From Haliotis rubra (Eukaryota): a stretch of DNA of 64,000 bases. Positions 1 to 64,000 of this stretch are shown here, piece by piece (the stretch's first letter is position 1; every line of letters starts with the position of its first letter). Made by a program: the position numbers and the translations under genes. The stretch spans positions 62,001 to 126,000 of the forward strand of contig NW_025765548.1 in assembly GCF_003918875.1 (NCBI RefSeq), given 5' to 3'. Below the pieces are notes generated by a model. The model saw only the letters and a program-made list of their open reading frames with translations, was not told the DNA's origin and did not search any database.

Positions 1-295
1 CAAAAGGGATGATTTCAACTTTCCAAAAGTCAACTTGCCTTTCATGTTATAATCACAACTGTAGAATGGACTCTTCTTTCAGCAGAGAGTTTTTATGGAT
101 GTAGAAAGGGTTTTGTCGCGTCTATTATACAGAAATGAGTACACCCAGTCAACACTGTCACACTTTCACAATGCATTTGATAATGCTTCTCAAGTGCTGT
201 GACAAAATTCTGGCACACACCTTACAAAGACTCGGGAAGGACAATGAAACACACGACTGGACAAATACTTGGAAATACAATGAATGAATGTTTAC

Positions 296-398
296 CATAG
301 ATCTCCCCCTCACAAATGTTCAGTGCACTAGCACACCCATCATGTCCTCCTGTCCCCTGGCTTTTGATGGTGATATACCTACCGGGGCCGTTACATGT
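296..398 (-). pseudogene. Orphan 3' half of a duplicated FTP C-half exon
   Basis: Translates TCNGPGRYITIKSQGTGGHDGCASALNICEGEIY then a GT donor; 5' half replaced by a (TCAC)n-tailed repeat at about 400-567. Confidence 0.75.
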
Positions 399-399
399 T

Positions 400-567
400 A
401 GTTTTATAACTCTAGCTATGTTAACCTATTTGCTTTACTCTCATTTGTCGACAGGTTTTAAGGAATAAATTTATTATTATTATTGCATATCTTGCTTTAG
501 TCACGGTATGGCTGAAATATTGCCGATGTTACTCTAAATCTCAACTCACTCAATCACTCACTCACTC
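400..567 (+). mobile_element. Family C retroposon 3' fragment with (TCAC)n tail
   Basis: ..ATGGCTGAAATATTGCCGATGT..AACTCACTCA tail shared with 35302-35600 and 47255-47515. Confidence 0.7.
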
Positions 568-1017
568 TATATAAACGTTGACTGATATCGAGTCGAGTGC
601 GCATGAGTTAATCTCGAGGATTTATTATATCCAAACTAAATCATACTGAATAAACCCGAAGATGTGGAGAGTTTTCAATATTTGTTTTGAATCTAGTTTC
701 AGCTGTTTAAAGCGTCCAGTTATTAAACATGTTGTAGTACCAGCTTATTGTATTAATAGAGCGGGTTTCTTCAGCGAGAAAGTCACAATATAAATGATGA
801 AGCATGCATGTATTTTGAATGGAACAAATAGAAACAATCATTTCAAATACCCAGTTATATGAATGAAAATAACCTTTCAACGCTGCCACACACCCAAGAT
901 ATGGGATGTATTCTGGAACGGAACTTACAACGACTTTGCTGTTGAAGGGCAGTAGAGCACTCTTGTATCACCAAGACACGGATTGACGATTACCTGTAAA
1001 TACAATAAATGGCTTAC

Positions 1018-1212
1018 CATAAATCTCCACCTCACAGATGTTCAGTGCATCATCGTGTCCAGGCCCTGCCACCGGGTTCCAGATGGTGACGTATCTGCCG
1101 GTACCGTTACACGTCACGTCAGTTGGGTTGGTGGATGAAGTCGGGAGGGTGGAGCAGATGGCGGAGGCGTCGTTGTTCAGATAGATGTTGGAGTTGACAT
1201 TTCTCCCGTAGT
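1018..1212 (-). CDS. Gene A exon 4 (FTP domain, C-half)
   Basis: GRYVTI...ALNICEVEIY; GTAAGC donor; 195 bp, phase 1-1. Confidence 0.85.
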
Positions 1213-4200
1213 CTTCAGTAAAACAAATACTGTTTCAGATTACGCTACACTATTACACTGTGTTTATATAGTTTCTGTTAACATATTTATCAGATCACAA
1301 AACTATGTTCATGCGATGGACTAATGCATGAGAGGAGAGACTGAGAGGAGACACACCCGATCCAACAATATGTGCTGTCCAGCAGATGCTGTTTAGAATG
1401 ATTACACCAAAACTCGTTTGTTTGCAAATCGTAACGGCACGAAGTTCAAAAATCATCTGAATGTACATGTGCACATGATCACTCTCAATATTTCATTCCT
1501 TCACTGATCAAGACATATGTAATTATAGTCAAGGGTACAAATTCTTAAGTTGTTAATACGTTCTTCTAACAATAAGACCCACTACTGCTGTTATTGAACT
1601 TCCCTTACACCAGACCGCCTCCGTGGTGTAGTGATTTGGGCGTCCGCCCGGAGGGCGGAAGGTCGCGGCTTCGATCCCCGGCCGCGTCTTACTACGAGAC
1701 GTCAAAATATGGTACAATATGCCTGGTGCTCAGCATTAATGGGTACAACAAGAACTGGTCATGTCGGAGTAGGTATAATATGTCTGAGCGGGGTATTCAT
1801 GGTTAACTTTGGCATGGTATATCAGTGAGCCTGCACTATAAACGAGCTTACGTCTGGGCTAGTAGACAAGCAGACACACATACACACGCACCTCACCTCA
1901 CCCATTACAACAGCGGAATGGCCCTGTTTACTTTCAATGTGTAAATAGCTTATAAAACAGAATTGAAATAATAGGCTTGCTAGAAATAAGAACAGGTATC
2001 ACACGTTGAGATATATCAGGTCATGGGGCGTTACTGTAATTGCTATAGTTTGATCATCGGCATATAATGAAAATGTCTCCTCAGATAGAGCAATACCAGT
2101 CTATTGCACCTATCTGTGTTTCCGTCTCTCTTTGTCCGTCACATATTTGTTGTTTAGAACCTTGAGGTGGATTTAATTCTAAGCCGATTCACTGATGTAG
2201 AGTGTTTAAATAGGTTGATAAATATGTTGTCAGCAGAACATGTGTTAAAGAATTACGTAATTGCTTATATGGTGTTGGTTTGTGTTAATTGTTACTTTTT
2301 CATGTTTGAAGTATTATAATGAAAACATAGACTTCAGCAGAGTATCTAAGGTGAGTCTAAGGTGATACATAACAATATAAATAGCATCGTTCTCTCTTGG
2401 ATCACGATGTCTGGATACCTACATCCACGCCTGCTGTAGATCCTGATGTCGTACAGCTGGAAGTCCCGGCCCAGATCCACTGTCCAGTCTGACGGAGATC
2501 CAGCAGCGTGGAAACAGGTTCTACCCTCACCACCAGTGTCACTGTCTCCATCCACAGCATTTGATGGGGCCCAGCCTCCGAACAATCCAGATGTTGTTGA
2601 TGCTGTCTTGTTCAGTGCAATATTTTCTGTGAAGTACAATCATCATGTAACGTTACTGCCCCCTATCTATAGCCTTACGGGTAACAGTCTCCGTACATTT
2701 CAGATGTTGTTGATGCCTCCTTATTCTGTGCAATGTAGGACAATAATCACATCCCCACAAAATTCCATACATATCCCAGTATGTGTTAATGGTGAAAGGT
2801 ATAACATGGGTTTACATGCATGGTGATAGTCTGATTCTAGTTAACAGTATAATGTCAATCACAATCCTGCAACCTATCTGTTGTATTACAAATGTTATAT
2901 ATTGTGTGAGTTAAGGGATCATCATGTAATGATTTGTATCAAAAAGCTGTTTTCACACCGACCAAAGCAGAATATTAAACACATCCAAAATCAGCATTAA
3001 ATATATTAATGGCGCTCACGTTTCTGGCAAAGACCTCCCTCCTTTCTCCATCCCCGATTACAAGAATCAGAACAGGCACCTGTAGTCTCGTCACACGATG
3101 TCCCGCAGTGACAGGAGTAGCTACAGGAGTGTCCAAACCATCCTGGTTCACAGGAACCTGTGGGGAGAAACGGAGAGGTAAGATTCAACACTGAAAGGAG
3201 TAGTTAAAGTCTGCAAACTGACCCAGTGGGATATACGGCAATAGACGTCACATCTGACTGTTTTGATATCTGCATGACCGATTATTCCAAATAAGAAATA
3301 GTTACGCTGAAACTCTTAATCTAATTATCACAGGGAGGTAGTACTGTTCCTGATTGTTCCAGCATTCCGTGTCACCTACATATATAGATTGTCGTCCCAG
3401 TTGTGCACACCTGTAAGACACATATCCACTATGCTATCATGCCTCAATGTCAGACACAGATATCGTTTCTTCCGGTTCCACTGATCCCATCTGATCCCAC
3501 TGATCCTCCACTGATCAAATGATGATCGAGACAGATCCATATCGAAGATAAGGCTGGGTTGGAATCCTTAAGTCGCTCTCCTTACCTATCCTACACTCGG
3601 ACACAACGATACCTTAAGTCGAGGCAAGTATTACGTTTCATTATGTAGTTGAGTATTTTAGGCTTTTAAGGTTGCATGTTTTGTATATCATCCTAAGCAT
3701 TTTATCATCTAACTATCAGATATAGCGAGTCCATGCCAATACCCTCAAAGTTGAACAACAAGGAAGGGAAATAACGTCAAAGTAAACATTACGACCACAT
3801 AACATGTACTAACCCCGCACCATGAATGTGCCTCCTTAATGTGTTCAACTTTTGATAATATATCGAGGAGCTTCAGTGGGATCTGGATGGGAAAGGAGAG
3901 CCAAACTCGCAGCATCCTTTGTATAAGTGAACTTTATCAGTGACTCAAACGATGCAAACTGTTTGTACACGTGACATGGTTTCACAACTTTTGGTTCATC
4001 AAAATGGTAGTTAGAGTAATGTTTTCCTCAAAAACAATTATTCATATCGGGGCGATGGGGTAGCATAGTGGTTAAAACGTTTGCTCGTCACGCTGAAGGC
4101 CCGGGTTCGATTCCCCATATGGGTACAATGTGTGAAGCCCATGTCTTGTGTCCCCCGCCGTGATATTGCTGGAATATTGCTAAAAGCAGCGTAAAACCAT

Positions 4201-7200
4201 TCTCACTCACTCAATTATACATATTATGCTTAGTTCTAGATATTACGGTAATGCTCTATTGCAATTTGTCTGACATAACGGAAATATTGCACTAAATAGT
4301 CAGTGTTATTATCTATCCTCCATGCACAGCACTCCCTCGAGCGGGGCAGTAAGGTTTGCAAATGGACACCAATTGGATAACATGTGTGGACAGCAGCACT
4401 GCGGGTGAATGGGCAGTAGGGCTTTGATGACGGGATAGGAAACATGTTTCATACATGTTCAGATGTATTGGTGAGTGGCATCTGTGTTATAGATGATGAA
4501 ATTGTGCGATTTGAATGAACGGCCCCGGTGCAGGGATGATGTTACGTTGGGTATGGAAATGATATGAGCCTGGGTTAGGGATGACGCCCCGAAACAGACG
4601 AGAACAGGGTACGATTGACAGAGGAGCACTGAGTAGGAAGCACATGATAACATAATAAGAATGATAGGGACTTGGAAATGGTAGGACCTGGATATTAAGA
4701 ACAACAAAACTCCGGACTGTGGCTGTTAGGGGATCCTGGGGTAGAGGTGACATGATCGTAGGGTACAGATAACAGAACGCCAGGATTCGATAGGATTTGG
4801 TTTGTCCTTACAATACATCATACAAATATCGATTTAGACAAACTGAAATCGATTAGGGTTAATGTGGTTTATGCGATTATCGACGGCCGAACAACAGTTG
4901 TGGGATATTTGATAGCGGATGATCAAATCATGTTGAACAATGTTCAGATGCAGGTGATTGGACTCTGTGCTGTGGATGACATGGCCTCAGTATTGATGGT
5001 TTCACCCCTGGGTTTGGAGTAATGTGTTCCGGTCACTTAACCTCGGGTTTTGTATGACCCAGGATGTGTGTGTATATATATACTCAGCAGCAAAAAAACG
5101 TCAGTACGAATTCAAAATTAGATAGGCATTGTAATCAAATCATTACAGAAATGGACATAATAAGCGGATCAAACACAGCTTTTGTGTACACTATCCTGAC
5201 ACATCAATGAATAATTCAGTTCCAAGACATTACGTGAACGTTTGCAGTCCACTCAGACTCTTGACTTCAGTATCTAGTGTGACCACCACGAGCGGCGATA
5301 ACTACAGCACAGCGTCTATGCATGGAGTGCACCAATCGATTGATGAAGGCCATTGGCACCTGGAACCATACTCTGAGATAGGCAATAAATCGGCTGTGTT
5401 CGGCCTTGGTATGACATTATTCCGGTGACGTGCGAAATGTGGTATGACGTGGGGTCGATGTAGCGCACCACTGTGATGCAGCCTCCTCTCCCTGGACCAA
5501 GGTTCTGGAACACCACAGGACCCACTCTCTGGTTCAGGCCTTTTCCACCCCATACCATGATGCTTGCACCTCCCCATGAGTCTCTTTCCATAACACATTG
5601 ATCTGAGTAGCGCTGGCCACGTCGTCACCATATTCTTCTTCTGCCATCTGCAGTTGATAGGCAGTACCGACTCTTATCTGTGAACAGAACAGTTCTCCAT
5701 TGCCTGTATCGCCAGTTTTGGTGTTGTAGGGCAAACTGTAGACGTTCACGCATATGACGAGGGGTAAGGATAGGTCCACGGTAGGGTCTACGCCAATGGA
5801 GGTTCCCGCTGTTAAGAAGTTGGTATACTGTATCAGTACTGATTGGTCTTCCGTGTGTTCCCACTGTCTGGCGTGCTGTTTCGGATCCTGCATGAAGGGA
5901 TTCTGTACATGCTGTCACACAACATGGCGGTCTTGTCGCCTTGTGGTCACCCTTGGTCTGCCAGTACGGGGACGATCATTTGTGGTGTTGGTGGCCCGGA
6001 AACGTTGCTGCAGCCTGTAGATGGTCCGAACGTTGACCATGAAGTGATTGGCAACGGCTTGTGCACTGTGGAATAGCCGGGTCTGAAGCCAGCTTTAGCT
6101 TCTGTTAATATATCATTCAGATCAGTCCATGCACGAAGACGTTTATCTAGGACGGATGTGAATATTTTTCCTGATACATTTATAAGCGATATACCCCTAT
6201 AATTGTTGGGATCAGCTGTAGGTCCTGATTTAAATAATGGTATAATTATTGCAGTATTCCAAGATTCAGGAAATATGCCAGTACTCAATATTGAGTTAAA
6301 CAATGGATTTAGAAAACACAACAATGATGAGTATCCTAACTTGAAGAATTCAGGAGGAATTCCGTCATCTCCGGGAGATTTTCCAATTTTCAACTTCTTG
6401 ATAGCCTCAGTAATTTCTAGATCAGAGATAGGATCAGACAGTAACTGATCTATGCCACTTGAGGATACACAATCATCACAAGAATGTTCAGCTATGAAAT
6501 TATTAACGTGGGAATCAAATGCTTCATCTTCTTTAGGCTTATTAGGATTTAAAAGAGATTTAAAACAGTCAATAAAAACATCAGCTGATATTGGAAAATG
6601 TTCGTTTTTTTTCTTCGAAAGAGCGTTTTAAAATGTTCCAAAATTTCTTGCAATCACCAGATCAAGCAGCCTGGCACAAGTCATCTGCCAACTGTTTTCC
6701 TAGATTTTCCTTTTTCTTAGCACATATTGATTTAAATTTATTTCTAGCTTCCACATATTTTTGCAGATTTTTCTTACAAGTATATCTGCGAAATAAGTTC
6801 AACTTTCTGTATTTATCCTGTTTAAGTTCATCACATTCCCTGTCAAACCAAGCAGGTTGTCTATTATTATTATTTCTTCTTGTAGACACACAGAAACCTC
6901 CCGCTGTACAGGCAGATGAGATAAGAATATCATTAAGTTTATTAACAGCTGCATTGATATCTGACTGTAAAACTGTAAAGAAAATCTTCCAGGATTTTGG
7001 GAGATCTCAAAAGCTCTTTGTAGCTTGATGATGCTGGCTCCGGTAACCGGTATTTCATGACTAGTGTAAGTTTAGTCTCGTTCTCAGACATTGGAGTATT
7101 ACTGAATATTGACGCTACTGTACATGCAACTGGCATATGGTCTGATTCTGTGCGGTCACATATTTCTAAATCCAGAACTTTATGAAAGAGTTGACTTGAA

Positions 7201-10179
7201 ACAAGGAAGTAATCTACAGTACTTGTTCCCGTGTGGGATATAAAAGTGAGTTTACCAGATGAATCAGATTCTGTACGACCATTAACTATATACACATTAA
7301 AGAGCTTACAAAGATCTAGAAGCTGGCTTCCATAGGAATTTACAAGTGTATCACATGAACCTCTGGGCCAACTGAAGGAATCCGACTTATAATCATCAGG
7401 AAGGGGTAGATAATCTGCATTATCATCAATAATGAAATCGACTTGGTTACTGGTTCTTGCATTGAAATCACCACTGAGTATAAACAAAGAAGCGTCACTA
7501 AAATCGTGGTAAATATGTAATAACCTTTTTTTCTAATAAGTCTATTCCATTTACTTCTGCGTCATCGTAGAATGAGGATGTTTCCGGTTGAATATATAAG
7601 AATCCAAGGAAGATATCTTCAGTGGCACATTCATCAACGATCTTAAGAAACACACAGTTTTGCCAGTGATCATATATTCTTCTACACTAAGTCGCTAAAT
7701 GTCGCTTAACACAAACAACCAGTCCACCGGAGTGTCTACCATATTTTGACAATTTTATGGGATCACTGATGAAGCACACATATTCACCAAACGTTAGATT
7801 AATGTTAACTGATTCAATCTGCCATGTCTCTATGAGACAAAATATTTCATATTGTTTGCAAAAGTTTATAAAATCAGGGAAAGTTAGTTTTGAGAGTAGA
7901 CCATGCGCATTCCAAGTACAAATATTTGTTAGGGAATGCTGAAAATTAGAAAGGTCCTTTTGCTCAGTATAGTTGGGGCCTCGACCAAAATCCTATCCAG
8001 TTGATTCAGTTGTATTGCTGGAAGGTTCAGAGCTTCTATTATCCCAATGCCTTTGATGTCCAGTCTTTTTGATGTTGTCATTTACTTCATCATAAACGTA
8101 GGTTGCACCATCGATAATCAGTTTGTCATACTTCATAAATGAAACACAGCCCTCATCTCTTGACTTCTTCATGAATGGGAATAGTTTATGACGGATATTC
8201 CTCACTCTCTCGGTAAAGTCTTCAGCCACACGATATATCTTATTACCTTTCAGTAACTTCTTTGCAGCCATAAAAACTTTATCTTGTGCTTGAAATTAGT
8301 AAATTTGATTATCACTGGCCGATTTCCTGCTTTTGAGTGTAGTCTATGTGCTCTTTCGATTCCAACATCATCTGCCGATTCATATGAAAATTCCTCAGAT
8401 AAAAAATGTCGTACCTTTGTTTCGGTTTCTTCCCATGTTTCACCTCTTTTATCATTTAAACCGTGTATAATCAAGTTGTTCCGCCTTGATTGAGCTTCCA
8501 AAGAGTCCACTTTCCGATCGCAATTGGTTTGCTTGGAGCTGGCCAGTCTCAACGTGCAGTTGCCCGACGCATGGATGTTCACCAAACCATGGCTCTGGGA
8601 GAGATATCGCCGGCAGAATGCGTTAGCAGATGCCCCTCGTAGTTGGTGACCTCGAGCGACCACTGCGGCGCGGGATCCCTACATCCGGGTACATCACCTG
8701 CGTCATCGAACAGCTACGGCGACCAGTACCGCTCGACAAATACCCGGATTGAGGAGGCTTTCTGCACAGACCATCAGGAACAGGTTGAGAGAAGCTGGTT
8801 TACGTGCCAGAAGACCTTATTTTGTCCATGTGCTTCGACAACAACATCGTGGACATCGAGTTCAATGGCGCACAACGTTCAGGGCCCCGTTCCTCAAAGC
8901 GATCGTAGCGCTACGACAGTCGTAACTCCCATACTTTAACATAGACTTACTACTGTCGAAGCGCTACGATCGCTTTGAGGAACGGGGCCCAGGCCTGGAA
9001 CCTACCGAATTGGTGTAGAATCTGGTTCAGTGATGAATCACGATTTCTATTGGAGCGACGCGATGGAAGAATGCGGGTGTACAGACGTTGACGTGAACGT
9101 TTCACCGACGCTTGCGTTCCCAAGTGGGCAGATTCGGCCGGGGCGGTGTTATGCTGTGGGGAGTGATCACCTGCCGTAGGAGAAGTGATTTTGGTGATGG
9201 TACTGTGACGAAATCCTACGCCCACACCTCCTTCCAATCATTGATCGCCAGAGGGAGTTGTTTCAACAGGACAATGCCAGGCCCCACACAGCACTTCACA
9301 CTAGAGACTACCTCCAGAACCACAACATCAATGTACTCCCCTGGCCCTCAAGATCACCGGACTTAAACCCGATCGAACATCTGTGGGATGCCCTGGACAG
9401 ACGGGTGCGACGCCGTAACCCTCAGCACAAGACACTTCAGCAACTCGCACAGGCACTACAGGCAGAGTGGGCTGCGATTGGGCAACACGAGATTCATAGA
9501 CGTATTCGTTCGATACCGAGGCGATGCCGTGCAGTCTGGATGCCCACGGTGGTCACAAGAGGTATTGACTTCAGCGCCACCACACGTCTCCATGGGACAC
9601 TCAAACTGACTTTCCTCGAGTTGGTGCCAAAAACGGATAAGTCTGCATTCCCAGTGTGCAATTTCGCTATATTTCATTGACTCATAAAGCCTACAAGATG
9701 TTTCAAAATAAACATAAAAATGCCGTTGAAATTCATATATGCGTTTCTTTTTTGGGAGAGTATATATGACGAACCAACAGCCCTTTACTTCCTTGTATAA
9801 TATATAGAGGTTTGTAAGTTGGTAGAATGCAAGGATGAATCTTTATTGCCGTGAGGTCAATTGTTTTTAAAGTATAGTATCCTCGTGAAGACGATTCATA
9901 CAGTCTCATCGGATAGTACATGTAGACCCTTCACTTTATTGGTATTATCCCGTGAGCTGATATTCACAATCAAATAGTGGACGCCTGCATATAACACTCT
10001 CTAAAGAAATTTTGTTCAACGTTAATATGACATTCTCGTTTCGAAGAAAACAATAGCTTACTTGCAGTGATGTACACATTCTCGAGGAAGGCATGAAAAC
10101 TTCGGCTGATGTACTCACCCGATGTTAGCTGTATCCATCGAAGTAAGACAACCGCTACGAATATCCTGACACCCGCCAT
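1018..10179 (-). CDS. Gene A, 5' part (continues off the left edge): EGF + F-type lectin (FTP) receptor, paralog of gene B, probably an EGF/lectin receptor-type PTP
   Basis: Four phase-1 GT-AG exons in frame without stops. 10119-10179: MAGVRIFVAVVLLRWIQLTS, signal peptide. 3020-3157: EGF, SCEPGWFGHSCSYSCHCGTSCDETTGACSDSCNRGW. 2423-2626: NIALNKTAST...NAVDG...CFH...WTVDLG...IRIYSR. 1018-1212: ...VTCNGTGRYVTIW...ALNICEVEIY. The first three exon sizes (61/138/204) equal those of gene B. Confidence 0.85.
1614..1890 (+). mobile_element. tRNA-derived SINE
   Basis: Box A-like GGTGTAGTG and box B-like TTCGATCCC head, followed by a non-tRNA body and a CA-rich tail. Confidence 0.6.
2423..2626 (-). CDS. 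Gene A exon 3 (FTP/fucolectin domain, N-half)
   Basis: NIALNK...AVDG...CFH...WTVDLG...IYSR motifs; CAG acceptor, GTAGGT donor. Confidence 0.9.
3020..3157 (-). CDS. Gene A exon 2 (EGF-like repeat)
   Basis: CAG acceptor, GTGAG donor, Cys-rich MEGF-type repeat. Confidence 0.9.
3485..3892. mobile_element. Putative MITE
   Basis: Imperfect terminal inverted repeat TCCCATCTGATCCCACTGATCCTC / GAGGAGCTTCAGTGGGATCTGGATGGGA. Confidence 0.45.
4049..4213 (+). mobile_element. tRNA-derived SINE family A (about 160 bp, TCAC tail)
   Basis: GGGGTAGCATAGTGGTTAA..GGTTCGATTCCCC head; multiple copies in window; imperfect TSD CAATTAT. Confidence 0.85.
5083..6067 (-). mobile_element. Tc1-like DNA transposon relic, 5'-truncated
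   Basis: Frameshifted transposase fragments DRPRTGRPRVTTRRQDR, WRTVLFTDKSRY, GGASIMVWGG; TA-flanked terminus at 5083. Confidence 0.85.
6068..8520 (-). mobile_element. Non-LTR retrotransposon fragment (ORF1 C-terminus, APE, RT N-terminus), truncated at both ends
   Basis: LEAQSRRNNLIIHGL..IERAHR (ORF1); GDFNAR, TVDYF, SDHMP (APE); KSPGDDGIP, NYRGISL, AGFRPGYST (RT). Confidence 0.9.
8521..9760 (+). mobile_element. Tc1-like DNA transposon relic, 5'-truncated
   Basis: WFSDESRF, GGVMLWG, FQQDNARPH, WPSRSPDLNPIEHLW (DD34E); TA-flanked end at 9760. Confidence 0.9.
8883..8989. mobile_element. Palindromic MITE with CAG TSD (PIF/Harbinger-like)
   Basis: 30-bp perfect TIR GGCCCCGTTCCTCAAAGCGATCGTAGCGCT flanked by CAG..CAG, inserted in the Tc1. 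Confidence 0.8.
10119..10179 (-). CDS. Gene A exon 1 (signal peptide)
   Basis: ATG at 10179, hydrophobic MAGVRIFVAVVLLRWIQLTS, GTGAGT donor; near-identical to 44106-44166. Confidence 0.85.
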
Positions 10180-10191
10180 GTTAAGCAACGC

Positions 10192-10201
10192 GGAAGTGAA
10201 A
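10192..10201. promoter_or_regulatory. ETS-IRF composite-like motif GGAAGTGAAA just upstream of the gene A ATG
   Basis: Matches GGAAnnGAAA; conserved at 44179-44188 in gene B. Confidence 0.35.
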
Positions 10202-10946
10202 TACCCCGTCAAACTGTATTAAAGGTTACGCCCACTGAATGTATATGTAACTCTACGCGTATTCGTCTTTTGTTACAACTGGAGACTATGCATGCATGTG
10301 ACTCACTGATCCGTTGTAAGGTGTGTTGATATTGTTTGCAGTGTGCAGTTTGCAGTGTGGGGCACTCCGTCAGTCCATACACATGGTTTATTTTCGATAG
10401 TGACTAGGCCTTTTACTCCTACAAGTAATTTTCATACAACAGTGACGCTCAGACTGCAGTTACCTTGATATTACACAGAAACCTGGGCCATTTGTATGTG
10501 GGCCTTGAATAGAACGTGAAGATATCACGCAAGTGGCATGACTTACAGTGGAGTGTTGGACAGGGCAACCTATATATACTTATTTATTGACATATTAAAA
10601 TAGAAAGTTCGATTCCACCACACGAAAAACGAAAACACAACAAAATTAGACATGGTACTCCTAGTGACCCTGAGGGCATACATGATAAGTTATCAAATAA
10701 AAGAAACCTAAATACGTGAGCTAGTTCAAGCACACACCAATTGATGATAATTTGTTATTAATAATGGGATTGTTTATTTCACACCACTTCACTTCTTATT
10801 GGTATGTATTCATTGGGAAGTTATGAATTGCCATTCTCCTTTGGTCAGTACAAAACTTACCACAAGGTGTCCCAAAATGAGCATGTACCAAGTATCAGTC
10901 TGCAAAAATGAATACATCTGTGACTATTATTAGCAGAACAAATATA

Positions 10947-11678
10947 CTCAGTCAAAAAGGAAACTTCACAAAATGTAATTTGAAAAATAATGAATATTTT
11001 TTCTCTGATGATACATCTATGTATCCGAAATGGGATCCCTATCTTTCGACTCTAGAAAAACGTTAGCAAAACCCACTCAAACCCATCCATTCGTGGGGTG
11101 CTTTCTGTGGGGAACAACCATTCCCGACTTCTGGTCATCCGTGGAAACCTCACAGCTGCTGCTTACCGCGACCAGGTGCTCACCCCTGAACTCGTTCCTC
11201 TCATGGCGGCTCCTGGCCCAGGTCTACAGTTCCAGCATGATAACCGCGATGTTGACAGGAATATTTCCTTCAAAACGCTGGAATCACTTGGGAGAAGGCT
11301 TCGTGGGTCTTAGGAACCAACCTCAGAATTTGCAGGAACTTGGCGCTGCCTTGCAAGAGCAATGACGCAGAATCCCCAACCACGTGTTCACAGGCATCAG
11401 GCAGTCGATGAGGAGACGGTGTTTGGCAGTGGTGAATGCGCGGGGCGGCCATACACGATATTGAACTGAGAAATTTCGCATTCTTGTGACTTGACATTCT
11501 GTATACCCATGTTTTGGAACGGCGGTGTAGCCTAATGGAACTGATTATGGCACTGTCAGTGTATCGAGTACGTCACGCAGATCTCAGCAATGAAATAATA
11601 ACAATTTAACCATCTTACCATCTCTTGTTCATTTATGGTGCCCTGAAGAAAGAATGTGAAGTTTCTTTTTTGACTCAG
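10947..11678 (+). mobile_element. Internally deleted Tc1-like element
   Basis: TIRs CTCAGTCAAAAAGGAAACTTCACA / TGTGAAGTTTCTTTTTTGACTCAG with TA TSDs; residual GNLTAAAYRDQVL..FQHDN and SMRRRCLAVVNARGGHTRY. Confidence 0.85.
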
Positions 11679-13289
11679 TATATTATAAACGAATGGTCAT
11701 GTAAATGAAGATCCTTGAAATTTAGTTCTGCTACAATACACACATGCATGATATAAGGTGATATCCTTACTTGTCCAAGCATGACGTCGTGGTTAGACAT
11801 TTTGTCTGATGTTTTGTAACATGTCAGGAGGTTCCTAGTTGACTCAAGTAAAACATTTTCACTTTCCTACACCGTTCCTATTGTTGAAATATAGCGAATC
11901 TTCCATACGAAACCGTGTGTACAAAGAGTGGCGATTCGAGCTGTAGTAAGCATTATGCCGCTATTTCATGGCAATGTGTAAATAATTCAGTCTGAGTCAG
12001 ACAAAAACATATTATAAGCACCAAAGTTTTGGCTTTAAAGACACAAAATCAACAAAGCTAGACACCACTCAATCAATATTTTGTTTCCTTTCACATCAAG
12101 CAAGACTACCAAAGTGATTCTCCCAAGATCCCTTGATGCATGCCTAAAACAACATGGTAATAAAATTAACATTGTTAAAGAAGTCTTCGTGAATGTTTTC
12201 ACGAACGGCAGGCTTCCAAAGGTAACCATATCAACGGTGGTTAAAAGCCAGCACGTAACTAGTCCGAGCGTCTGACATAAATCCTCCACTAAGGGATATG
12301 GTGACAAAGTGTTCACAACGAAAACAATTTTACCCGAAAGTTCAAGGAATGCATTGTTTGCTTTCAGGTAAAAGTAGTATCAGGCATATCGCATTTACGA
12401 TATATTTAGTCCAGGCACCATACAAGGAATGTTTTCATTTTCTATATAAAATCTTTAAATAGTGCGTGGAAGGTCGTTACATTCTTCAATCATTTACTAA
12501 AGTATCTGAAGAAATGATCTAAAAACATCCAACTAAAACACTTATATATCAACATTTATAAACCTAATTTTGATAACTGCCGTCAAAACTCATTATTTTT
12601 TCTATGCTCACCACCACCAGGAACAAGGTTTTACTCCGAAAGTAAAACCTAGGAATATGTTTAACTGGAGTCTAGTAATACCTCTTCCCAGGTTTTACTG
12701 GGAATGAACCCTCGTCCCCAAATTACCCAGGGCCCACCTGCACTAGCACTGCAATCGATTGTAGTCAATGTTAAGGAATGAGCTACAATTGATCGTACGA
12801 TCGCGTTGTGCAATGTGGCACAGTATGACAGACTGTACGCCAGCTAAAGGAAAACAAAACATGCGAGAGATTTCTTCAATGAAAATTAAAGGTCACTGTG
12901 ACATTTCTGCGAGTAACACTTTCTGCTGTGTTTGTCTCTGATTCAGGAGGGGGAACTGACACTGTCGCAGAGATATTTTTCTTTGGGGTTCTCTATTTTT
13001 GGAGTTTTGGAGGCCAAAATATCTGAAGCCATCGCCTTCTGTTAGTCACTTAGCCTTGTCCTTTTGTACTGCCTTACTGCATCACTTCTGTGTCCTGGAA
13101 TGAAACATTTCAGTTTAATACATAATTCCGAATAAATTTGACAAAATGCACCAAATTGTCTTATCTTTTATTGACAATGGAATGCATTTTTTTTCGGTAA
13201 GTAAACATTTCAACCATAATTTGAATAATTCATACTTTTCACAACGGAGATTCTGCTTGATTTGACATCCATTTTTTTCAGACATGCAC

Positions 13290-14175
13290 AGGTATTACCT
13301 CCTACACTGTGTATTTTGAGAAAAAGAGACTGCTGCTCACTTATGTTGGCTTCTTACAAGACGGGTTGCAGCAGTTGATCTCGGGAATGATTCGTTTTCT
13401 TTCCTCCAATTCCGACCACAGCACATATCCGCTTCACTGTTGTTTGTATCGTATTGTGTCCCATAGGCGATTCTAGATACCATTTTCCGTCCTTAGGTTT
13501 CTTCCAAGCAGTGAAATAAAAAGCGTTTGCCCGAGTTGAAGAGGTTGGACTGAAACAGTTGTAAATTGTGTTCACATGAAATATTTATATCTAGGATAAA
13601 TTGACTTTTGATTCGAGATTATCTAATAGTCAAGTTTATAAAATAAGGTTTTAATTAAAATTATTATAAATCTTATAATAAGCACCGGGTGTGACATGTT
13701 TACAATGGAGGTTTTATATAGACAAATGAATATTTCATAAAAACTTCAATTGCCGAACCTCCAAAAAGGGAAAGAGCTCCTTCCGTTCCCCAAACCCTAA
13801 ACCTAACTCGAAACCTAACCCTAAACCTAACCCTAACCTACATTTTGGACTTTTAGTCATTTTTGTGAGTTCTCTAGTAAAAGTTTTGTTAATAATTTTA
13901 GCATACATTAATTTATAAATATTATTTGGGACGTGGGAACGGGAGGAACTCTCACCTAGAAAACTTACCAAAGTGACTTGTACTTTTCAAATAGGCGAAG
14001 GTAGCATCTTTCTAGATTTTCCGTATTTCATAGGTTCGCACGTTTTTCTTTTGCTCTTTACGATCTTTGACTCCACCGAGATTGGTTTTAGATACATCTT
14101 CCATGTACTGCAAATATCTGCGTCCGTTCTGGTCAACATGTGGCCCTGTAATCCGTCGGTTCTGAGCTGTGTTAG
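13290..14175 (-). mobile_element. Crypton-like tyrosine recombinase (DUF3504-type) relic
   Basis: YLQYMEDVSKTNLGGVKDRK..VRTYE and FYFTAWKKPKDGKWYLESPMGHNTIQTTVKRIC..GKKTNHS/RSTAATRL; frameshifted and interrupted. Confidence 0.7.
13774..13951. mobile_element. Small non-autonomous element (HINE/MITE-like) with a CCTAAC-type microsatellite
   Basis: Inverted repeat GAGCTCCTTCCGTTCCC / GGGAACGGGAGGAACTC enclosing (CCTAAA/CCTAAC)n; lies inside the Crypton relic. Confidence 0.5.
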
Positions 14176-16057
14176 CTAACCACGTGGTATATAACTGTGA
14201 CGAAAATCTCGTGCAGTACACGGTTCGTGTGGCAGCGCAACCTTCAATTTATTGTATTTTTTGTAAATTTCGATTTATTTTTCTTGTTTATGTTATATTT
14301 CAATCATTCTGACGATTTACAACACCTGTTTACATTAGAATGTGAGTAATACAACCATATTAGCTGACTGTACTTTCCAACAACCTTTCTGCCATATTTC
14401 GAAAATATTAGTATGTCTCCTAAATATCCCCTTCATCACACTGAAACACGTAGACAACTATGTGAAAGAAGCAAGAAAACGTAACTGGAAACAAAATTTA
14501 AATGTAAACGAATGTATGTAAGACTAACCTTATTCACGTTCAAGGCGATTTTAAACTGGTGTATTGTACATGGACCAGCAGCCTCAGTACAATACCAGCC
14601 TGACAAAATCATAACCATAACTGTTACTGTATGAGATGCAAACAAATAGTGATGATACCTGCTGTTGGGGTGTCCTGCAATGGCAATTGAATTGTTCCCC
14701 TGAACGTGGGATGCACGCCAAAACAGGGGATTGCAAAATGTCAGCTTTCAACATGAACCATTTTGAAAGCCATAATGATGTTTCACATGTTTTGACTAAC
14801 TCAAATGAATTTAGTTATGAGTATCTATATATGAGATGAACGTGTATTTGTGCGTCGCTTTGGAAGTGTTTGGGTTTAACATCTGAAACATGTCTATTCA
14901 AAGTTAAAGATGATGTTGAGTTCAGTGATTCATTTTAGTATTGAAACCCGTTTACTGAATATCGACTTCATAACGATTTTAGTGATCAGTGTTAGACATC
15001 CAAAATATATTCCGTCTTCAGATACATTCTGGTTAAGCAACATGACAATCTGTATTCGTTTCCAATATCTATATTACTGATAAATGTTGGAAAGATATCC
15101 TAAACCTCCCATTAAACCCCTCTTCTATATAATTACAAAACGAATGGTAAATAATTGTTTTGACCAAAGAATACAACTTAGAAACAATGCAAAAGTTTAT
15201 CAACAGCGTCTTGGTACAACTGTCTTGTGTAATCATGAAGTATATAATATATCTATCCAAATACTCATCTGTTATCTTTATATCTAAAACTACAATGATT
15301 CATTGAAAACGGGGTACCAAAAGGAACTACAAACATCAATTGCGTAAACTTCGGATCGGACTGCACCAAGCTCGTCTAACGATATTATTGACTAATTACG
15401 TCATTATCGAGAACCATTCTCACATTTATTAATGCAACATACACACACGACATGAATGAAGAAGTTCCGTAAGAAACAGGATGAACGGATTTTAGACGTT
15501 CAAATACTATCATGATACACATCTCCATGTTTCACAGAAGATTTAACGACTCTTTTTAAATCTGTAGAATATCATTTTATCTTCATGCATGGACCAAAAT
15601 TGAAATAGATCTATTTCAACTCTCTCAACGCTGTCTTTTCAGCACAATAGTTTGGTTCCACTGTCAACACCAACTTTAATATCTCGGATATATCTTTGAT
15701 TTCGTTCAAGTCGATAGAACAGTATTTCTACCAAGATGCTGCCTTTTAATGTCATTGTGCAATGCATCTAAATATGCCTGGTGCATCTCGATTGTCGCTT
15801 GTTTTCTACATTCCCAACACGACCTCTATCAACAGTGCTTGATCTGTGTTTTGTGAGGCTTGACCCAAGCGGCTAAAAACAACTAACGAATGATATATGG
15901 TTACATCTAAAGAACAGCATTTTATCTTTCTTCATGGTATGTAAAACGTGATTGTAAGACCCATGTCACACACCTTACATTGAATGATACACTCATAAAT
16001 GTCATTCAATAAATGTTTCTCAGTGGTTATGAATAACCACGTATGTGTTGTCGATGG

Positions 16058-16188
16058 TGAGAGAGTGAGTGAGTTTAGTTGTATCCCGCTTTTAGCAATA
16101 TTCCAGCAATATCACCCATGTGAGGCATCGAACCCGGGTCTTAGGCGTGACGAGCGAACGCTATAACTATTATGCTACCCCACCGCCC
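16058..16188 (-). mobile_element. SINE family A copy (internally deleted)
   Basis: Reverse complement of the 4049-4213 family. Confidence 0.8.
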
Positions 16189-16472
16189 TTGTTGTCTGTA
16201 GAATTAGGACACGGATGACACGGATAATCGTCAGTAATTCTATATTTCGGCCCTGTTTAGTACAGATTATGTGTAATTATCTTGTTTGGGTGGGTTCACG
16301 ACCTCCAACAAGGAAGCCTTCCTCATAGGACGTATTTCATGCTCAGGTGCATCTAGTTAGACATTTGAATGCTCCATCACAGGTTTTCATGTCATATATG
16401 GTTAGTGGCTGTCATTGCATTAAATTCGACACCACTCTCACGTTGCGTGGAACACGCCTCTCTCTAATTCAT

Positions 16473-16680
16473 CATAGGCGGACTCAGAGGCGGGACGGGG
16501 TGTGGGGATTGTAGGGTTGTGCACTCCCCACCCCCCTTTTCTCCTGAAAATTTAATAATTGACCATTGAAACTCTCGTGAAAACGGGTGAAAATTAACTC
16601 AGCACACACACCCAACCGCGCGCGCACACACACACACGCAAACTTTCTTTTTCTTTCCCCAATAGCTGTATCCGACCCTG
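16473..16680. mobile_element. hAT-like MITE
   Basis: Degenerate TIRs CATAGGCGGACTCAG / CTGTATCCGACCCTG; no clear TSD. Confidence 0.45.
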
Positions 16681-17254
16681 TGCTCTGTGTCACGTATAGA
16701 TGTAAACTCACAGCAACGGATAAAATTTGTGTATTTTTTTATGTTCTCAGCGCACATATTTCATAACTCAATGAAGGACTGTTATATTACCAACACTCGT
16801 TTCTTGTATAAACGATGTCGGGTTTAAAGTGGCTCTCTCAGCATCTTGCTTTTCAAAAAGTTAAATTTCCGTTATGTATTGGTAGTAGGTCAATGTCTGA
16901 TGCAATATGTTTTCTTGGGGTCTCTTCAATTCTTCGGGAGAGCATGGTATTGCCTTTGTATTTCAATTAATTTTTTACTCACGAATAGAAGTACGGAATG
17001 TATGTAATTCTTACTCTTTTGCAGGATGTCACTGCTTGCATCCAATCGAGTCAAGGATTGCATATTTGATTCGTTTCTGTTTGAGTATTTATAACATAGA
17101 AAATCATATATTTGTTTGTAAAAGACCTTGCATCTGGTTTCAGGATTATAAAAGCCTAATGTTGCCACCTGTGAAGTATAAAATATATGTTTACCGAAAT
17201 GTCCCGTCGCTTGGATCATCGTGTCCGTGGTTCGGAATATGTTCTCGTTATATC

Positions 17255-17420
17255 AATTATTTTCTCGTTTCTTCGAGTGTTTTCTCATTCTTTCTAGTAT
17301 TTTCTCGTTACTTCGAGTATTTTCTCGTTACTTCAAGTTTATGTCAAAACTTGAAATCTCGAGTGCTTGAAAGAAACTTGAAGTACCGAGAAAATAATTG
17401 AAACAGCGAGAAAATACTCC
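17255..17420. repeat. 20-bp tandem repeats with inverted counterparts (transposon subterminal-type)
   Basis: TATTTTCTCGTTACTTCGAG about x4, then reverse-complement-like units CTTGAAGTACCGAGAAAATA. Confidence 0.55.
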
Positions 17421-19385
17421 CAAGCACCGACAAATACATTGAATAAAATATTTATGCTACAACGTAGCAGCACTAGGCTTTCGTCATACGATGTTTTAAT
17501 TTTGGAACCTGTCAAATTCGACATTCATTCGGACGGGCGGAGTTTAGTTACCTAATTACTTGCATTGGACTCTTCTTGAAAACACCAAGTGATCAGATCC
17601 TGTGATTTGAAAGAAGAGGTAAATACACTGAAAAAACATTCTTCACCCCTTTTTTTCTTGTGCCTTTATAACAAACATCGATTAGATACATTATAGAACA
17701 TCTTCACCAATGTTTATGTTTTACTATTTCTTCCTTATCCCTTTTATAGTATTATTTTCATATATAATATAAAAGCTTTCTTTTTTCTTTCCATCTTACT
17801 GGATAGAATAGATTGATATTACTGTCCACACTATGTGACGTTATAATAAACAACAATGACAATGAATTGAGAGTTTCTTTATTCACAATTTGGCGGTCAT
17901 ACAGTGTCAGTATTATTTATCACAATTGGGCCCACACACAGACAAACCACAGTTAATAGTTAAATGTTGGAAACAACCAACACTGGTTTTGATAAGATTT
18001 TCTCTACCTTGACTTGGGCGTAGTTTCAATTCAATGCAATCATATTCATACGAATACGAGAAAGTGAATAGCAGTATTTACATAGGTGCACATACACCTG
18101 AAGATATGTTTTTTTACAATTTGGACAGGTCAACAGAAGGGGATAATATTCCGATAAAAAGAAGAAAGTCTTATGAAAAGCACCGGTAATTGAAATGTAC
18201 ACAAATATACAGTCAGTATATGCAGAGACAATGATAATGACCTTTGCAGTAACGTAAAGTTCACTAAAGCCGGCCTAAAGTGACTATATATGGATTACAT
18301 AATCATTATCTGAATGACACATCGCACACAGCGCCACCAAACTTGATGACATCATATTAAGATGTATTGACACATGTTTAATGACACGTCATTTTACCAG
18401 GTTAAGAAGGGGTCATTGCTACGAGATGCAATAACATAAGACAGCAAACCTGTGGAGTTTTTTTCTTGACTTACACCTCTTGCCCCCTTATATTTTGTTT
18501 TGTCAATTGTGAGTTTGATATGTCACATTCTCTCAAACTAGTTTTTAAAATAAGTGCTAATCTAGTTGTCACTTTGTCCTTTGACGACATAATTGTACAT
18601 TTATGAAATGTATTTGCCAACTGTATTGCTGAAATATTGCGATGTGACGATAAATGTTAACTCACTCACTCATTGGGGGAAAGACGTATTGGCTGCCAAT
18701 CACAGAAAAACTTCCATGTCAAATATGTGTAAGCGTGTATCGATAGTAGCATGCTTTGCTGAAAGAAAAACAGAATAGGCCTTTTCAAATAGTGTGACAT
18801 CATCATGTCACAATCAGTCTAGAAAAAAAGTTTGAATGAAAAACAAATGTAAACAACTTAGTAGTTTTGTCAGGCTTTTTTCTTGCTTTTGAGAAAACTT
18901 TGTTTTAATTCCGTATACCTTAGTATGGATCTATAGCCCGTTCTTATATTGTACTGTTGTCTCTCGTGATATATTTTATGATAGCGTACTAGTTTTAAAT
19001 TAAGAGCTGTGATATTCTAGTAGTTTTATTGTCCTTCGATAACCGGTTTTTACGTTATACATATATTGATTTGAATATTGATAGCAACTGTTCTCGTCAC
19101 GATACGGCTGCAATATTGCCGATGAGACGTTAAAATGTAACTCACTCACACATAAAACTGTTTCACCAAGTCTCTCGTGCAATTGGTACACAAAGTCGAA
19201 CACTGAAAAGTCATGTTCATTGTCATAACGAGACTGCTGCGTCATTATATTGCAGTCATGTTTGGTCTATTAGCAAAATCCTTGTCCAACTGCATTAGTG
19301 ATATTGCTCATAATACACAATGCGCAGAGAAATCAGGTACAATATTGAAATGATATTGCACAATGCTACCATGAATGACAATGCT

Positions 19386-21679
19386 TTACAGGTTAGCATA
19401 GAGTCCAAGAGATTCCAGTCGTCCTTGTGCAAACTCCAGACACCGGCGAACATCCTCCTGAAAGTGAAACAAAACACGTCAGAACTGTAGACCCAAGGCA
19501 CACTGTACTTAATATGGTGTCTCGCTGTCTCGAGCATGCATTAGCATGGAGAGATATTTCTTAGCATTACTCAAACCCGACTGTAAAATACTAATCTACA
19601 CTAACCTATATCCTACCTGAGAGAATGGAGGTACACCGAGAGTTGAGTGTAGGCGTCGCATGTTGCTGATAACGTCCACCCTGCTGTCGTCCTGCAGTCT
19701 GCTGGCGATGTTCACCAAAAGGACCAAGAACCGTGCCTCGCTCACAGAGCTGCAGTGAACAATAAGTCATGTACCCACTCATTTGTAATAACCCCCACAA
19801 TTATAATGATTACGACAGCGGTTTTACAATCACTACAATATTTTCTTTTGATGTCTTTATAAATCAGATCGACTTACAAAACAGTAAGATATTTAGTAAG
19901 CTGTAACTACCAGGAATCATTGTTTACTGATATTGTGTTTGACTGTGCCACATGTCTGCTCATGTAATGTGGCTTTACATAGTTCAGTATTTGTGACCTC
20001 ACACGATGGAGAAAGGAAATGGGTCACCAAGAAGCGACTATTTTTTTAAACGGCTTCGTTCCAATACATATTATGGAGTTTTCAAAACTCTGACCTGAAA
20101 TCTTTCATCTTTCAGATACATGGTAGATAAATTTTCATGTGTAGAGCTTCTGAGACAAGTATATATTTTACATGTCAATCACAAAGAGCTATTGTTTTGG
20201 TTTCACTGAATAATTTTGTTCGTACAGAAATGAACTGATGTAAACACAATATTTTTACTGAGACATGATTGTGCAGGAACATCTCTGTGGGTCACTCATC
20301 CATGTAAGGAAGCTGTCAATCAACAGACTGACACTTGGATCATGTGTACTTCCGGTCACATGATAGTGTTGAATTGTTGTGGTGACGTCAGCATCCTGAA
20401 AGACAGTTTTCCTTCTTTACAAACAATACGGATAGTTAAACTGAAATACATATAGTAATACGATGTGTTGGTGATATATTTTTGATGCCAGGAAGTTCCC
20501 TAATATTTAGATGTTTGATTGGCATTTTAGAATATGCTATTTGATGAACAAAGATAATTTTCTGGGTTTCATATTCTTTTTATTGTTTGGTATAACGTTT
20601 CAGGGCTTGTTCTGGCCCGATCAGTTCTACCTGTTGATGGGACCAGAACAAGCCCTGAAACGTTGTCCCAAACAATAAAAAGAAGATGCAACCCAGAAAA
20701 TTCTCTATGTTCCCAATATTTATTTTAGAAAATCTGCAAAGAGGAAAATACCCTGGAAGTCGAGTGATACCACAATGTTTGGTCGAGGGACATCAGAAGG
20801 GCATTGATTGTGTTTTGAACAGAGCAAGCCCAGTACTATATTACTCTCACACTGTTTGACCTTGGATAATGGTTATGACTGTCAAACGCATTTTGCATTC
20901 ATTACATCCCTTGTAAAACCGTGAAGGTCCGGGTTAGAATATTGATCTTCAGTAGCCCATGATTGTCGTCAGAGGTGATTAACAGGATCGGGTGGTCAAG
21001 CTCGCTGACTTGGTTGACACATGTTATCGGTTCCCAATTGCGCAGATTGATGCTCATGCTGTTGATAACTGGTTTGTCTGGCCCAAACTCGATTATTAGA
21101 GACCGCCGCCATATAGCTGGAATATTGCTGAGTGCGGTGTAAAACTAAACTCACTCACTCACATCCCTTCTCAATGAAATGTAAGCGTGAATTGTAACAT
21201 ATCTGTCATAAGCTTTACATTTACTGTGAGATCAATAGAGTTCAGGATAACATCATTAGATATAACTTTAGATGTTTGCAGGCTTGCTGTCAGCCTTGAT
21301 GTGGAGACAGGACTGTCCATCGACGGAAGGAAGATCTGCAAGCCAGAAAGTGTTAACTTCAGGGATTTTTTTCCTTTTCAGGATTGTCAATATTTGCGAG
21401 TGCATTTTGGATCGTATAATTAATGACCACCGATATTCGACTATTTAAGAACGAAAAAAGAAGATAGTGTTAAATAGACAACAACATGTCATCTTTATCA
21501 ACAAAGCAATAGTTTTCCGAAATATTTTATAACTATTCCTACCTGGTTTTCTACAGCCAACGTGATCAATGTGTGCGAATCGCTGTTATACATCTGATTC
21601 CATAGTTCCTCCTTGTCTGGTTGTGACGTCGTTATGAAGAAGCCCTTCCTTGATGTGAAGGACTGCAGTGAGATATAAC
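19386..21679 (-). CDS. Gene B degenerate PTP D2 domain exons and terminal exon
   Basis: Five phase-compatible exons (137/117/137/133/72 bp): SFTSRKGFFITT..LWNQM; ...TIMSH|SVSEARFL..RVDVISNMRRL; EDVRRCLEFAQGRLESLGLYANL*. Confidence 0.75.
20556..20702. repeat. Long inverted repeat, Penelope-like palindromic remnant
   Basis: Arms of about 65 bp; contains CTGTTGA..GAAACGTTG..AATAAA. Confidence 0.6.
20917..21162 (+). mobile_element. SINE-like family B (about 250 bp, TCAC tail)
   Basis: Copies at 36304-36525, 58703-58902 (-), 61665-61876; TSD ACATCCCTT. Confidence 0.8.
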
Positions 21680-22179
21680 CTATTACAAATACATTTATGT
21701 TAACTGTGTATATCATCCTGATCTGCACACACGATGCGACTATGCATCTTATCAACAAAGTGATATGAGGAGTAGCTACGGTAGACACAATATGTTACGT
21801 TAATATGAAGGGGAAAATAATGGTTAAGTTTGAATTCATTTAAGTGAGAACATAATTAATGTTAAGATCTTATGTAACAAGCATATCAAAAAGTTAACCT
21901 TTATTCAGCCATATTGAGGACATTGAAGAAAGTATCAAACCTACTGCCACCGTGGTAATATGATCTCCAGGAAGACCTGCTGAAAATATAGATTAACATT
22001 AACTGCCTCTTTATTGGATCCTCGTGTTTGTGCAGTTTTAGAATGTGAAAATGAACAAGGCTCCTGCTTAAAATGTGTTCAATTGCATTCCACGAAAAGT
22101 CAAGTATAGTACAGTGTAACTGGAACTGCCTTCAAATTACATCCTCGCTGATGTCAATAAGGCACCACTGCTCAAAGTA

Positions 22180-22656
22180 CAGTATCCCTTGGATATAACG
22201 CCCCTGGTTGTAATACCACCCAGGATATGATGGCGTGTTTTTGCCAGAACGGATTTCTTTTCCTTATAATACCCTGGTTACAATGCCATCTGCCAATGAT
22301 TTTGGGAACAAAAATCATTTTAATGCCAATTACGCTGGCTGCATGTATACATATCTTAATTGGTTAATTGACAAAACTCAAATTATTTGACCAAACACAT
22401 TAGGGCTTTAAGTAGTCGTGTTCCCAGATTGGATAACACATGTGACAATACACTTCCTGCTACCTACAACAAGTCACCTGCAGCCCCCAGATGCTGGGAT
22501 TATCCAGTTATTCAAGGATCATTACAGGAGACATCAACTCAATCACCTTGTTGATTGTATAGAGCCTGAAAGTGTCCTACCTGGTTATAATGCCACCCTG
22601 GATATAATGCCCTATCTTCTCCTGGAAAACTGTGACATTATAACCAGGGTATACTG
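22180..22656 (+). mobile_element. pogo/Tigger-like non-autonomous DNA transposon
   Basis: TIRs CAGTATCCCTTGGATATAACG / CATTATAACCAGGGTATACTG, TA TSD; residual DDE_1 motif FLLPTTSHLQPPDAGIIQLFKDHYRR. Confidence 0.85.
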
Positions 22657-22793
22657 TATGCGTGATTCTGACTAGCATGAGTTTGAGACAATATGGCCGA
22701 CAACAGGTAGACAGGTGAAAATCTGTCAATGGACTGACCACATATATATGCAGAGTGAATAGTGCATCAAATCCAAAACTGTTAAAATCGAAA

Positions 22794-23820
22794 ATGGGAA
22801 TTACTCCACAACAGTTTCGTGCTAAAATTGATGTTTTGCACACACCCAGTGGTGGATATTGTCGAAGATGTGTCGGCGAGCAGTGTCGGCTCGCATACCA
22901 CAAAACAAGCAATGGCGAGTATAGCCACCCGGTTCACAGTGTTGAACCTTATACTTGCTCTGCTATTGCGTGCGGGTGTGGAGCCTAACCCAGGTCCCAC
23001 AGATCGACGGGTGGACGACAGAAGAGAGACAAGAAGTGGAGGTGCCACCAAACAGACGTATTTGTCATTGGGAAATGAGTCTGAACAATCACGGTCTGAC
23101 CTAGTTTATCAAGCCATCCGGGATCTCACACACAGGTTCGACGAAATAGTGAAGTCCAACAAGGACGTGCACAGTAAGTTAGACACTATTAACTCATCAA
23201 TTGTGCATATGAGTGCTCAATTACATGTTGTAGAAGAAAAATGTAAACATTTATCAAATGAAAATACGAAGTTGAGAGACTATGTTTACAAATTGGAGGA
23301 CAAGGTAGATTATCTCGAAAATCAGAGCAGGCGTGCAAATATGATTTTTCATGGTGTTCCGAAAGCAAAACCGAACGAGTCGTGGGATGATTGTGAAGTT
23401 ATTGTGAGAAACATCATGAAAAACGACCTTGAGATTGACGATTCAAACATCTGTATCAACCGTGCTCACAGAATAATCAACGGGAAAGCGATAGTTGCTC
23501 GGATACCTGACGATCATGATCGACGAAACATATTCACATCAGCTAAGAAGCTAAAGGGCACAGATATGTGTATCAGTGAAGACTTCTCTAAGACTGTCCG
23601 AGAAAAAAGAAGAAAACTGAAGCCAGCAATGATGGATGCCAGGGACAAGGATGAACGAGCGTTTCTTCGGTTTGACAAGCTGATTACTACTGATTGCGTG
23701 TATACATACGACTTGGAAAACGACAAGCTTGTTGTGTTGAAAGGGACAGACGACACGCCCACAAATCCACGTGCTCGAATGACGTCAGATGTCAGCAAAC
23801 AACCACGTGACCGAAGATAG
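22794..23820 (+). CDS. LINE ORF1 (coiled-coil/RRM-type) with N-terminal 2A-like peptide
   Basis: Likely start MGITPQQFRAKI (frameshifted into the 22819 ORF); LLLRAGVEPNPGP; LENQSRRANMIFHGV; INRAHR. Confidence 0.85.
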
Positions 23821-23862
23821 GACTGCGGCCCGGCTCTGATTGACAGCGAAATTGACATTGAA

Positions 23863-26800
23863 ATGGACAACGAAGCTGACACTATGGAGCGTGCTTCCCT
23901 CATGTGTTGGAATGTGAATGGCTTAAAATATAAACTTTGCATTGATCATTTCAGAGAATATTGTACTAACTTTAGTATTTTTGGGTTTCTTGAAATTTGG
24001 AATAATTGTAAGAAAGAAAGCATTGAATATGCCTTTCCAGCTTATCGTGTATTTTGTAGTTACCGGGAGTTTAATGATAGAGGGGGTGTTTCTGTGTGTA
24101 TTCATTCTTCGCTTATTTGTTATATAAAACATGTGTTTACTATATACAATGACATTATATTTATTGTATTGGACAGGACCATGTTTTCTTCTGCACGTGA
24201 TGTGATATTAGGCTTTGTGTATATTCACCCCGCCACCTCCTCTGTACTGACCGACACCAGGCCATGGAAAGGAGTTGACTATCTAGAGCGTTCTCTCTCG
24301 GAGTTGCTGTATGACTACCCAGAATGTGACATAACCTTAGCAGGAGATTTTAATGCTCGTACAGGAAATATAAATGATTTCATCATCGATGATAACAACC
24401 GTTATATACCAAGTCTTGAAGATATGGATTATGAAATGGATGAATTCAGTATGCAACGCCAGTCACGTGATGATGTGATTATTGATTATGGCAAAGAGCT
24501 TCTCGATTTATGCTGCACATATGGAATTCACATGCTAAACGGTAGATTTCAAGGCGACAAGTGTGGTGCATTTACGTGTTTCAAAGAGAATGGAGCAAGC
24601 CTGGTTGATTATGTACTTTGTTCATCAAATTTATTTGAAAGAATCCTAGATTTTGCTGTATGCACTCAATGTGAGTCAGATCACTTCCCTTTGAGTGTTA
24701 CATTCAACATCGGCACTGCAGCTAGGCAGAACACAGGCGTAGACACGAATGGAACCAGTATTCCCAGATTCGTATGGAAAGCAACCAATTCAGTAACATT
24801 TAGGGACATTGTATCTTCATCCTTAAGCAACATACATATGGACTTATAACTTCAAGATCGGGTTGACAACATCGACTTTATTGTCAATGATATTTCACAA
24901 ACAATACAAGATGCTGCTGTAGTATGTGGTATGGTGAGCAGACCATATCAGGAACGAGAGAATAACGCATGGTACGACAACGAGTGTAAAACCTCAAGGA
25001 CAAGAAATTCGGTTTATTGAACAAATTCAGAACTACTGGTGATAAACAAATATTGACTGAATACATTAAACTCAGGAATAGTTACAGAGGTTTGTGTAGA
25101 AATAAGAAACAACAATACCAAGATCGACAGATAAATGAATTGACTGATGTGAATATCAATAACAGAGCGTTTTGGCAAAAAATAAAGAAATTGTCAAGTA
25201 ACAGAAAGGTAACGACATCTATATGCCAGGACGAGTGGACAGAATATTTCAAAGAAGTTCTGAATGTAACAGGCAACTCGGTCGATCAACTCCATCTCGA
25301 CAAAGCAGAGGAAATTCTACGTGATCACTGCAGTCTGTCATGTGATGTATGTCAGGATGATGACATTATGTACCTACTAAATAGGGATATATCCGTAAAA
25401 GAGGTCAAGGCAGCTATTAGGAACTTAAAAGACGGCAAAGCAGCAGGTCCAGATGGTATAAAGACAGAGATGGTGAAATGTTGTGATGACTTACTCGCTC
25501 CATATCTAACTACCATCTTCAACGTGATATTAGTCACCGGAAAGTATCCGATTGAGTGGGCCAAGGGTATAATCGTACCTCTTCACAAGAAAGGTGACGT
25601 CAACGATGTCAATAATTATAGAGGCATATCCCTCATGGATGTTTTTGGGAGAATATTTTGCTCAATTCTAAATGAACGTTTACAATCGTTTGCAGATGTT
25701 TATGATAAAATCCCCGAGGCCCAAGCAGGATTCAGGAAGAACTACAGTACAACTGACAATATATTCACTCTTCAAAGTTTGATTCAGAAATATCTCTCAA
25801 AACGAGGCGGTCGCTTTTATTGCATATTTGTGGACTTTAGAAAGGCCTTCGATTCAATTAATAGACAGCTTCTTTGGTACACACTAATCAGAAACGATAT
25901 CCACGGCAGAATATCAAATGTGCTAAGGAATATGTACTCTAAAAATACAGTCAGCCGTGAGAACAGGCTCCAACTCAATCTCCGACTATTTTCAATGTTT
26001 GAGCGGTGTGCGACAAGGGTGCGCTCTCAGCCCTTTCCTTTTTACAATATTCATTTCAGAATTTCAAGTCATGTTGGAAAATGCCAATCTTAGAGGAATA
26101 TTCGTCGACCCTGATTTTATGGAGCTGGTCCTGTTACTTTTTGCTGATGACCTATGTATATTCGACGATTCTGTAATTGGACTTCAAAGAAAAATTGATA
26201 TTCTACACATCTACTGTCTGACATGGGGAATGGAAGTCAACATGAACAAAACGGAAATCCTTGTCTTTCGGAACGGAGGCTTCTTACGAAATTATGAAAA
26301 ATGGTATCTACACGGATCACAGATAAAATGCTCAACATATTATAACTATCTCGGAATAATGTTCTCCACTCGACTGTCATGGACTAAATGTACTGAGACA
26401 CTTACTACTAAAGCCACTAAAGCCCTATTTGCTATCAAACGGGTATCTTATAAATATCCAAATATGTCTGCAAGTGTTCTTTTCAAGCTCTTTGACAGTA
26501 AAATAAAGCCAATATTACTTTACGGTGCAGAAGTATGGGGTCACCAAGATAGACAAGCTATTAACAAATTCCACTCTAATTTTTGTAAATTTGTACTAGG
26601 TGTAGGTAAGCATGTGTCCAGTAACGCAGTATTAGCAGAATGCGGTAGATATTGTATTAGTATTGACTATCAAATTAAATGTATCCGGTACTGGTGTAAA
26701 CTATTATGTATGGCTACCGATAGGTACCCCAAGCAATCTTATATTCTTTTGAAAAAGCTTGATGATTGTAGCAGAATTACTTGGGCATCTTATATAAGAA

Positions 26801-27327
26801 TATTGTTAAACACGTATGGATTTGGTTTTGTGTGGGTAAGCCAAGAAGTTGGTAGTGTAAATGATTTTGTATTTATGTTTAAACAAAGACTTGTAGATTC
26901 TGCAAAGCAAAATATGTTTAGCAAAATAAATGAATCAGCACATTTATCTTATTACAAATCATTAAAGTCATTACTGGATGTTGAATACTATATTTCTAAT
27001 GTACATCTAAAGGAATATCGCCGTTATTTATGCTTGTTACGTATTCAACAATTGCCTCTCCTATGTAACGTAAGATATCAAGATGACAGTGGGTTAAGCA
27101 AAATATGTAAAATGTGTAACCGCTATAATTTTGAAGATGAATTACATTTTGTACTTGTCTGTGATGCATATGCAAATTTAAGAAGCAAATACCTACCAGA
27201 ATTTAATTGTCCATCTGTTTTAAGCAAATATCATAAGTTGTTAACATGCAAAGATAAGAATTTACTTATAAAAATTTCATTATTTATTAAACATGCACTA
27301 TCTAAAAGGAATTCTATCCAATGTTAG
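23863..27327 (+). pseudogene. LINE ORF2 (endonuclease + reverse transcriptase), interrupted
   Basis: ORF track pieces 23863-24849, 25017-26093 and 25957-27327 carry APE and RT motifs. Confidence 0.9.
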
Positions 27328-27450
27328 AAGAGACATGTATATATATACCTATGTATATGTTGAAACCATATTGTCTATATATCATATACCACTTTGCATT
27401 TATTGTACACGGGCCAATGTCCCCTATATACCGAAATAAATTCTTCTTCT

Positions 27451-28068
27451 CCCTCCACATAAACTCCAGCAAGGCGGAAGTGTCTGGTACGCCATGGTCA
27501 GGCCAACTTGTGAAGTGAAAGTGGTGAACGTGATGTATCTTTCCTTCCTGATATTTAGAATTAATAGCATTTCATTTATGTTGAATATAACGTTTTGTCA
27601 CAAACTACTAAATGTTTATGTCGACATCTTCAAAAAAGATCATTTATAGAGAAGAATTACAAATATTGCAAAAATAATACCGATTTATTGTGAAGAGACA
27701 GTTTTGTGACTGTGTAGTTTCTGTCTCCTTGGTAACTGAGATGTCGCCGTAAATGGAAGTTCCTTTCTCTGGCCAGTACTGAAGACACTTCATCTGAAAA
27801 TATTACAAGATTTAAATACAGGATTTTTACAGGATTAAATATCTCCATTTAAGTTAAACGAGGTGATAAAAATGTCAACACAAAAACTCAATTAGTGTGT
27901 GAGATTTCTATATTTGCTATCATTACGGATAAGTATGGATTTGATTCGTTCGTGTCAACCGGTTTCTTTCAACATAATTATTCAGTTGCTGCTGAATATT
28001 CAATACCTTTGGGAGAAAAACAAGTTGAATGTGTGAATGATGGTGTGGGAGATGCTATATACATGATG

Positions 28069-28118
<50 letters not shown>

Positions 28119-29702
28119 CCTTCCCCGGCTCTACAAGTCCCGTCACCATGAAAATTGTTGTAGATTGCCCCTGAAAGATCATTCTCCAGAAATCCACCAC
28201 TACTTCCGGTCTGTAGGGACCTAACAAGAAAGTGAATATAATATAAAACGTGTATGATTAATCCAGAGGTATTCAGAGAAATGAATATAACGTTAAGAAT
28301 ATATCCCAACCCTTGTAGCAGTGGTCACACAAAAAGTGTGAAGCTTTATCAGATGACCCTTGTACATGGGTTTCATTCTTCAAAGTTATATATGCTCAAC
28401 ATCAAAATCAATTTAACGCAATTATTAGAATTTTTGTATTTTCAACGGTCCAATTTGGTCAAAAAGCTGGGGGTTTTAAGTATAAATTAGTTGCTCAAAC
28501 AAATTTTCGTAACTCCGTTCTATACGTTTGTGCTCCTGTTTCCATTGAGCTGTCATGATAAAATCATGATTACCAAAAAGCAAACGTATTGGACACTATG
28601 TTTTAAAAGCATACAGACAACAGGCGTAAATTCAAACTGGGTTTGGATGCACACCAATCACTGTTGTAAAGTTAAAGATAGTCTTAAAACGGAGAGATCC
28701 CGAAGTGGAAACACACATGTAACTCAACATTGCGTCATTATCAATAAATGAAAGGAGGGATACATTTGAATGACATTGGTTTTTGGTTTTTGGTTTCATT
28801 GGGTGAGCAATTATACAATAGCTGCTTACTTTAGATATCAGTTTGAGGAACCGTTTGTGTGTGTGAAACCTTACCTTGTGCTGCTATGTAACGCTTTTCT
28901 GCTTTGTATACCTGAAGAGAATTTACGAAGATATGTATTATTTATATAAATATAGAACGTCACTGCGAGCAAAGCCGTGTATAATAAGTAACATAATACA
29001 AGGAAGCTTATTTATAAAGTGATTTGCTGACTATTAAGTGTTCTTTAATGATGCGACTTAATACATTACAGCTATTTTTAATAAGGAAATATGTGCCAGA
29101 TAATCCAGTGATACCGTCCATGATAAAAGAGCAACGAAATTGGGAGATGAGATGACATGCAATCAATATAATCATCAAGTCGAACAACTCAGTCACAGGA
29201 ACATATCACATAAACCCTAACTCGAACTATCCATGGGTTTCCGCGTTATCAACCTATAAAGTACATCAAACCTTACACAGTACGCCTAAACAACTAAGAG
29301 TATAGGTTAACTTCAAAGGACAAGCTAAAAGATCTAAGCGGCCCATTTTGCAGTTACGCTCAGTGTGTATTCGGTGTCTGATTGACAGTCGTTGCTCAAC
29401 TCACATCGAGGTAGCTGGCGTTGATGTAGTCTCCGTCTTTGTCGTCACTGACGCGGTGCAGCACCACGCGGTTGTAATCATCTGAATACGAAATACATCG
29501 TCGGTTTAGACTTGACACTGAATGACGAAGTGCAACTGACTGAAAACAATTATGTTGTACTATGTCAAAATCGACTCTAGAGTTAAAACTTGATCATCTA
29601 CAAGATGTACTCACATGGGTAATAGCCTCTGAACCTGTTCTTTCCTTTGTTTTTAGGTTGTTGTGATTCATCATAGGAGTGTACATAACCATCAGGAAGG
29701 CG
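27451..29702 (-). CDS. Gene B PTP D1 domain exons (N-terminal part, through the WPD loop)
   Basis: Classical PTP motifs KNRF, DYINAS, YIAAQGP, DFWRMI, KCxQYWP, WPDHGVP, with the characteristic 88/77/37-bp PTP exons. Confidence 0.92.
28073..28116. repeat. (GT)n microsatellite
   Basis: About 22 GT units immediately after a PTP exon donor. Confidence 0.95.
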
Positions 29703-30197
29703 CTGAAAAGGGAAACATGTGACATACACAGGCTAATACTAAACAAATCACTTACTCCAGGTGATTATTATCACCTCCACAGTATGTAGTGTTATCCAAA
29801 CTAAAACCTGTAAGTTGGAGGCAATTGGCACTAAGTGTAATTGCCTTTGTGTGAAAGTTGGTTGGCTCGAACAGCATTCGCTTGTCACAGTCAAAAATTG
29901 GAAAGAGGGAATGCATTATGTAAGTGCTAGATATAATCAGTCTTTCTTGCAGCCACAATTCCCCTTCGGAAAACGAGCATGAAATAGTTTGCTTCCATTA
30001 TTGTCATTTCAGATGAATTTTATATTTAATGGATGTTTCAAGGAGCTGTTGTCGGGTGGTTTTGTGCGATGCAGCTTTCGTGGTGTATACAAAATGTCAT
30101 TAAGCAACTTAATTATGTTAAATTCTGTTAATTCTTCCTCGTACGTTGTGACGTTTATAATGTGTTCTCTAGCTTGTGCACGTCATTTTGAGTTTAC

Positions 30198-31504
30198 CTT
30201 ATATTCTTCTTCTGTACTTGATGGAGTCATTTCTTCCACCTTTTTTGTGTAATTCTGACACAGGAATCACGTGATCCCGTCCCTTGTCGTCCAGGTTGTA
30301 GTAGTTTCTGTCAGGGCCCTCTGGTTTGTCCTCAACCTGTGCAGGCTGCTCAGATACGTCATAATCCTCTTCCTCCTCCACTTTCTGAAGGTCAAGGTCA
30401 GCTGTTCCGCCTTTACCCGTATCCTTGCTTCCAGTTGTAGATACAGCTTCCCCTGTTGAATTGCCTTCGGATTCGGTCTGCCTATGAGCCTTCATTTGTT
30501 TAGCTGATGTCTTCTCTGGAGACAACGTTGGTTTCTCGTCGTTATCAAATCCGATATTCATGTACATGCCAATGTCTTCCGCTACAGGAAACAAAAAAAG
30601 GACATTTCCAAAAAGGACAAAAAATAAGATCCATGACATAATGTCGTTATCATATATAGAAGTAGGGATGATCTGTACAGAAGTTACGTGATCTCTAAGA
30701 AGCAGATCCATGTGAGAGTCAAGGTACGTCATGCAGTAGTACTATTGAGTATTGTTATAAGAGTGTGTCTTTTTTTGTAATTTGTAAAATCATTGATTAG
30801 GTGATAGTTATTATGGGTCACAATGTTTAAAGTTTTGAGTATATCTGCTCTAACTGTAAATGTGAATGTCAAGGTGAGTTGATGTCTTATATTTGTGACC
30901 CAATACTTTAGATTTGTGACTCAACTGCATTGTACTAGAAATCTGTATTGTGATTCATTGTAGCTTGCTCATTGTTTGTTCAATATATTATTGAATATTT
31001 TAGACTTGTCTGTGTTTTATTTTGCTTGTTCAAGGGGGACTTTTAAACCTTTTGTCACGGCAATTTATTAACCGTAACAGTATACACGATCACTTACGTA
31101 TGCTACAGCCTCTATATATTACACCAGTCCAAATATTCTTGCATAAATTAAGCAAACGAGAGAGACGAATCTACCTTGTGTCGTTTTCACGTTATCAGGA
31201 AACACTGTCTTGTGTGCAGAGCGTCCATGACTTTCCCCCCGTCTTCTTCTAAATGTAAGGACACAAATTGAAATACAGTTTGCATAGAGCAAGGGCTCGT
31301 CAATTTGTAATAAGTATGTACTGATTCATTGCCTTTGAAGACATTACAGGGATTAGAATGTATGTAAAAAAACTGACCTGATCATGATGACTGCAAGGAC
31401 CAGCAGCAGTATCACCACCACGACGACTACAGCTCCCACTACAGCAGCGACTGGAAAAGAGGCGGCTTCAGGCTGCTGACTTGGGGTATGTGTGGCAACT
31501 TTCC
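30198..31504 (-). CDS. Gene B transmembrane and juxtamembrane exons
   Basis: 31378-31504 encodes VAAVVGAVVVVVVILLLVLAVIMI followed by RRRR; the cytoplasmic exon carries YMNI, YDV and YYNL tyrosine motifs. Confidence 0.85.
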
Positions 31505-31643
31505 CTGGATGTAGAATGGAGAAGATTAAAAAATGTTAGCATAGAAGTGCACACGTCTTTCATCACATAAAGCGTGCTTAGTGAAATAATCTTTGTCATT
31601 TTAGAAGCCTCTGTATCAAAAGCATGATGTCACACCAACATTA

Positions 31644-31815
31644 GTGAGTGAGTGAGTGAGTTATAATTTATCCTCACATCGGCAATATTTCAGCCATATC
31701 TTGACGAGAACGATTAATTTTATACATAGTAATTATTGGTAAATTGTAAAAACCTGTCAACGAAGGACAGAAAAAATAACTAGATTAACACAGATTCGAA
31801 TTAAAAACTAGAACT
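31644..31815 (-). mobile_element. Family C retroposon 3' fragment
   Basis: (GTGA)n tail plus the shared ATATTTCAGCCAT segment; flanking duplication TCACACCAACATTA. Confidence 0.75.
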
Positions 31816-32439
31816 TAGATCTATCACACCAACATTAAATCTGTCATAAATTGAAAGAAAATGTCCTTCTTCATCAGATTACCGTTGTTAGAATTAACAT
31901 GTGCATGAACAAGTCACTTGCATATTCTTCTTTACAACCACTGTAGAAACATGAATTCGTGTTATGCGTGATGGTATGCTCACACACTCTACGCTGGCTT
32001 TAACAGTCAAACCTTTACTCAGATACATGGCGAGACCATGTTTGGGCAGAAATGACACATGTAGAGTGTTCCATTTCGTTTACATGATTATTTATTTCCG
32101 TGAATAGGTCTGTGTGTACGACTTCGTATAGGCAGTTGAACGTGTCCTACATTGCCGTGCTCTGACCATTTGTTGAAAGTCTGAAGTCTGACATGAATTG
32201 ATTGTTTTAACCTGTGTCCCATCCGCTGCTTCCCATCCTTAATGCATTACATGGACTTTAGCATTAACCATCAGTCACATCACAGTCATTACCCTGTTAC
32301 AAAAACAGTAACACACTCTCGGGACTAGCTCCTCTCCCGTTATAGCAGTAGCTTATGTAGAGTCAACTTATCTCCCCCGTCTCCGATCCATTGTAACCTG
32401 CTTGTTGCTTTGCACCCCACATCGACATCTCGTTCTTAC

Positions 32440-35026
32440 CTGTACAGTCATCCCCTGTCCAGCCTGCTTCACATCCACCAACACAGATCCCTGTTGCGTT
32501 ACAGGAAGAGTTCTTCATACAGTGTCTGGAGCTGCAACTCATGTTGCACTTGTTCCCATAATGTTGGGAATCACATTCTGGAATAAGATGATTAAACAAT
32601 TCATATTTCATTTCATGTGTTATTCATTACCTATCAATCATCACATTCATGAAGCGACACATACAAACCTGAGTACATTGAATTTTTCCGTCTTGATGCC
32701 ATGATCCATTAGATTTGGTAACTTTATCTGATATTCTGCAGTCATTCCAAGGTTGTGTAACATTGCTCAATTCTTGATTTTAATGTTCTGATGATTTAAA
32801 GTGACACACAACTAGCTTCGGAATCTTAATGCCCAAAGTCTTTGCGATCAGTACTTGCATATTACAGATAAACAATTTATCGAGTGTTGTTTTGCCGACC
32901 TCAGTCAGGCCTACAATGTAACAATATCAATCAATATTATCTGTGTGATGTTCTTCCTTCCTCAACAAATTAAATTATGACTAGGCTATAAATTTAAAAT
33001 TCATTGTAGCATTTCCTTTTCACATTGGCATGTTTGCTTTTTATTCTTACAATATACGTTGACATCGTATCCAGTTTCTCTTCAGACAAAGCAAAAGTAA
33101 GTTTGTCACTATCACAGATGTTTCTTCATGTTTCGCATGGCCTGTACATTCTATGACTGACTGACTGACCCGCTCTTAGCAATATTCCATGTGGGGATTC
33201 GAACCCGGGTCTTCGGCGTGACGAGCCAACGCTTTAACCGCTAGGCTACCCCACCGCCCCGTACATATTATGAAAGTTATGATTGTGGAAGGTGTCTCTC
33301 ATCTCTCACAGTGGCTTCAACCAGTCATATTTATTGTCACCCACGTTAGTGAACCTCATTGGTGGCATTACCTGTACAATCAGGATACATCCACCCTGTC
33401 AGACATCCACTGTCACAGGTCCCTGTTGAGTTACAGGAAGAGTTACCATCACAGTTTCTGGAGGAGCATATCTTAAGACAGTTGGATCCATAATGTTTGG
33501 AATCACATTCTGAAATATGATACCGATGATTTAATGGCGGCTTTTGTATGTGTAAGGAACATTGTTCATAAGAGAGTTGAAAGATCTTTAGATTAGGTTT
33601 ATTTCATATGCACTTACCAATAATTCATTTCCAAGACTCACCTTCTTTACAATCGACACCCACCCATCCAGCTTTACATCCAGAATCACATGACCCAGTC
33701 ACATGATCACATGATGAATTTCCCGCGCAGTGTCTGTCAGAGCAAAGACTAGTACAGTTTGCGCCGTACTTTCCACTGGAACATTCTGTAACAACGAAAT
33801 GGAGAGCTTACATCGTGTTTTATAGTTGCATGTGAATATACAGGCTTTCTTAATAACTGATGTATTTTTTTTCGACCAAAAGGTGTATTTAAAGGCAAAG
33901 TACAGAAAAATATCACATACAAATAGGTACGCTATGACATAAGATAAATTGGATATAACATTTTCATTAATTATTATCGAGATATCTGTATGTTAATGAC
34001 AACGTATATTTTTCACCTCTTGTGCATCGAGCCAAATTCGACAAGCTTGTACACTTTTGCTTTTACTCACATAAACCATCATGTTAGCCTAGAGAGCTAC
34101 CAGAATTTTATTCGTAATAGACTTTTGCAATATATGTGGCTTTTTCATGTTTCAAAGTCGTTTAGTTATGATGATATAATGTGTTCACTCGCATCAATGC
34201 TGATGTATTTTCCTTCCAAGTTATAATTGTTGCAATCGGACAGCCTCCTTTCTCTCCCTTCCACGTAACTTGATCTTTCATTATCATTAAACTGTCAACA
34301 TTCTTTACCTTGTGTGCAGTTAACCTCCATCCACCCAGAAAGACATCCTGTGTCACATGCTCCAGTGTGACGGTCACATGACGAATTTGAAGCTGACACT
34401 TCCGCCCAGCACATATCTCGTTGCAGTTAATGCCATAGGTAGTGCTGTTGCAAGCTGTAAAATATGGACAAGCATCAAGTTCATAAAGTTGAGAAACATT
34501 TGAGTAAAGCTTCCCGGGTAATCGTGTCAGCAAACTGTATGAAACAAGTATATATGTGAGGTCGATCACCACTTAACATGTCCCTACAAACGAGCCCACA
34601 GTATGACGTCCACAAAGCTCGAATCCTGTTATTCTTTTGCACTTCTTCAAAATGTTCTATGACTGTTAAAACACGATTCACTGTGTATATATATTGTGTA
34701 CATACTGTGAATATGTGAAAGCGCCAGGGAACAGTCAAACTGGAACCTTCCTCTCTATACAAAATGACTAGATTAGATTAGACGATTAATGATTAACCTA
34801 AGGACACAGTCAACATGCCTTGTATGCCTTGGCCTGTACAGTCTCCAGTACCACTGACAGGTGCCTATCAATGCTGATAGTACAAACGTCTTACCTGTAT
34901 CACATCTCTGTCCCTGCCACCCTGATCTACAGTCTCCAGGACACAATCCAGTCCACCGATCACAGGTTGAATCCAGGCAGTGACAGAACTTATCACAGTT
35001 CACCCCGTAGACACCTTCACTGCAGA
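32440..35026 (-). CDS. Gene B MEGF-type EGF repeat exons (5)
   Basis: Phase-1 exons of 132-146 bp, e.g. [17 protein letters not shown]..., [11 protein letters not shown]..., [11 protein letters not shown]...; 34309-34454 is 1 nt short. Confidence 0.9.
33155..33260 (-). mobile_element. SINE family A copy (internally deleted)
   Basis: tRNA-like head in reverse orientation. Confidence 0.8.
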
Positions 35027-35301
35027 CTAGTGCATAACAAGACGAGTGTTTATATAAGAGTACTAACTTGTAGCCATGAATATTTGGAATTTGTGTGAAC
35101 ATCGAATTGATGAACGGCCGACATTATTATATTTACCTATCAGTGATAGCTGCAGCTTTTGGCATCTTACGATGGTTGATAGAAATAGAAAATGTGCTGT
35201 TACATTTACATCGCATAATTTTCAACATTTCCCAACCGTAATACCAACAAATGCAACATAGTCAAATATAAACTGGTCCCCTCAATACACTGCCATTTGT
35301 C

Positions 35302-35600
35302 GGTCCATGCAGGAAGCAAATGTACTGTAAGTCCCCATGGTCCCTAGTATGGTGATCTACCTTCAGTTGTTGGCAATATATAGCCGGTTTTTACCTTGAA
35401 TTGTCCTATAGTTAGACTGTTTTAGATTTGATTGCTAGTTTTAAATTCGAATCTGTGATAATCTAGTTATTTTACTGTCCTTCGTTGACAGGTTTTTATA
35501 GTTGCCCTTGCTTATTATGCATAAAATTAATTGTTCTCGTCACGATATGGCTGAAATATTGCCGATGTGACGTTAAATTTTAACTCACTCACTCACTCAC
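35302..35600 (+). mobile_element. Family C retroposon (5'-truncated LINE 3' end or SINE) with TCAC tail
   Basis: Clean TSD CACTGCCATTTGTC; copies at 47255-47515 and 40258-40512 (-). Confidence 0.8.
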
Positions 35601-36303
35601 ACTGCCATTTGTCAAGTATTTTGTGGGAGGGAATCTGAAAACAATATTTTTTATAAGCAATACGACATTTGACGCGCTGATGCTCAAGAAACATTTGGAT
35701 ATTTCTTAGCCTTAAAGCTATAGTCTAAATCTGTTACCAAAAGGGTCGCGCTCTGAGATCAAGTGTATCTGCCTTCGGTCCAATGTTACCATTGTAGACC
35801 AGAACCAGATTGTGAGTTCCATAGCAAAGTCCATAGATAATTACATGTAACATTACAGGTTAGAAATGGAGTCATTTCTTTCTTTGTGGCAATGCAAATG
35901 TGCATTTAGTCGAAGTAAGAGAATTTCCCCAGAGAACATTAACCAGTCTAATCTTCTGACAAAACATACTCCACTGAGCGTAAAACGTTAATTGACAAGT
36001 TCAGAACACTTACTATAGCACTGTGTAGCTCAGTAATGGCATCATGTATTAGCGGAAGGGGTAAGCATTTCCTGCCCTACCGAAGGCACCTATCTATCTG
36101 TTGTGAATGATGTGGCTGGTGACTAACAAAACAGTGAAGCAGTTGGTTGAATCTATCGGACAACTTGCACAATTGTTCAGTTATAACAACTGCAGTTCAT
36201 TTCATATGATACAGCTTCCAAAACACTGACACAAAAATCTGGCACAAACTCCAACAAAAATTGGACATTTGCTGTGTATATTCCATACAATATGACATTT
36301 TCG

Positions 36304-36525
36304 ACCCGTGAAGATCCGGTTAGAATTGGTCTTCAGTAACCCATGCTTGTTGCAAGAGGCGACTAACGGGAACGGGTGGTCAGGCTCAATGACTTGGTTG
36401 ACACATGTCATTGTATCCCAATAGCGTAGATCCATTCTCATGACTTTGGTCACTGGATTGTCTGGTACAGACCGCTGCCCAATAGCTTGAATATTGCTGA
36501 GTGAGGTGTAAAACACCAACAAAAA
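36304..36525 (+). mobile_element. SINE-like family B copy
   Basis: Homologous to 20917-21162. Confidence 0.8.
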
Positions 36526-36908
36526 TTAAACCAAACAAGATGTTTTCAAAAATTCCTAATGCAGATTACTTAATAAGCCTTCCCCCCGTCAGGCACAAGA
36601 AGCATGAACTTGCTTAAAGAAATATTATTGCATTATTGCAAATAAATTTTGCATCTCGTTAGATATGAATGCATTGTCGACTAGAAAAGACCGAGCTTCA
36701 AATACCCACTTATAGATAGATGAATACATCCAATCAATACTTTCACAATGTGTTTGATGAAGCTTCTCAAATATTGAGACAAAGATCAGGGTCATACAAA
36801 GCCTTCTTAGCTCTACGACATTCGTAAGCTAATGATGAACTGTAAAGTTACGAAAGGTTACACATGATTTAAGGATAATACACATACTTAATACAATAAA
36901 GGACTTAC

Positions 36909-39900
36909 CATAGATCTCCACCTCACATATGTTCAGTGCACTAGCATAGCCATCACTTCCTCCATCCCCCCGGGTTCTTGATGGTGACGTTTCTGCCGGT
37001 ACCGTTACATGCCACGTCAGTTGGGTTGAGAGTATTTGGTGGACTCGGGAGGGTGGAGCACATGGCGGAGGTGTCGTTGTTCAGGTAGATGTTAGAATCG
37101 GCGTTTCTATAGTAGACTGGAAAACAAAGATGTTTTATTCTACGTTACATAATAATACTTTGTCAATATAGTTGCTGTTAGCTCATATTTCAGATCACAA
37201 ACCTATGTTCATGTAATGGAATAATACCGTAATTGAGAGAAGACACGTCCAATTAAAAGTATATGCTTTACAGCGGATGGGGATTAGAATACTCACTTCA
37301 AAACTCCCGATCGTTTGCAAAAAAATAACAGTTCACTGATGGTCAATATTCTTCTGGCACATATTATGTACCAAATCCCTTTTAAATTTGCGATTTCTGC
37401 ACTGAAACAGATATATTTATTGTACCCAGCAGTAAACGTCCTGATTCTCAAATGTATTAATAGTATTACGTTAATCACTAAACCCTCCGTAACTCAGTAA
37501 CTCATATGTGTGTGTTTGCAATAAGTATCAGGCACAACCAAGACACAACCATATTATATGAAGGGAAGCAATTTAACTACTGGAATAAAGTAACTGTGCA
37601 TCATTTGATGTTATGCCATTTTAATGCAAAAAATAGTACTATGATCTGTGATGTTTTCCTGAATAACCATTTAACTGTTGACAGACTATCGAAATGTGTA
37701 TGATTTGACACTAAGCATCGTGACACGCCCTCGAAGAGATGTGGTGTCAAATGACTGTTCACAAATGCAGCATTGTGTGTGTCCACCATCGGTGTTGATG
37801 CAGGCTTGACAACGACGACGCATAGACGAAACTAAGCGATTAAAGAAAGCTTGGAGAATGTTGTTCCATGTCTGAACCCGCTTGTTCCAATTCAGCTAAC
37901 GTCAGAGACCCAATGATCTCATCCCTGTATCGCAGACCTGTCATATTGCCATTGACAAGTTGTGTGCGACCATGAGATGCGTTACCACCAATATCATAAC
38001 GCTTTCGCACAAAAACTCGAAGTCGAAAGTCGCATGCGTCAACATACCGTTCATCTCGCCGTCCGTACACCCTTGCCCTGCCATCTGAGCTTCCCAGATG
38101 AAATCTCAACTCGTCAGTGAACAAAACACAATATCAATCTCCTGTACTGTGAGATGCTGTCTGTACCTGGCAAGACGCGCATGTCGGTGACGCTGGAGCA
38201 AAATTGGACGTATCGCAGGCCGCCGGGGTAGGATGTTATGGTCTCTCAGTCGGTACTTCAGGCCTGGACCTGATTGGACGTAAGCCAGGAATGGTCTAAG
38301 CAGACAAAATGGCTGTCTGGAATCGATTCAGGTCAGCCGAATATGGTTGTTTTGCTGACGTGAGAATACGTGTGCATCTCTCCTGTTCCCATTATGTTGA
38401 AAACGTCTCTATATAGCATACCCACGGCGCGGAGACGCTGATTTTCTGTAAGCCGTGACGTGACGTACGCGCAGTTTAGGTTGCAATTAACGAGTTTTCC
38501 AAAGCATTCAGAGGCTGTAGAATAATCAACCGGCGTTCAATTTTCAACTTTTCAAAAGTGAGTAAGCTCATTGTGCACAAAGTGCACGTGCCACATGACG
38601 CATTACATTGGCATCACATTTCATGCAAAGTGCTTTGCTACATGTTTATTTAGGGTTATTTCATAATTTTTCAAATAACTTTATCTTATGCAATTTTATG
38701 TTATGCACAGTTATTTTTTCCCGTTAGTATATATGTATGTATACCACAACTCCAATAAATAATCACGGTATAGAATCTACAAAGCAGGCTTAACACATAC
38801 TGTCTGGTCCTGATACAGCATAGTTACCAACCCAAAGTGATAACCTATATTTATTCCATTCATGTCTTGTTTGGTACACTTGATAATATTATCGACTGTA
38901 AGTAGGCTAAATGTAAGAACTACTATTGCTGGTATTGAAATTAGCTTAAATCAGCGGAATGGCCCTGGATTTTGTAGAGGATGTAAATTAATCTTGAAAC
39001 TGTATAGCGATAATAGGATTGATTTAAATGCGTTTGCATAACACTCGTTCATGTATATTAGATGATGGTGCCCCACCGTTATAACCAAAAATGCCATATT
39101 TTGTAGTTGGTGACAGAGTAATACAAACCTAATGCATATTTACGTCCTTCTGTTACCCAGTATTCAATTGTTATATACACCTCGAGACGGAATTGTTTTG
39201 GAGCCAATTCATTGATGTGGAACGTTTAATATGTTGATATAAATGGTATATATAAAGCATCTGACATCTGCCCCAGTAGGTGAACTGGGGTGTAGGTGAA
39301 ATGTGTGTGTAGGGGTTATGGGTGTAAACCGTATGAAATACTAGAAGTGAGCAGATACAGATAAGTGGAGATATCACTCGTTGAGGTATATTAGGTGATG
39401 GGGTGGTACTGTTTTGCTTTGGTTTCATCACAAGTGTATAATGAAAATATGCCTCGTCAGATAGAGCAATATCAGCCTGTTGTTAATATCTGTGTTAGAT
39501 CATGTTTCCTGGATACCTACATCCACCTCTACTGTAGATCCTGATGTCATACAGCTGGAAGTCCCGGCCAAGATCCACTGTCCAGTCTGACGGAGATCCA
39601 CCAGCGTGGAAACAGGTTCTTCCCTCACCACCAGTGTCACTGTCTCCATCCACAGCATTTGATGCGGGCCACCCTACGTACGCTTCAGGTGTTGTTGATG
39701 TTGTCTTGCTCAGTGCAATGTTTCCTATGTGGTTCAAGAATCATGCCATACACATGCATCCATATAGACCCCAGTACGTGCAAATACTGAAAAGGTTCAC
39801 AGGGTTTACATGTATGGTGACAGTCGGATTCAAGTTGATGGTGTAATGACAACCACAACTCGACAACATATCTATTAATGTTATATACGGTGTGAGTTAA

Positions 39901-42900
39901 GGGAGAATCATGCATTTTATAATGGCTTGTACCAAGAGGCAGGTTTAACACCGAACAAAGGGGAATAATTAACAAATCCATATGTTAGCGTTAAATGCAT
40001 GTGTCACTCACTTGTCTGGCAAAGACCTCCTTCCTTTGTCCACCCCCTATCACAAGAACCAGAACAGGCACCTGTAGTCTTGTCACATGATGTCCCGCAG
40101 TGACAGGAGTAGCTACAGGACTCTCCAAACTTTCCTGCCTGACAGGAACCTGTGGGGGGATACAGAAAGGTAGGATTCAACACTGAAAGGAGTATTGACA
40201 GTCTCCAAACTGTCAAAGTGGGCTATATTGCTTGATATGTGAGATCTTCCTGTTATGAGTGAGTGAGTTAAGATTTAAGTCACATCGGCAATATTTCATC
40301 CATGTAGTGACTAAAAACAGGTTTACTTTTATAATAAATATAGGTAAATTATAAAAGGCCTGTCAGCGAAGGACAGTAAAAACAAGTAGAATCTCACAGT
40401 TATGAATATAAAACAAGTATCTAAATCTAAAATAATTAGTTACAGAAGATAATACAATATAAAAAACAGACTAAAGATGGTCAACATCTGAAGGTAGATC
40501 ACCATACTAGGTCTGTTGGTTATGATATCTGTATAATCGATTATTCCAAATAAGGGATGAATTAGGAATTTTCAGAGTAACTAATTATTACAGGGGAGTA
40601 ATGCCTTCTGATGCTCATTTCAACTGGTATCAGTGACACAAACGTTCATGGATATTTTGATTGCATAAGTATACCCTCTCACTTAGACAACCAGTTTGTC
40701 ATCCACATTACCCATTATTTCCGAGAAGATGTTTACATATACATAGGTATGCGTAGATTAATAACATTGTTCATATTGTATATGAACTACGACTAGTGAA
40801 GGTTTGACTGCGACTGGAAACATGCAAGGCATAAGACGTTTTTACATTACCCATTATTTCCCAACAGATGTTACATGTACATAGGTATGCATAGATACAC
40901 AGTATTGTTCATGCTGTGTATTAACAACGGCTAGTGCAGGTTTGACTGTATCTAATAACCTGCAAAGCATAAGTCATTTTACATTACATTTGAATATTGA
41001 GCCTCAAAGTCTAAAAATAGTGTGTGGAAAGAGGATCAAAATGCAAAGAATTTGGACTGATTATTGTTTGTAAAAGCAATAAATTTGCATGACTGATAGT
41101 AACTTAATATTTCTTTTTGGGCGCATTAAAATTGGGTTTTTCTCCTTTCTGCTCATAGTGTACATATTTGGTTTCACCATTAAACAGATGGCATTAAGTG
41201 GGTTATTATTTCTCCCGTTGAAACCAAAAATAATATTTTCTGGTGTTGAATTAATGTATTTTTCAGCTAATTGTTTCAGCCACTTAGTCAACTCTTTCCA
41301 CACTTCGCTTGAATAAATACAATCACACAATAAATGTATAACACTCTCAGGCACCTGGTTACAAAATGAACACACGGGTGAATCAATATATCCAATCTCA
41401 TGCAAGTCAATATTAGTTGTCAAAATATTCTGAGTTATCTTGTACTGAAACCATTCTAATTTAACGCTTTGAGTACATCGATTAGCCACCAAATTAGTAT
41501 TTCCCATTCGTTCTGTCGGAAATGTCTGTCCAATGTTTCTTCCCATTTTAATTGTTCATTTGTTTTATTAAACCAAAATTGGCATTGTGTTTCATAAAAA
41601 AAATGTTTACTATTAGCTTTTTTGAAAATGCTAAAAGGAAAAAAAGTAGGGTAGGCAAGTATGTTTACCACATGTTTAAAAGTGACATTTCTCTTTTTTA
41701 ATATATTCAAAGATTGCTCTTTTAAGACCTCGGTATGTAAGAAAATCAACAGCTATATCATATTTCTTCCAAAGTCAGTACATTACCGTCGTCATTTACT
41801 TTATTTCTCAAGTATGTCCTTTTCTTCCATATTGCTGTGATAGATGTTCTGCAACTAATCAAACTATTGTGCCAGAGTGATGGATTTACTATGAGCTGCA
41901 TGCTTATAACAAATTGTTAGATAGTCAGACCATGCCTCCACAACATCCCTTCAGAATCTATTTGGAATAGCATACATTTGCTAATATAAACACCATTGAA
42001 ACCTTGAGTTCCATATTCAGCAGCGGTAGTAGCAACCTTTGTTTTGATTTTGTCGTTCTTACCCTTCCAATTAAAATCAAAGCATTTCTTCTGAAAAGAT
42101 TGAATCATATCATGTGGTGGACTTGGTATAGATGAGAAGAGATGGTTTAATTTTGACAGTAATAAGGATTTCAAGACAACATTTCTTCCCATAGGTGTTA
42201 AAAATCTCGATTCTCAAATGTTCATATCTCTCTCAATTTTCCTAAGCTTGTCAGAATAATTAATGATTACCATAGATTCTAGATCTATCAAGATCTAACA
42301 TCAACATCAACTTTGATACCTAACAGATGAAATTATGATTGTAATCAATCTAGATTGATAGCTCGTATCGTGACCTTTTTGGGGATCCTATCCATATTAG
42401 TCTTGTAAAGATATAGATATACAGAATTGGTATGCAAAAATCACTTCTTCATCATTCTTAAATCATTACTCGTCATATAAATCTGTACTTGAACCGGAAA
42501 AATATATATCAGAGTTTTGCTATGATAAAGATTTCTTACGAGTTGTATTTAAATTCAGATGCATGAGTCATAAACTTAAAATTCAACACAACCGTTTTAA
42601 TAAGGTAAATGCTGATTCCATTAAATGTGATAAATGTATTTGTAATTTGATACAAGATGAGTATCATTTCTTACTCGTATGTCCATTTTATTCACAACAA
42701 CGCTCTTTGTACATTCCTGATTTTTACATTATATCTCCAACCAGATCAAAGTTTACCCAGCTGCTTGCAACAAGGAATGTAAAACTCCTAAAAAATATTG
42801 CAATTTATCTTAAACTATATTTACCTGTATATATTGTAAATTGTTCTCCTGACCATGTGCTATATTGAATTGTACTTTTGTTCATGTGGCCATAAATACT

Positions 42901-44166
42901 GAATAAAGCTCTTCTTCTTCTTCTTGTCTTGTCAGTATTAACTTGCAGTTCAGAAACCTTGCAAAACAGTTAAGACATTAGGAACTGCATAGAGACCTTT
43001 CTCAGTATCATCTAATGTTAATGAAGTATCATCTGTAACCTGAGCTAAAAGGCTTTCAACAATTCCCATCTTAATACCCTTTGTCCTCTTATCTTTTCTT
43101 ATCATAATTGCTCAGATTCCTACACATAGGATGAATATATATGGCGAGACCGGATCCCCTTGTCTGCATCTTCTAGTAATCTTGAACAAAGGGCTTCCGA
43201 AATGATTTACAAGAACGCATGATTCTATATCATGTAGGAGAATTGAAATCCATGTTTGTGCTTTTGGGGTTGAGTCCCATCCGGGATTCGAACCCACACC
43301 TTCAGAGTCAGGCACCTAATCGCCAGCACACAAAGTCAGCCACCTAACCCGCTCAGCCACCGAGACTTCCACCGCGTGGGACTCAACCAAAAAGTACTAG
43401 AATTTGTACTTTACTCAGAAAGTGTAATCCCAAATATAACACATGTTACATTTGACTACTTTCTAAATGACATTGTGTAATCATGGATTAAATTGATCTC
43501 GTCAAAATAAGGCTACAATATTGCCGATGTGACGCTATGTTGTCAGTTGGTAAAAAGCACGGATGAATATTTATTGCTGTGAGGTCAATTGTTTGGAAAG
43601 GTTAATAGAATACCCCAGTGAAAACGATTCATTAGTCTCATCGCATAATCCATGTACATCTTGCTCTTTCCTCTCGATTCCAGTGATATCTATTAAGCTT
43701 TTAAGCACACACTTCACACAACAGTGACTTATACGCGAAGTTTATAACAGATTAGAAATACAACTTTTTCCTTCCATATGTAATATATTGAAGTTGGGAT
43801 AATCCATTTTCATCTTGCTCTTTCCTCTCGACTACAGTTACATATTTTAAGCTTTGTACGAAGCAAACGCTTCACACAACAGTCAGTTATACTCGAGGTT
43901 TATAACACGTGTTTTACTGGTATTGTCCCGTTAGCTTAGATGCACACGCAAATAGTGGACGGGTTCTGCTATATATAACACACAAACGTGTATGCAACAT
44001 GCTCGTCTCAGTATATATATACACAATATATTATTTGTAGTGATGTACAAATCCGCGAGGAAGGTACGTATACTTCGACGTAAGACAATCGGCTGATGTA
44101 CTCACCCGATGTCAACTGTATCCATTGAAGCAAGACCACTACAACGAATATCCTGACACCCGCCAT
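36909..44166 (-). CDS. Gene B N-terminal exons (signal peptide, EGF, FTP lectin domain)
   Basis: Exons 44106-44166, 40012-40149, 39521-39724, 36909-37116; the last has a +1 G in a G6 run (36966-36971), giving TGA. Confidence 0.85.
37577..38727 (-). mobile_element. Tc1-like DNA transposon relic
   Basis: Degenerate TIRs CTACTGGAATAAAGTAACTGTGCAT / ATGCACAGTTATTTTTTCCCGTTAG; VLFTDELRF, DGRARVY, GNMTGLRYRDEI fragments. Confidence 0.8.
40258..40512 (-). mobile_element. Family C retroposon copy
   Basis: Reverse complement of the 35330-35600 family; absent from the homologous gene A intron. Confidence 0.75.
40700..43250 (-). mobile_element. Tx1/L1-clade LINE 3' portion (RT and C-terminal), decayed
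   Basis: RQGDPVSPYIFILC; GRNVVLKSLLLSKLNHL; FQYKITQNILTTN..CSFC..ES..HL..DC; duplicated 3' segment of about 140 bp at 40705-40985. Confidence 0.8.
42409..42925 (+). mobile_element. 5'-truncated LINE 3' end nested in the Tx1 element
   Basis: KFRCMSHKLKI..C..IQDEYHFLLVCP; AATAAA + (TTC)n tail; TSD GTCTTGT. Confidence 0.8.
43250..43375 (-). mobile_element. tRNA-derived SINE fragment
   Basis: Reverse strand GGTGGCTGAGCGGG..GGTTCGAATCCC; related head at 45063-45115. Confidence 0.6.
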
Positions 44167-46065
44167 GTTGAGCAACCAGGAAGTGAAATACGCAGTCAAA
44201 CTGTGTTAAAGGTCACGCTCACTGAATATCCACTGTGTCGTGTATGAGTAAATGTATCTAAATTTATCTTTTGGAGCCATGATAGGGGACTACAGTCGAT
44301 AACAACGCCAGTAACACACAACAGATTGTCACAGACGTTTAATAAGATTGTTAAACGACACATATCACGTATATGTGAACAATGTGTTCAGCTTTCACAT
44401 CCGTTATCCATGTCACATTTGCTCATATTCAGGTACATCCTTTTCAGAAGGGATTAAATTAGATACATGTTGTGGGCAGGTATGTAGCCAGGCACAGAGA
44501 TACCGGTTTTATCCTGCTGTATATTGGAAAAGAGTTGAGTGAAATATCAACAGCTCGCACTCACTACATTCTCCTCCTATGCACGCATGTGACTCACTGA
44601 CCCGTTGTAAGGTTGGGTCCCAACAGAGCTTGCAGGGTATCTTCCATCTGGGTCACATGCGGTCAGCCATGACGATGCATCAGCCCTGGTCTGGGTAGAG
44701 GGACTTCAGGAGAAGTGTTCTATGCAGGAATATAGTGAGACGCAGGGCTTTGATCAATGTTGAGTAAAGTGTCAACACGTCACACTCACTACTTTTCCTC
44801 CTACACATGCATGTGACTCACGGTCCCGTTGTCAGGATGACATCCCAACACTGTTTACAGGGTAGCTTCCATCTAGGTCACGAGCGGCCAACCCTAACAA
44901 CGAATAAATGAGGACTTAGAAATAGTATTTACACAAACTCGTAACACAATGCTGTATATCTATTTTGATGTTATGTATGTCGTGGCGTATTTAAATTAAA
45001 TGTATTGTATTACTTTTTACTTTCATCAAACACGACATATTGTTTTTTTTTGTGGAGATTGCTGTGGCTGAGTGAGTTAGATTGCATTACTGGGAGAGTG
45101 TGGGTTCGAATCCCTGTGGAAAACACTAGAACCTGTGCTTTTCTGAGAAAGTGTATTCCCATATGTTTCATTTAACCACCACATTGAATGGCATTGTACA
45201 CTTCCTGAGGTTCATGAGTTCTCCTCTGTGTGTTGATATTGTTTGCCGTGTGGGGCACTTACATGACACTCACATGACAAGCCTTACAGTGACATGAAAC
45301 CTGTTGGACAGGGATACCTATGACAGGACATGTTCACCTTTTGCTAACACCTTGTGTCATCACCTGGTGGTCCGTTCTTAATTTACCCAGCTCTGTTAGC
45401 CTTTACACAATATGGAATCTGTAATAGTCAGTATAGGGTATTCGTTTGCGCTGCTGCTGTATATTTACAAGAAGGTTATATCCTTCCGTTTTCCGCTAAA
45501 CTCACTTTGAGCCAAAGCCGCTTTAGGAAAGTAACGATACAGATGGATATACTGACTCTGGCAATTAAATGTTTGGTAACATGTTTCTATTACTTCCAGC
45601 TTACTGACATCCGGTTCGAAAAGAAAAAAGAAAAAAGCAGTGTATATTCTACTTCTCTTGCAATTTAAGTCCCCTTGCTCTTTGCACACCAACACGTTAC
45701 AGACATGCATGTATTTGTGTACTGGTAGCTTAAACGAGAAAGTCCGATTCCATTTCCAGAGGAAGAGACAAAAGATAACCCAGATAAATTCACTGACCCT
45801 GAGTGGCGCCCGGAAATGATGTCTCTGTGTATCCATGCAATGAAGTCAAAGATTATATACATATAGAAGTAAGCTACAAGAAGCTATCTCACACACACAC
45901 GCGCACACTCACTCACTCACTCACTCACTCACTCACTCACACACTCACGATCGACTACAAGTTCTTAAATATCAAATGGCGACGTTTTGGTATTTATCCT
46001 AATACCCTTATAAGGATTGCAAACTATTCGCACAAACGTCGCCCGAGGGATATCAAAGACCTTGT

Positions 46066-46230
46066 GGGGCGGCGGGGTAGCCTAGTGGTTAAAGCGTCCG
46101 CTCGTCACGCCGAAGACCCGGGTTCGAATGCCTACATGGGTACAATGTGTGAAGCCTATTTCTGGTGTCCTCCGCTGTGATATTGCTGTAATATTGCCAA
46201 AAGCGGCGTAAAGCCAAACTCACTCACTCA
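46066..46230 (+). mobile_element. SINE family A copy
   Basis: Full-length; TSD TCAAAGA(C/A)CTTGT. Confidence 0.88.
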
Positions 46231-46616
46231 AAGAACTTGTAGTCTATGCAATGACTATTACTATTTTGTCATTACGCAACTTCTAAAGATCTCTATCAAA
46301 CAATTCACCTCTCACAAACATATGTTCACACAGAAGTTAGGAATGACCGTTCCTCTAGGGTCAGTCCAAACTTTACAACATCAGAGTCCAACAATGACTA
46401 TGATATGTATAGAAGATGACTCACTGACTGAGTTTGGTTTTACGCCGCTTTTAGCACCTTTAGGCATCTGACAACACATACTTGCATATCTGTCATATTG
46501 GAAGGGACTTTTGCTTCCAATGGGGCGACTACATACATCTGTACGTTCTCTGATGTTAAAAAAATATATTTACATTGGGAAATTAAACTTATTCACATAT
46601 TGTATGACATGTCCAG

Positions 46617-48028
46617 TGTGCCCAGCTGGTACCTATTGTGTGGATTGCAACAACGCCTGTGGTAAATGTGGTAACAACAGCTTGGGCCACAACGAGACCG
46701 GAAGTTGTCCAGATGGATGCGAGGCAGGATGGCAGCTGGATCCGTGAAAAGACGGTGGGTTAAGATGACGCACAACTCACAGTCTTGTTTTAAACTGCAA
46801 AGATGGTTTTGTTGTTAAAACCGAACTTGTCAGAAAAGGCGACATCAATGTTTAGGTCATCTCATTGCATTGTAGAAATGGATTTAGCGGACCTAGTTGC
46901 CAAAGCGTCAGTGGTAGAATACACCGTGACGTTAATCATTGTAATATTGTCTGCAGTTTGTCTTGTTGAGTCATCAATATTTATTATTGAAATATTATAC
47001 ATAATATAGCCCAGGTTGAGACTTACCAAATGTATTCGTAGGTTTAAAATGGAGTTAAAGGTCTGTAAAATTATTGTCCTCCTGAGAGGGTACGTGAGTC
47101 CCAAAACTTTTAAAGTCAATTGTTGTTTTTTTTTAATCGTAGTATATCTGTAGTTTTAAGAAATCGCTAACCCTCAATACAATCGCCAGCGGCTGAAGGA
47201 TGACCAGTGTAAATCCAGCTAGGGTCATTGCAGATAGCAAAAGAACTTTAAGTTTCCATGGTCCCTAGAATGGTGATCTACCTTCAGTTGCTGGTGATAT
47301 TCAGCCCGTTTCTATATTGTATTGTCCAGATTGAAATCCAATTTTAGAGATAGATTCTCATTTAATTCTTGTTTCTAGTTGTTTTTTTTTATCGTCCTTC
47401 GTCGACCGGTTTCTATAATTTAACAGCATTTATCATGTATTTATAACTAGTTTTAGCCACGCTATGGCTGAAATACTGCCAATGTGATTATAAACTTTAA
47501 CTCTCTCACTCACTCTTCTTGGTGACATAAGAGACAAATCTAAATGACGTCATTTGAAAGTTGTCTCACTAACAACATTCTGATTGAATCATTTGGAAGA
47601 GCCAATCTGATTTACATTTTCAGAATCAAAGAAGAAACTTCACAACAAAATGACCCATTCGTTTACAAAGATAACCGGTTTAGGTGTTCTCGTTGGTGGG
47701 CTTGTCGGAGTGGCGCTGACACTTATCTTAGCGTTTGGGGTGTATCTGTGTTTACATTGTAGACCATGCAGGTAGGTGTACAATAAAGCGATGACTATTC
47801 ATATTTAAACATAAACTTGTATGTGCGAATTAAAATATATTGAATGTAACGTTAACATTTGTTTGTTCTGTTAACACGCTGTACAGGAATCACAGGTCTG
47901 TGAAGGAAGAGGAGACTAAAGACACAGATAAATCGCTGACTAAAGACACAGAAAACTCGCTGACCATAAACAAGAGAATCGAGACCTGTGTCTTGAACAT
48001 TATGAATGCAATTACTGACAGGCATTAG
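46617..48028 (+). pseudogene. Locus C: short EGF-TM receptor-like pseudogene with no PTP domain
   Basis: EGF exon 46617-46754 (CPAGTYCVDCNNACGKC...GCEAGWQLDP*, TGA at a Cys position); TM exon 47624-47771 (GLGVLVGGLVGVALTLILAFGVYLCL); tail exon 47887-48028 with a 24-bp internal duplication. Confidence 0.65.
47255..47515 (+). mobile_element. Family C retroposon copy
   Basis: CCATGGTCCCTAG..GGTGATCTACCTTCAG..TCAC tail. Confidence 0.75.
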
Positions 48029-49006
48029 GACTTCAATAATCCTCCGGGAACTGACGAAATGTTTCAAAATGACAAACCATACATTCTATGTTGAGGAATA
48101 GCTATTTCTCCGCTCAGTGATCGATAATAGTATAGTCAGAGTGTATTTCTATGCTATGCTTTGCTTCTGTGAATGCTTCATTTAGATAGTATCGTTTCTC
48201 TGACTGGAACCACTAAGTGTCATTTATTCTCTTGCTGCATGCACTCCATTATAAGGCACAGTGCTAGTTTTGATACCATGGCAAGAGGAGATCCAGCGAT
48301 GTTGAGGCCAGGACAAGACCACTAAGCGAAGTGCTTCAAATCCTATACCCTTCCTATTAACTGTGTGTTTTAATGTTTTTGTATAATATATGGGTACTAT
48401 GATGGATGAAGCGTTTGCTCGTCACGAGGACACGGGTTCGATTCCGTTCTCTTGCTTTAAACTCTCACATAGGTTACAATGTATCGGAGCATCGCATTGC
48501 TACCAACCGCGTTGTTTTGTCGGCTGTTAAATTGTCAATCTTATTTCACAGTGTTGCCCTTAAAGGACACGGATCCAGTACACTATATTTTATCACTTGA
48601 AGTACAGACCTCTATCTTCTTTCCGATCCTGAGTCATTGTGATTATCTAGACAATGTACAGAAATCCGATTCTTAATACAGATAGCAACTTGAAGTGTAA
48701 TAAGTAACTAATCATTGTATATTTAAATACCAATTACTCAGACGAATAATTGTATTTTACAGGAAACACTATCTAAATGGACAAAAGTTATGGATACAAT
48801 GGTTGAAAATCTAGCAGCAGTGTTTGCATGCCATATACAATAAACATCTGTAAGATTTCAAAAGATTTGTGAAATATTAAACAGGCAACCTCGATGGATG
48901 TTATGTTTGTATTTACTGTAAAAAAATAAACGTTCTTTCCTTGTCAAACAAAAGACATAATGGATACAAAAATGAGATTTTATTCAAGTTAATGTGCTGA
49001 CACAGT

Positions 49007-49105
49007 ACAAATCAACGTGACATTCTGTGGAACTAGTAGAAATCAATGTGAAATTCTGTGGAACTAATACAAATCAATGTGAAATAATGTAGAACAAGTA
49101 CAAAT
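49007..49105. repeat. 31-bp tandem repeat, about 3 copies
   Basis: ACAAATCAATGTGAAATTCTGTGGAACTAAT units. Confidence 0.8.
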
Positions 49106-49469
49106 CGTCCGTACTGATTTGATTTTGGGGTAAATTGTGTCACCTTCACCGCATGATTGGTGCTATATCATGTTAGATACATGTAAGCGGGTTTTCCATG
49201 TAATCAAGACACTCAACCAATTGTTCCTGAATTGAAAATGATGTTTATGGTTCAATAACAAAGGTCGTCATATTATCGGTATTTATGTTCGAGGCAATGC
49301 TGGTAATTCATTCCTACGATTCATTTCAAGGCATTGTCACTGAATAATAAGGAAAGTGTTCACTAATAGATATATATTGGTGTCGCTTTTATGGGACTGA
49401 ATAATATGGTAATAGGTTCGTTCTTTTCGTAGGTGTGATGTTGTCCTTTGGGACTGTCTGGTGTTGAGT

Positions 49470-51155
49470 TCAGATGTTGGCATAGGTATTTGAAGGATCT
49501 GTTCTCAGAATACACTGCAGGGCAAAGTCATGAAACATCTGCACATCATTCTGGAAAAAACAAAACAAAATCAGGACATTGAAAGAAGTTTGATCCCCAA
49601 GACAGCTTACGCGTTTCCTCGATGGAAATGATTCATATTGGATCAGTGATGGTTTTGATGGCCATAGACAACATCACATTTCACCACGATTAGAGACAAT
49701 GTCAAAGGCTATATCGCATTACGCCATGAGTACCCATAGTGTCGTACAAGCCTTCAACATTAGTTATGGCAAGGATACAAAAATCACTGTCAACAAATTT
49801 GGAACAGTCTGGGACTTAGAAAATCTAATATTAATTTCTATTTTCGACAGACAGTATGTAAACGGCACCCAAAATTCTGATTCTGTTCTTTTTTCTATTT
49901 GTTTGTGGAGCGTTGGGATAGCCTAGGGGTTAAAGTGTTTTCGTGACAAGCCGAAGACCCGGGTTCGATTCCCCACATGGGTACAATGTGTGATGCCCAT
50001 TTCTGGTGTCACCCGCCTTGATATTGCTGAAAGACGGTGTAAAACTAAAACCTCACTCACTCACTCTGTTTGTTTGGTTTGTTCAAAATGTTTTGAATTG
50101 ATCATCTTAGGTTATTCGATAGTACCGCTCATTTAATAAATATTACTGATATTACCAATGCCACGTCATCGTCAGAGATACTGGTTGTTATATGTTGTCC
50201 GCATTATGTTTGCAGATATATAATAGAACCAACGTCGATAGACTCAGAAAAAAAACAAATGTTGGAAAGAATGGCAAGGGAGAATAATTTTGAAATATGT
50301 CAGATGTGATTTAGATCATATTATATTGTGACTGATGATCTATGGTAAATAGAACTATATTGTCCCTACCTCGTTGAACTGAAGGTCAGGGCAACATCTG
50401 AGGAATGTTCTCACATGGCCGATGACGTCAACACAAGTGTCCTCACGAATACCGGAGAGAATATTCCCCATAATGCAGAAAGAGACGGCAAGCTTTCTGT
50501 CGGTTTCACTGCAATATAATAATTTCAGTAAATTAGTTACTGGCTTTTACATACAATTCCTTCATCACAAAACATTTTTTCCAATAAAGTGACAATTTTA
50601 CCTGTGAAGAACAACAACTGGGTGAGTCTGTGTTGATATTTCTTGCAGTTGGGGGTGATTCAACAAATAGGATGTCACAATTTCTGTAGTCAAGTGTGCA
50701 TTAACTCTGATCATCTTCACCTGGCGAGGCCTGTCTGTCTGTGTACACAAATATTTATCTATTATTGGCCATTCATGAATGCAGTAATAATACTAATAAT
50801 AATAATGACCTCAGCCTCATGGTGTCTGCCATGTAATTTATTGAAAGAGATATTTAAAAAAAACAAAACAAAAAAACAACTTACTAAGCCAAACCAAACT
50901 AAGTATAAAATTAACAGAGGCCAGTTCTCTTATCCTTAATGTTATATCTTCTTTCATTAGTTTGTCATACTTGGTTAATCACGAAAATATGTTAGCTTTC
51001 ACGAGTATTAATAATGTAACCTGGTGGTTTATTACCTTTGTGGATAGCTGCAAGTTGTTCGTGGTAAGGTCTGTTGATAGGCTGGTTTCACTCGTGGTTG
51101 TCACAGTAATCTCACCATGTGTCTTTGACCTCCCCTCTGCTTGGACTAAACCCAT
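49470..51155 (-). pseudogene. Locus D: orphan block of four PTP D2 / terminal exons of another paralog
   Basis: Phase-compatible exons 51036-51155, 50602-50738 (..HPVVVLHS), 50370-50508 (ETDRKLAVSFCIMGNI..CVDVIGHVR), 49470-49550 (..DPSNTYANI*); sizes and phases mirror the gene B D2 exons; AATAAA on the minus strand at about 48978. Confidence 0.75.
49905..50066 (+). mobile_element. SINE family A copy
   Basis: Homologous to 46066-46230. Confidence 0.85.
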
Positions 51156-51381
51156 CTTGAATAGAAAATGTTCAAAACTGTAATAGGATGAAACATGTAT
51201 ACCAATGAATCAATATTCAAATAAGTTATGCTCACAGCAAAAAATAACTTGGTTTCCGCAATGCGGAAACCTGGTGGAAAGTGGACTGAAACTTAAGTTT
51301 CCACCTAGAATCCAGTGAGTTTCCGTTCTTTTACATTGAGTTTCCGCCATAACGGAAACTTACAATTACCCACTTTCTAAG

Positions 51382-51661
51382 GGTTTCCGCACGGTTTCCG
51401 TTATCCACACTCCAACAGGTTTCCGCAAGGTATCCGTTACCCACACTCCGACAAGTATCCGTTGAGTTTCAGTTAACTTTGAATCCATCAGGTTTCCGCA
51501 AGGTTTCAGTTATTAAGACTCCAACAGGTTTCCGCATAGTTTCAGTTACCAACAATCCGACATAGTTTCCGCATAGTTTCAGTAACCAACAATTCGACAT
51601 AGTTTCCGCATAGTTTCAGTTACCAACAATCCGACATGGTTTCCGCATAGTTTCAGTTACC
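51382..51661. repeat. 36-37-bp tandem repeat, about 8 copies
   Basis: GGTTTCCGCATAGTTTCAGTTACCAACAATCCGACAT units, without unique spacers. Confidence 0.9.
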
Positions 51662-53187
51662 GGTTTCAATTTCAGGTTCACAGGTTTTCTTTAATATGCG
51701 CTTCAAAGAGCCAAATTTAACCATTCTTCTTTATTCATATCATAAACTCTTGTTAAAAACAATATAAGCAATTTGTTATTATCATGACATTTACTTAAAG
51801 AAAAACAGAATATATAATAAAATTCATTGTTTTATTTTCTCAACATGAATATGAATTAGCATTTAAGGCAAATAAGGATCATACATATAACTAGTAATAT
51901 AGCACTAAAAAACAGGGCAAACATTTTGGCATAACTCAATCCAGTTTAAGAAATCATATATCATTTATAACAAAGTAGTAATTTTTCATCAGTTAAACTT
52001 TCATTCACTTATTATCTTGAAATAGCATGTTAGATATGAAATTTATTTAAAAAAATCACGCTAATGGTGAAAAATAACAATAACATACAACTTAACACAG
52101 TAATAAAACATAGCTGCATCGGACATTTATTTGCACGCCTTGGCATTCAGCCACACACTCTATGTCACAACTATCGCCAAACATCCACTATGATATACAT
52201 CATACAATAACACAACATACAGCCTACAATACAAAAATAAAATAAAATAAAAATTACATTATGAAATTGAAAATAAATTCAATTATATTGCAAGAGTTGG
52301 TCAGTTAGCCCAATAAGGGGCATCCCTAGGCGGAGATCCCTCCGGTTGGTTGGATGCCTCATCCTCGTCCTCACGTTGGGCCATGACGAGGGCAGTGGAG
52401 GTGTAGATTCTTTCCAAGTTCAGTGTCGTCGTGTATGCCCTAAGCTTGCTGGACTCCCAGACAAAGGGGACGGAATGCAACTAATTGACGTCATCTTCGT
52501 CACTCACGACTGGTGATGTCATGTCTATTGTGAGTGTTGTCGCTACCTTTCTTTCGTCTATCTGGCCAATCGATAGATGCAAGTCTGTTTAGGCGTTGTG
52601 CAAGTTTCTGAAAATGGCAGGTAATAACGAATTACTAGATTATTTTGATAAATTACACAAACATCAATCAACAAGAAACTGATAATGCCAAGGATGATTT
52701 AAAATGAGTAATCCAAAAGGAAATTTGAATAAAAGAGAATTGAACAATCACACTTTGCACTAGTTTTCTCAAAACTCAAATTATGCAATCCATCACACTT
52801 CATTGACCGAATGAAATATCTTATTTTCTAAAGAGGACACACAATCTATACAATATTTGCTCTGGAGTTACATGCTTCCCAGACCATAGGTAGTAATACG
52901 TTATATATATATCTGAACATTTATTGCATTTTCTATATAGTAATAATGGTACTAGTAATAGATTTTCATCAAATTGCTATATTCAATCTCTTGCAGTTCG
53001 TATTGAGCCCATTTCTGGTGTCCCCCGCCGTGATATTGCTGGAATATTGCTAAAAGCGACGTAAAACCAAACTCAGTCAGTCAGTCGTATTGTTGAAGGC
53101 ACAAGTATATTCACCCAGTAGTGACTGTATGTTTACACCATTTATTCTTTGAGGTGTATTTTGAAGTGAATAATACAAGACATGAAT

Positions 53188-53317
53188 GTTTACGGATGTC
53201 AACGTCTTTATTATGTGAAAACACAATGTTTCGGAGTGAATGCTTACACCTGACGAAGGGGTAAGCATTCACTCTGAAACAAGTTTTCACATAATAAAGG
53301 AGTTGACATCCATAAAC
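53188..53317. repeat. Long inverted repeat, Penelope-like palindrome with hammerhead-like core
   Basis: Arms of about 60 bp; CTGACGA-AGGG..CTCT-GAAAC at 53250-53280. Confidence 0.6.
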
Positions 53318-56300
53318 CTTGTCTCTACACTATTAATTTGAAATTATTTACTATTTATAATGAAAGTCACTACAGATAGGTCAAAATTACCTTCACATGT
53401 TCCTGCTGACCATCCTTGGTCATTCGTTATACGGTCTCCAGACTCATCATCAGCTTTGCTGAAAAAACAACAACATTAACACGTTACTTTTCGTTGCATT
53501 TCTCCATTCATTCATTTGAGTTTTTAAAAAACCCCAAACAATTGCAGTGACATTTATACCAACAAGCAAACTACAGATTTATCACTTTAGGTTATGCAAT
53601 CAGTAAGTGAACGGCCTGACATAAACATCCTGATGAATGGAGTTTAGTAATCTCATGTGACATAACCTTGGAGTAATTACGGTATTGTAAAATCAAGGGG
53701 TCAGTTTGACTGCAATTTCACACAGGTGTGAAGTTAAGATTTATTTGGTCCTATTTGAAATCATGATTAAGTTACCGGTTATTCAAATCCATTTGCAAAT
53801 GCAACTTTAGTATGGTTCATTTTGTGAAAATGTATCTAGGGAAGCATAATAATAAAATATTCAAAGTGAAATTATGTCTATATTTCGTAGTACCCTAAAC
53901 ACATACCTTCAATAAGAGAGGGTGATGTTTTCCTCCAGGAGTAGTCGTGACACATGTTTCCTCACAATAGCCTAAATGAATAAAACAAATCCATTAATAT
54001 ATAATCTATTTGCTATATTGTTCAAATTGTAGTATATTTTTAGATAGACTTATTTTACTTCACCATCGTTTAAAAATAGTTCGAGCAAAACTGCTTATAC
54101 AGTCATCGGACTTAAATATACGTCAGTCGGCAAAATTCTCATAGACTTGCATGCTATTTTAGTGTAGCTGTGTAATTTTCATTAATTCCGTTTTCCATAT
54201 TTGGTTGTCAAATTTTGCAGGTTGTTAGGAAATCATCTTAGTCACAGATACATAATTTCCCGCATTGTAGTTACAATTCTTTCCCCATAGACCGCCATGT
54301 TAAAAAATTGCCATAACCATGACACGCACTGAATTGAAAATAAAACGGAAATTATGTCTTTGTAGCTGAGATGATTCATGACCCATGTGCAAAATATGAA
54401 CAATATCAAACGGATATTAAATAAATTCAAGACATATGTCTAGCTGCACCAAATTAACATGTAAGTCGAATAATGCATAGGGACGAATACCCCTATGGCC
54501 AGTGGCTGTAATTCGACAGATTAGCTTGTTTACCAATCCGGATTTCTGTAAGTTAAGTAAATAATAATTCATTAAGCGTTATTTGACAACAAAATAACTT
54601 GGTCTTACCTGACAGGGTCGTGGTACTGCGAGTTTTTCGCAGACATTCCATCTCTCTTTTCCAGGTAGCGAATTCTCTCTTCCAGTGCTTTGAGGGAAAC
54701 TGAGGCGGCTATGAAAATGGCGTCTCGCAAAGACTCACGGGAAAAACACTTTGTTGTTGTTTTTTAATCTTAATCTAACATTACAGTTTGACAATATCTT
54801 TCCGCGTTATACAACAAAAACAACATACACTATACACCTAAAATGTCAGCTGTGTGTTTTTATAATGATTTAGGTAGTCTCGCGTGGACGTGATCCGGTC
54901 GCCATTGTTTTATTTGTTTACATTGCCAACATCAAAGGGACCCGTGAAAGGTGGAAATGAGCAGATTGAATGTGAGTACCCAAAGTGACAACAGTTGGCT
55001 GTTATGGGCTTAAGGGTCTTTTCATCGCATTATGGGCACTAATTGCTCCTCCTCAGTGTCAAACATCAACATGTAGGCCTAGAGATAATTAACAGTGAAT
55101 AAATCTGAAAACATATTCTTGTTACTTTAAAAGTTCTGATCGAGCTTCATGGGTCCTACTCATGAGAACTTGTGTTAGTAGCAAATAGGTGATTTTCAAA
55201 ACCCTGTCAGGAGTAGGCAATATACGAAAATATTTCTGCTGGACGTAAAACTTCATCATGTAAGTAATTTACCTATTGAGCTCAAAACATGCAAGTGTAT
55301 TAGACATGCTTATATCATGTTCATTCTTTTCAGTTCTACACCTAGATCTACGTATACTATTCCCATGTATTATAAGTTTACTTATTACTAGTTTATATGT
55401 AATGTCAGCTCAATATATCTGAGTGAGTGAGTTTAGTATTACACCGCACTCAGCAATATTCCAGCTATATGGCGGTATTTATCCAATTATACCAGTTCTT
55501 CTATTTTAGTGTTAACATATTTTATTCAAAACAAATTGGACCAGGATTGGTAAACAATGGCTTATTTGAATACCTCTCCATTCCATAGATACACTAACAA
55601 AACAAATAATAAATAGTATGCAACATGATAGGAAAGCAAGCAACTCATCTAATTTATCATTTTATAACCATTAAAACAATTATTACATATACTTTACACT
55701 CATAGCTTTGTGTAATAATTTGTGTAATCAATTATTAAACCTCTTAACCTTACAATGCATTGACACAAGTCACGTTTCTAAAAGAATATTTTTTTTCAAT
55801 TTACAGATACGTATTGTGGATCCACTGACTTGTTGGAGATTGACAAGAGGCTTGGTTTGGTAATCATTTATAGTTACACCATATCATGCTCCTTATTTCA
55901 TTAAAGGAAATCTTAAAACAATATATTCCAGGAGTAATACAGTTGAACAGAACCTTGTTGACATTTCTATTGGATTAATTGTGAATTGATGTGCACATAT
56001 TACAGATAAAATTCGGCGTAACGGCATTCATATATACATGGCTGACACTGCGTTCTCCCCAACTCATGGAGTCAACTGCTACACCGTGACAGGGAACAGG
56101 GACGGGACAAACATACCTGATGCTTTGAAGGCTAGGTGTTCTGGTAGAGGGCGCTAGTCCTGTACACTACCACTGTAAACAACGAAATCAACAACGTAAA
56201 CGTACCTATCCTGGATTTCTGTGATGTCGAGGACTGAAATGTTACATAAGCTTTTACATGCAAACGGGCAGGTAAAAAATGCTTTCTCAGCATCATTGTT

Positions 56301-57059
56301 GTCAAATATACTTCCCATCAAAATTTTAGACTCACTCAAAGCACTCACCATATGGTATGTATTTATATATGGTTACATCAAATATTGATTTCTCCAGTAA
56401 CTTGGGGGGAACCAAGTGCAGGCCTTATGCAGATGAATTGTACGAGGATCATGCATCAAATTGCTGAAAAGCATGTGCAAATATCGTGCATGGGAACAGC
56501 TGCGTTATGGTGTAAAGTTTTGTTAAGAATTCGCCAGTTTTCACTGATTTTTATCATTTATTGAACTCATGACAATAATTTTTTTCAACGTTACGAATGT
56601 GTTTTACAATGCATCAGTTCATTTGTAAACAATACCTTTAAACTGAATGGTATATTTTGTAAAATTTAGTTTAGAACAGTTGACTGAAGTAAGTGGCTAT
56701 ATTTACACTAGTGAGTCTAACCTTTTGATAGGGAGTATATGTTAGTTTGTTAGTTATGAAAATTCCCCCTGTAGGTATGATTTACGCGCCATTACTACAG
56801 TGCGGCAATACATGTATGCTTGAATTACTTTTACAATAGGGACTCGCGCCTTCAATCAACTAATCACGCCATGCCTTTAATAGTATGTGGCCCTGGTACT
56901 TTCGGTGCTGACTGTGACGACTACTGCCACTGTGACGTCAATGTGTGTGACTACGTCAGCGGCGTCTGTCCAAGTGGAGTCTGTCTGCCAGGCTTTCAAA
57001 CAGAAAGGTGTGACACAGGTGGGTAGTTTTGTTCATGTAACATATGTTATAGATGTCAT

Positions 57060-57548
57060 GGGGCATGGTGGGCGAGCTGGCTAAGGCGCCAGACTAGTGA
57101 TCCAGCGAGCTTGAGGTGTCCGGATCGAGCCCACCTGTGACTGGGTGTAAATACCTTGGAGTCAGACGCTTTCAGTGTTGTCGCAATCCTCAGTGTACTT
57201 TACACAACCCTGTGGACTTAAAAGAACCCACGAATCCGTTGGTATATGTCCAGATGGTGGTCACGTGAATACGTGCAAACGCCCAATTGCGGGGACAGCA
57301 ACAAGCAGTAAACTTGGACAAAGTACTGTGACCATGTTTCCAAGTCCACCAAGCTGTGAATGGGTACCTCGCAAGGATGGGAAAGCAGCAATAACTCGGT
57401 GCGCCTGCAACAGTTGTATGATCCCCGGGGAGCTGAGATTGATAATACGATGAGCCGTTGAGATTGACATCCAGTGATTGAGGGGAAAAAAATATCAGCG
57501 CCTTGAGCGTGTACTAGTTGCGTGGATATGTGCGCTTTACGAATATCC
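57060..57548 (+). mobile_element. Long tRNA-derived SINE with CORE-like segment and L2-like tail
   Basis: tRNA-like head; CTTGGACAAAG..GTCCACCAAGCTGTGAATGGGTACC; tail AGCGCCTTGAGC..GCGCTTTAC. Confidence 0.6.
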
Positions 57549-58170
57549 TATGATAATGTCATTGATACGACAGAGTTACTTCCGTTTGGCTGTTTTCCGA
57601 ACCTAGTTTACAAGTTCGCTTTCTATCGGCTGAACTGATTCAGCTAAACCAATCACGCCTAGTCTTACTACGCTCCAGCAATACTTGTCTAATGGCGGTT
57701 AACTAAAATGTTACGAACATTTCTCGTCTTGCCGCAGGACTGGCTACTTTTTTGGACAGCCAGTCTTTGCACAAATAAGATTTTTAAACTATTTATACAC
57801 TGATAATACATATAATTTCAGACTTGAACAAGTTACAAGTTTAAAAGTTTTTTACAAATATTCAAAAGAATCAAAGGCAGGAGGTAACTGGGATTAGAAA
57901 TATGGGTTGTTTCACTGAACATGAAAAACGTTATGTTTTCAGCTTGTATCTATGGCAGTTATGGAACAAACTGCAATCAGAAGTGTTCAGACAGGAATTG
58001 CAAAGGGCGACAACTCTAGCTGTGACAGATCCACGGGGGAGTGTGTTGGCGGCTGCAAGGCAGGGTGGAATGGCATAGACTGCACACAGAGTAAGAACCC
58101 GAGTTTAATGAAAGTATTTCCAATAAATTTAACCTTATCGATCAGGCTGGTGTGTTCTCCAAGTACCTCA

Positions 58171-58337
58171 AGTGAGTGAGGGAGTATGGTTTTACGTCGC
58201 TTTTAGCAATATTCCAGGAATATTAAGACGGGGGACAACAGAAACGGGCTTCACACATTGTACCCATGTGAGGAATCGAACCCGGGTCTTCGGTGAGACG
58301 AGTGAACGCTTTAACCACTCGGCCGCCCTACTGCCCC
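58171..58337 (-). mobile_element. SINE family A copy
   Basis: Reverse-oriented full copy. Confidence 0.85.
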
Positions 58338-58702
58338 TCAAGTACATCAAACGCGACAAGCACCCAACCTCAGATGAAGTGTTTATAATCAGATTTTACA
58401 TGTTCCCTCTCTGCTATTGTGTTGATCAAATCGTTTCAGAGTGCGTATTTACCTACGGAGACAACTGTGCTCGCCTGTGCTCTGCCAGAAACTGCAGTGG
58501 AACGTCGTCATCCAGCTGTGATCACGTGACAGGGAAGTGTGACGGAGGCTGTAAGCCCGGCTGGAAGGGCAATGACTGTAGAACAGGTTAGGTTCGATCT
58601 TTGGTCTTGGATAAAATCCTTTCTAGTCTACCCACTTTATCACACTGTTGATGCAAATTGAAAAAAAGCTAAAGGAGACATCAGTAGAAGCAGGACTCAA
58701 CT

Positions 58703-58902
58703 GTGAGTGTGTGAGTTTACGCAGCCCTCAGCAATATTCCAGCAATATGGCAGCGGGCTGTAAATAATCGAGTCTGTGCCAGACAATCCAGCATGAGCAT
58801 ACGATGACATGTGTCAACCAAGTCACCACCCGATCACGTTAGTCGCCTCTTACGACAAGCATGGGTTGCTGAAGATCAATTCTAACCCGGATCTTCACGG
58901 GT
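58703..58902 (-). mobile_element. SINE-like family B copy
   Basis: Reverse complement of the 20917 family. Confidence 0.8.
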
Positions 58903-58986
58903 CAAACCATCTGTTAGTATGTGAACAGTATTTCAGCCATATAAAGGCTAATGCAAGTTAGGAATTGATAACACATAAAGGGTCTA

Positions 58987-59350
58987 AAACGTGTCGACAC
59001 ATAACAGTAAAGGAACGTCACATGTATATAGGTAGACATACATACTGGCAGGTTACAATATTGTTGGGCCCATTTGCAAGATGCTCGTGGAATAAGTATG
59101 TAAAGAAAAGACACCTCCACCCCCCCTCCCCACCAAGAGGGACACCCACCCCACCCAGACTCACACACCCACACAACCAAAAAACGAAAAACGTGTCGAC
59201 ACATAACAGTAAAGGAACGTCACATGTATAAAGGTAGACATACATACTGGCAGGTTACAATGTTGGGCATATTTGCAAGATGCCCGTGGAATAAGTATGT
59301 AAAGAGAAGACACCTTCACCCCCACCCCACCCAGACACACATAACCAAAA
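58987..59350. repeat. Direct tandem duplication of about 200 bp
   Basis: AAAACGTGTCGACACATAACAGTAAAGGAACG.. occurs at 58987 and 59188. Confidence 0.9.
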
Positions 59351-60577
59351 AAAAAGAAAAAGACCTAACCTAACCAAAGCTATTACTAAGGCAAATGTAG
59401 ACTACGTTCTCCAGCTCCAACAACACCATGAGCATATATTTACACGGGTCACTGTCTCGTAGGTATGTTAGATGGAGTTCTCAATGAGGTGAGCATATCC
59501 TTCCCTGTCCCCCACAAACAAGTCCAAAGGCAAACCAAGTAAATCATGTATACTTACATGGAAGGCTAAAGGCAGTTTCTTTACATGCAGTGTGCACCCA
59601 GGGGTTAGAATACGGAGCTGACTGTGTGGGTAACTGCTGTGCCCGGATGTGTGAAGGAGGGTCGGGCATCTGTCCCAAAGATACAGGACGGTGTGACTCT
59701 GGCTGTGAGTCGGGGGTGGCAGGGTGAAGACTGTTCACAGGGTAAGAGTCAACAACAATTTGTATCAAACCTGCTACGGGTTCTTAAAGAAAGCATCGAA
59801 ACTATGTTTGGTTTGACTAGGAACTTGTTCATGCAATGCATTTATTCCAAAATATATGTCAGATTGTAACAGTAATAATATTCAGACTAAAAGTAGTTAT
59901 AATGTGTTAAACACAAATAAACGTTTCCTTACATACGGCTTCTGTCACGTCAGACACGGCTACTTGGAACAATGTGAAGATCTAACATTGCGGGAATCAC
60001 GAAACATGAAGGATGCTAAAAAAGTGGATGATTGCTTTTCTACTGATTGATCAGTGTGGTAAAGTCCACTTCAAGTCCACTGAAAATCAAAAGGTGTCAC
60101 TTATAAATATCCAGTGGTCACCGTTTACCGTACTTTGACGGCATAGGACATGTTTAATAATATTTACTACTTTCTCTTACCCATCTCCATAATTTACATA
60201 TTTGTTTAAATATTCCCAACTGCAAGCTAACACAACATTTAATAACTTGCTATCCTCGACACAAATTCCTACATTCAGAGTACATTTTGATAGGTCGGTA
60301 CATGTATGATGTGCTAAATGAATATCATAGAACACATTGCAATAACAATATCCGCATCTTTCGTGTTACAAATGTAATGTGTAGATGTTTATTCACCAGT
60401 CTGTAGTCTTGGTTCATTCGGTGTCAACTGTACTGGGGAATGTGGAGAATGTCGTGACGCCAGCGATTGTCACAATGTCAACGGAACCTGCCTCATGGCA
60501 TGCAGCGATGGGTGGACTCACCACACATGTACACAAAGTAAAATGCTCAATATTTCTTCAGTCCTTCAATCACACTG

Positions 60578-60735
60578 CCTGACTGACTGAGTTTAGTTTT
60601 GCGCCGCTTTTAGCAATATCACGGCCGGGGACACCAGATATGGGCTTCACACAGTGTGCCCATGTGGGGAATCGAACCCGGGTCTTCGCAGTGACGAGCC
60701 AACGCTTTAACCACTAGGCTACCCCAACGCCTACT
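60578..60735 (-). mobile_element. SINE family A copy
   Basis: Reverse-oriented copy; flanking TTCAATCACA duplication. Confidence 0.85.
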
Positions 60736-61664
60736 TTCAATCACATGACCCACCATGGCATTTATTACATCGTGTAATAAGATGTATATAGTTTTACGAC
60801 ATTCGTGGGGTCGCTTTCGCCTCTGGTACAGCTGTGCCTTTCGTAAGTGAGTGTGTAAGAAAAGGTCTGTCGTGCATCTGACTTGTTCACAGACAGACCT
60901 AGCTTGTCATTAAATCATCATTTGTGTAGTAATTGGAACCATCACGTACTATAACATGATTACATGCTAATAGGCGGACATTTTCCCCGTGCATGGCAAG
61001 GGTCAATATTCATGTATATGACAAGCGTCAATATCATTTCTTCAAACTACTATCCAAATTACTTTACAGTCATCGAATAACCTCGAAATACTTGCAAACA
61101 TGTTCAACTAATTAGAGTTGATATTCAGTTACTGCCAGCTGAACATAGCACATACTCTATAATTTAGCATATCCTTCAGTAACACTGTCACCACTATTTT
61201 CCTTTCAAATGAAAATATTCCATTGACAATATGGTTATCGTAGGACACGTGTCATCCGACTCACACGAAAACTATGTTTCTCTACATTCTGATAACCAGC
61301 AGCGCAGTGAAGAAGTGAATAAGCAAGGAATGCCTTGTTCTTCTAAGACTATGGTGTTATTAATTAATCTTTAATGTCTGCAACTGTGTACAAATGTGTT
61401 ATATAATGCTGAAGATAGATGTTCTTGCTTCTCTTCTGGTTGAAACACCATCGTCCAATGTAGGCGTCATAGCGGGCTCTGTAGGTTCCAGCTTTCTTGT
61501 AGCAGCCATTGTTGTTACGGTCGTTGTCTTACTCAGGTACGAAGGACATCTTGATATAGTATATGAATTGTGACAATTAATAATGCTTTCACTTGACTAT
61601 TTATACTAGCGAAACATCGTGGATAATGCCATATAATTTTGGTCTTTGTCACAGTTCACACGAC

Positions 61665-61876
61665 ACTTTAGAATTGATCTTCAGTAATACGTGCTTGTCA
61701 TAAGAGGCGACTAACGGGTCGGGTGGTCAGACTCGCTGACTTGGTTGACACATGGCATCGTATCCCAATTGCGCAGATCGATGCTCATGCTGATGATCAC
61801 TGGATTGTCTGGTCCCGACGGGATTATTTACAGACCGCCGCCATGCAGCTGAAATATTGAATATCACTCACTCACT
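61665..61876 (+). mobile_element. SINE-like family B copy
   Basis: Homologous to 20917-21162. Confidence 0.8.
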
Positions 61877-62834
61877 AACTGCTAATGAAAGCATGCACGA
61901 GTGTGCATGGATACGACTTTCCTAGTCATACATTATTAATTTGAATCATAAGGGGTTATGTGCCTCGTAGGTACCTCTAGATTGTATGTATAATCAAACA
62001 AAGTGTGATTAAGTGATTAATGTTTTGAAGCCGCACCAATACCAAGCAATATATCTGGCCCATATCAAACATCACATGGATTTTTAGACAATAAGGTAAC
62101 GGTTAGCTATTCTGGTTCTACAATGAGGCCATTACATGTGTGGGTTATACAATACCATGTTTGTTTCTCTATGCACACAATAAATTGTACTAATGCATTT
62201 CGTTCTTATACGAAGACGGCGGAGATATCCACACTCAACGAAAACAAATAAACATGCAGATATATCCCAAGAGCAAACATGTCCGTATAAAGGAATAACA
62301 GAGAATCACATTGAACTGTCATGGATATGAGTAATTATGTGGGTTATTCATCATTGCTTAAACCAGATCTGGTATACTTTATGACTTATTTGTTATATTA
62401 TGATGCAACGTTTCGGTATACATTCTTTTTGTACAATGGCATAGAATCTAAACCGAAATGTCAAATCATAACATTATAAAGAAGTTGTCATCTATAAAGC
62501 ATCTTCCGTTTCTTATCAGTTGAAAACTAAACTGCAATTCAAAAGATCATATGCCTTAGTACATGTAGAAGTTGCAATCAACACCACCAGCACATTCCCT
62601 TCAGTCATATGTTATATATTGTATATATGTATATAATTGTGTCGATTGACTTTAATGAGTTAAAAAATTCACTTCAAATGTGGACTACCTATTGGACCAG
62701 GCTCTGACTGAAGATAAGGTCGATGTGTTTGGTTGTGTCTCAAAGATGAGAGACCAGAGAAAGGGCATGATACAGACAAAGGTAAGAGTTTCATCTCAAT
62801 GTAAATGTTCATTTTTGCACCGATGTTCTATATA

Positions 62835-63516
62835 TAGTATGACCAGAAATTATTGAGAATTTTAGGAATATGTTTAACTGGATTTCTAGTATAAACAACC
62901 TTGACCAGTTATCAAGTGTTTGGTTTCATTCAAGAGAGACAACTCCGTTAATCCTTTTTCATTAGTTTGTGAAGAGTTACCCCCCTTTGTTTACTTGCTA
63001 TCAGACGACAATTTCAGTGATCCTCAGTACGGATGATTTAGAGAAGAGGAAGTTTATTTTAGAGTATTATAACAAGGACATCAGATCAGCTAAAGTGATT
63101 TCAAGTAGAACAGGCATCCCTTTGTCAACTGTTTATCGTGTTTTGAAACATATTGCAAATGGATATGGCATTGAGCACCAGAGAGGCACAGATATGCCCA
63201 GAAAATTGACTGTCGTTGACAGGAGGCAGCTTGGTATTGGGACTTATGAAGGAAAGGGGCAATAAGAAAAATCTGACAAATATTGCTGAAATGAAAGAAG
63301 AGGTGGTCCGATATTGGAACAGCTAGACCCACGACTTTCTAACTTCTTTGAACAGTAGTATGCCCCGCCGCATTGAAGCCTGCATTGCTGCCCATTGTGA
63401 CTTGACAAAATACAAACTGTTCACCTGTCTTTGAATCTGGAGTTATGTTATGCTAATATTCACATTTAATACGTGAGTTACAATCTTTAAATTCTTAATG
63501 ATTTCTGGTTGTACTG
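62835..63516 (+). mobile_element. Internally deleted Tc1/mariner element
   Basis: TIRs TAGTATGACCAGAAATTATTGAGAA / TTCTTAATGATTTCTGGTTGTACTG, TA flanks; HTH ISSRTGIPLSTVYRVLK and C-terminal SMPRRIEACIAA. Confidence 0.8.
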
Positions 63517-64000
63517 TAAGAATGCATATGAAGCAAACAGTCCACAGAAGAACTTTATGTCTCACATTTGCATAAACTCACGAATGTCAACGGTCGTTTT
63601 ATTATTACTTCAAGACCAGTACAAATGTGTTTACATGACCTTGCAAGAGGCTCTGGAGTTTTGAAACACAACCATGGACATGCAGGAGTTCAATCAAAAT
63701 CGAAGTGGGAACAGAACCTTCAAGATGGCACGCATAGAACCCACACAGTTAATACAGGTAGAGGCAAAACATTGAAATAATATACTACGGAAAATTCCCT
63801 GAAGTATTATGATAATTATAAAATTCTTTGTTTCCTGTACTGTAAAAAACGTATACCTTTCTCAATATCTTTTAGATCCTGAATGCGAAAAGAGAGTTCC
63901 CAAGAAAAGGTAAGCAAATGTAGCGTTCCCTTGTAAATACATACCACTTGGTTTAACAGTTCTATTCCGTTCCATACCATCGATGCAGAAAACCTGAAGT

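What the first reader, a model, noticed from the sequence alone, without database searches (positions are those of the whole stretch)
296..63909. Birth-and-death cluster of F-type lectin / EGF-stalk / tyrosine-phosphatase receptors (candidate variable immune-recognition system)
Seen: five related loci or fragments in 64 kb (A-E), with matching exon sizes and phases where they overlap. The most complete (B) reads SP-EGF-FTP-5xEGF-TM-PTP D1-D2; most copies are damaged. Established: FTP domains bind fucosylated glycans, and polymorphic transmembrane clusters with EGF, carbohydrate-binding and PTP domains have been linked to parasite resistance in the snail Biomphalaria. Inference: a rapidly turning-over glycan-sensing receptor family coupled directly to phosphotyrosine signalling.
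Basis: partly seen in the sequence, partly recalled or inferred. Interest (0 to 1): 0.85.

Follow-up and report, generated by a model that had tools for sequence, protein, structure and literature searches.

The report
Abalone lectin-EGF phosphatase receptor gene array
This stretch of blacklip abalone DNA holds a row of duplicated genes for cell-surface receptors that join a fucose-type lectin and EGF repeats to a tyrosine phosphatase, but every copy lying fully inside the window is broken, and the receptor type is already annotated in abalones and described in snails.

Summary
The window is Haliotis rubra contig QXJH01001590.1, positions 62001-126000. It carries five related loci.

- A (minus strand): only its first four exons lie in the window, and they are open.
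- B (minus strand): the whole gene.
- C: one EGF exon.
- D: three D2 exons.
- E (plus strand): a partial gene.

The lectin is a true F-type lectin by PDB profile and by fold. The stalk consists of one-EGF exons, all in phase 1-1. D1 is a classical receptor phosphatase domain. The tail is a shortened D2 fold with no catalytic cysteine.

B is a pseudogene. It has four frame-breaking indels, and a 4.8-kb LINE replaces 1.5 kb that held the catalytic-cysteine exons. E has frameshifts, a stop codon and large deletions. An intact near-copy of B, here called B', lies on another contig.

RNA contigs cover only the exons and show the juxtamembrane exon spliced to the first phosphatase exon. RefSeq models in this region are chimeras of neighbouring paralogs.

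The same architecture (MEGF + galactose-binding-like domain + tandem PTP, clustered and polymorphic) was published for the Biomphalaria sudanica locus SudRes1 in 2025. Dozens of such proteins are annotated in Haliotis. This is therefore a new member of a known kind. An immune role remains an untested inference. The scan has noted similar clusters elsewhere in this genome.

The parts
10119..10179 (-). Locus A exon 1: signal peptide (MAGVRIFVAVVLLRWIQLTS, phase-1 donor G|GTGAGT)
   Evidence: tblastn; translation and donor site
3020..3157 (-). Locus A exon 2: EGF1 (138 nt, phase 1-1, AG/GT)
2423..2626 (-). Locus A exon 3: N-terminal half of the F-type lectin domain (CFH and YSR of the fucose triad)
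   Evidence: Pfam
1018..1212 (-). Locus A exon 4: C-terminal half of the F-type lectin domain, open frame. The rest of A (EGF2 onward, TM, D1 with VHCSAGIGRTG, D2) lies left of the window.
261..404 (-). Partial duplicate of the FTP-C exon inside A's next intron
   Evidence: self-blastn; tblastn (P0003 residues 166-201, 80%)
44106..44166 (-). Locus B exon 1: signal peptide
40012..40149 (-). Locus B exon 2: EGF1
39521..39724 (-). Locus B exon 3: FTP-N
   Evidence: Pfam
36909..37116 (-). Locus B exon 4: FTP-C with a +1 frameshift near 36975
32440..35026 (-). Locus B exons 5-9: EGF2 34895-35026, EGF3 34309-34454 (-1 frameshift at 34396), EGF4 33642-33785, EGF5 33372-33509, EGF6 32440-32577
   Evidence: reads
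31175..31504 (-). Locus B exons 10-11: transmembrane exon 31378-31504 and basic stop-transfer exon 31175-31248
   Evidence: RNA contig identical to 31378-31499
30198..30581 (-). Locus B exon 12: juxtamembrane region (51-nt in-frame insertion and a +1 frameshift near 30243)
   Evidence: RNA contigs and the splice joint 30198|29702
27452..29702 (-). Locus B exons 13-18: N-terminal two thirds of PTP D1. Exons at 29615-29702, 29405-29481, 28875-28911, 28120-28220, 27681-27793 (13-nt deletion) and 27452-27547 (WPD exon, cut off after ...EFMWR).
22679..27450 (+). LINE (ORF1, APE endonuclease, RT; (TTC)n 3' tail) antisense to B. It replaces 1545 bp that in A and B' hold the rest of exon 18 and exons 19-21 (VHCSAGIGRTG, Q loop).
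19386..21980 (-). Locus B exons 22-27: linker exon 21945-21980 and the degenerate D2 pseudophosphatase (21543-21662, 21219-21335, 20259-20395, 19617-19749, 19386-19457 with stop)
   Evidence: fold
46613..46741 (+). Locus C: lone EGF exon of the P0197/P0201 subfamily
49470..51155 (-). Locus D: last D2 exons (about 50994-51155, 50370-50750, 49473-49559) of the same subfamily as C. Annotated in RefSeq as a 158-aa product.
56011..56231 (+). Locus E: FTP-C exon with a frameshift near 56154. No SP, EGF1 or FTP-N exons were found upstream.
56883..60536 (+). Locus E EGF exons: 56883-57017, 57939-58089 (frameshift near 58005), 58439-58603, 59590-59791 (frame change near 59715), 60384-60536
61436..62279 (+). 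Locus E transmembrane exon (61436-61549) and basic exon (62187-62279)
62680..63908 (+). Locus E end of D1 and start of D2. Exon 19 is 5'-truncated at 62680 (it starts at VDYLLDQ and lacks the AGxGRTG segment). Exon 63599-63760 has an in-frame stop. A further piece lies at 63876-63908. The juxtamembrane exon and D1 exons 13-18 are absent.

Best explanation
The window is a segment of a tandem array of paralogous receptor-type tyrosine phosphatase genes in the blacklip abalone. An intact family member reads, from the N terminus: signal peptide, one EGF, one F-type (fucose-type) lectin domain split over two exons, five MEGF-type EGF repeats (one exon each, all phase 1-1), a single transmembrane helix, a variable acidic juxtamembrane region, an active classical PTP domain (D1), and a shortened D2 with no catalytic cysteine.

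The array grows by gene-sized segmental duplication and decays by small indels, retrotransposon insertion with deletion, and rearrangement. Three subfamilies lie in this 64 kb: A/B, C/D and E. B, C, D and E are pseudogenes or fragments. Only A's 5' exons are open here. B's working counterpart, B', sits on another contig.

Inferred mechanism for intact members (not shown here): the membrane-distal lectin, held out on the EGF stalk, binds fucosylated or related glycans on another cell, microbe or matrix. Ligand-driven clustering or dimerisation then changes the access of D1 to phosphotyrosine substrates such as Src-family kinases, with D2 acting as a regulatory pseudo-domain. I put a role in non-self or altered-self recognition by haemocytes at roughly one in three.
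For: Identity of the DNA:
- Window 1-54166 is 100% identical to H. rubra QXJH01001590.1.

Family size:
- About 90 relatives, mostly Haliotis proteins carrying PF00754/PF22633 plus PF00102, and a further ~25 not listed.
- Most lie on a few chromosomes in the chromosome-level assemblies.

Lectin:
- The profile hits MsaFBP32 at 4.5e-47 and eel agglutinin at 2.5e-22.
- The AF2 model has pLDDT 89.6, and the top 11 Foldseek hits are all F-type lectins.
- The His/Arg/Arg triad is present.

Phosphatase domains:
- D1 is closest to RPTP alpha, sigma, LAR and epsilon.
- The tail adopts a PTP fold, with PTP-epsilon D2 as best match at TM 0.77.

Exon phases.

Duplication:
- A and B are collinear.
- B and B' are 88-97% identical over about 27 kb, but their flanks are only 69-77% identical.
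- dS is 0.07 for B/B' and 0.18-0.32 for A/B' and A/B.

Decay:
- Indels and the LINE-associated deletion in B.
- Defects in E.

Expression and splicing:
- The RNA-like run covers only exon bins, and one 1089-nt contig joins window 30198 to 29702.
- Contigs with 0-2 mismatches to B occur at places where B' differs from B by 6.
Against: - No ligand, substrate, tissue or challenge data were available, so the function is inferred from the domains and from a snail study.
- The assembly is a Nanopore/Illumina hybrid (PMC6774278), so some 1-2-nt indels could be consensus errors. At 34395 most short-read contigs and the RNA contig carry the extra base, although these may come from B'.
- All dN/dS estimates are below 1, so diversifying selection is not demonstrated.
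- The disulfide-forming CC of fish F-lectins is absent, so sugar specificity may differ.
- Sequence orthology to the Biomphalaria genes was not tested.
Confidence: 0.8

Rival explanations
1. The damage is largely an artefact. The 147-kb contig is a poorly polished or alternative-haplotype copy of the region at the start of contig QXJH01000191.1, and B and B' are two alleles of one intact gene.
For: - The assembly is a hybrid Nanopore meta-assembly with haplotig purging, and heterozygosity is 1.3-1.4%.
- Several indels sit in or next to short homopolymers.
- At 34395 the frame-restoring base is in 70-100% of short-read contig depth.
- B and B' are collinear at 92-97% identity.
Against: - The 13-nt deletion, the 4.8-kb LINE with its 1.5-kb deletion, E's truncated exon and E's nonsense codon are not polishing errors.
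- Short-read contigs with the window's own version exist at both sites that were checked. At 30241/2 the window's form holds about 63% of the depth in X1 and all of it in X2, but only a minority in X3. At 34395 it holds about 28-30% in X1 and X2 and none in X3.
- dS of 0.068 is about five times the genome's heterozygosity.
- The flanks drop to 69-77% identity, and the neighbouring genes differ.
- A third contig holds another copy at 90% or more.
Confidence: 0.12
2. The family is real but serves ordinary cell adhesion, development or gamete recognition rather than immune recognition. Its expansion and decay then reflect the relaxed copy-number control typical of mollusc receptor families.
For: - MEGF-type EGF stalks and RPTPs of the alpha, LAR and sigma kind act in adhesion and neural development (established knowledge; D1 similarity).
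- F-lectin repeats form oyster sperm bindin (my own knowledge, not checked here).
- dN/dS is below 1 throughout.
- The abalone virus-selection scan does not mention these genes.
Against: - The same architecture sits in a snail locus associated with parasite resistance, with gene and domain presence/absence between haplotypes.
- The ectodomain evolves faster than D1 (0.70 against 0.20, a rough estimate).
Confidence: 0.3
3. The array is part of a paired-receptor system. Near-identical lectin-EGF ectodomains are coupled either to a phosphatase or to a short tyrosine-motif tail, giving opposing signals from one ligand.
For: - Many relatives of 450-690 aa carry lectin plus EGF plus TM but no PTP.
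- Copies X1 and X2 next to B', and copy Z next to A, show ectodomain exons only within the DNA read.
- Earlier notes of the scan raise this idea for other clusters in this genome.
Against: - No tail-type gene lies in the window.
- X1, X2 and Z were not followed to their 3' ends.
- The earlier follow-up found that the idea fitted one gene pair at best.
Confidence: 0.12

Closest known systems
MEGF / galactose-binding-like-domain receptor PTPs of the Biomphalaria sudanica SudRes1 region (Nat Commun 2025, PMC12297450)
   Same: Both are single-pass receptors with extracellular EGF repeats plus a galactose-binding-like lectin domain and intracellular tandem PTP domains. Both have many paralogs clustered on one chromosome, homologous contigs that are hard to assemble, and loss of genes or domains between copies.
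   Different: The host is a different gastropod lineage (vetigastropod against heterobranch), and sequence orthology was not tested. The lectin is shown here to be specifically F-type. No adjacent antistasin genes were seen. There is no genetic link to any resistance trait in abalone.
F-type lectins (eel agglutinin 1K12, striped bass FBP32 3CQO, pneumococcal SpX, lectinolysin)
   Same: Strong sequence-profile and fold matches. The His-Arg-Arg fucose-binding triad and the N-x-A...AVDG...W-x-VDL...CEVE-x-Y framework are conserved.
   Different: The lectin here is a single domain embedded in a transmembrane receptor, where the known ones are soluble lectins or toxin modules. The adjacent Cys-Cys of the fish lectins is missing, and the loops differ, so specificity is unknown.
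Vertebrate receptor PTPs of the alpha/epsilon (R4) and LAR/sigma (R2A) types
   Same: D1 carries all PTP motifs in intact paralogs (KNRF, DYINAS, WPD, VHCSAGIGRTG, QTKEQY). It has tandem D1-D2 organisation, and the best PDB matches are of these types.
   Different: The ectodomain is lectin plus EGF, where R4 has a short glycosylated stub and R2A has Ig/FNIII repeats. D2 is about 60 residues shorter and has no catalytic cysteine.
MEGF10 / Draper / SREC-type multiple-EGF scavenger and engulfment receptors
   Same: The same kind of compact EGF repeat, one per phase-1 exon. RefSeq names many family members 'MEGF10/11' or 'draper-like'.
   Different: No EMI domain was found. The cytoplasmic part is a phosphatase, where those receptors have an NPxY/ITAM-type tail. 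The names come from automatic annotation only.

Membership tests
F-type lectin (FTP) domain | Sequence-profile similarity to experimentally solved F-type lectins | tested here: met
   Profile of 28 family domains: 3CQO 4.5e-47, 1K12 2.5e-22, 3LE0 4e-18, 2J1R 2e-17
F-type lectin (FTP) domain | F-lectin beta-sandwich fold | tested here: met
   AF2 model pLDDT 89.6. The top 11 Foldseek PDB hits are all F-type lectins, TM 0.75-0.83.
F-type lectin (FTP) domain | His / Arg / Arg fucose-binding triad | tested here: met
   Aligned to H52, R79 and R86 of 1K12 in the profile alignment. Present in window copy A (CFH, YSR, YYGR), and His and the first Arg are in B's exon 3.
F-type lectin (FTP) domain | Binds L-fucose or fucosylated glycans | not testable with these tools
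   Needs recombinant protein and a glycan array
Classical receptor-type protein tyrosine phosphatase | D1 with the catalytic VHCSAGxGRTG loop, WPD loop and Q loop | tested here: not met
   Not met by any copy inside the window. B ends inside the WPD exon. E lacks exons 13-18 and the start of exon 19. The feature is met by paralog B' and by A's exons outside the window.
Classical receptor-type protein tyrosine phosphatase | Signal peptide, single transmembrane helix, PTP on the cytoplasmic side | tested here: met
   Signal-peptide and TM exons in B, and TM exon in E. The order is fixed by collinearity with RefSeq models.
Classical receptor-type protein tyrosine phosphatase | Second, membrane-distal PTP domain (D2) | tested here: met
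   Pfam misses the A/B-type tail. It aligns to P0193's D2 at 1e-10 and folds as a PTP domain, with PTP-epsilon D2 as best match. It has no catalytic Cys.
MEGF/GBD receptor PTPs of Biomphalaria SudRes1 | Architecture: EGF repeats + galactose-binding-like domain + TM + tandem PTP, in paralog clusters | tested here: met
   Domain order and clustering shown. Paper description.
MEGF/GBD receptor PTPs of Biomphalaria SudRes1 | Sequence orthology with the snail genes | not tested
   No Biomphalaria RPTP appeared among the listed hits. The searches were word-limited and swamped by LAR-type PTPs.
MEGF/GBD receptor PTPs of Biomphalaria SudRes1 | Haplotype variation linked to pathogen resistance | not testable with these tools
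   Needs population and challenge data for abalone

The most novel reading that the evidence does not exclude
Every ectodomain exon is a phase 1-1 cassette and the paralogs lie head to tail. Transcription could therefore run through neighbouring copies and splice lectin and EGF exons of one paralog onto the stalk and phosphatase of the next. That would give combinatorial receptor diversity from a germline array. The two RefSeq models examined (P0003 = B 5' exons + A 3' exons; P0243 = X1 + X2 + B') would then reflect real chimeric messages, and transcribed 'pseudogenes' such as B would serve as exon donors.
Probability: 0.07. Interest if true: 0.75.

Novelty: new member of a known kind. Interest (0 to 1): 0.33.

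Why it matters
Abalone fisheries and farms suffer from viral and bacterial disease, and mollusc immune recognition is poorly understood. A large, clustered and decaying family of lectin-tipped receptor phosphatases is a reasonable candidate for glycan-based recognition, and it parallels a snail locus tied to schistosome resistance.

The practical lessons from this window are narrower.
- The copies here are mostly dead.
- The automatic gene models in these arrays are chimeras and should not be used as they stand.
- The F-type nature of the 'galactose-binding-like' domain gives a concrete ligand class to test.

Tried and rejected
- Motif scans for PTP and EGF signatures in six-frame segments found only a few exons. 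Homology mapping was needed instead.
- Pfam on single exons gave only weak F5_F8_type_C hits, and nothing for the EGF or PTP pieces.
- The look-up of P0152's gene failed because only the longest isoform is on record. This was solved through the cluster members.
- The locus of P0250 could not be fetched because the gene model spans 229 kb.
- A search seeded from the PTP half of P0193 was swamped by LAR-type phosphatases and did not reveal Biomphalaria relatives.
- The first dN/dS estimate was contaminated by HSPs that run through introns. It was redone on mapped exons, but EGF exon pairing in A remains ambiguous.
- Rfam found nothing in the window.
- The abalone virus-selection paper mentions neither these genes nor these contigs. 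Literature searches for an F-type lectin plus PTP architecture found no dedicated paper.
- Rejected: D is the inverted 3' end of E. D's best references are P0192, P0207 and P0197, whereas E's are P0193 and P0252. P0193 matches D at only 28%.
- Rejected: B and B' are simple alleles, because the flanks are only 69-77% identical.
Full report
**What the DNA is.** The window has no N runs and about 40% G+C, and it is full of short exon-like open frames and transposon ORFs. A search with one lectin exon found a 765-aa protein that is 97% identical to it, P0003 (Haliotis rubra LOC124271261). Its locus, L001, is 100% identical to window 1-54166 in reverse. The window is therefore H. rubra assembly GCA_003918875.1, contig QXJH01001590.1, positions 62001-126000. 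L001 also supplied 32.5 kb to the left of the window.

**The five loci.** Mapping about 100 family proteins onto the window by tblastn gave the following.
- A (minus strand): signal peptide, EGF1, FTP-N and FTP-C exons lie in the window, and the rest lies to the left.
- B (minus strand, 19386-44166): the most complete copy.
- C (plus strand): one EGF exon at 46613-46741.
- D (minus strand, 49470-51155): the last D2 exons.
- E (plus strand, 56011-63908): runs off the right end of the window.

A and B are collinear through exons and introns at 70-94% nucleotide identity, which marks a gene-sized tandem duplication. C and D share their best references (P0197, P0201, P0196, P0192). E's best references are different (P0193, P0252). 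Three subfamilies are therefore present, and D belongs with C and not with E.

**Exon structure.** I threaded RefSeq protein P0243 exactly onto its own locus, L002 (another H. rubra contig). This gave 27 exons with canonical splice sites. All ectodomain exons are phase 1-1: EGF1 138 nt, FTP-N 201, FTP-C 207, and EGF2-6 at 132, 147, 144, 138 and 138 nt.

**Domains.**
- The lectin domain only just reaches the Pfam thresholds for F5_F8_type_C and F5_F8_type_C_2. A profile of 28 family domains, however, hits the solved F-type lectins far ahead of anything else: FBP32 at 4.5e-47 and eel agglutinin at 2.5e-22. An AlphaFold model (pLDDT 89.6) has F-type lectins as its 11 best PDB matches.
- The His/Arg/Arg fucose triad is conserved in the family consensus and in window copy A. 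The Cys-Cys pair of the fish lectins is absent.
- D1 is a classical receptor PTP domain, closest to RPTP alpha, sigma, LAR and epsilon.
- Pfam does not recognise the A/B-type C-terminal 210 residues. They align to the weakly recognised D2 of P0193 and fold as a PTP domain, with the PTP-epsilon D2 crystal structure as best match. No catalytic cysteine is present, so this is a D2 pseudophosphatase.

**State of the copies.** L002 carries B', a copy collinear with window 46456-19209 at 88-97% identity. It has no LINE and has all D1 exons. Relative to B', locus B has these defects.
- A +1 insertion in FTP-C, near 36975.
- A -1 deletion in EGF3, at 34396.
- A +1 insertion in the juxtamembrane exon, near 30243.
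- A 13-nt deletion in D1 exon 17.
- A 4772-bp LINE at 22679-27450, antisense to the gene, with an APE endonuclease and RT and a (TTC)n tail. It abuts the WPD exon directly after ...EFMWR. It replaces 1545 bp that in A and B' encode the rest of that exon and exons 19-21, including VHCSAGIGRTG and the Q loop.

Locus E has these defects.
- Frameshifts near 56154, 58005 and 59715.
- An in-frame stop in exon 63599-63760.
- No SP, EGF1 or FTP-N exons.
- No juxtamembrane exon and no D1 exons 13-18.
- An exon 19 cut off at 62680.

A's four exons inside the window are open. A's D1 and D2 exons outside the window keep the catalytic motif but carry four small frame-breaking indels relative to B', plus a net +3 length change (+2 and +1) in exon 25. 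The RefSeq model evades the indels it covers with odd splice choices.

**Are the small indels real?** The assembly is a Nanopore/Illumina hybrid with haplotig purging (PMC6774278), so caution is needed. Short-read contigs from three DNA runs were laid on 29590-35585.
- At 34395 the frame-restoring base is in 72%, 70% and 100% of the depth.
- At 30241/2 the one-base-shorter form takes 37% of the depth in X1, 0% in X2 and most of the depth (about 80%) in X3.
- B' carries exactly these two variants. The simplest reading is that both B-type and B'-type sequences are present in these animals.

The window's versions are thus supported at both sites, but not proven. The LINE/deletion, the 13-nt deletion, and E's truncation and stop codon are not the kind of error that polishing leaves.

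**Paralogs or alleles?** B and B' differ at dS 0.068, about five times the genome's heterozygosity. Their flanks fall to 69-77% identity, their neighbours differ, and a third contig carries another copy at 90% or more. I read them as paralogs, possibly homogenised by gene conversion.

**Expression and splicing.** One small run (X7) covers only the bins that contain exons and none of the pure-intron bins, so it behaves as RNA. A 1089-nt contig joins window 30198 directly to 29702, which are exactly my exon 12 and exon 13 boundaries. That ties the juxtamembrane exon to the first PTP exon. Three contigs match B with 0-2 mismatches. In two of those intervals B' differs from B by 6, and in the third it aligns only in part, with 3 differences. 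A B-type copy is therefore transcribed in that sample. The spliced contig itself is B'-like. The run is from a coded organism that may not be the reference animal.

**Gene models.** P0003 begins with B's SP, EGF1 and FTP-N exons and continues with A's exons 38 kb further on. P0243/P0152 takes exons from three neighbouring copies, X1, X2 and B'. Such in-frame chimeras are possible because of the phase 1-1 exons. Whether they are real messages is unknown.

**Evolution.** Rough Nei-Gojobori estimates are as follows.
- A/B: dS 0.32.
- A/B': dS 0.175, with dN/dS 0.20 in D1 and 0.70 in the EGF stalk.
- B/B': dN/dS 0.37.

This fits old and recent duplications, a faster-evolving ectodomain and relaxed constraint. 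It does not show positive selection.

**Known context.** About 90 relatives were listed, mostly Haliotis proteins named 'receptor-type tyrosine-protein phosphatase epsilon/alpha/T-like', 'MEGF10/11' or 'uncharacterized'. There are also members in Patella, Gigantopelta, oysters, Mya, Mactra and Mytilus. A 2025 paper describes the same architecture in Biomphalaria sudanica: MEGF + galactose-binding-like domain + tandem PTP. That species has 17 such genes clustered on one chromosome, with structural differences between schistosome-resistant and schistosome-susceptible haplotypes (PMC12297450). The scan's own earlier notes report similar clusters elsewhere in this genome.

**Verdict.** The immune role is only an analogy. 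The thing itself is a new member of a known kind and is largely a gene graveyard within this window.

Noticed in passing
window 44166 down to 1018 and beyond (L001 10001-76682); L002 10001-79745: RefSeq/Gnomon models LOC124271261 (P0003) and LOC124274485 (P0243/P0152) are chimeras that join exons of two or three adjacent paralogs over 67-70 kb. The model for P0250 spans 229 kb.
   Followed up: yes
window 4049-4214, 46066-46231, 49907-50072, 58170-58342 (inverted), 60580-60731 (inverted): A SINE-like repeat of about 166 nt in five copies at 72-86% identity, scattered through introns and spacers. Rfam gave no match.
   Followed up: partly
window 5207-5918 (-), 9112-9680 (+), 11030-11365 (+), 37840-38124 (-): Decayed Tc1/mariner-type transposase remnants. 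Pfam HTH_Tnp_Tc3_2 and DDE_3 hits were obtained for two of the pieces.
   Followed up: partly
window 5947-8663 (-) and 41061-42192 (-): Further non-LTR retrotransposon fragments (endonuclease-RT, zf-RVT) inside the first introns of A and B.
   Followed up: partly
window 25957-26093: The ORF2 of the LINE that disrupts B is itself split into two overlapping frames, so that element is also no longer intact.
   Followed up: no
window 28067-28171: A (CA/TG)n microsatellite directly beside B's D1 exon 16, which makes long spurious Cys/Val and His/Thr open frames.
   Followed up: no
window 43272-43366 (-): ARAGORN calls a 95-nt tRNA-Thr(TGT)-like sequence in B's first intron. Rfam does not support it, so it may be a SINE head or a chance hit.
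   Followed up: no
L001 76618-86682 (left of the window) and L002 10001-49700: Further family copies (Z next to A; X1 and X2 next to B') show only lectin and EGF exons in the DNA read. Model P0023 goes from EGF3 straight into a TM helix and a short tail. These may be the phosphatase-less 'MEGF10-like' branch of the family.
   Followed up: partly

Follow-up and report, generated by a model that had tools for sequence, protein, structure and literature searches.

Variable loops on a conserved F-type lectin scaffold in a candidate abalone receptor family

Isoforms of the eel F-type lectin keep a conserved scaffold and vary in the loops round the cleft, with CDR1 being the most variable (PMC5712786). 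In the sperm bindin of the Pacific oyster, the F-lectin repeats carry positively selected sites on the binding face and also undergo recombination (PMC5712786). A third system is known from the gastropod Biomphalaria sudanica, in which the receptor tyrosine phosphatases of the SudRes1 cluster combine a galactose-binding-like domain with MEGF repeats. This cluster shows strong extracellular diversity and gene presence/absence, a function in pathogen recognition is proposed for it, and a Biomphalaria cluster of the SudRes1 type is linked with schistosome resistance (PMC12297450). Variability of the loops is already known from eel and oyster F-lectins, and the pattern described here introduces no new principle.

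The analysed stretch of DNA (the window) comprises 64,000 nt of Haliotis rubra (GCF_003918875.1, NW_025765548.1:62,001-126,000) and holds two copies of a lectin-domain gene, A and B, with all exon coordinates on the minus strand (Table 1). It is fairly likely that these copies represent a receptor family in which the lectin scaffold is constant and the pocket loops are diversified by selection and by exchange between paralogs. A and B would stand in tandem within a multigene family of type-I membrane receptors in abalone, in which a signal peptide and an EGF domain are followed by the F-type lectin domain, by EGF repeats and a transmembrane segment, and by a tail that is either a tyrosine phosphatase or short. 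Purifying selection would keep the scaffold, the calcium site, two disulfides, and the His/Arg/Arg pocket nearly constant. The loops round the pocket (CDR1, CDR2, CDR3, CDR4, and the last loop) would be diversified, as selection would favour amino-acid replacements at positions homologous to ligand contacts and paralogs would exchange exons or short tracts. The outcome would be one fold carried by receptors with differing fine glycan specificities.

Table 1. Positions of the lectin-gene features in the window
Feature	Position	Strand	Content or evidence
Fragment C, 3' third of C-half exon	294..404	-	Long-type last loop; GT donor kept; 5' part absent
Dispersed repeat abutting fragment C	396..561	.	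Self-blastn
Copy A C-half exon	1018..1212	-	Remainder of CDR4, variable TSST loop, short-type last loop ~1081-1046
Copy A N-half exon, F-type lectin domain	2423..2626	-	Translation, splice sites, Pfam PF00754 28.6 bits; CDR1 (2591-2565), AVDGD calcium motif, CDR2, pocket His, CDR3, CDR4 start
Degenerate tandem duplicate, 5' part of A's N-half exon	2665..2756	-	Self-alignment, pairwise alignment
Copy A EGF-like exon, directly upstream of lectin domain	3015..3155	-	tblastn with P0002, P0007
Copy B C-half exon	36909..37116	-	Long-type last loop ~36979-36937
Six-G run within last loop, CCC-GGGGGG	36966..36971	-	One extra G breaks B's frame
Copy B N-half exon	39521..39724	-	CDR1 at 39689-39663
Copy B EGF-like exon, upstream of lectin domain	40013..40147	-	tblastn; spliced run X6 contig

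Loop divergence and selection

Each of the four lectin exons of A and B is bounded by an AG acceptor and a GT donor, with junctions in phase 1. EGF exons lie on either side of the lectin exons, and proteins of the family carry PF00102. Three copies stand in tandem on contig QXJH01001590.1. An RNA-type contig from run X6 joins 40111-40011 straight to 39723-39641 of copy B, and DNA word depth at the N-half exon of B is 10-20 times that of the flanks.

The six peptide strings listed in the earlier note were all recovered on the minus strand and in place, B's third only across a frame break. The near-identity of the scaffold was borne out, as the 45-residue SNAVDG...IRIYSR contains a single A/G difference between A and B. 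The first divergent segment reads SGLFGGWAP in A and PEAYVGWPA in B, as claimed. The second (RRGYYGR vs RGGFYYR) crosses the intron in both copies, and its exon joins are right. In the third segment, WNPVAGPGHDDAL stands for A, but B's KNPGDGGSDGYASAL is split over two frames in the window. The string KSQGTGGHDGCASAL at 404-294, regarded as a third variant, is present, but it belongs to the 3' third only of an exon whose remainder is cut off by a repeat. All three segments do diverge, but they hold 19 of the 34 differing columns, and a fourth cluster in a further loop (TSS--T vs SPPNTL) had been missed. The loops had been delimited in advance by DSSP on the structure model, and they contain differences between A and B at 26 of their 59 columns vs 8 of 77 columns in the rest (Fisher odds ratio 6.8, p 8e-6), which confirms that the clustering in loops exceeds chance.

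The loops were mapped by aligning residues to 1K12, by DSSP of the model, and by the contact residues and CDR names given in PMC5712786. Segment 1 aligns with CDR1 of eel agglutinin (Leu23-Glu32), segment 2 aligns with CDR4 (Gly80-Glu85), between Arg79 and Arg86, and segment 3 is the loop immediately preceding the last strand, so that by alignment the variable segments do not appear to lie away from the binding pocket. The Cys of the last strand pairs with the Cys two residues ahead of the pocket His (alignment; PMC5712786). No limits for CDR3 and CDR5 were found in the open literature. From the alignment and the model, we infer that the variable loops may lie round the pocket and touch the ligand.

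Between A and B, dN/dS was 1.6 in the three segments vs 0.17 in the scaffold (scaffold dS 0.25). The family set consisted of 13 intact copies from four Haliotis species, out of perhaps 10-20 copies per genome, and was analysed with our own GY94 likelihood code with branch lengths held at M0 values. Omega of the scaffold was 0.25-0.36 in this set, and the top loops reached 0.84 vs 0.36 for the scaffold (p 8e-5); loop dN/dS is thus higher than that of the framework in the pair and in the family. The diversifying selection suggested in the earlier note is supported by two results. First, M2a was preferred to M1a with an LRT of 87, and of 38 and 28 with each exon on its own tree, these tests being inflated by recombination. 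M2a placed 16% of sites at omega ~4, and 16 of the 17 high-posterior sites fall in the top loops. Because the N-half exon, which is gap-free, suffices for the M2a result, the alignment of the loops is not decisive. Second, the 16 codons whose positions are homologous to ligand contacts, chosen on published data rather than on their variability, have an omega of 2.3 with their own synonymous rate (p 0.0015).

A rather unlikely explanation is that constraint is only relaxed, the surface loops drifting at omega ~1, copy B decaying as a pseudogene, and purifying selection on the scaffold making the contrast. The top loops taken whole, with their own synonymous rate, give an omega of 0.84 that is not different from 1 (p 0.19). 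The synonymous rate of the loops is ~2 times that of the scaffold, so the selection signal may partly reflect converted tracts, multi-nucleotide changes, or relaxed constraint. However, drift does not fit the contact-homologous codons, whose excess holds with local dS, or the preference for M2a in either exon alone. The pattern is also repeated in the 13 intact copies of four species, and the scaffold of B is itself constrained relative to A (omega 0.17).

The condition of copy B bears on the same explanation. As assembled, the in-frame reading of its C-half terminates at TGA after the frame break in the last loop, RefSeq built no full model for this copy, and no match to catalytic-Cys phosphatase exons was found for it within the window, so copy B may be decaying. 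However, a contig of run X1 (156 nt, the sole cover in that run) lacks one letter at 36966, is otherwise identical, and with five G stays in frame; run X2 did not show this deletion. The X1 contig makes an assembly error or a polymorphism the probable cause of the frame break, and it weakens the view of B as a plain pseudogene. B-type 5' exons are also spliced in the RNA-type run. Selection on the loops over a constrained scaffold remains the preferred reading.

Exchange between paralogs and partial exon copies

The earlier note had also considered gene conversion. Exchange among copies is supported by a PHI value of 0.502 vs 0.548 +/- 0.012 in permuted site orders, which 0 of 2000 permutations reach (p<0.0005), and by conflicting trees of the N-half and C-half exons. 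The C-half of A is closest to H. asinina S4 and H. rufescens R2, and the last loop of B is closest to H. asinina S1. Judged from their sequences, the short-type C-half exon of A and the long-type exon of B are separate lineages that predate the split of the Haliotis species. Exchange of exons or tracts between paralogs would give A the short type and B the long type. Gene conversion was rejected as the source of the near-identical A/B scaffold, since the scaffold dS of 0.25 is close to the intron divergence (74-77% identity).

Partial exon copies lie beside copy A, one with CDR1 directly upstream of its N-half exon and one with the last loop directly downstream of its C-half exon. The degenerate tandem duplicate carries a third version of CDR1 (TSEMYGDCYP), has lost its acceptor, and has a 2-nt deletion. 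N-half fragments resembling it also occur upstream of one H. asinina copy. Fragment C corresponds to the final ~37 codons of a C-half exon and is preceded by stop codons and the dispersed repeat, which has further copies near 18989-19152, 31644-31823, 35423-35600, 40256-40511, and 47264-47515. It has V>G in the CEVEIY motif, which is nearly invariant elsewhere, and it is closer to B and asiS1 (81% identity) than to A (70%). In RefSeq model XP_046562318.1, fragment C is coding, and an internal GT of A's C-half exon is spliced to an AG within the fragment. This joining of A to fragment C would exchange the last loop. It is highly doubtful that the partial copies are silent loop cassettes that donate by gene conversion or are spliced in; if they were, they would form a germline-encoded cassette system varying a lectin paratope.

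The lectin fold and its putative pocket

The domain profile matches 3CQO (FBP32) at 3e-95, 1K12 (eel agglutinin) at 2e-40, and 3LE0 and 2J1R at ~1e-30. One abalone domain alone matches 3CQO at 3e-12, which is its best single-sequence match. The AlphaFold model of P0153:64-206 has a pLDDT of 91.3, and with this model F-type lectins took all of the top 11 Foldseek places (1K12 TM 0.81). On these comparisons and the model, the abalone domain is a genuine member of the F-type lectin domains, with a predicted F-type beta-jellyroll fold.

Copies A and B have the equivalents of the His52/Arg79/Arg86 triad, as do 12 of the 13 codon-level copies, and alignment A1 shows little or no variation at either Arg. 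Val replaces the pocket His in H. asinina S3 (P0162, P0163). The AVDGD calcium motif (h2DGx) is conserved in abalone copies, as are the four Cys of the structural disulfides Cys50-Cys146 and Cys108-Cys124 named in PMC5712786. The motif was correctly described as non-canonical, since A and B have H-x25-R-x5-R and no Asp (RRGYYGR, RGGFYYR). The canonical form had been quoted as HX26RXDX4R/K; it is published as HX24RXDX4(R/K) (PMC5712786), although the eel numbering of His52 and Arg79 does imply 26 residues between them. The full published motif does not occur in abalone, where no Asp or Glu stands beside the first Arg. This acidic residue forms a salt bridge with the first Arg, and accepted FTLDs deviate in a similar manner (PMC5712786). 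In eel, the vicinal Cys82-Cys83 disulfide touches the fucose ring (PMC5712786); this pair was not found in abalone, which has Y-Y or F-Y instead. The aromatic pair Phe45/Tyr46 of eel CDR2 is missing in abalone, and CDR1 is four residues shorter. Because the eel aromatic 5-methyl pocket, Asp81, and Cys82-Cys83 are absent, fucose binding is not assured.

These losses, together with the Val in P0162 and P0163, would suit an F-lectin fold that binds no sugar, with variable loops that act in recognition between proteins or are covered by N-glycans, and proteins of the same fold elsewhere bind lipids or have other roles (PMC5712786). This explanation is quite improbable. A, B, and most copies retain the triad as well as the calcium motif and the two disulfides, and the C-domain of FBP32, which lacks Cys-Cys and has R-x5-R and Phe220, nevertheless binds fucose (PMC5712786). 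The ligand of the abalone domain may be a fucose-like glycan, and it is conceivable that sugar specificity is altered between paralogs. The diversity of the loops may serve the recognition of microbes or other non-self.

An origin of the loop differences in indel errors or misjoined exons of a long-read assembly might be suggested by three flaws: copy B has a suspect homopolymer indel, the neighbouring copy D has a broken frame, and the C-half exon of the QXJH01002198.1 copy has four indels. This origin is largely refuted. Across 13 copies, taken from four independent assemblies, the other loop segments read through in frame and splice sites are conserved, short-read contigs agree with the exons of B, and RefSeq proteins of four species have the same variable segments.

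Comparison with known systems

The diversified receptor family proposed here shares its domain with several described proteins. Eel F-type lectins (Anguilla anguilla agglutinin, 1K12; eFL-1 to eFL-7 of A. japonica) have the fold and the His/Arg/Arg pocket in common with abalone. They are soluble, single-domain serum proteins, whereas the abalone domain would be part of a membrane receptor. CDR4 is strictly conserved in eel, with Asp81 and Cys82-Cys83, whereas in abalone it is variable and lacks both. The C-domain of striped-bass FBP32 (3CQO) resembles abalone in its R-x5-R spacing and in the loss of the vicinal Cys-Cys, and its Phe220 occupies the position at which abalone has F or Y. Unlike abalone, FBP32 has an acidic residue beside the first Arg and the CDR2-pocket aromatic, and it is a soluble tandem lectin.

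Oyster bindin, like the abalone receptors, is a case of a mollusc F-lectin domain diversified by selection and recombination. It is a secreted acrosomal protein for gamete recognition encoded by a single-copy gene, and its diversity consists of alleles, repeat number, and splicing, whereas the abalone diversity lies between tandem receptor paralogs. SudRes1 is a look-alike of the abalone family, being a gastropod paralog cluster with a galactose-binding-like domain, EGF repeats, and a phosphatase tail, and the likeness would be one of architecture. In the accessible part of its description, the domain is termed only galactose-binding-like, and its variation is not mapped to lectin loops (PMC12297450). 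If the galactose-binding-like module of such receptors proved to be an F-type lectin whose paratope is hypervariable, there would be specific residues to target in experiments.

The comparison offers a testable picture of how recognition may change in mollusc receptors, in which five or six loops would vary on one rigid lectin scaffold and diversity would arise by selection and by shuffling among tandem genes. The abalone CDR4 is unusual in being variable and aromatic-rich without Asp and the Cys-Cys pair, and lectin biology would gain a membrane-receptor case beside those of eel and oyster.

Structure of the lectin exons and their reading frames

The lectin domains of the paralogous receptor copies A and B are each split into an N-half and a C-half exon (table). 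The window has ~39% G+C, no N runs and a eukaryotic character, and its positions 1-54166 are an exact reverse match to locus L002 (contig QXJH01001590.1, assembly GCA_003918875.1). EGF, transmembrane and tyrosine-phosphatase exons lie downstream of the lectin exons of A and B, the majority of those of A being past the window start. In B, no match to the catalytic-Cys phosphatase exons occurs ahead of the start of gene A, and a LINE fills that region.

Neither gene is cleanly modelled by RefSeq. XP_046562318.1 is a chimera (L002:10001-76682, window 44166 down past the window start) that skips ~37 kb. From B it takes the signal peptide, the EGF exon and the N-half exon. A's C-half exon follows as far as ..TIWNP, where an internal GT (after ..AAC CCG) is joined to an AG within fragment C, a partial C-half exon, and A's downstream exons come last. 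Splicing of B-type 5' exons is seen in an RNA-type contig of public run X6, in which 40111-40011 is joined to 39723-39641. In the same run, an RNA-type contig has a loose end at window 39528, where the N-half exon core runs into ..K-FYFRNANS, the C-half of a different paralog after splicing, whose CDR4 is a further version.

Exons and dispersed repeats in the window
Feature	Position	Strand	Junctions
Copy A, N-half exon	2626-2423	minus	AG acceptor, GT donor, phase 1
Copy A, C-half exon	1212-1018	minus	AG acceptor, GT donor, phase 1
Copy B, N-half exon	39724-39521	minus	AG acceptor, GT donor, phase 1
Copy B, C-half exon	37116-36909	minus	AG acceptor, GT donor, phase 1
EGF-like exon upstream of A lectin domain	3155-3015	minus	
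EGF-like exon upstream of B lectin domain	40147-40013	minus	
Second dispersed repeat, copy	4049-4216		
Second dispersed repeat, copy	46061-46231		
Second dispersed repeat, copy	49903-50076		
Second dispersed repeat, copy	58170-58342		
Second dispersed repeat, copy	60563-60731		

The earlier note described three short segments in which A and B differ: SGLFGGWAP in A and PEAYVGWPA in B, RRGYYGR and RGGFYYR, and a third pair of strings. All of the quoted peptides are present in the window, and the observation is confirmed with three caveats. First, a frame break interrupts B's third string in the window as assembled: the run CCC-GGGGGG (G's at 36971-36966) contains a surplus G, and the in-frame reading ends at TGA. 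When contigs of public runs were aligned to window 36700-41100, the sole contig of run X1 over the break (156 nt, otherwise without difference) lacked one letter at 36966, which restores the string as originally read; run X2, which carries a different organism label, did not show this deletion. The break is probably a homopolymer error or a polymorphism, and the five-G form of B was used in the codon analyses. Second, the proposed third variant is indeed found at 404-294, but fragment C comprises no more than the final ~37 codons of a C-half exon. A dispersed repeat (396-561) and stop codons come before it, and it has Gly in place of the nearly invariant Val of CEVEIY. Third, the three segments hold only 19 of the 34 differing columns, and a fourth block (TSS--T vs SPPNTL) lies in a separate loop.

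Lectin fold and position of the variable segments

For the N-half exons, Pfam gave no more than a borderline match to F5/8 type C. A representative search with A's N-half exon gave 361 relatives, and a region search gave 12 abalone proteins (H. rubra, H. rufescens, H. asinina and H. cracherodii) with domains 64-84% identical, the majority being long receptors with PF00102. Against solved F-type lectins, a profile of 42 domains matched FBP32 (3e-95) and eel agglutinin 1K12 (2e-40), as well as lectinolysin and SpX, while a single abalone domain matched the FBP32 C-domain at 3e-12. The AlphaFold model of residues 64-206 of P0153, an abalone family protein, has a pLDDT of 91.3, and every one of the top Foldseek matches is an F-type lectin (1K12, TM 0.81).

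The residue alignment to 1K12 agrees with the published numbering (PMC5712786). The abalone domains keep the equivalents of His52, Arg79 and Arg86, the calcium motif AVDGD and both structural disulfides. They lack Asp81, the vicinal Cys82-Cys83 pair and the CDR2 aromatics Phe45/Tyr46 of the eel lectin, and their CDR1 is four residues shorter. The motif has the spacing H-x25-R-x5-R without Asp, as had been proposed. The FBP32 C-domain likewise has R-x5-R spacing and no Cys-Cys pair, with Phe220 where abalone has F or Y, and it binds fucose (PMC5712786), so the abalone CDR4 type has a solved precedent. In P0162 and P0163 of H. asinina (L009:19955-26084), Val replaces the pocket His (CFVAGG); these two receptor paralogs may bind sugar differently or no longer bind it.

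In the DSSP assignment of the model, each of the three segments falls in a loop. By alignment to 1K12, segment 1 corresponds to CDR1 (eel Leu23-Glu32), segment 2 to the CDR4 core between Arg79 and Arg86, and segment 3 to the loop directly before the last strand. Cys146 of that strand forms a disulfide with Cys50, which stands two positions ahead of His52, and contributes to binding the calcium that gives CDR1 and CDR2 their shape (PMC5712786); on this topology, segment 3 would lie on the pocket face. The variable segments are assigned to loops by alignment and DSSP, and their proximity to the pocket is inferred. The top loops of this fold are those that vary in length (PMC5712786), which the indels in the abalone loops fit.

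Probable selection and exchange among the copies

The codon analysis covered 13 complete coding sequences of the lectin domain, taken from loci L002-L009; every one is in frame and has conserved splice sites. GY94 models were fitted to them (own code, IQ-TREE topology). M0 gave an omega of 0.60 for the whole domain, and M2a was favored over M1a (LRT 87; omega ~4 at 16% of sites), as it was for the N-half exon (LRT 38) and the C-half exon (LRT 28) on their own trees. The N-half exon is gap-free, so its result is independent of loop alignment. High-posterior columns under M2a were 14-17 and 19 (CDR1), 31 and 34 (CDR2), 41 (CDR3), 67 and 70 (CDR4), 93, 118-125 (last loop) and 83 in a bottom loop. 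With their own synonymous rates, the top loops exceeded the scaffold in dN/dS without rising above 1 (omega 0.84 vs 0.36, p 8e-5). Sixteen codons homologous to eel contacts in CDR1-4, chosen from the literature and not by variability, gave an omega of 2.3 with local dS (p 0.0015). With a shared synonymous rate, CDR1 and the last loop gave 2.7 and 1.8. Loop synonymous rates were ~2x those of the scaffold. This fits imported tracts, and it means that standard site tests overstate selection.

Between A and B, 26 of 59 columns differ in loops defined beforehand, against 8 of 77 elsewhere (p 8e-6). The three segments have dN 0.54, dS 0.34 and omega 1.6, well above the scaffold (dN 0.04, dS 0.25, omega 0.17). 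Recent homogenisation is ruled out as the reason for the scaffold similarity by the scaffold dS and by introns that are 74-77% identical; the A/B scaffold is instead held by purifying selection on the protein.

Recombination is supported by a significant PHI statistic (0.502 vs 0.548 +/- 0.012 permuted; reached in 0/2000 permutations) and by conflicting exon trees. Among the H. asinina copies, the N-half tree pairs S3 with S5 as sisters, and the C-half tree places S5 with S2 and S3 with S4. For the C-half scaffold of A, and likewise for its CDR4, L6 loop and last loop, the closest copies are H. asinina S4 and H. rufescens R2, in which the last loop is short; for the last loop of B, the closest copy, at 85%, is H. 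asinina S1, of the long type. CDR1 of A or B has no close relative among the sampled copies. The A/B contrast in the C-half exon is therefore mostly an old difference between lineages that exchange has placed next to each other, and does not reflect divergence after the A/B duplication. The interpretation of the earlier note, diversifying selection or gene conversion on the binding surface, is supported.

Further copies and fragments were also found. A second B-like locus (L001:5540-8400, contig QXJH01002198.1) has introns 92-94% identical and an N-half exon 100% identical to B, with four indels (-1, -1, -2, -2) in its C-half exon; its RefSeq models (156 and 167 aa) end after the N-half. The locus could represent a haplotig, or a duplicate of recent date that has decayed. 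At window 39493-39639, the scaffold part of B's N-half exon, DNA word depth is 10-20x that of the flanks in three runs, which would mean that a genome has roughly 10-20 nearly identical copies of the core of this exon. Downstream of the window start, at L002:79656-80681, lies a third tandem copy, D, which is annotated as MEGF10 (XP_046562317.1). A 1-nt break interrupts the frame of its N-half exon, the Asn/Thr-rich stretch NNTTNTTTTN takes the place of CDR4 and the next strand, and its protein has a short tail where others have a phosphatase. Two N-half fragments lie upstream of the working copy S3 in H. asinina (L009:19250-19337 and 19771-19811), and a 43-nt C-half 3' fragment lies in the B-like locus (L001:8700-8742). 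Local duplication that recurred, or imprecise exchange, has left these exon-end fragments beside working exons. Five copies of a second dispersed repeat (~165 bp, 78-86% identical) are spread over both strands (table).

Relation to known systems

Variation concentrated in loops around the F-lectin cleft is known from eel isoforms and streptococcal domains, and oyster bindin combines positive selection on the binding face with recombination (PMC5712786). A gastropod paralog cluster encodes receptors in which a galactose-binding-like domain is combined with MEGF repeats and a phosphatase tail; the cluster is strongly diverse in its extracellular part and has been tied to schistosome resistance (PMC12297450). 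The abalone case joins the F-lectin loop diversification already described. What sets it apart is that the domain sits in a membrane receptor, that CDR4 varies and has no Cys-Cys pair, and that the copies are mosaic at the level of exons.
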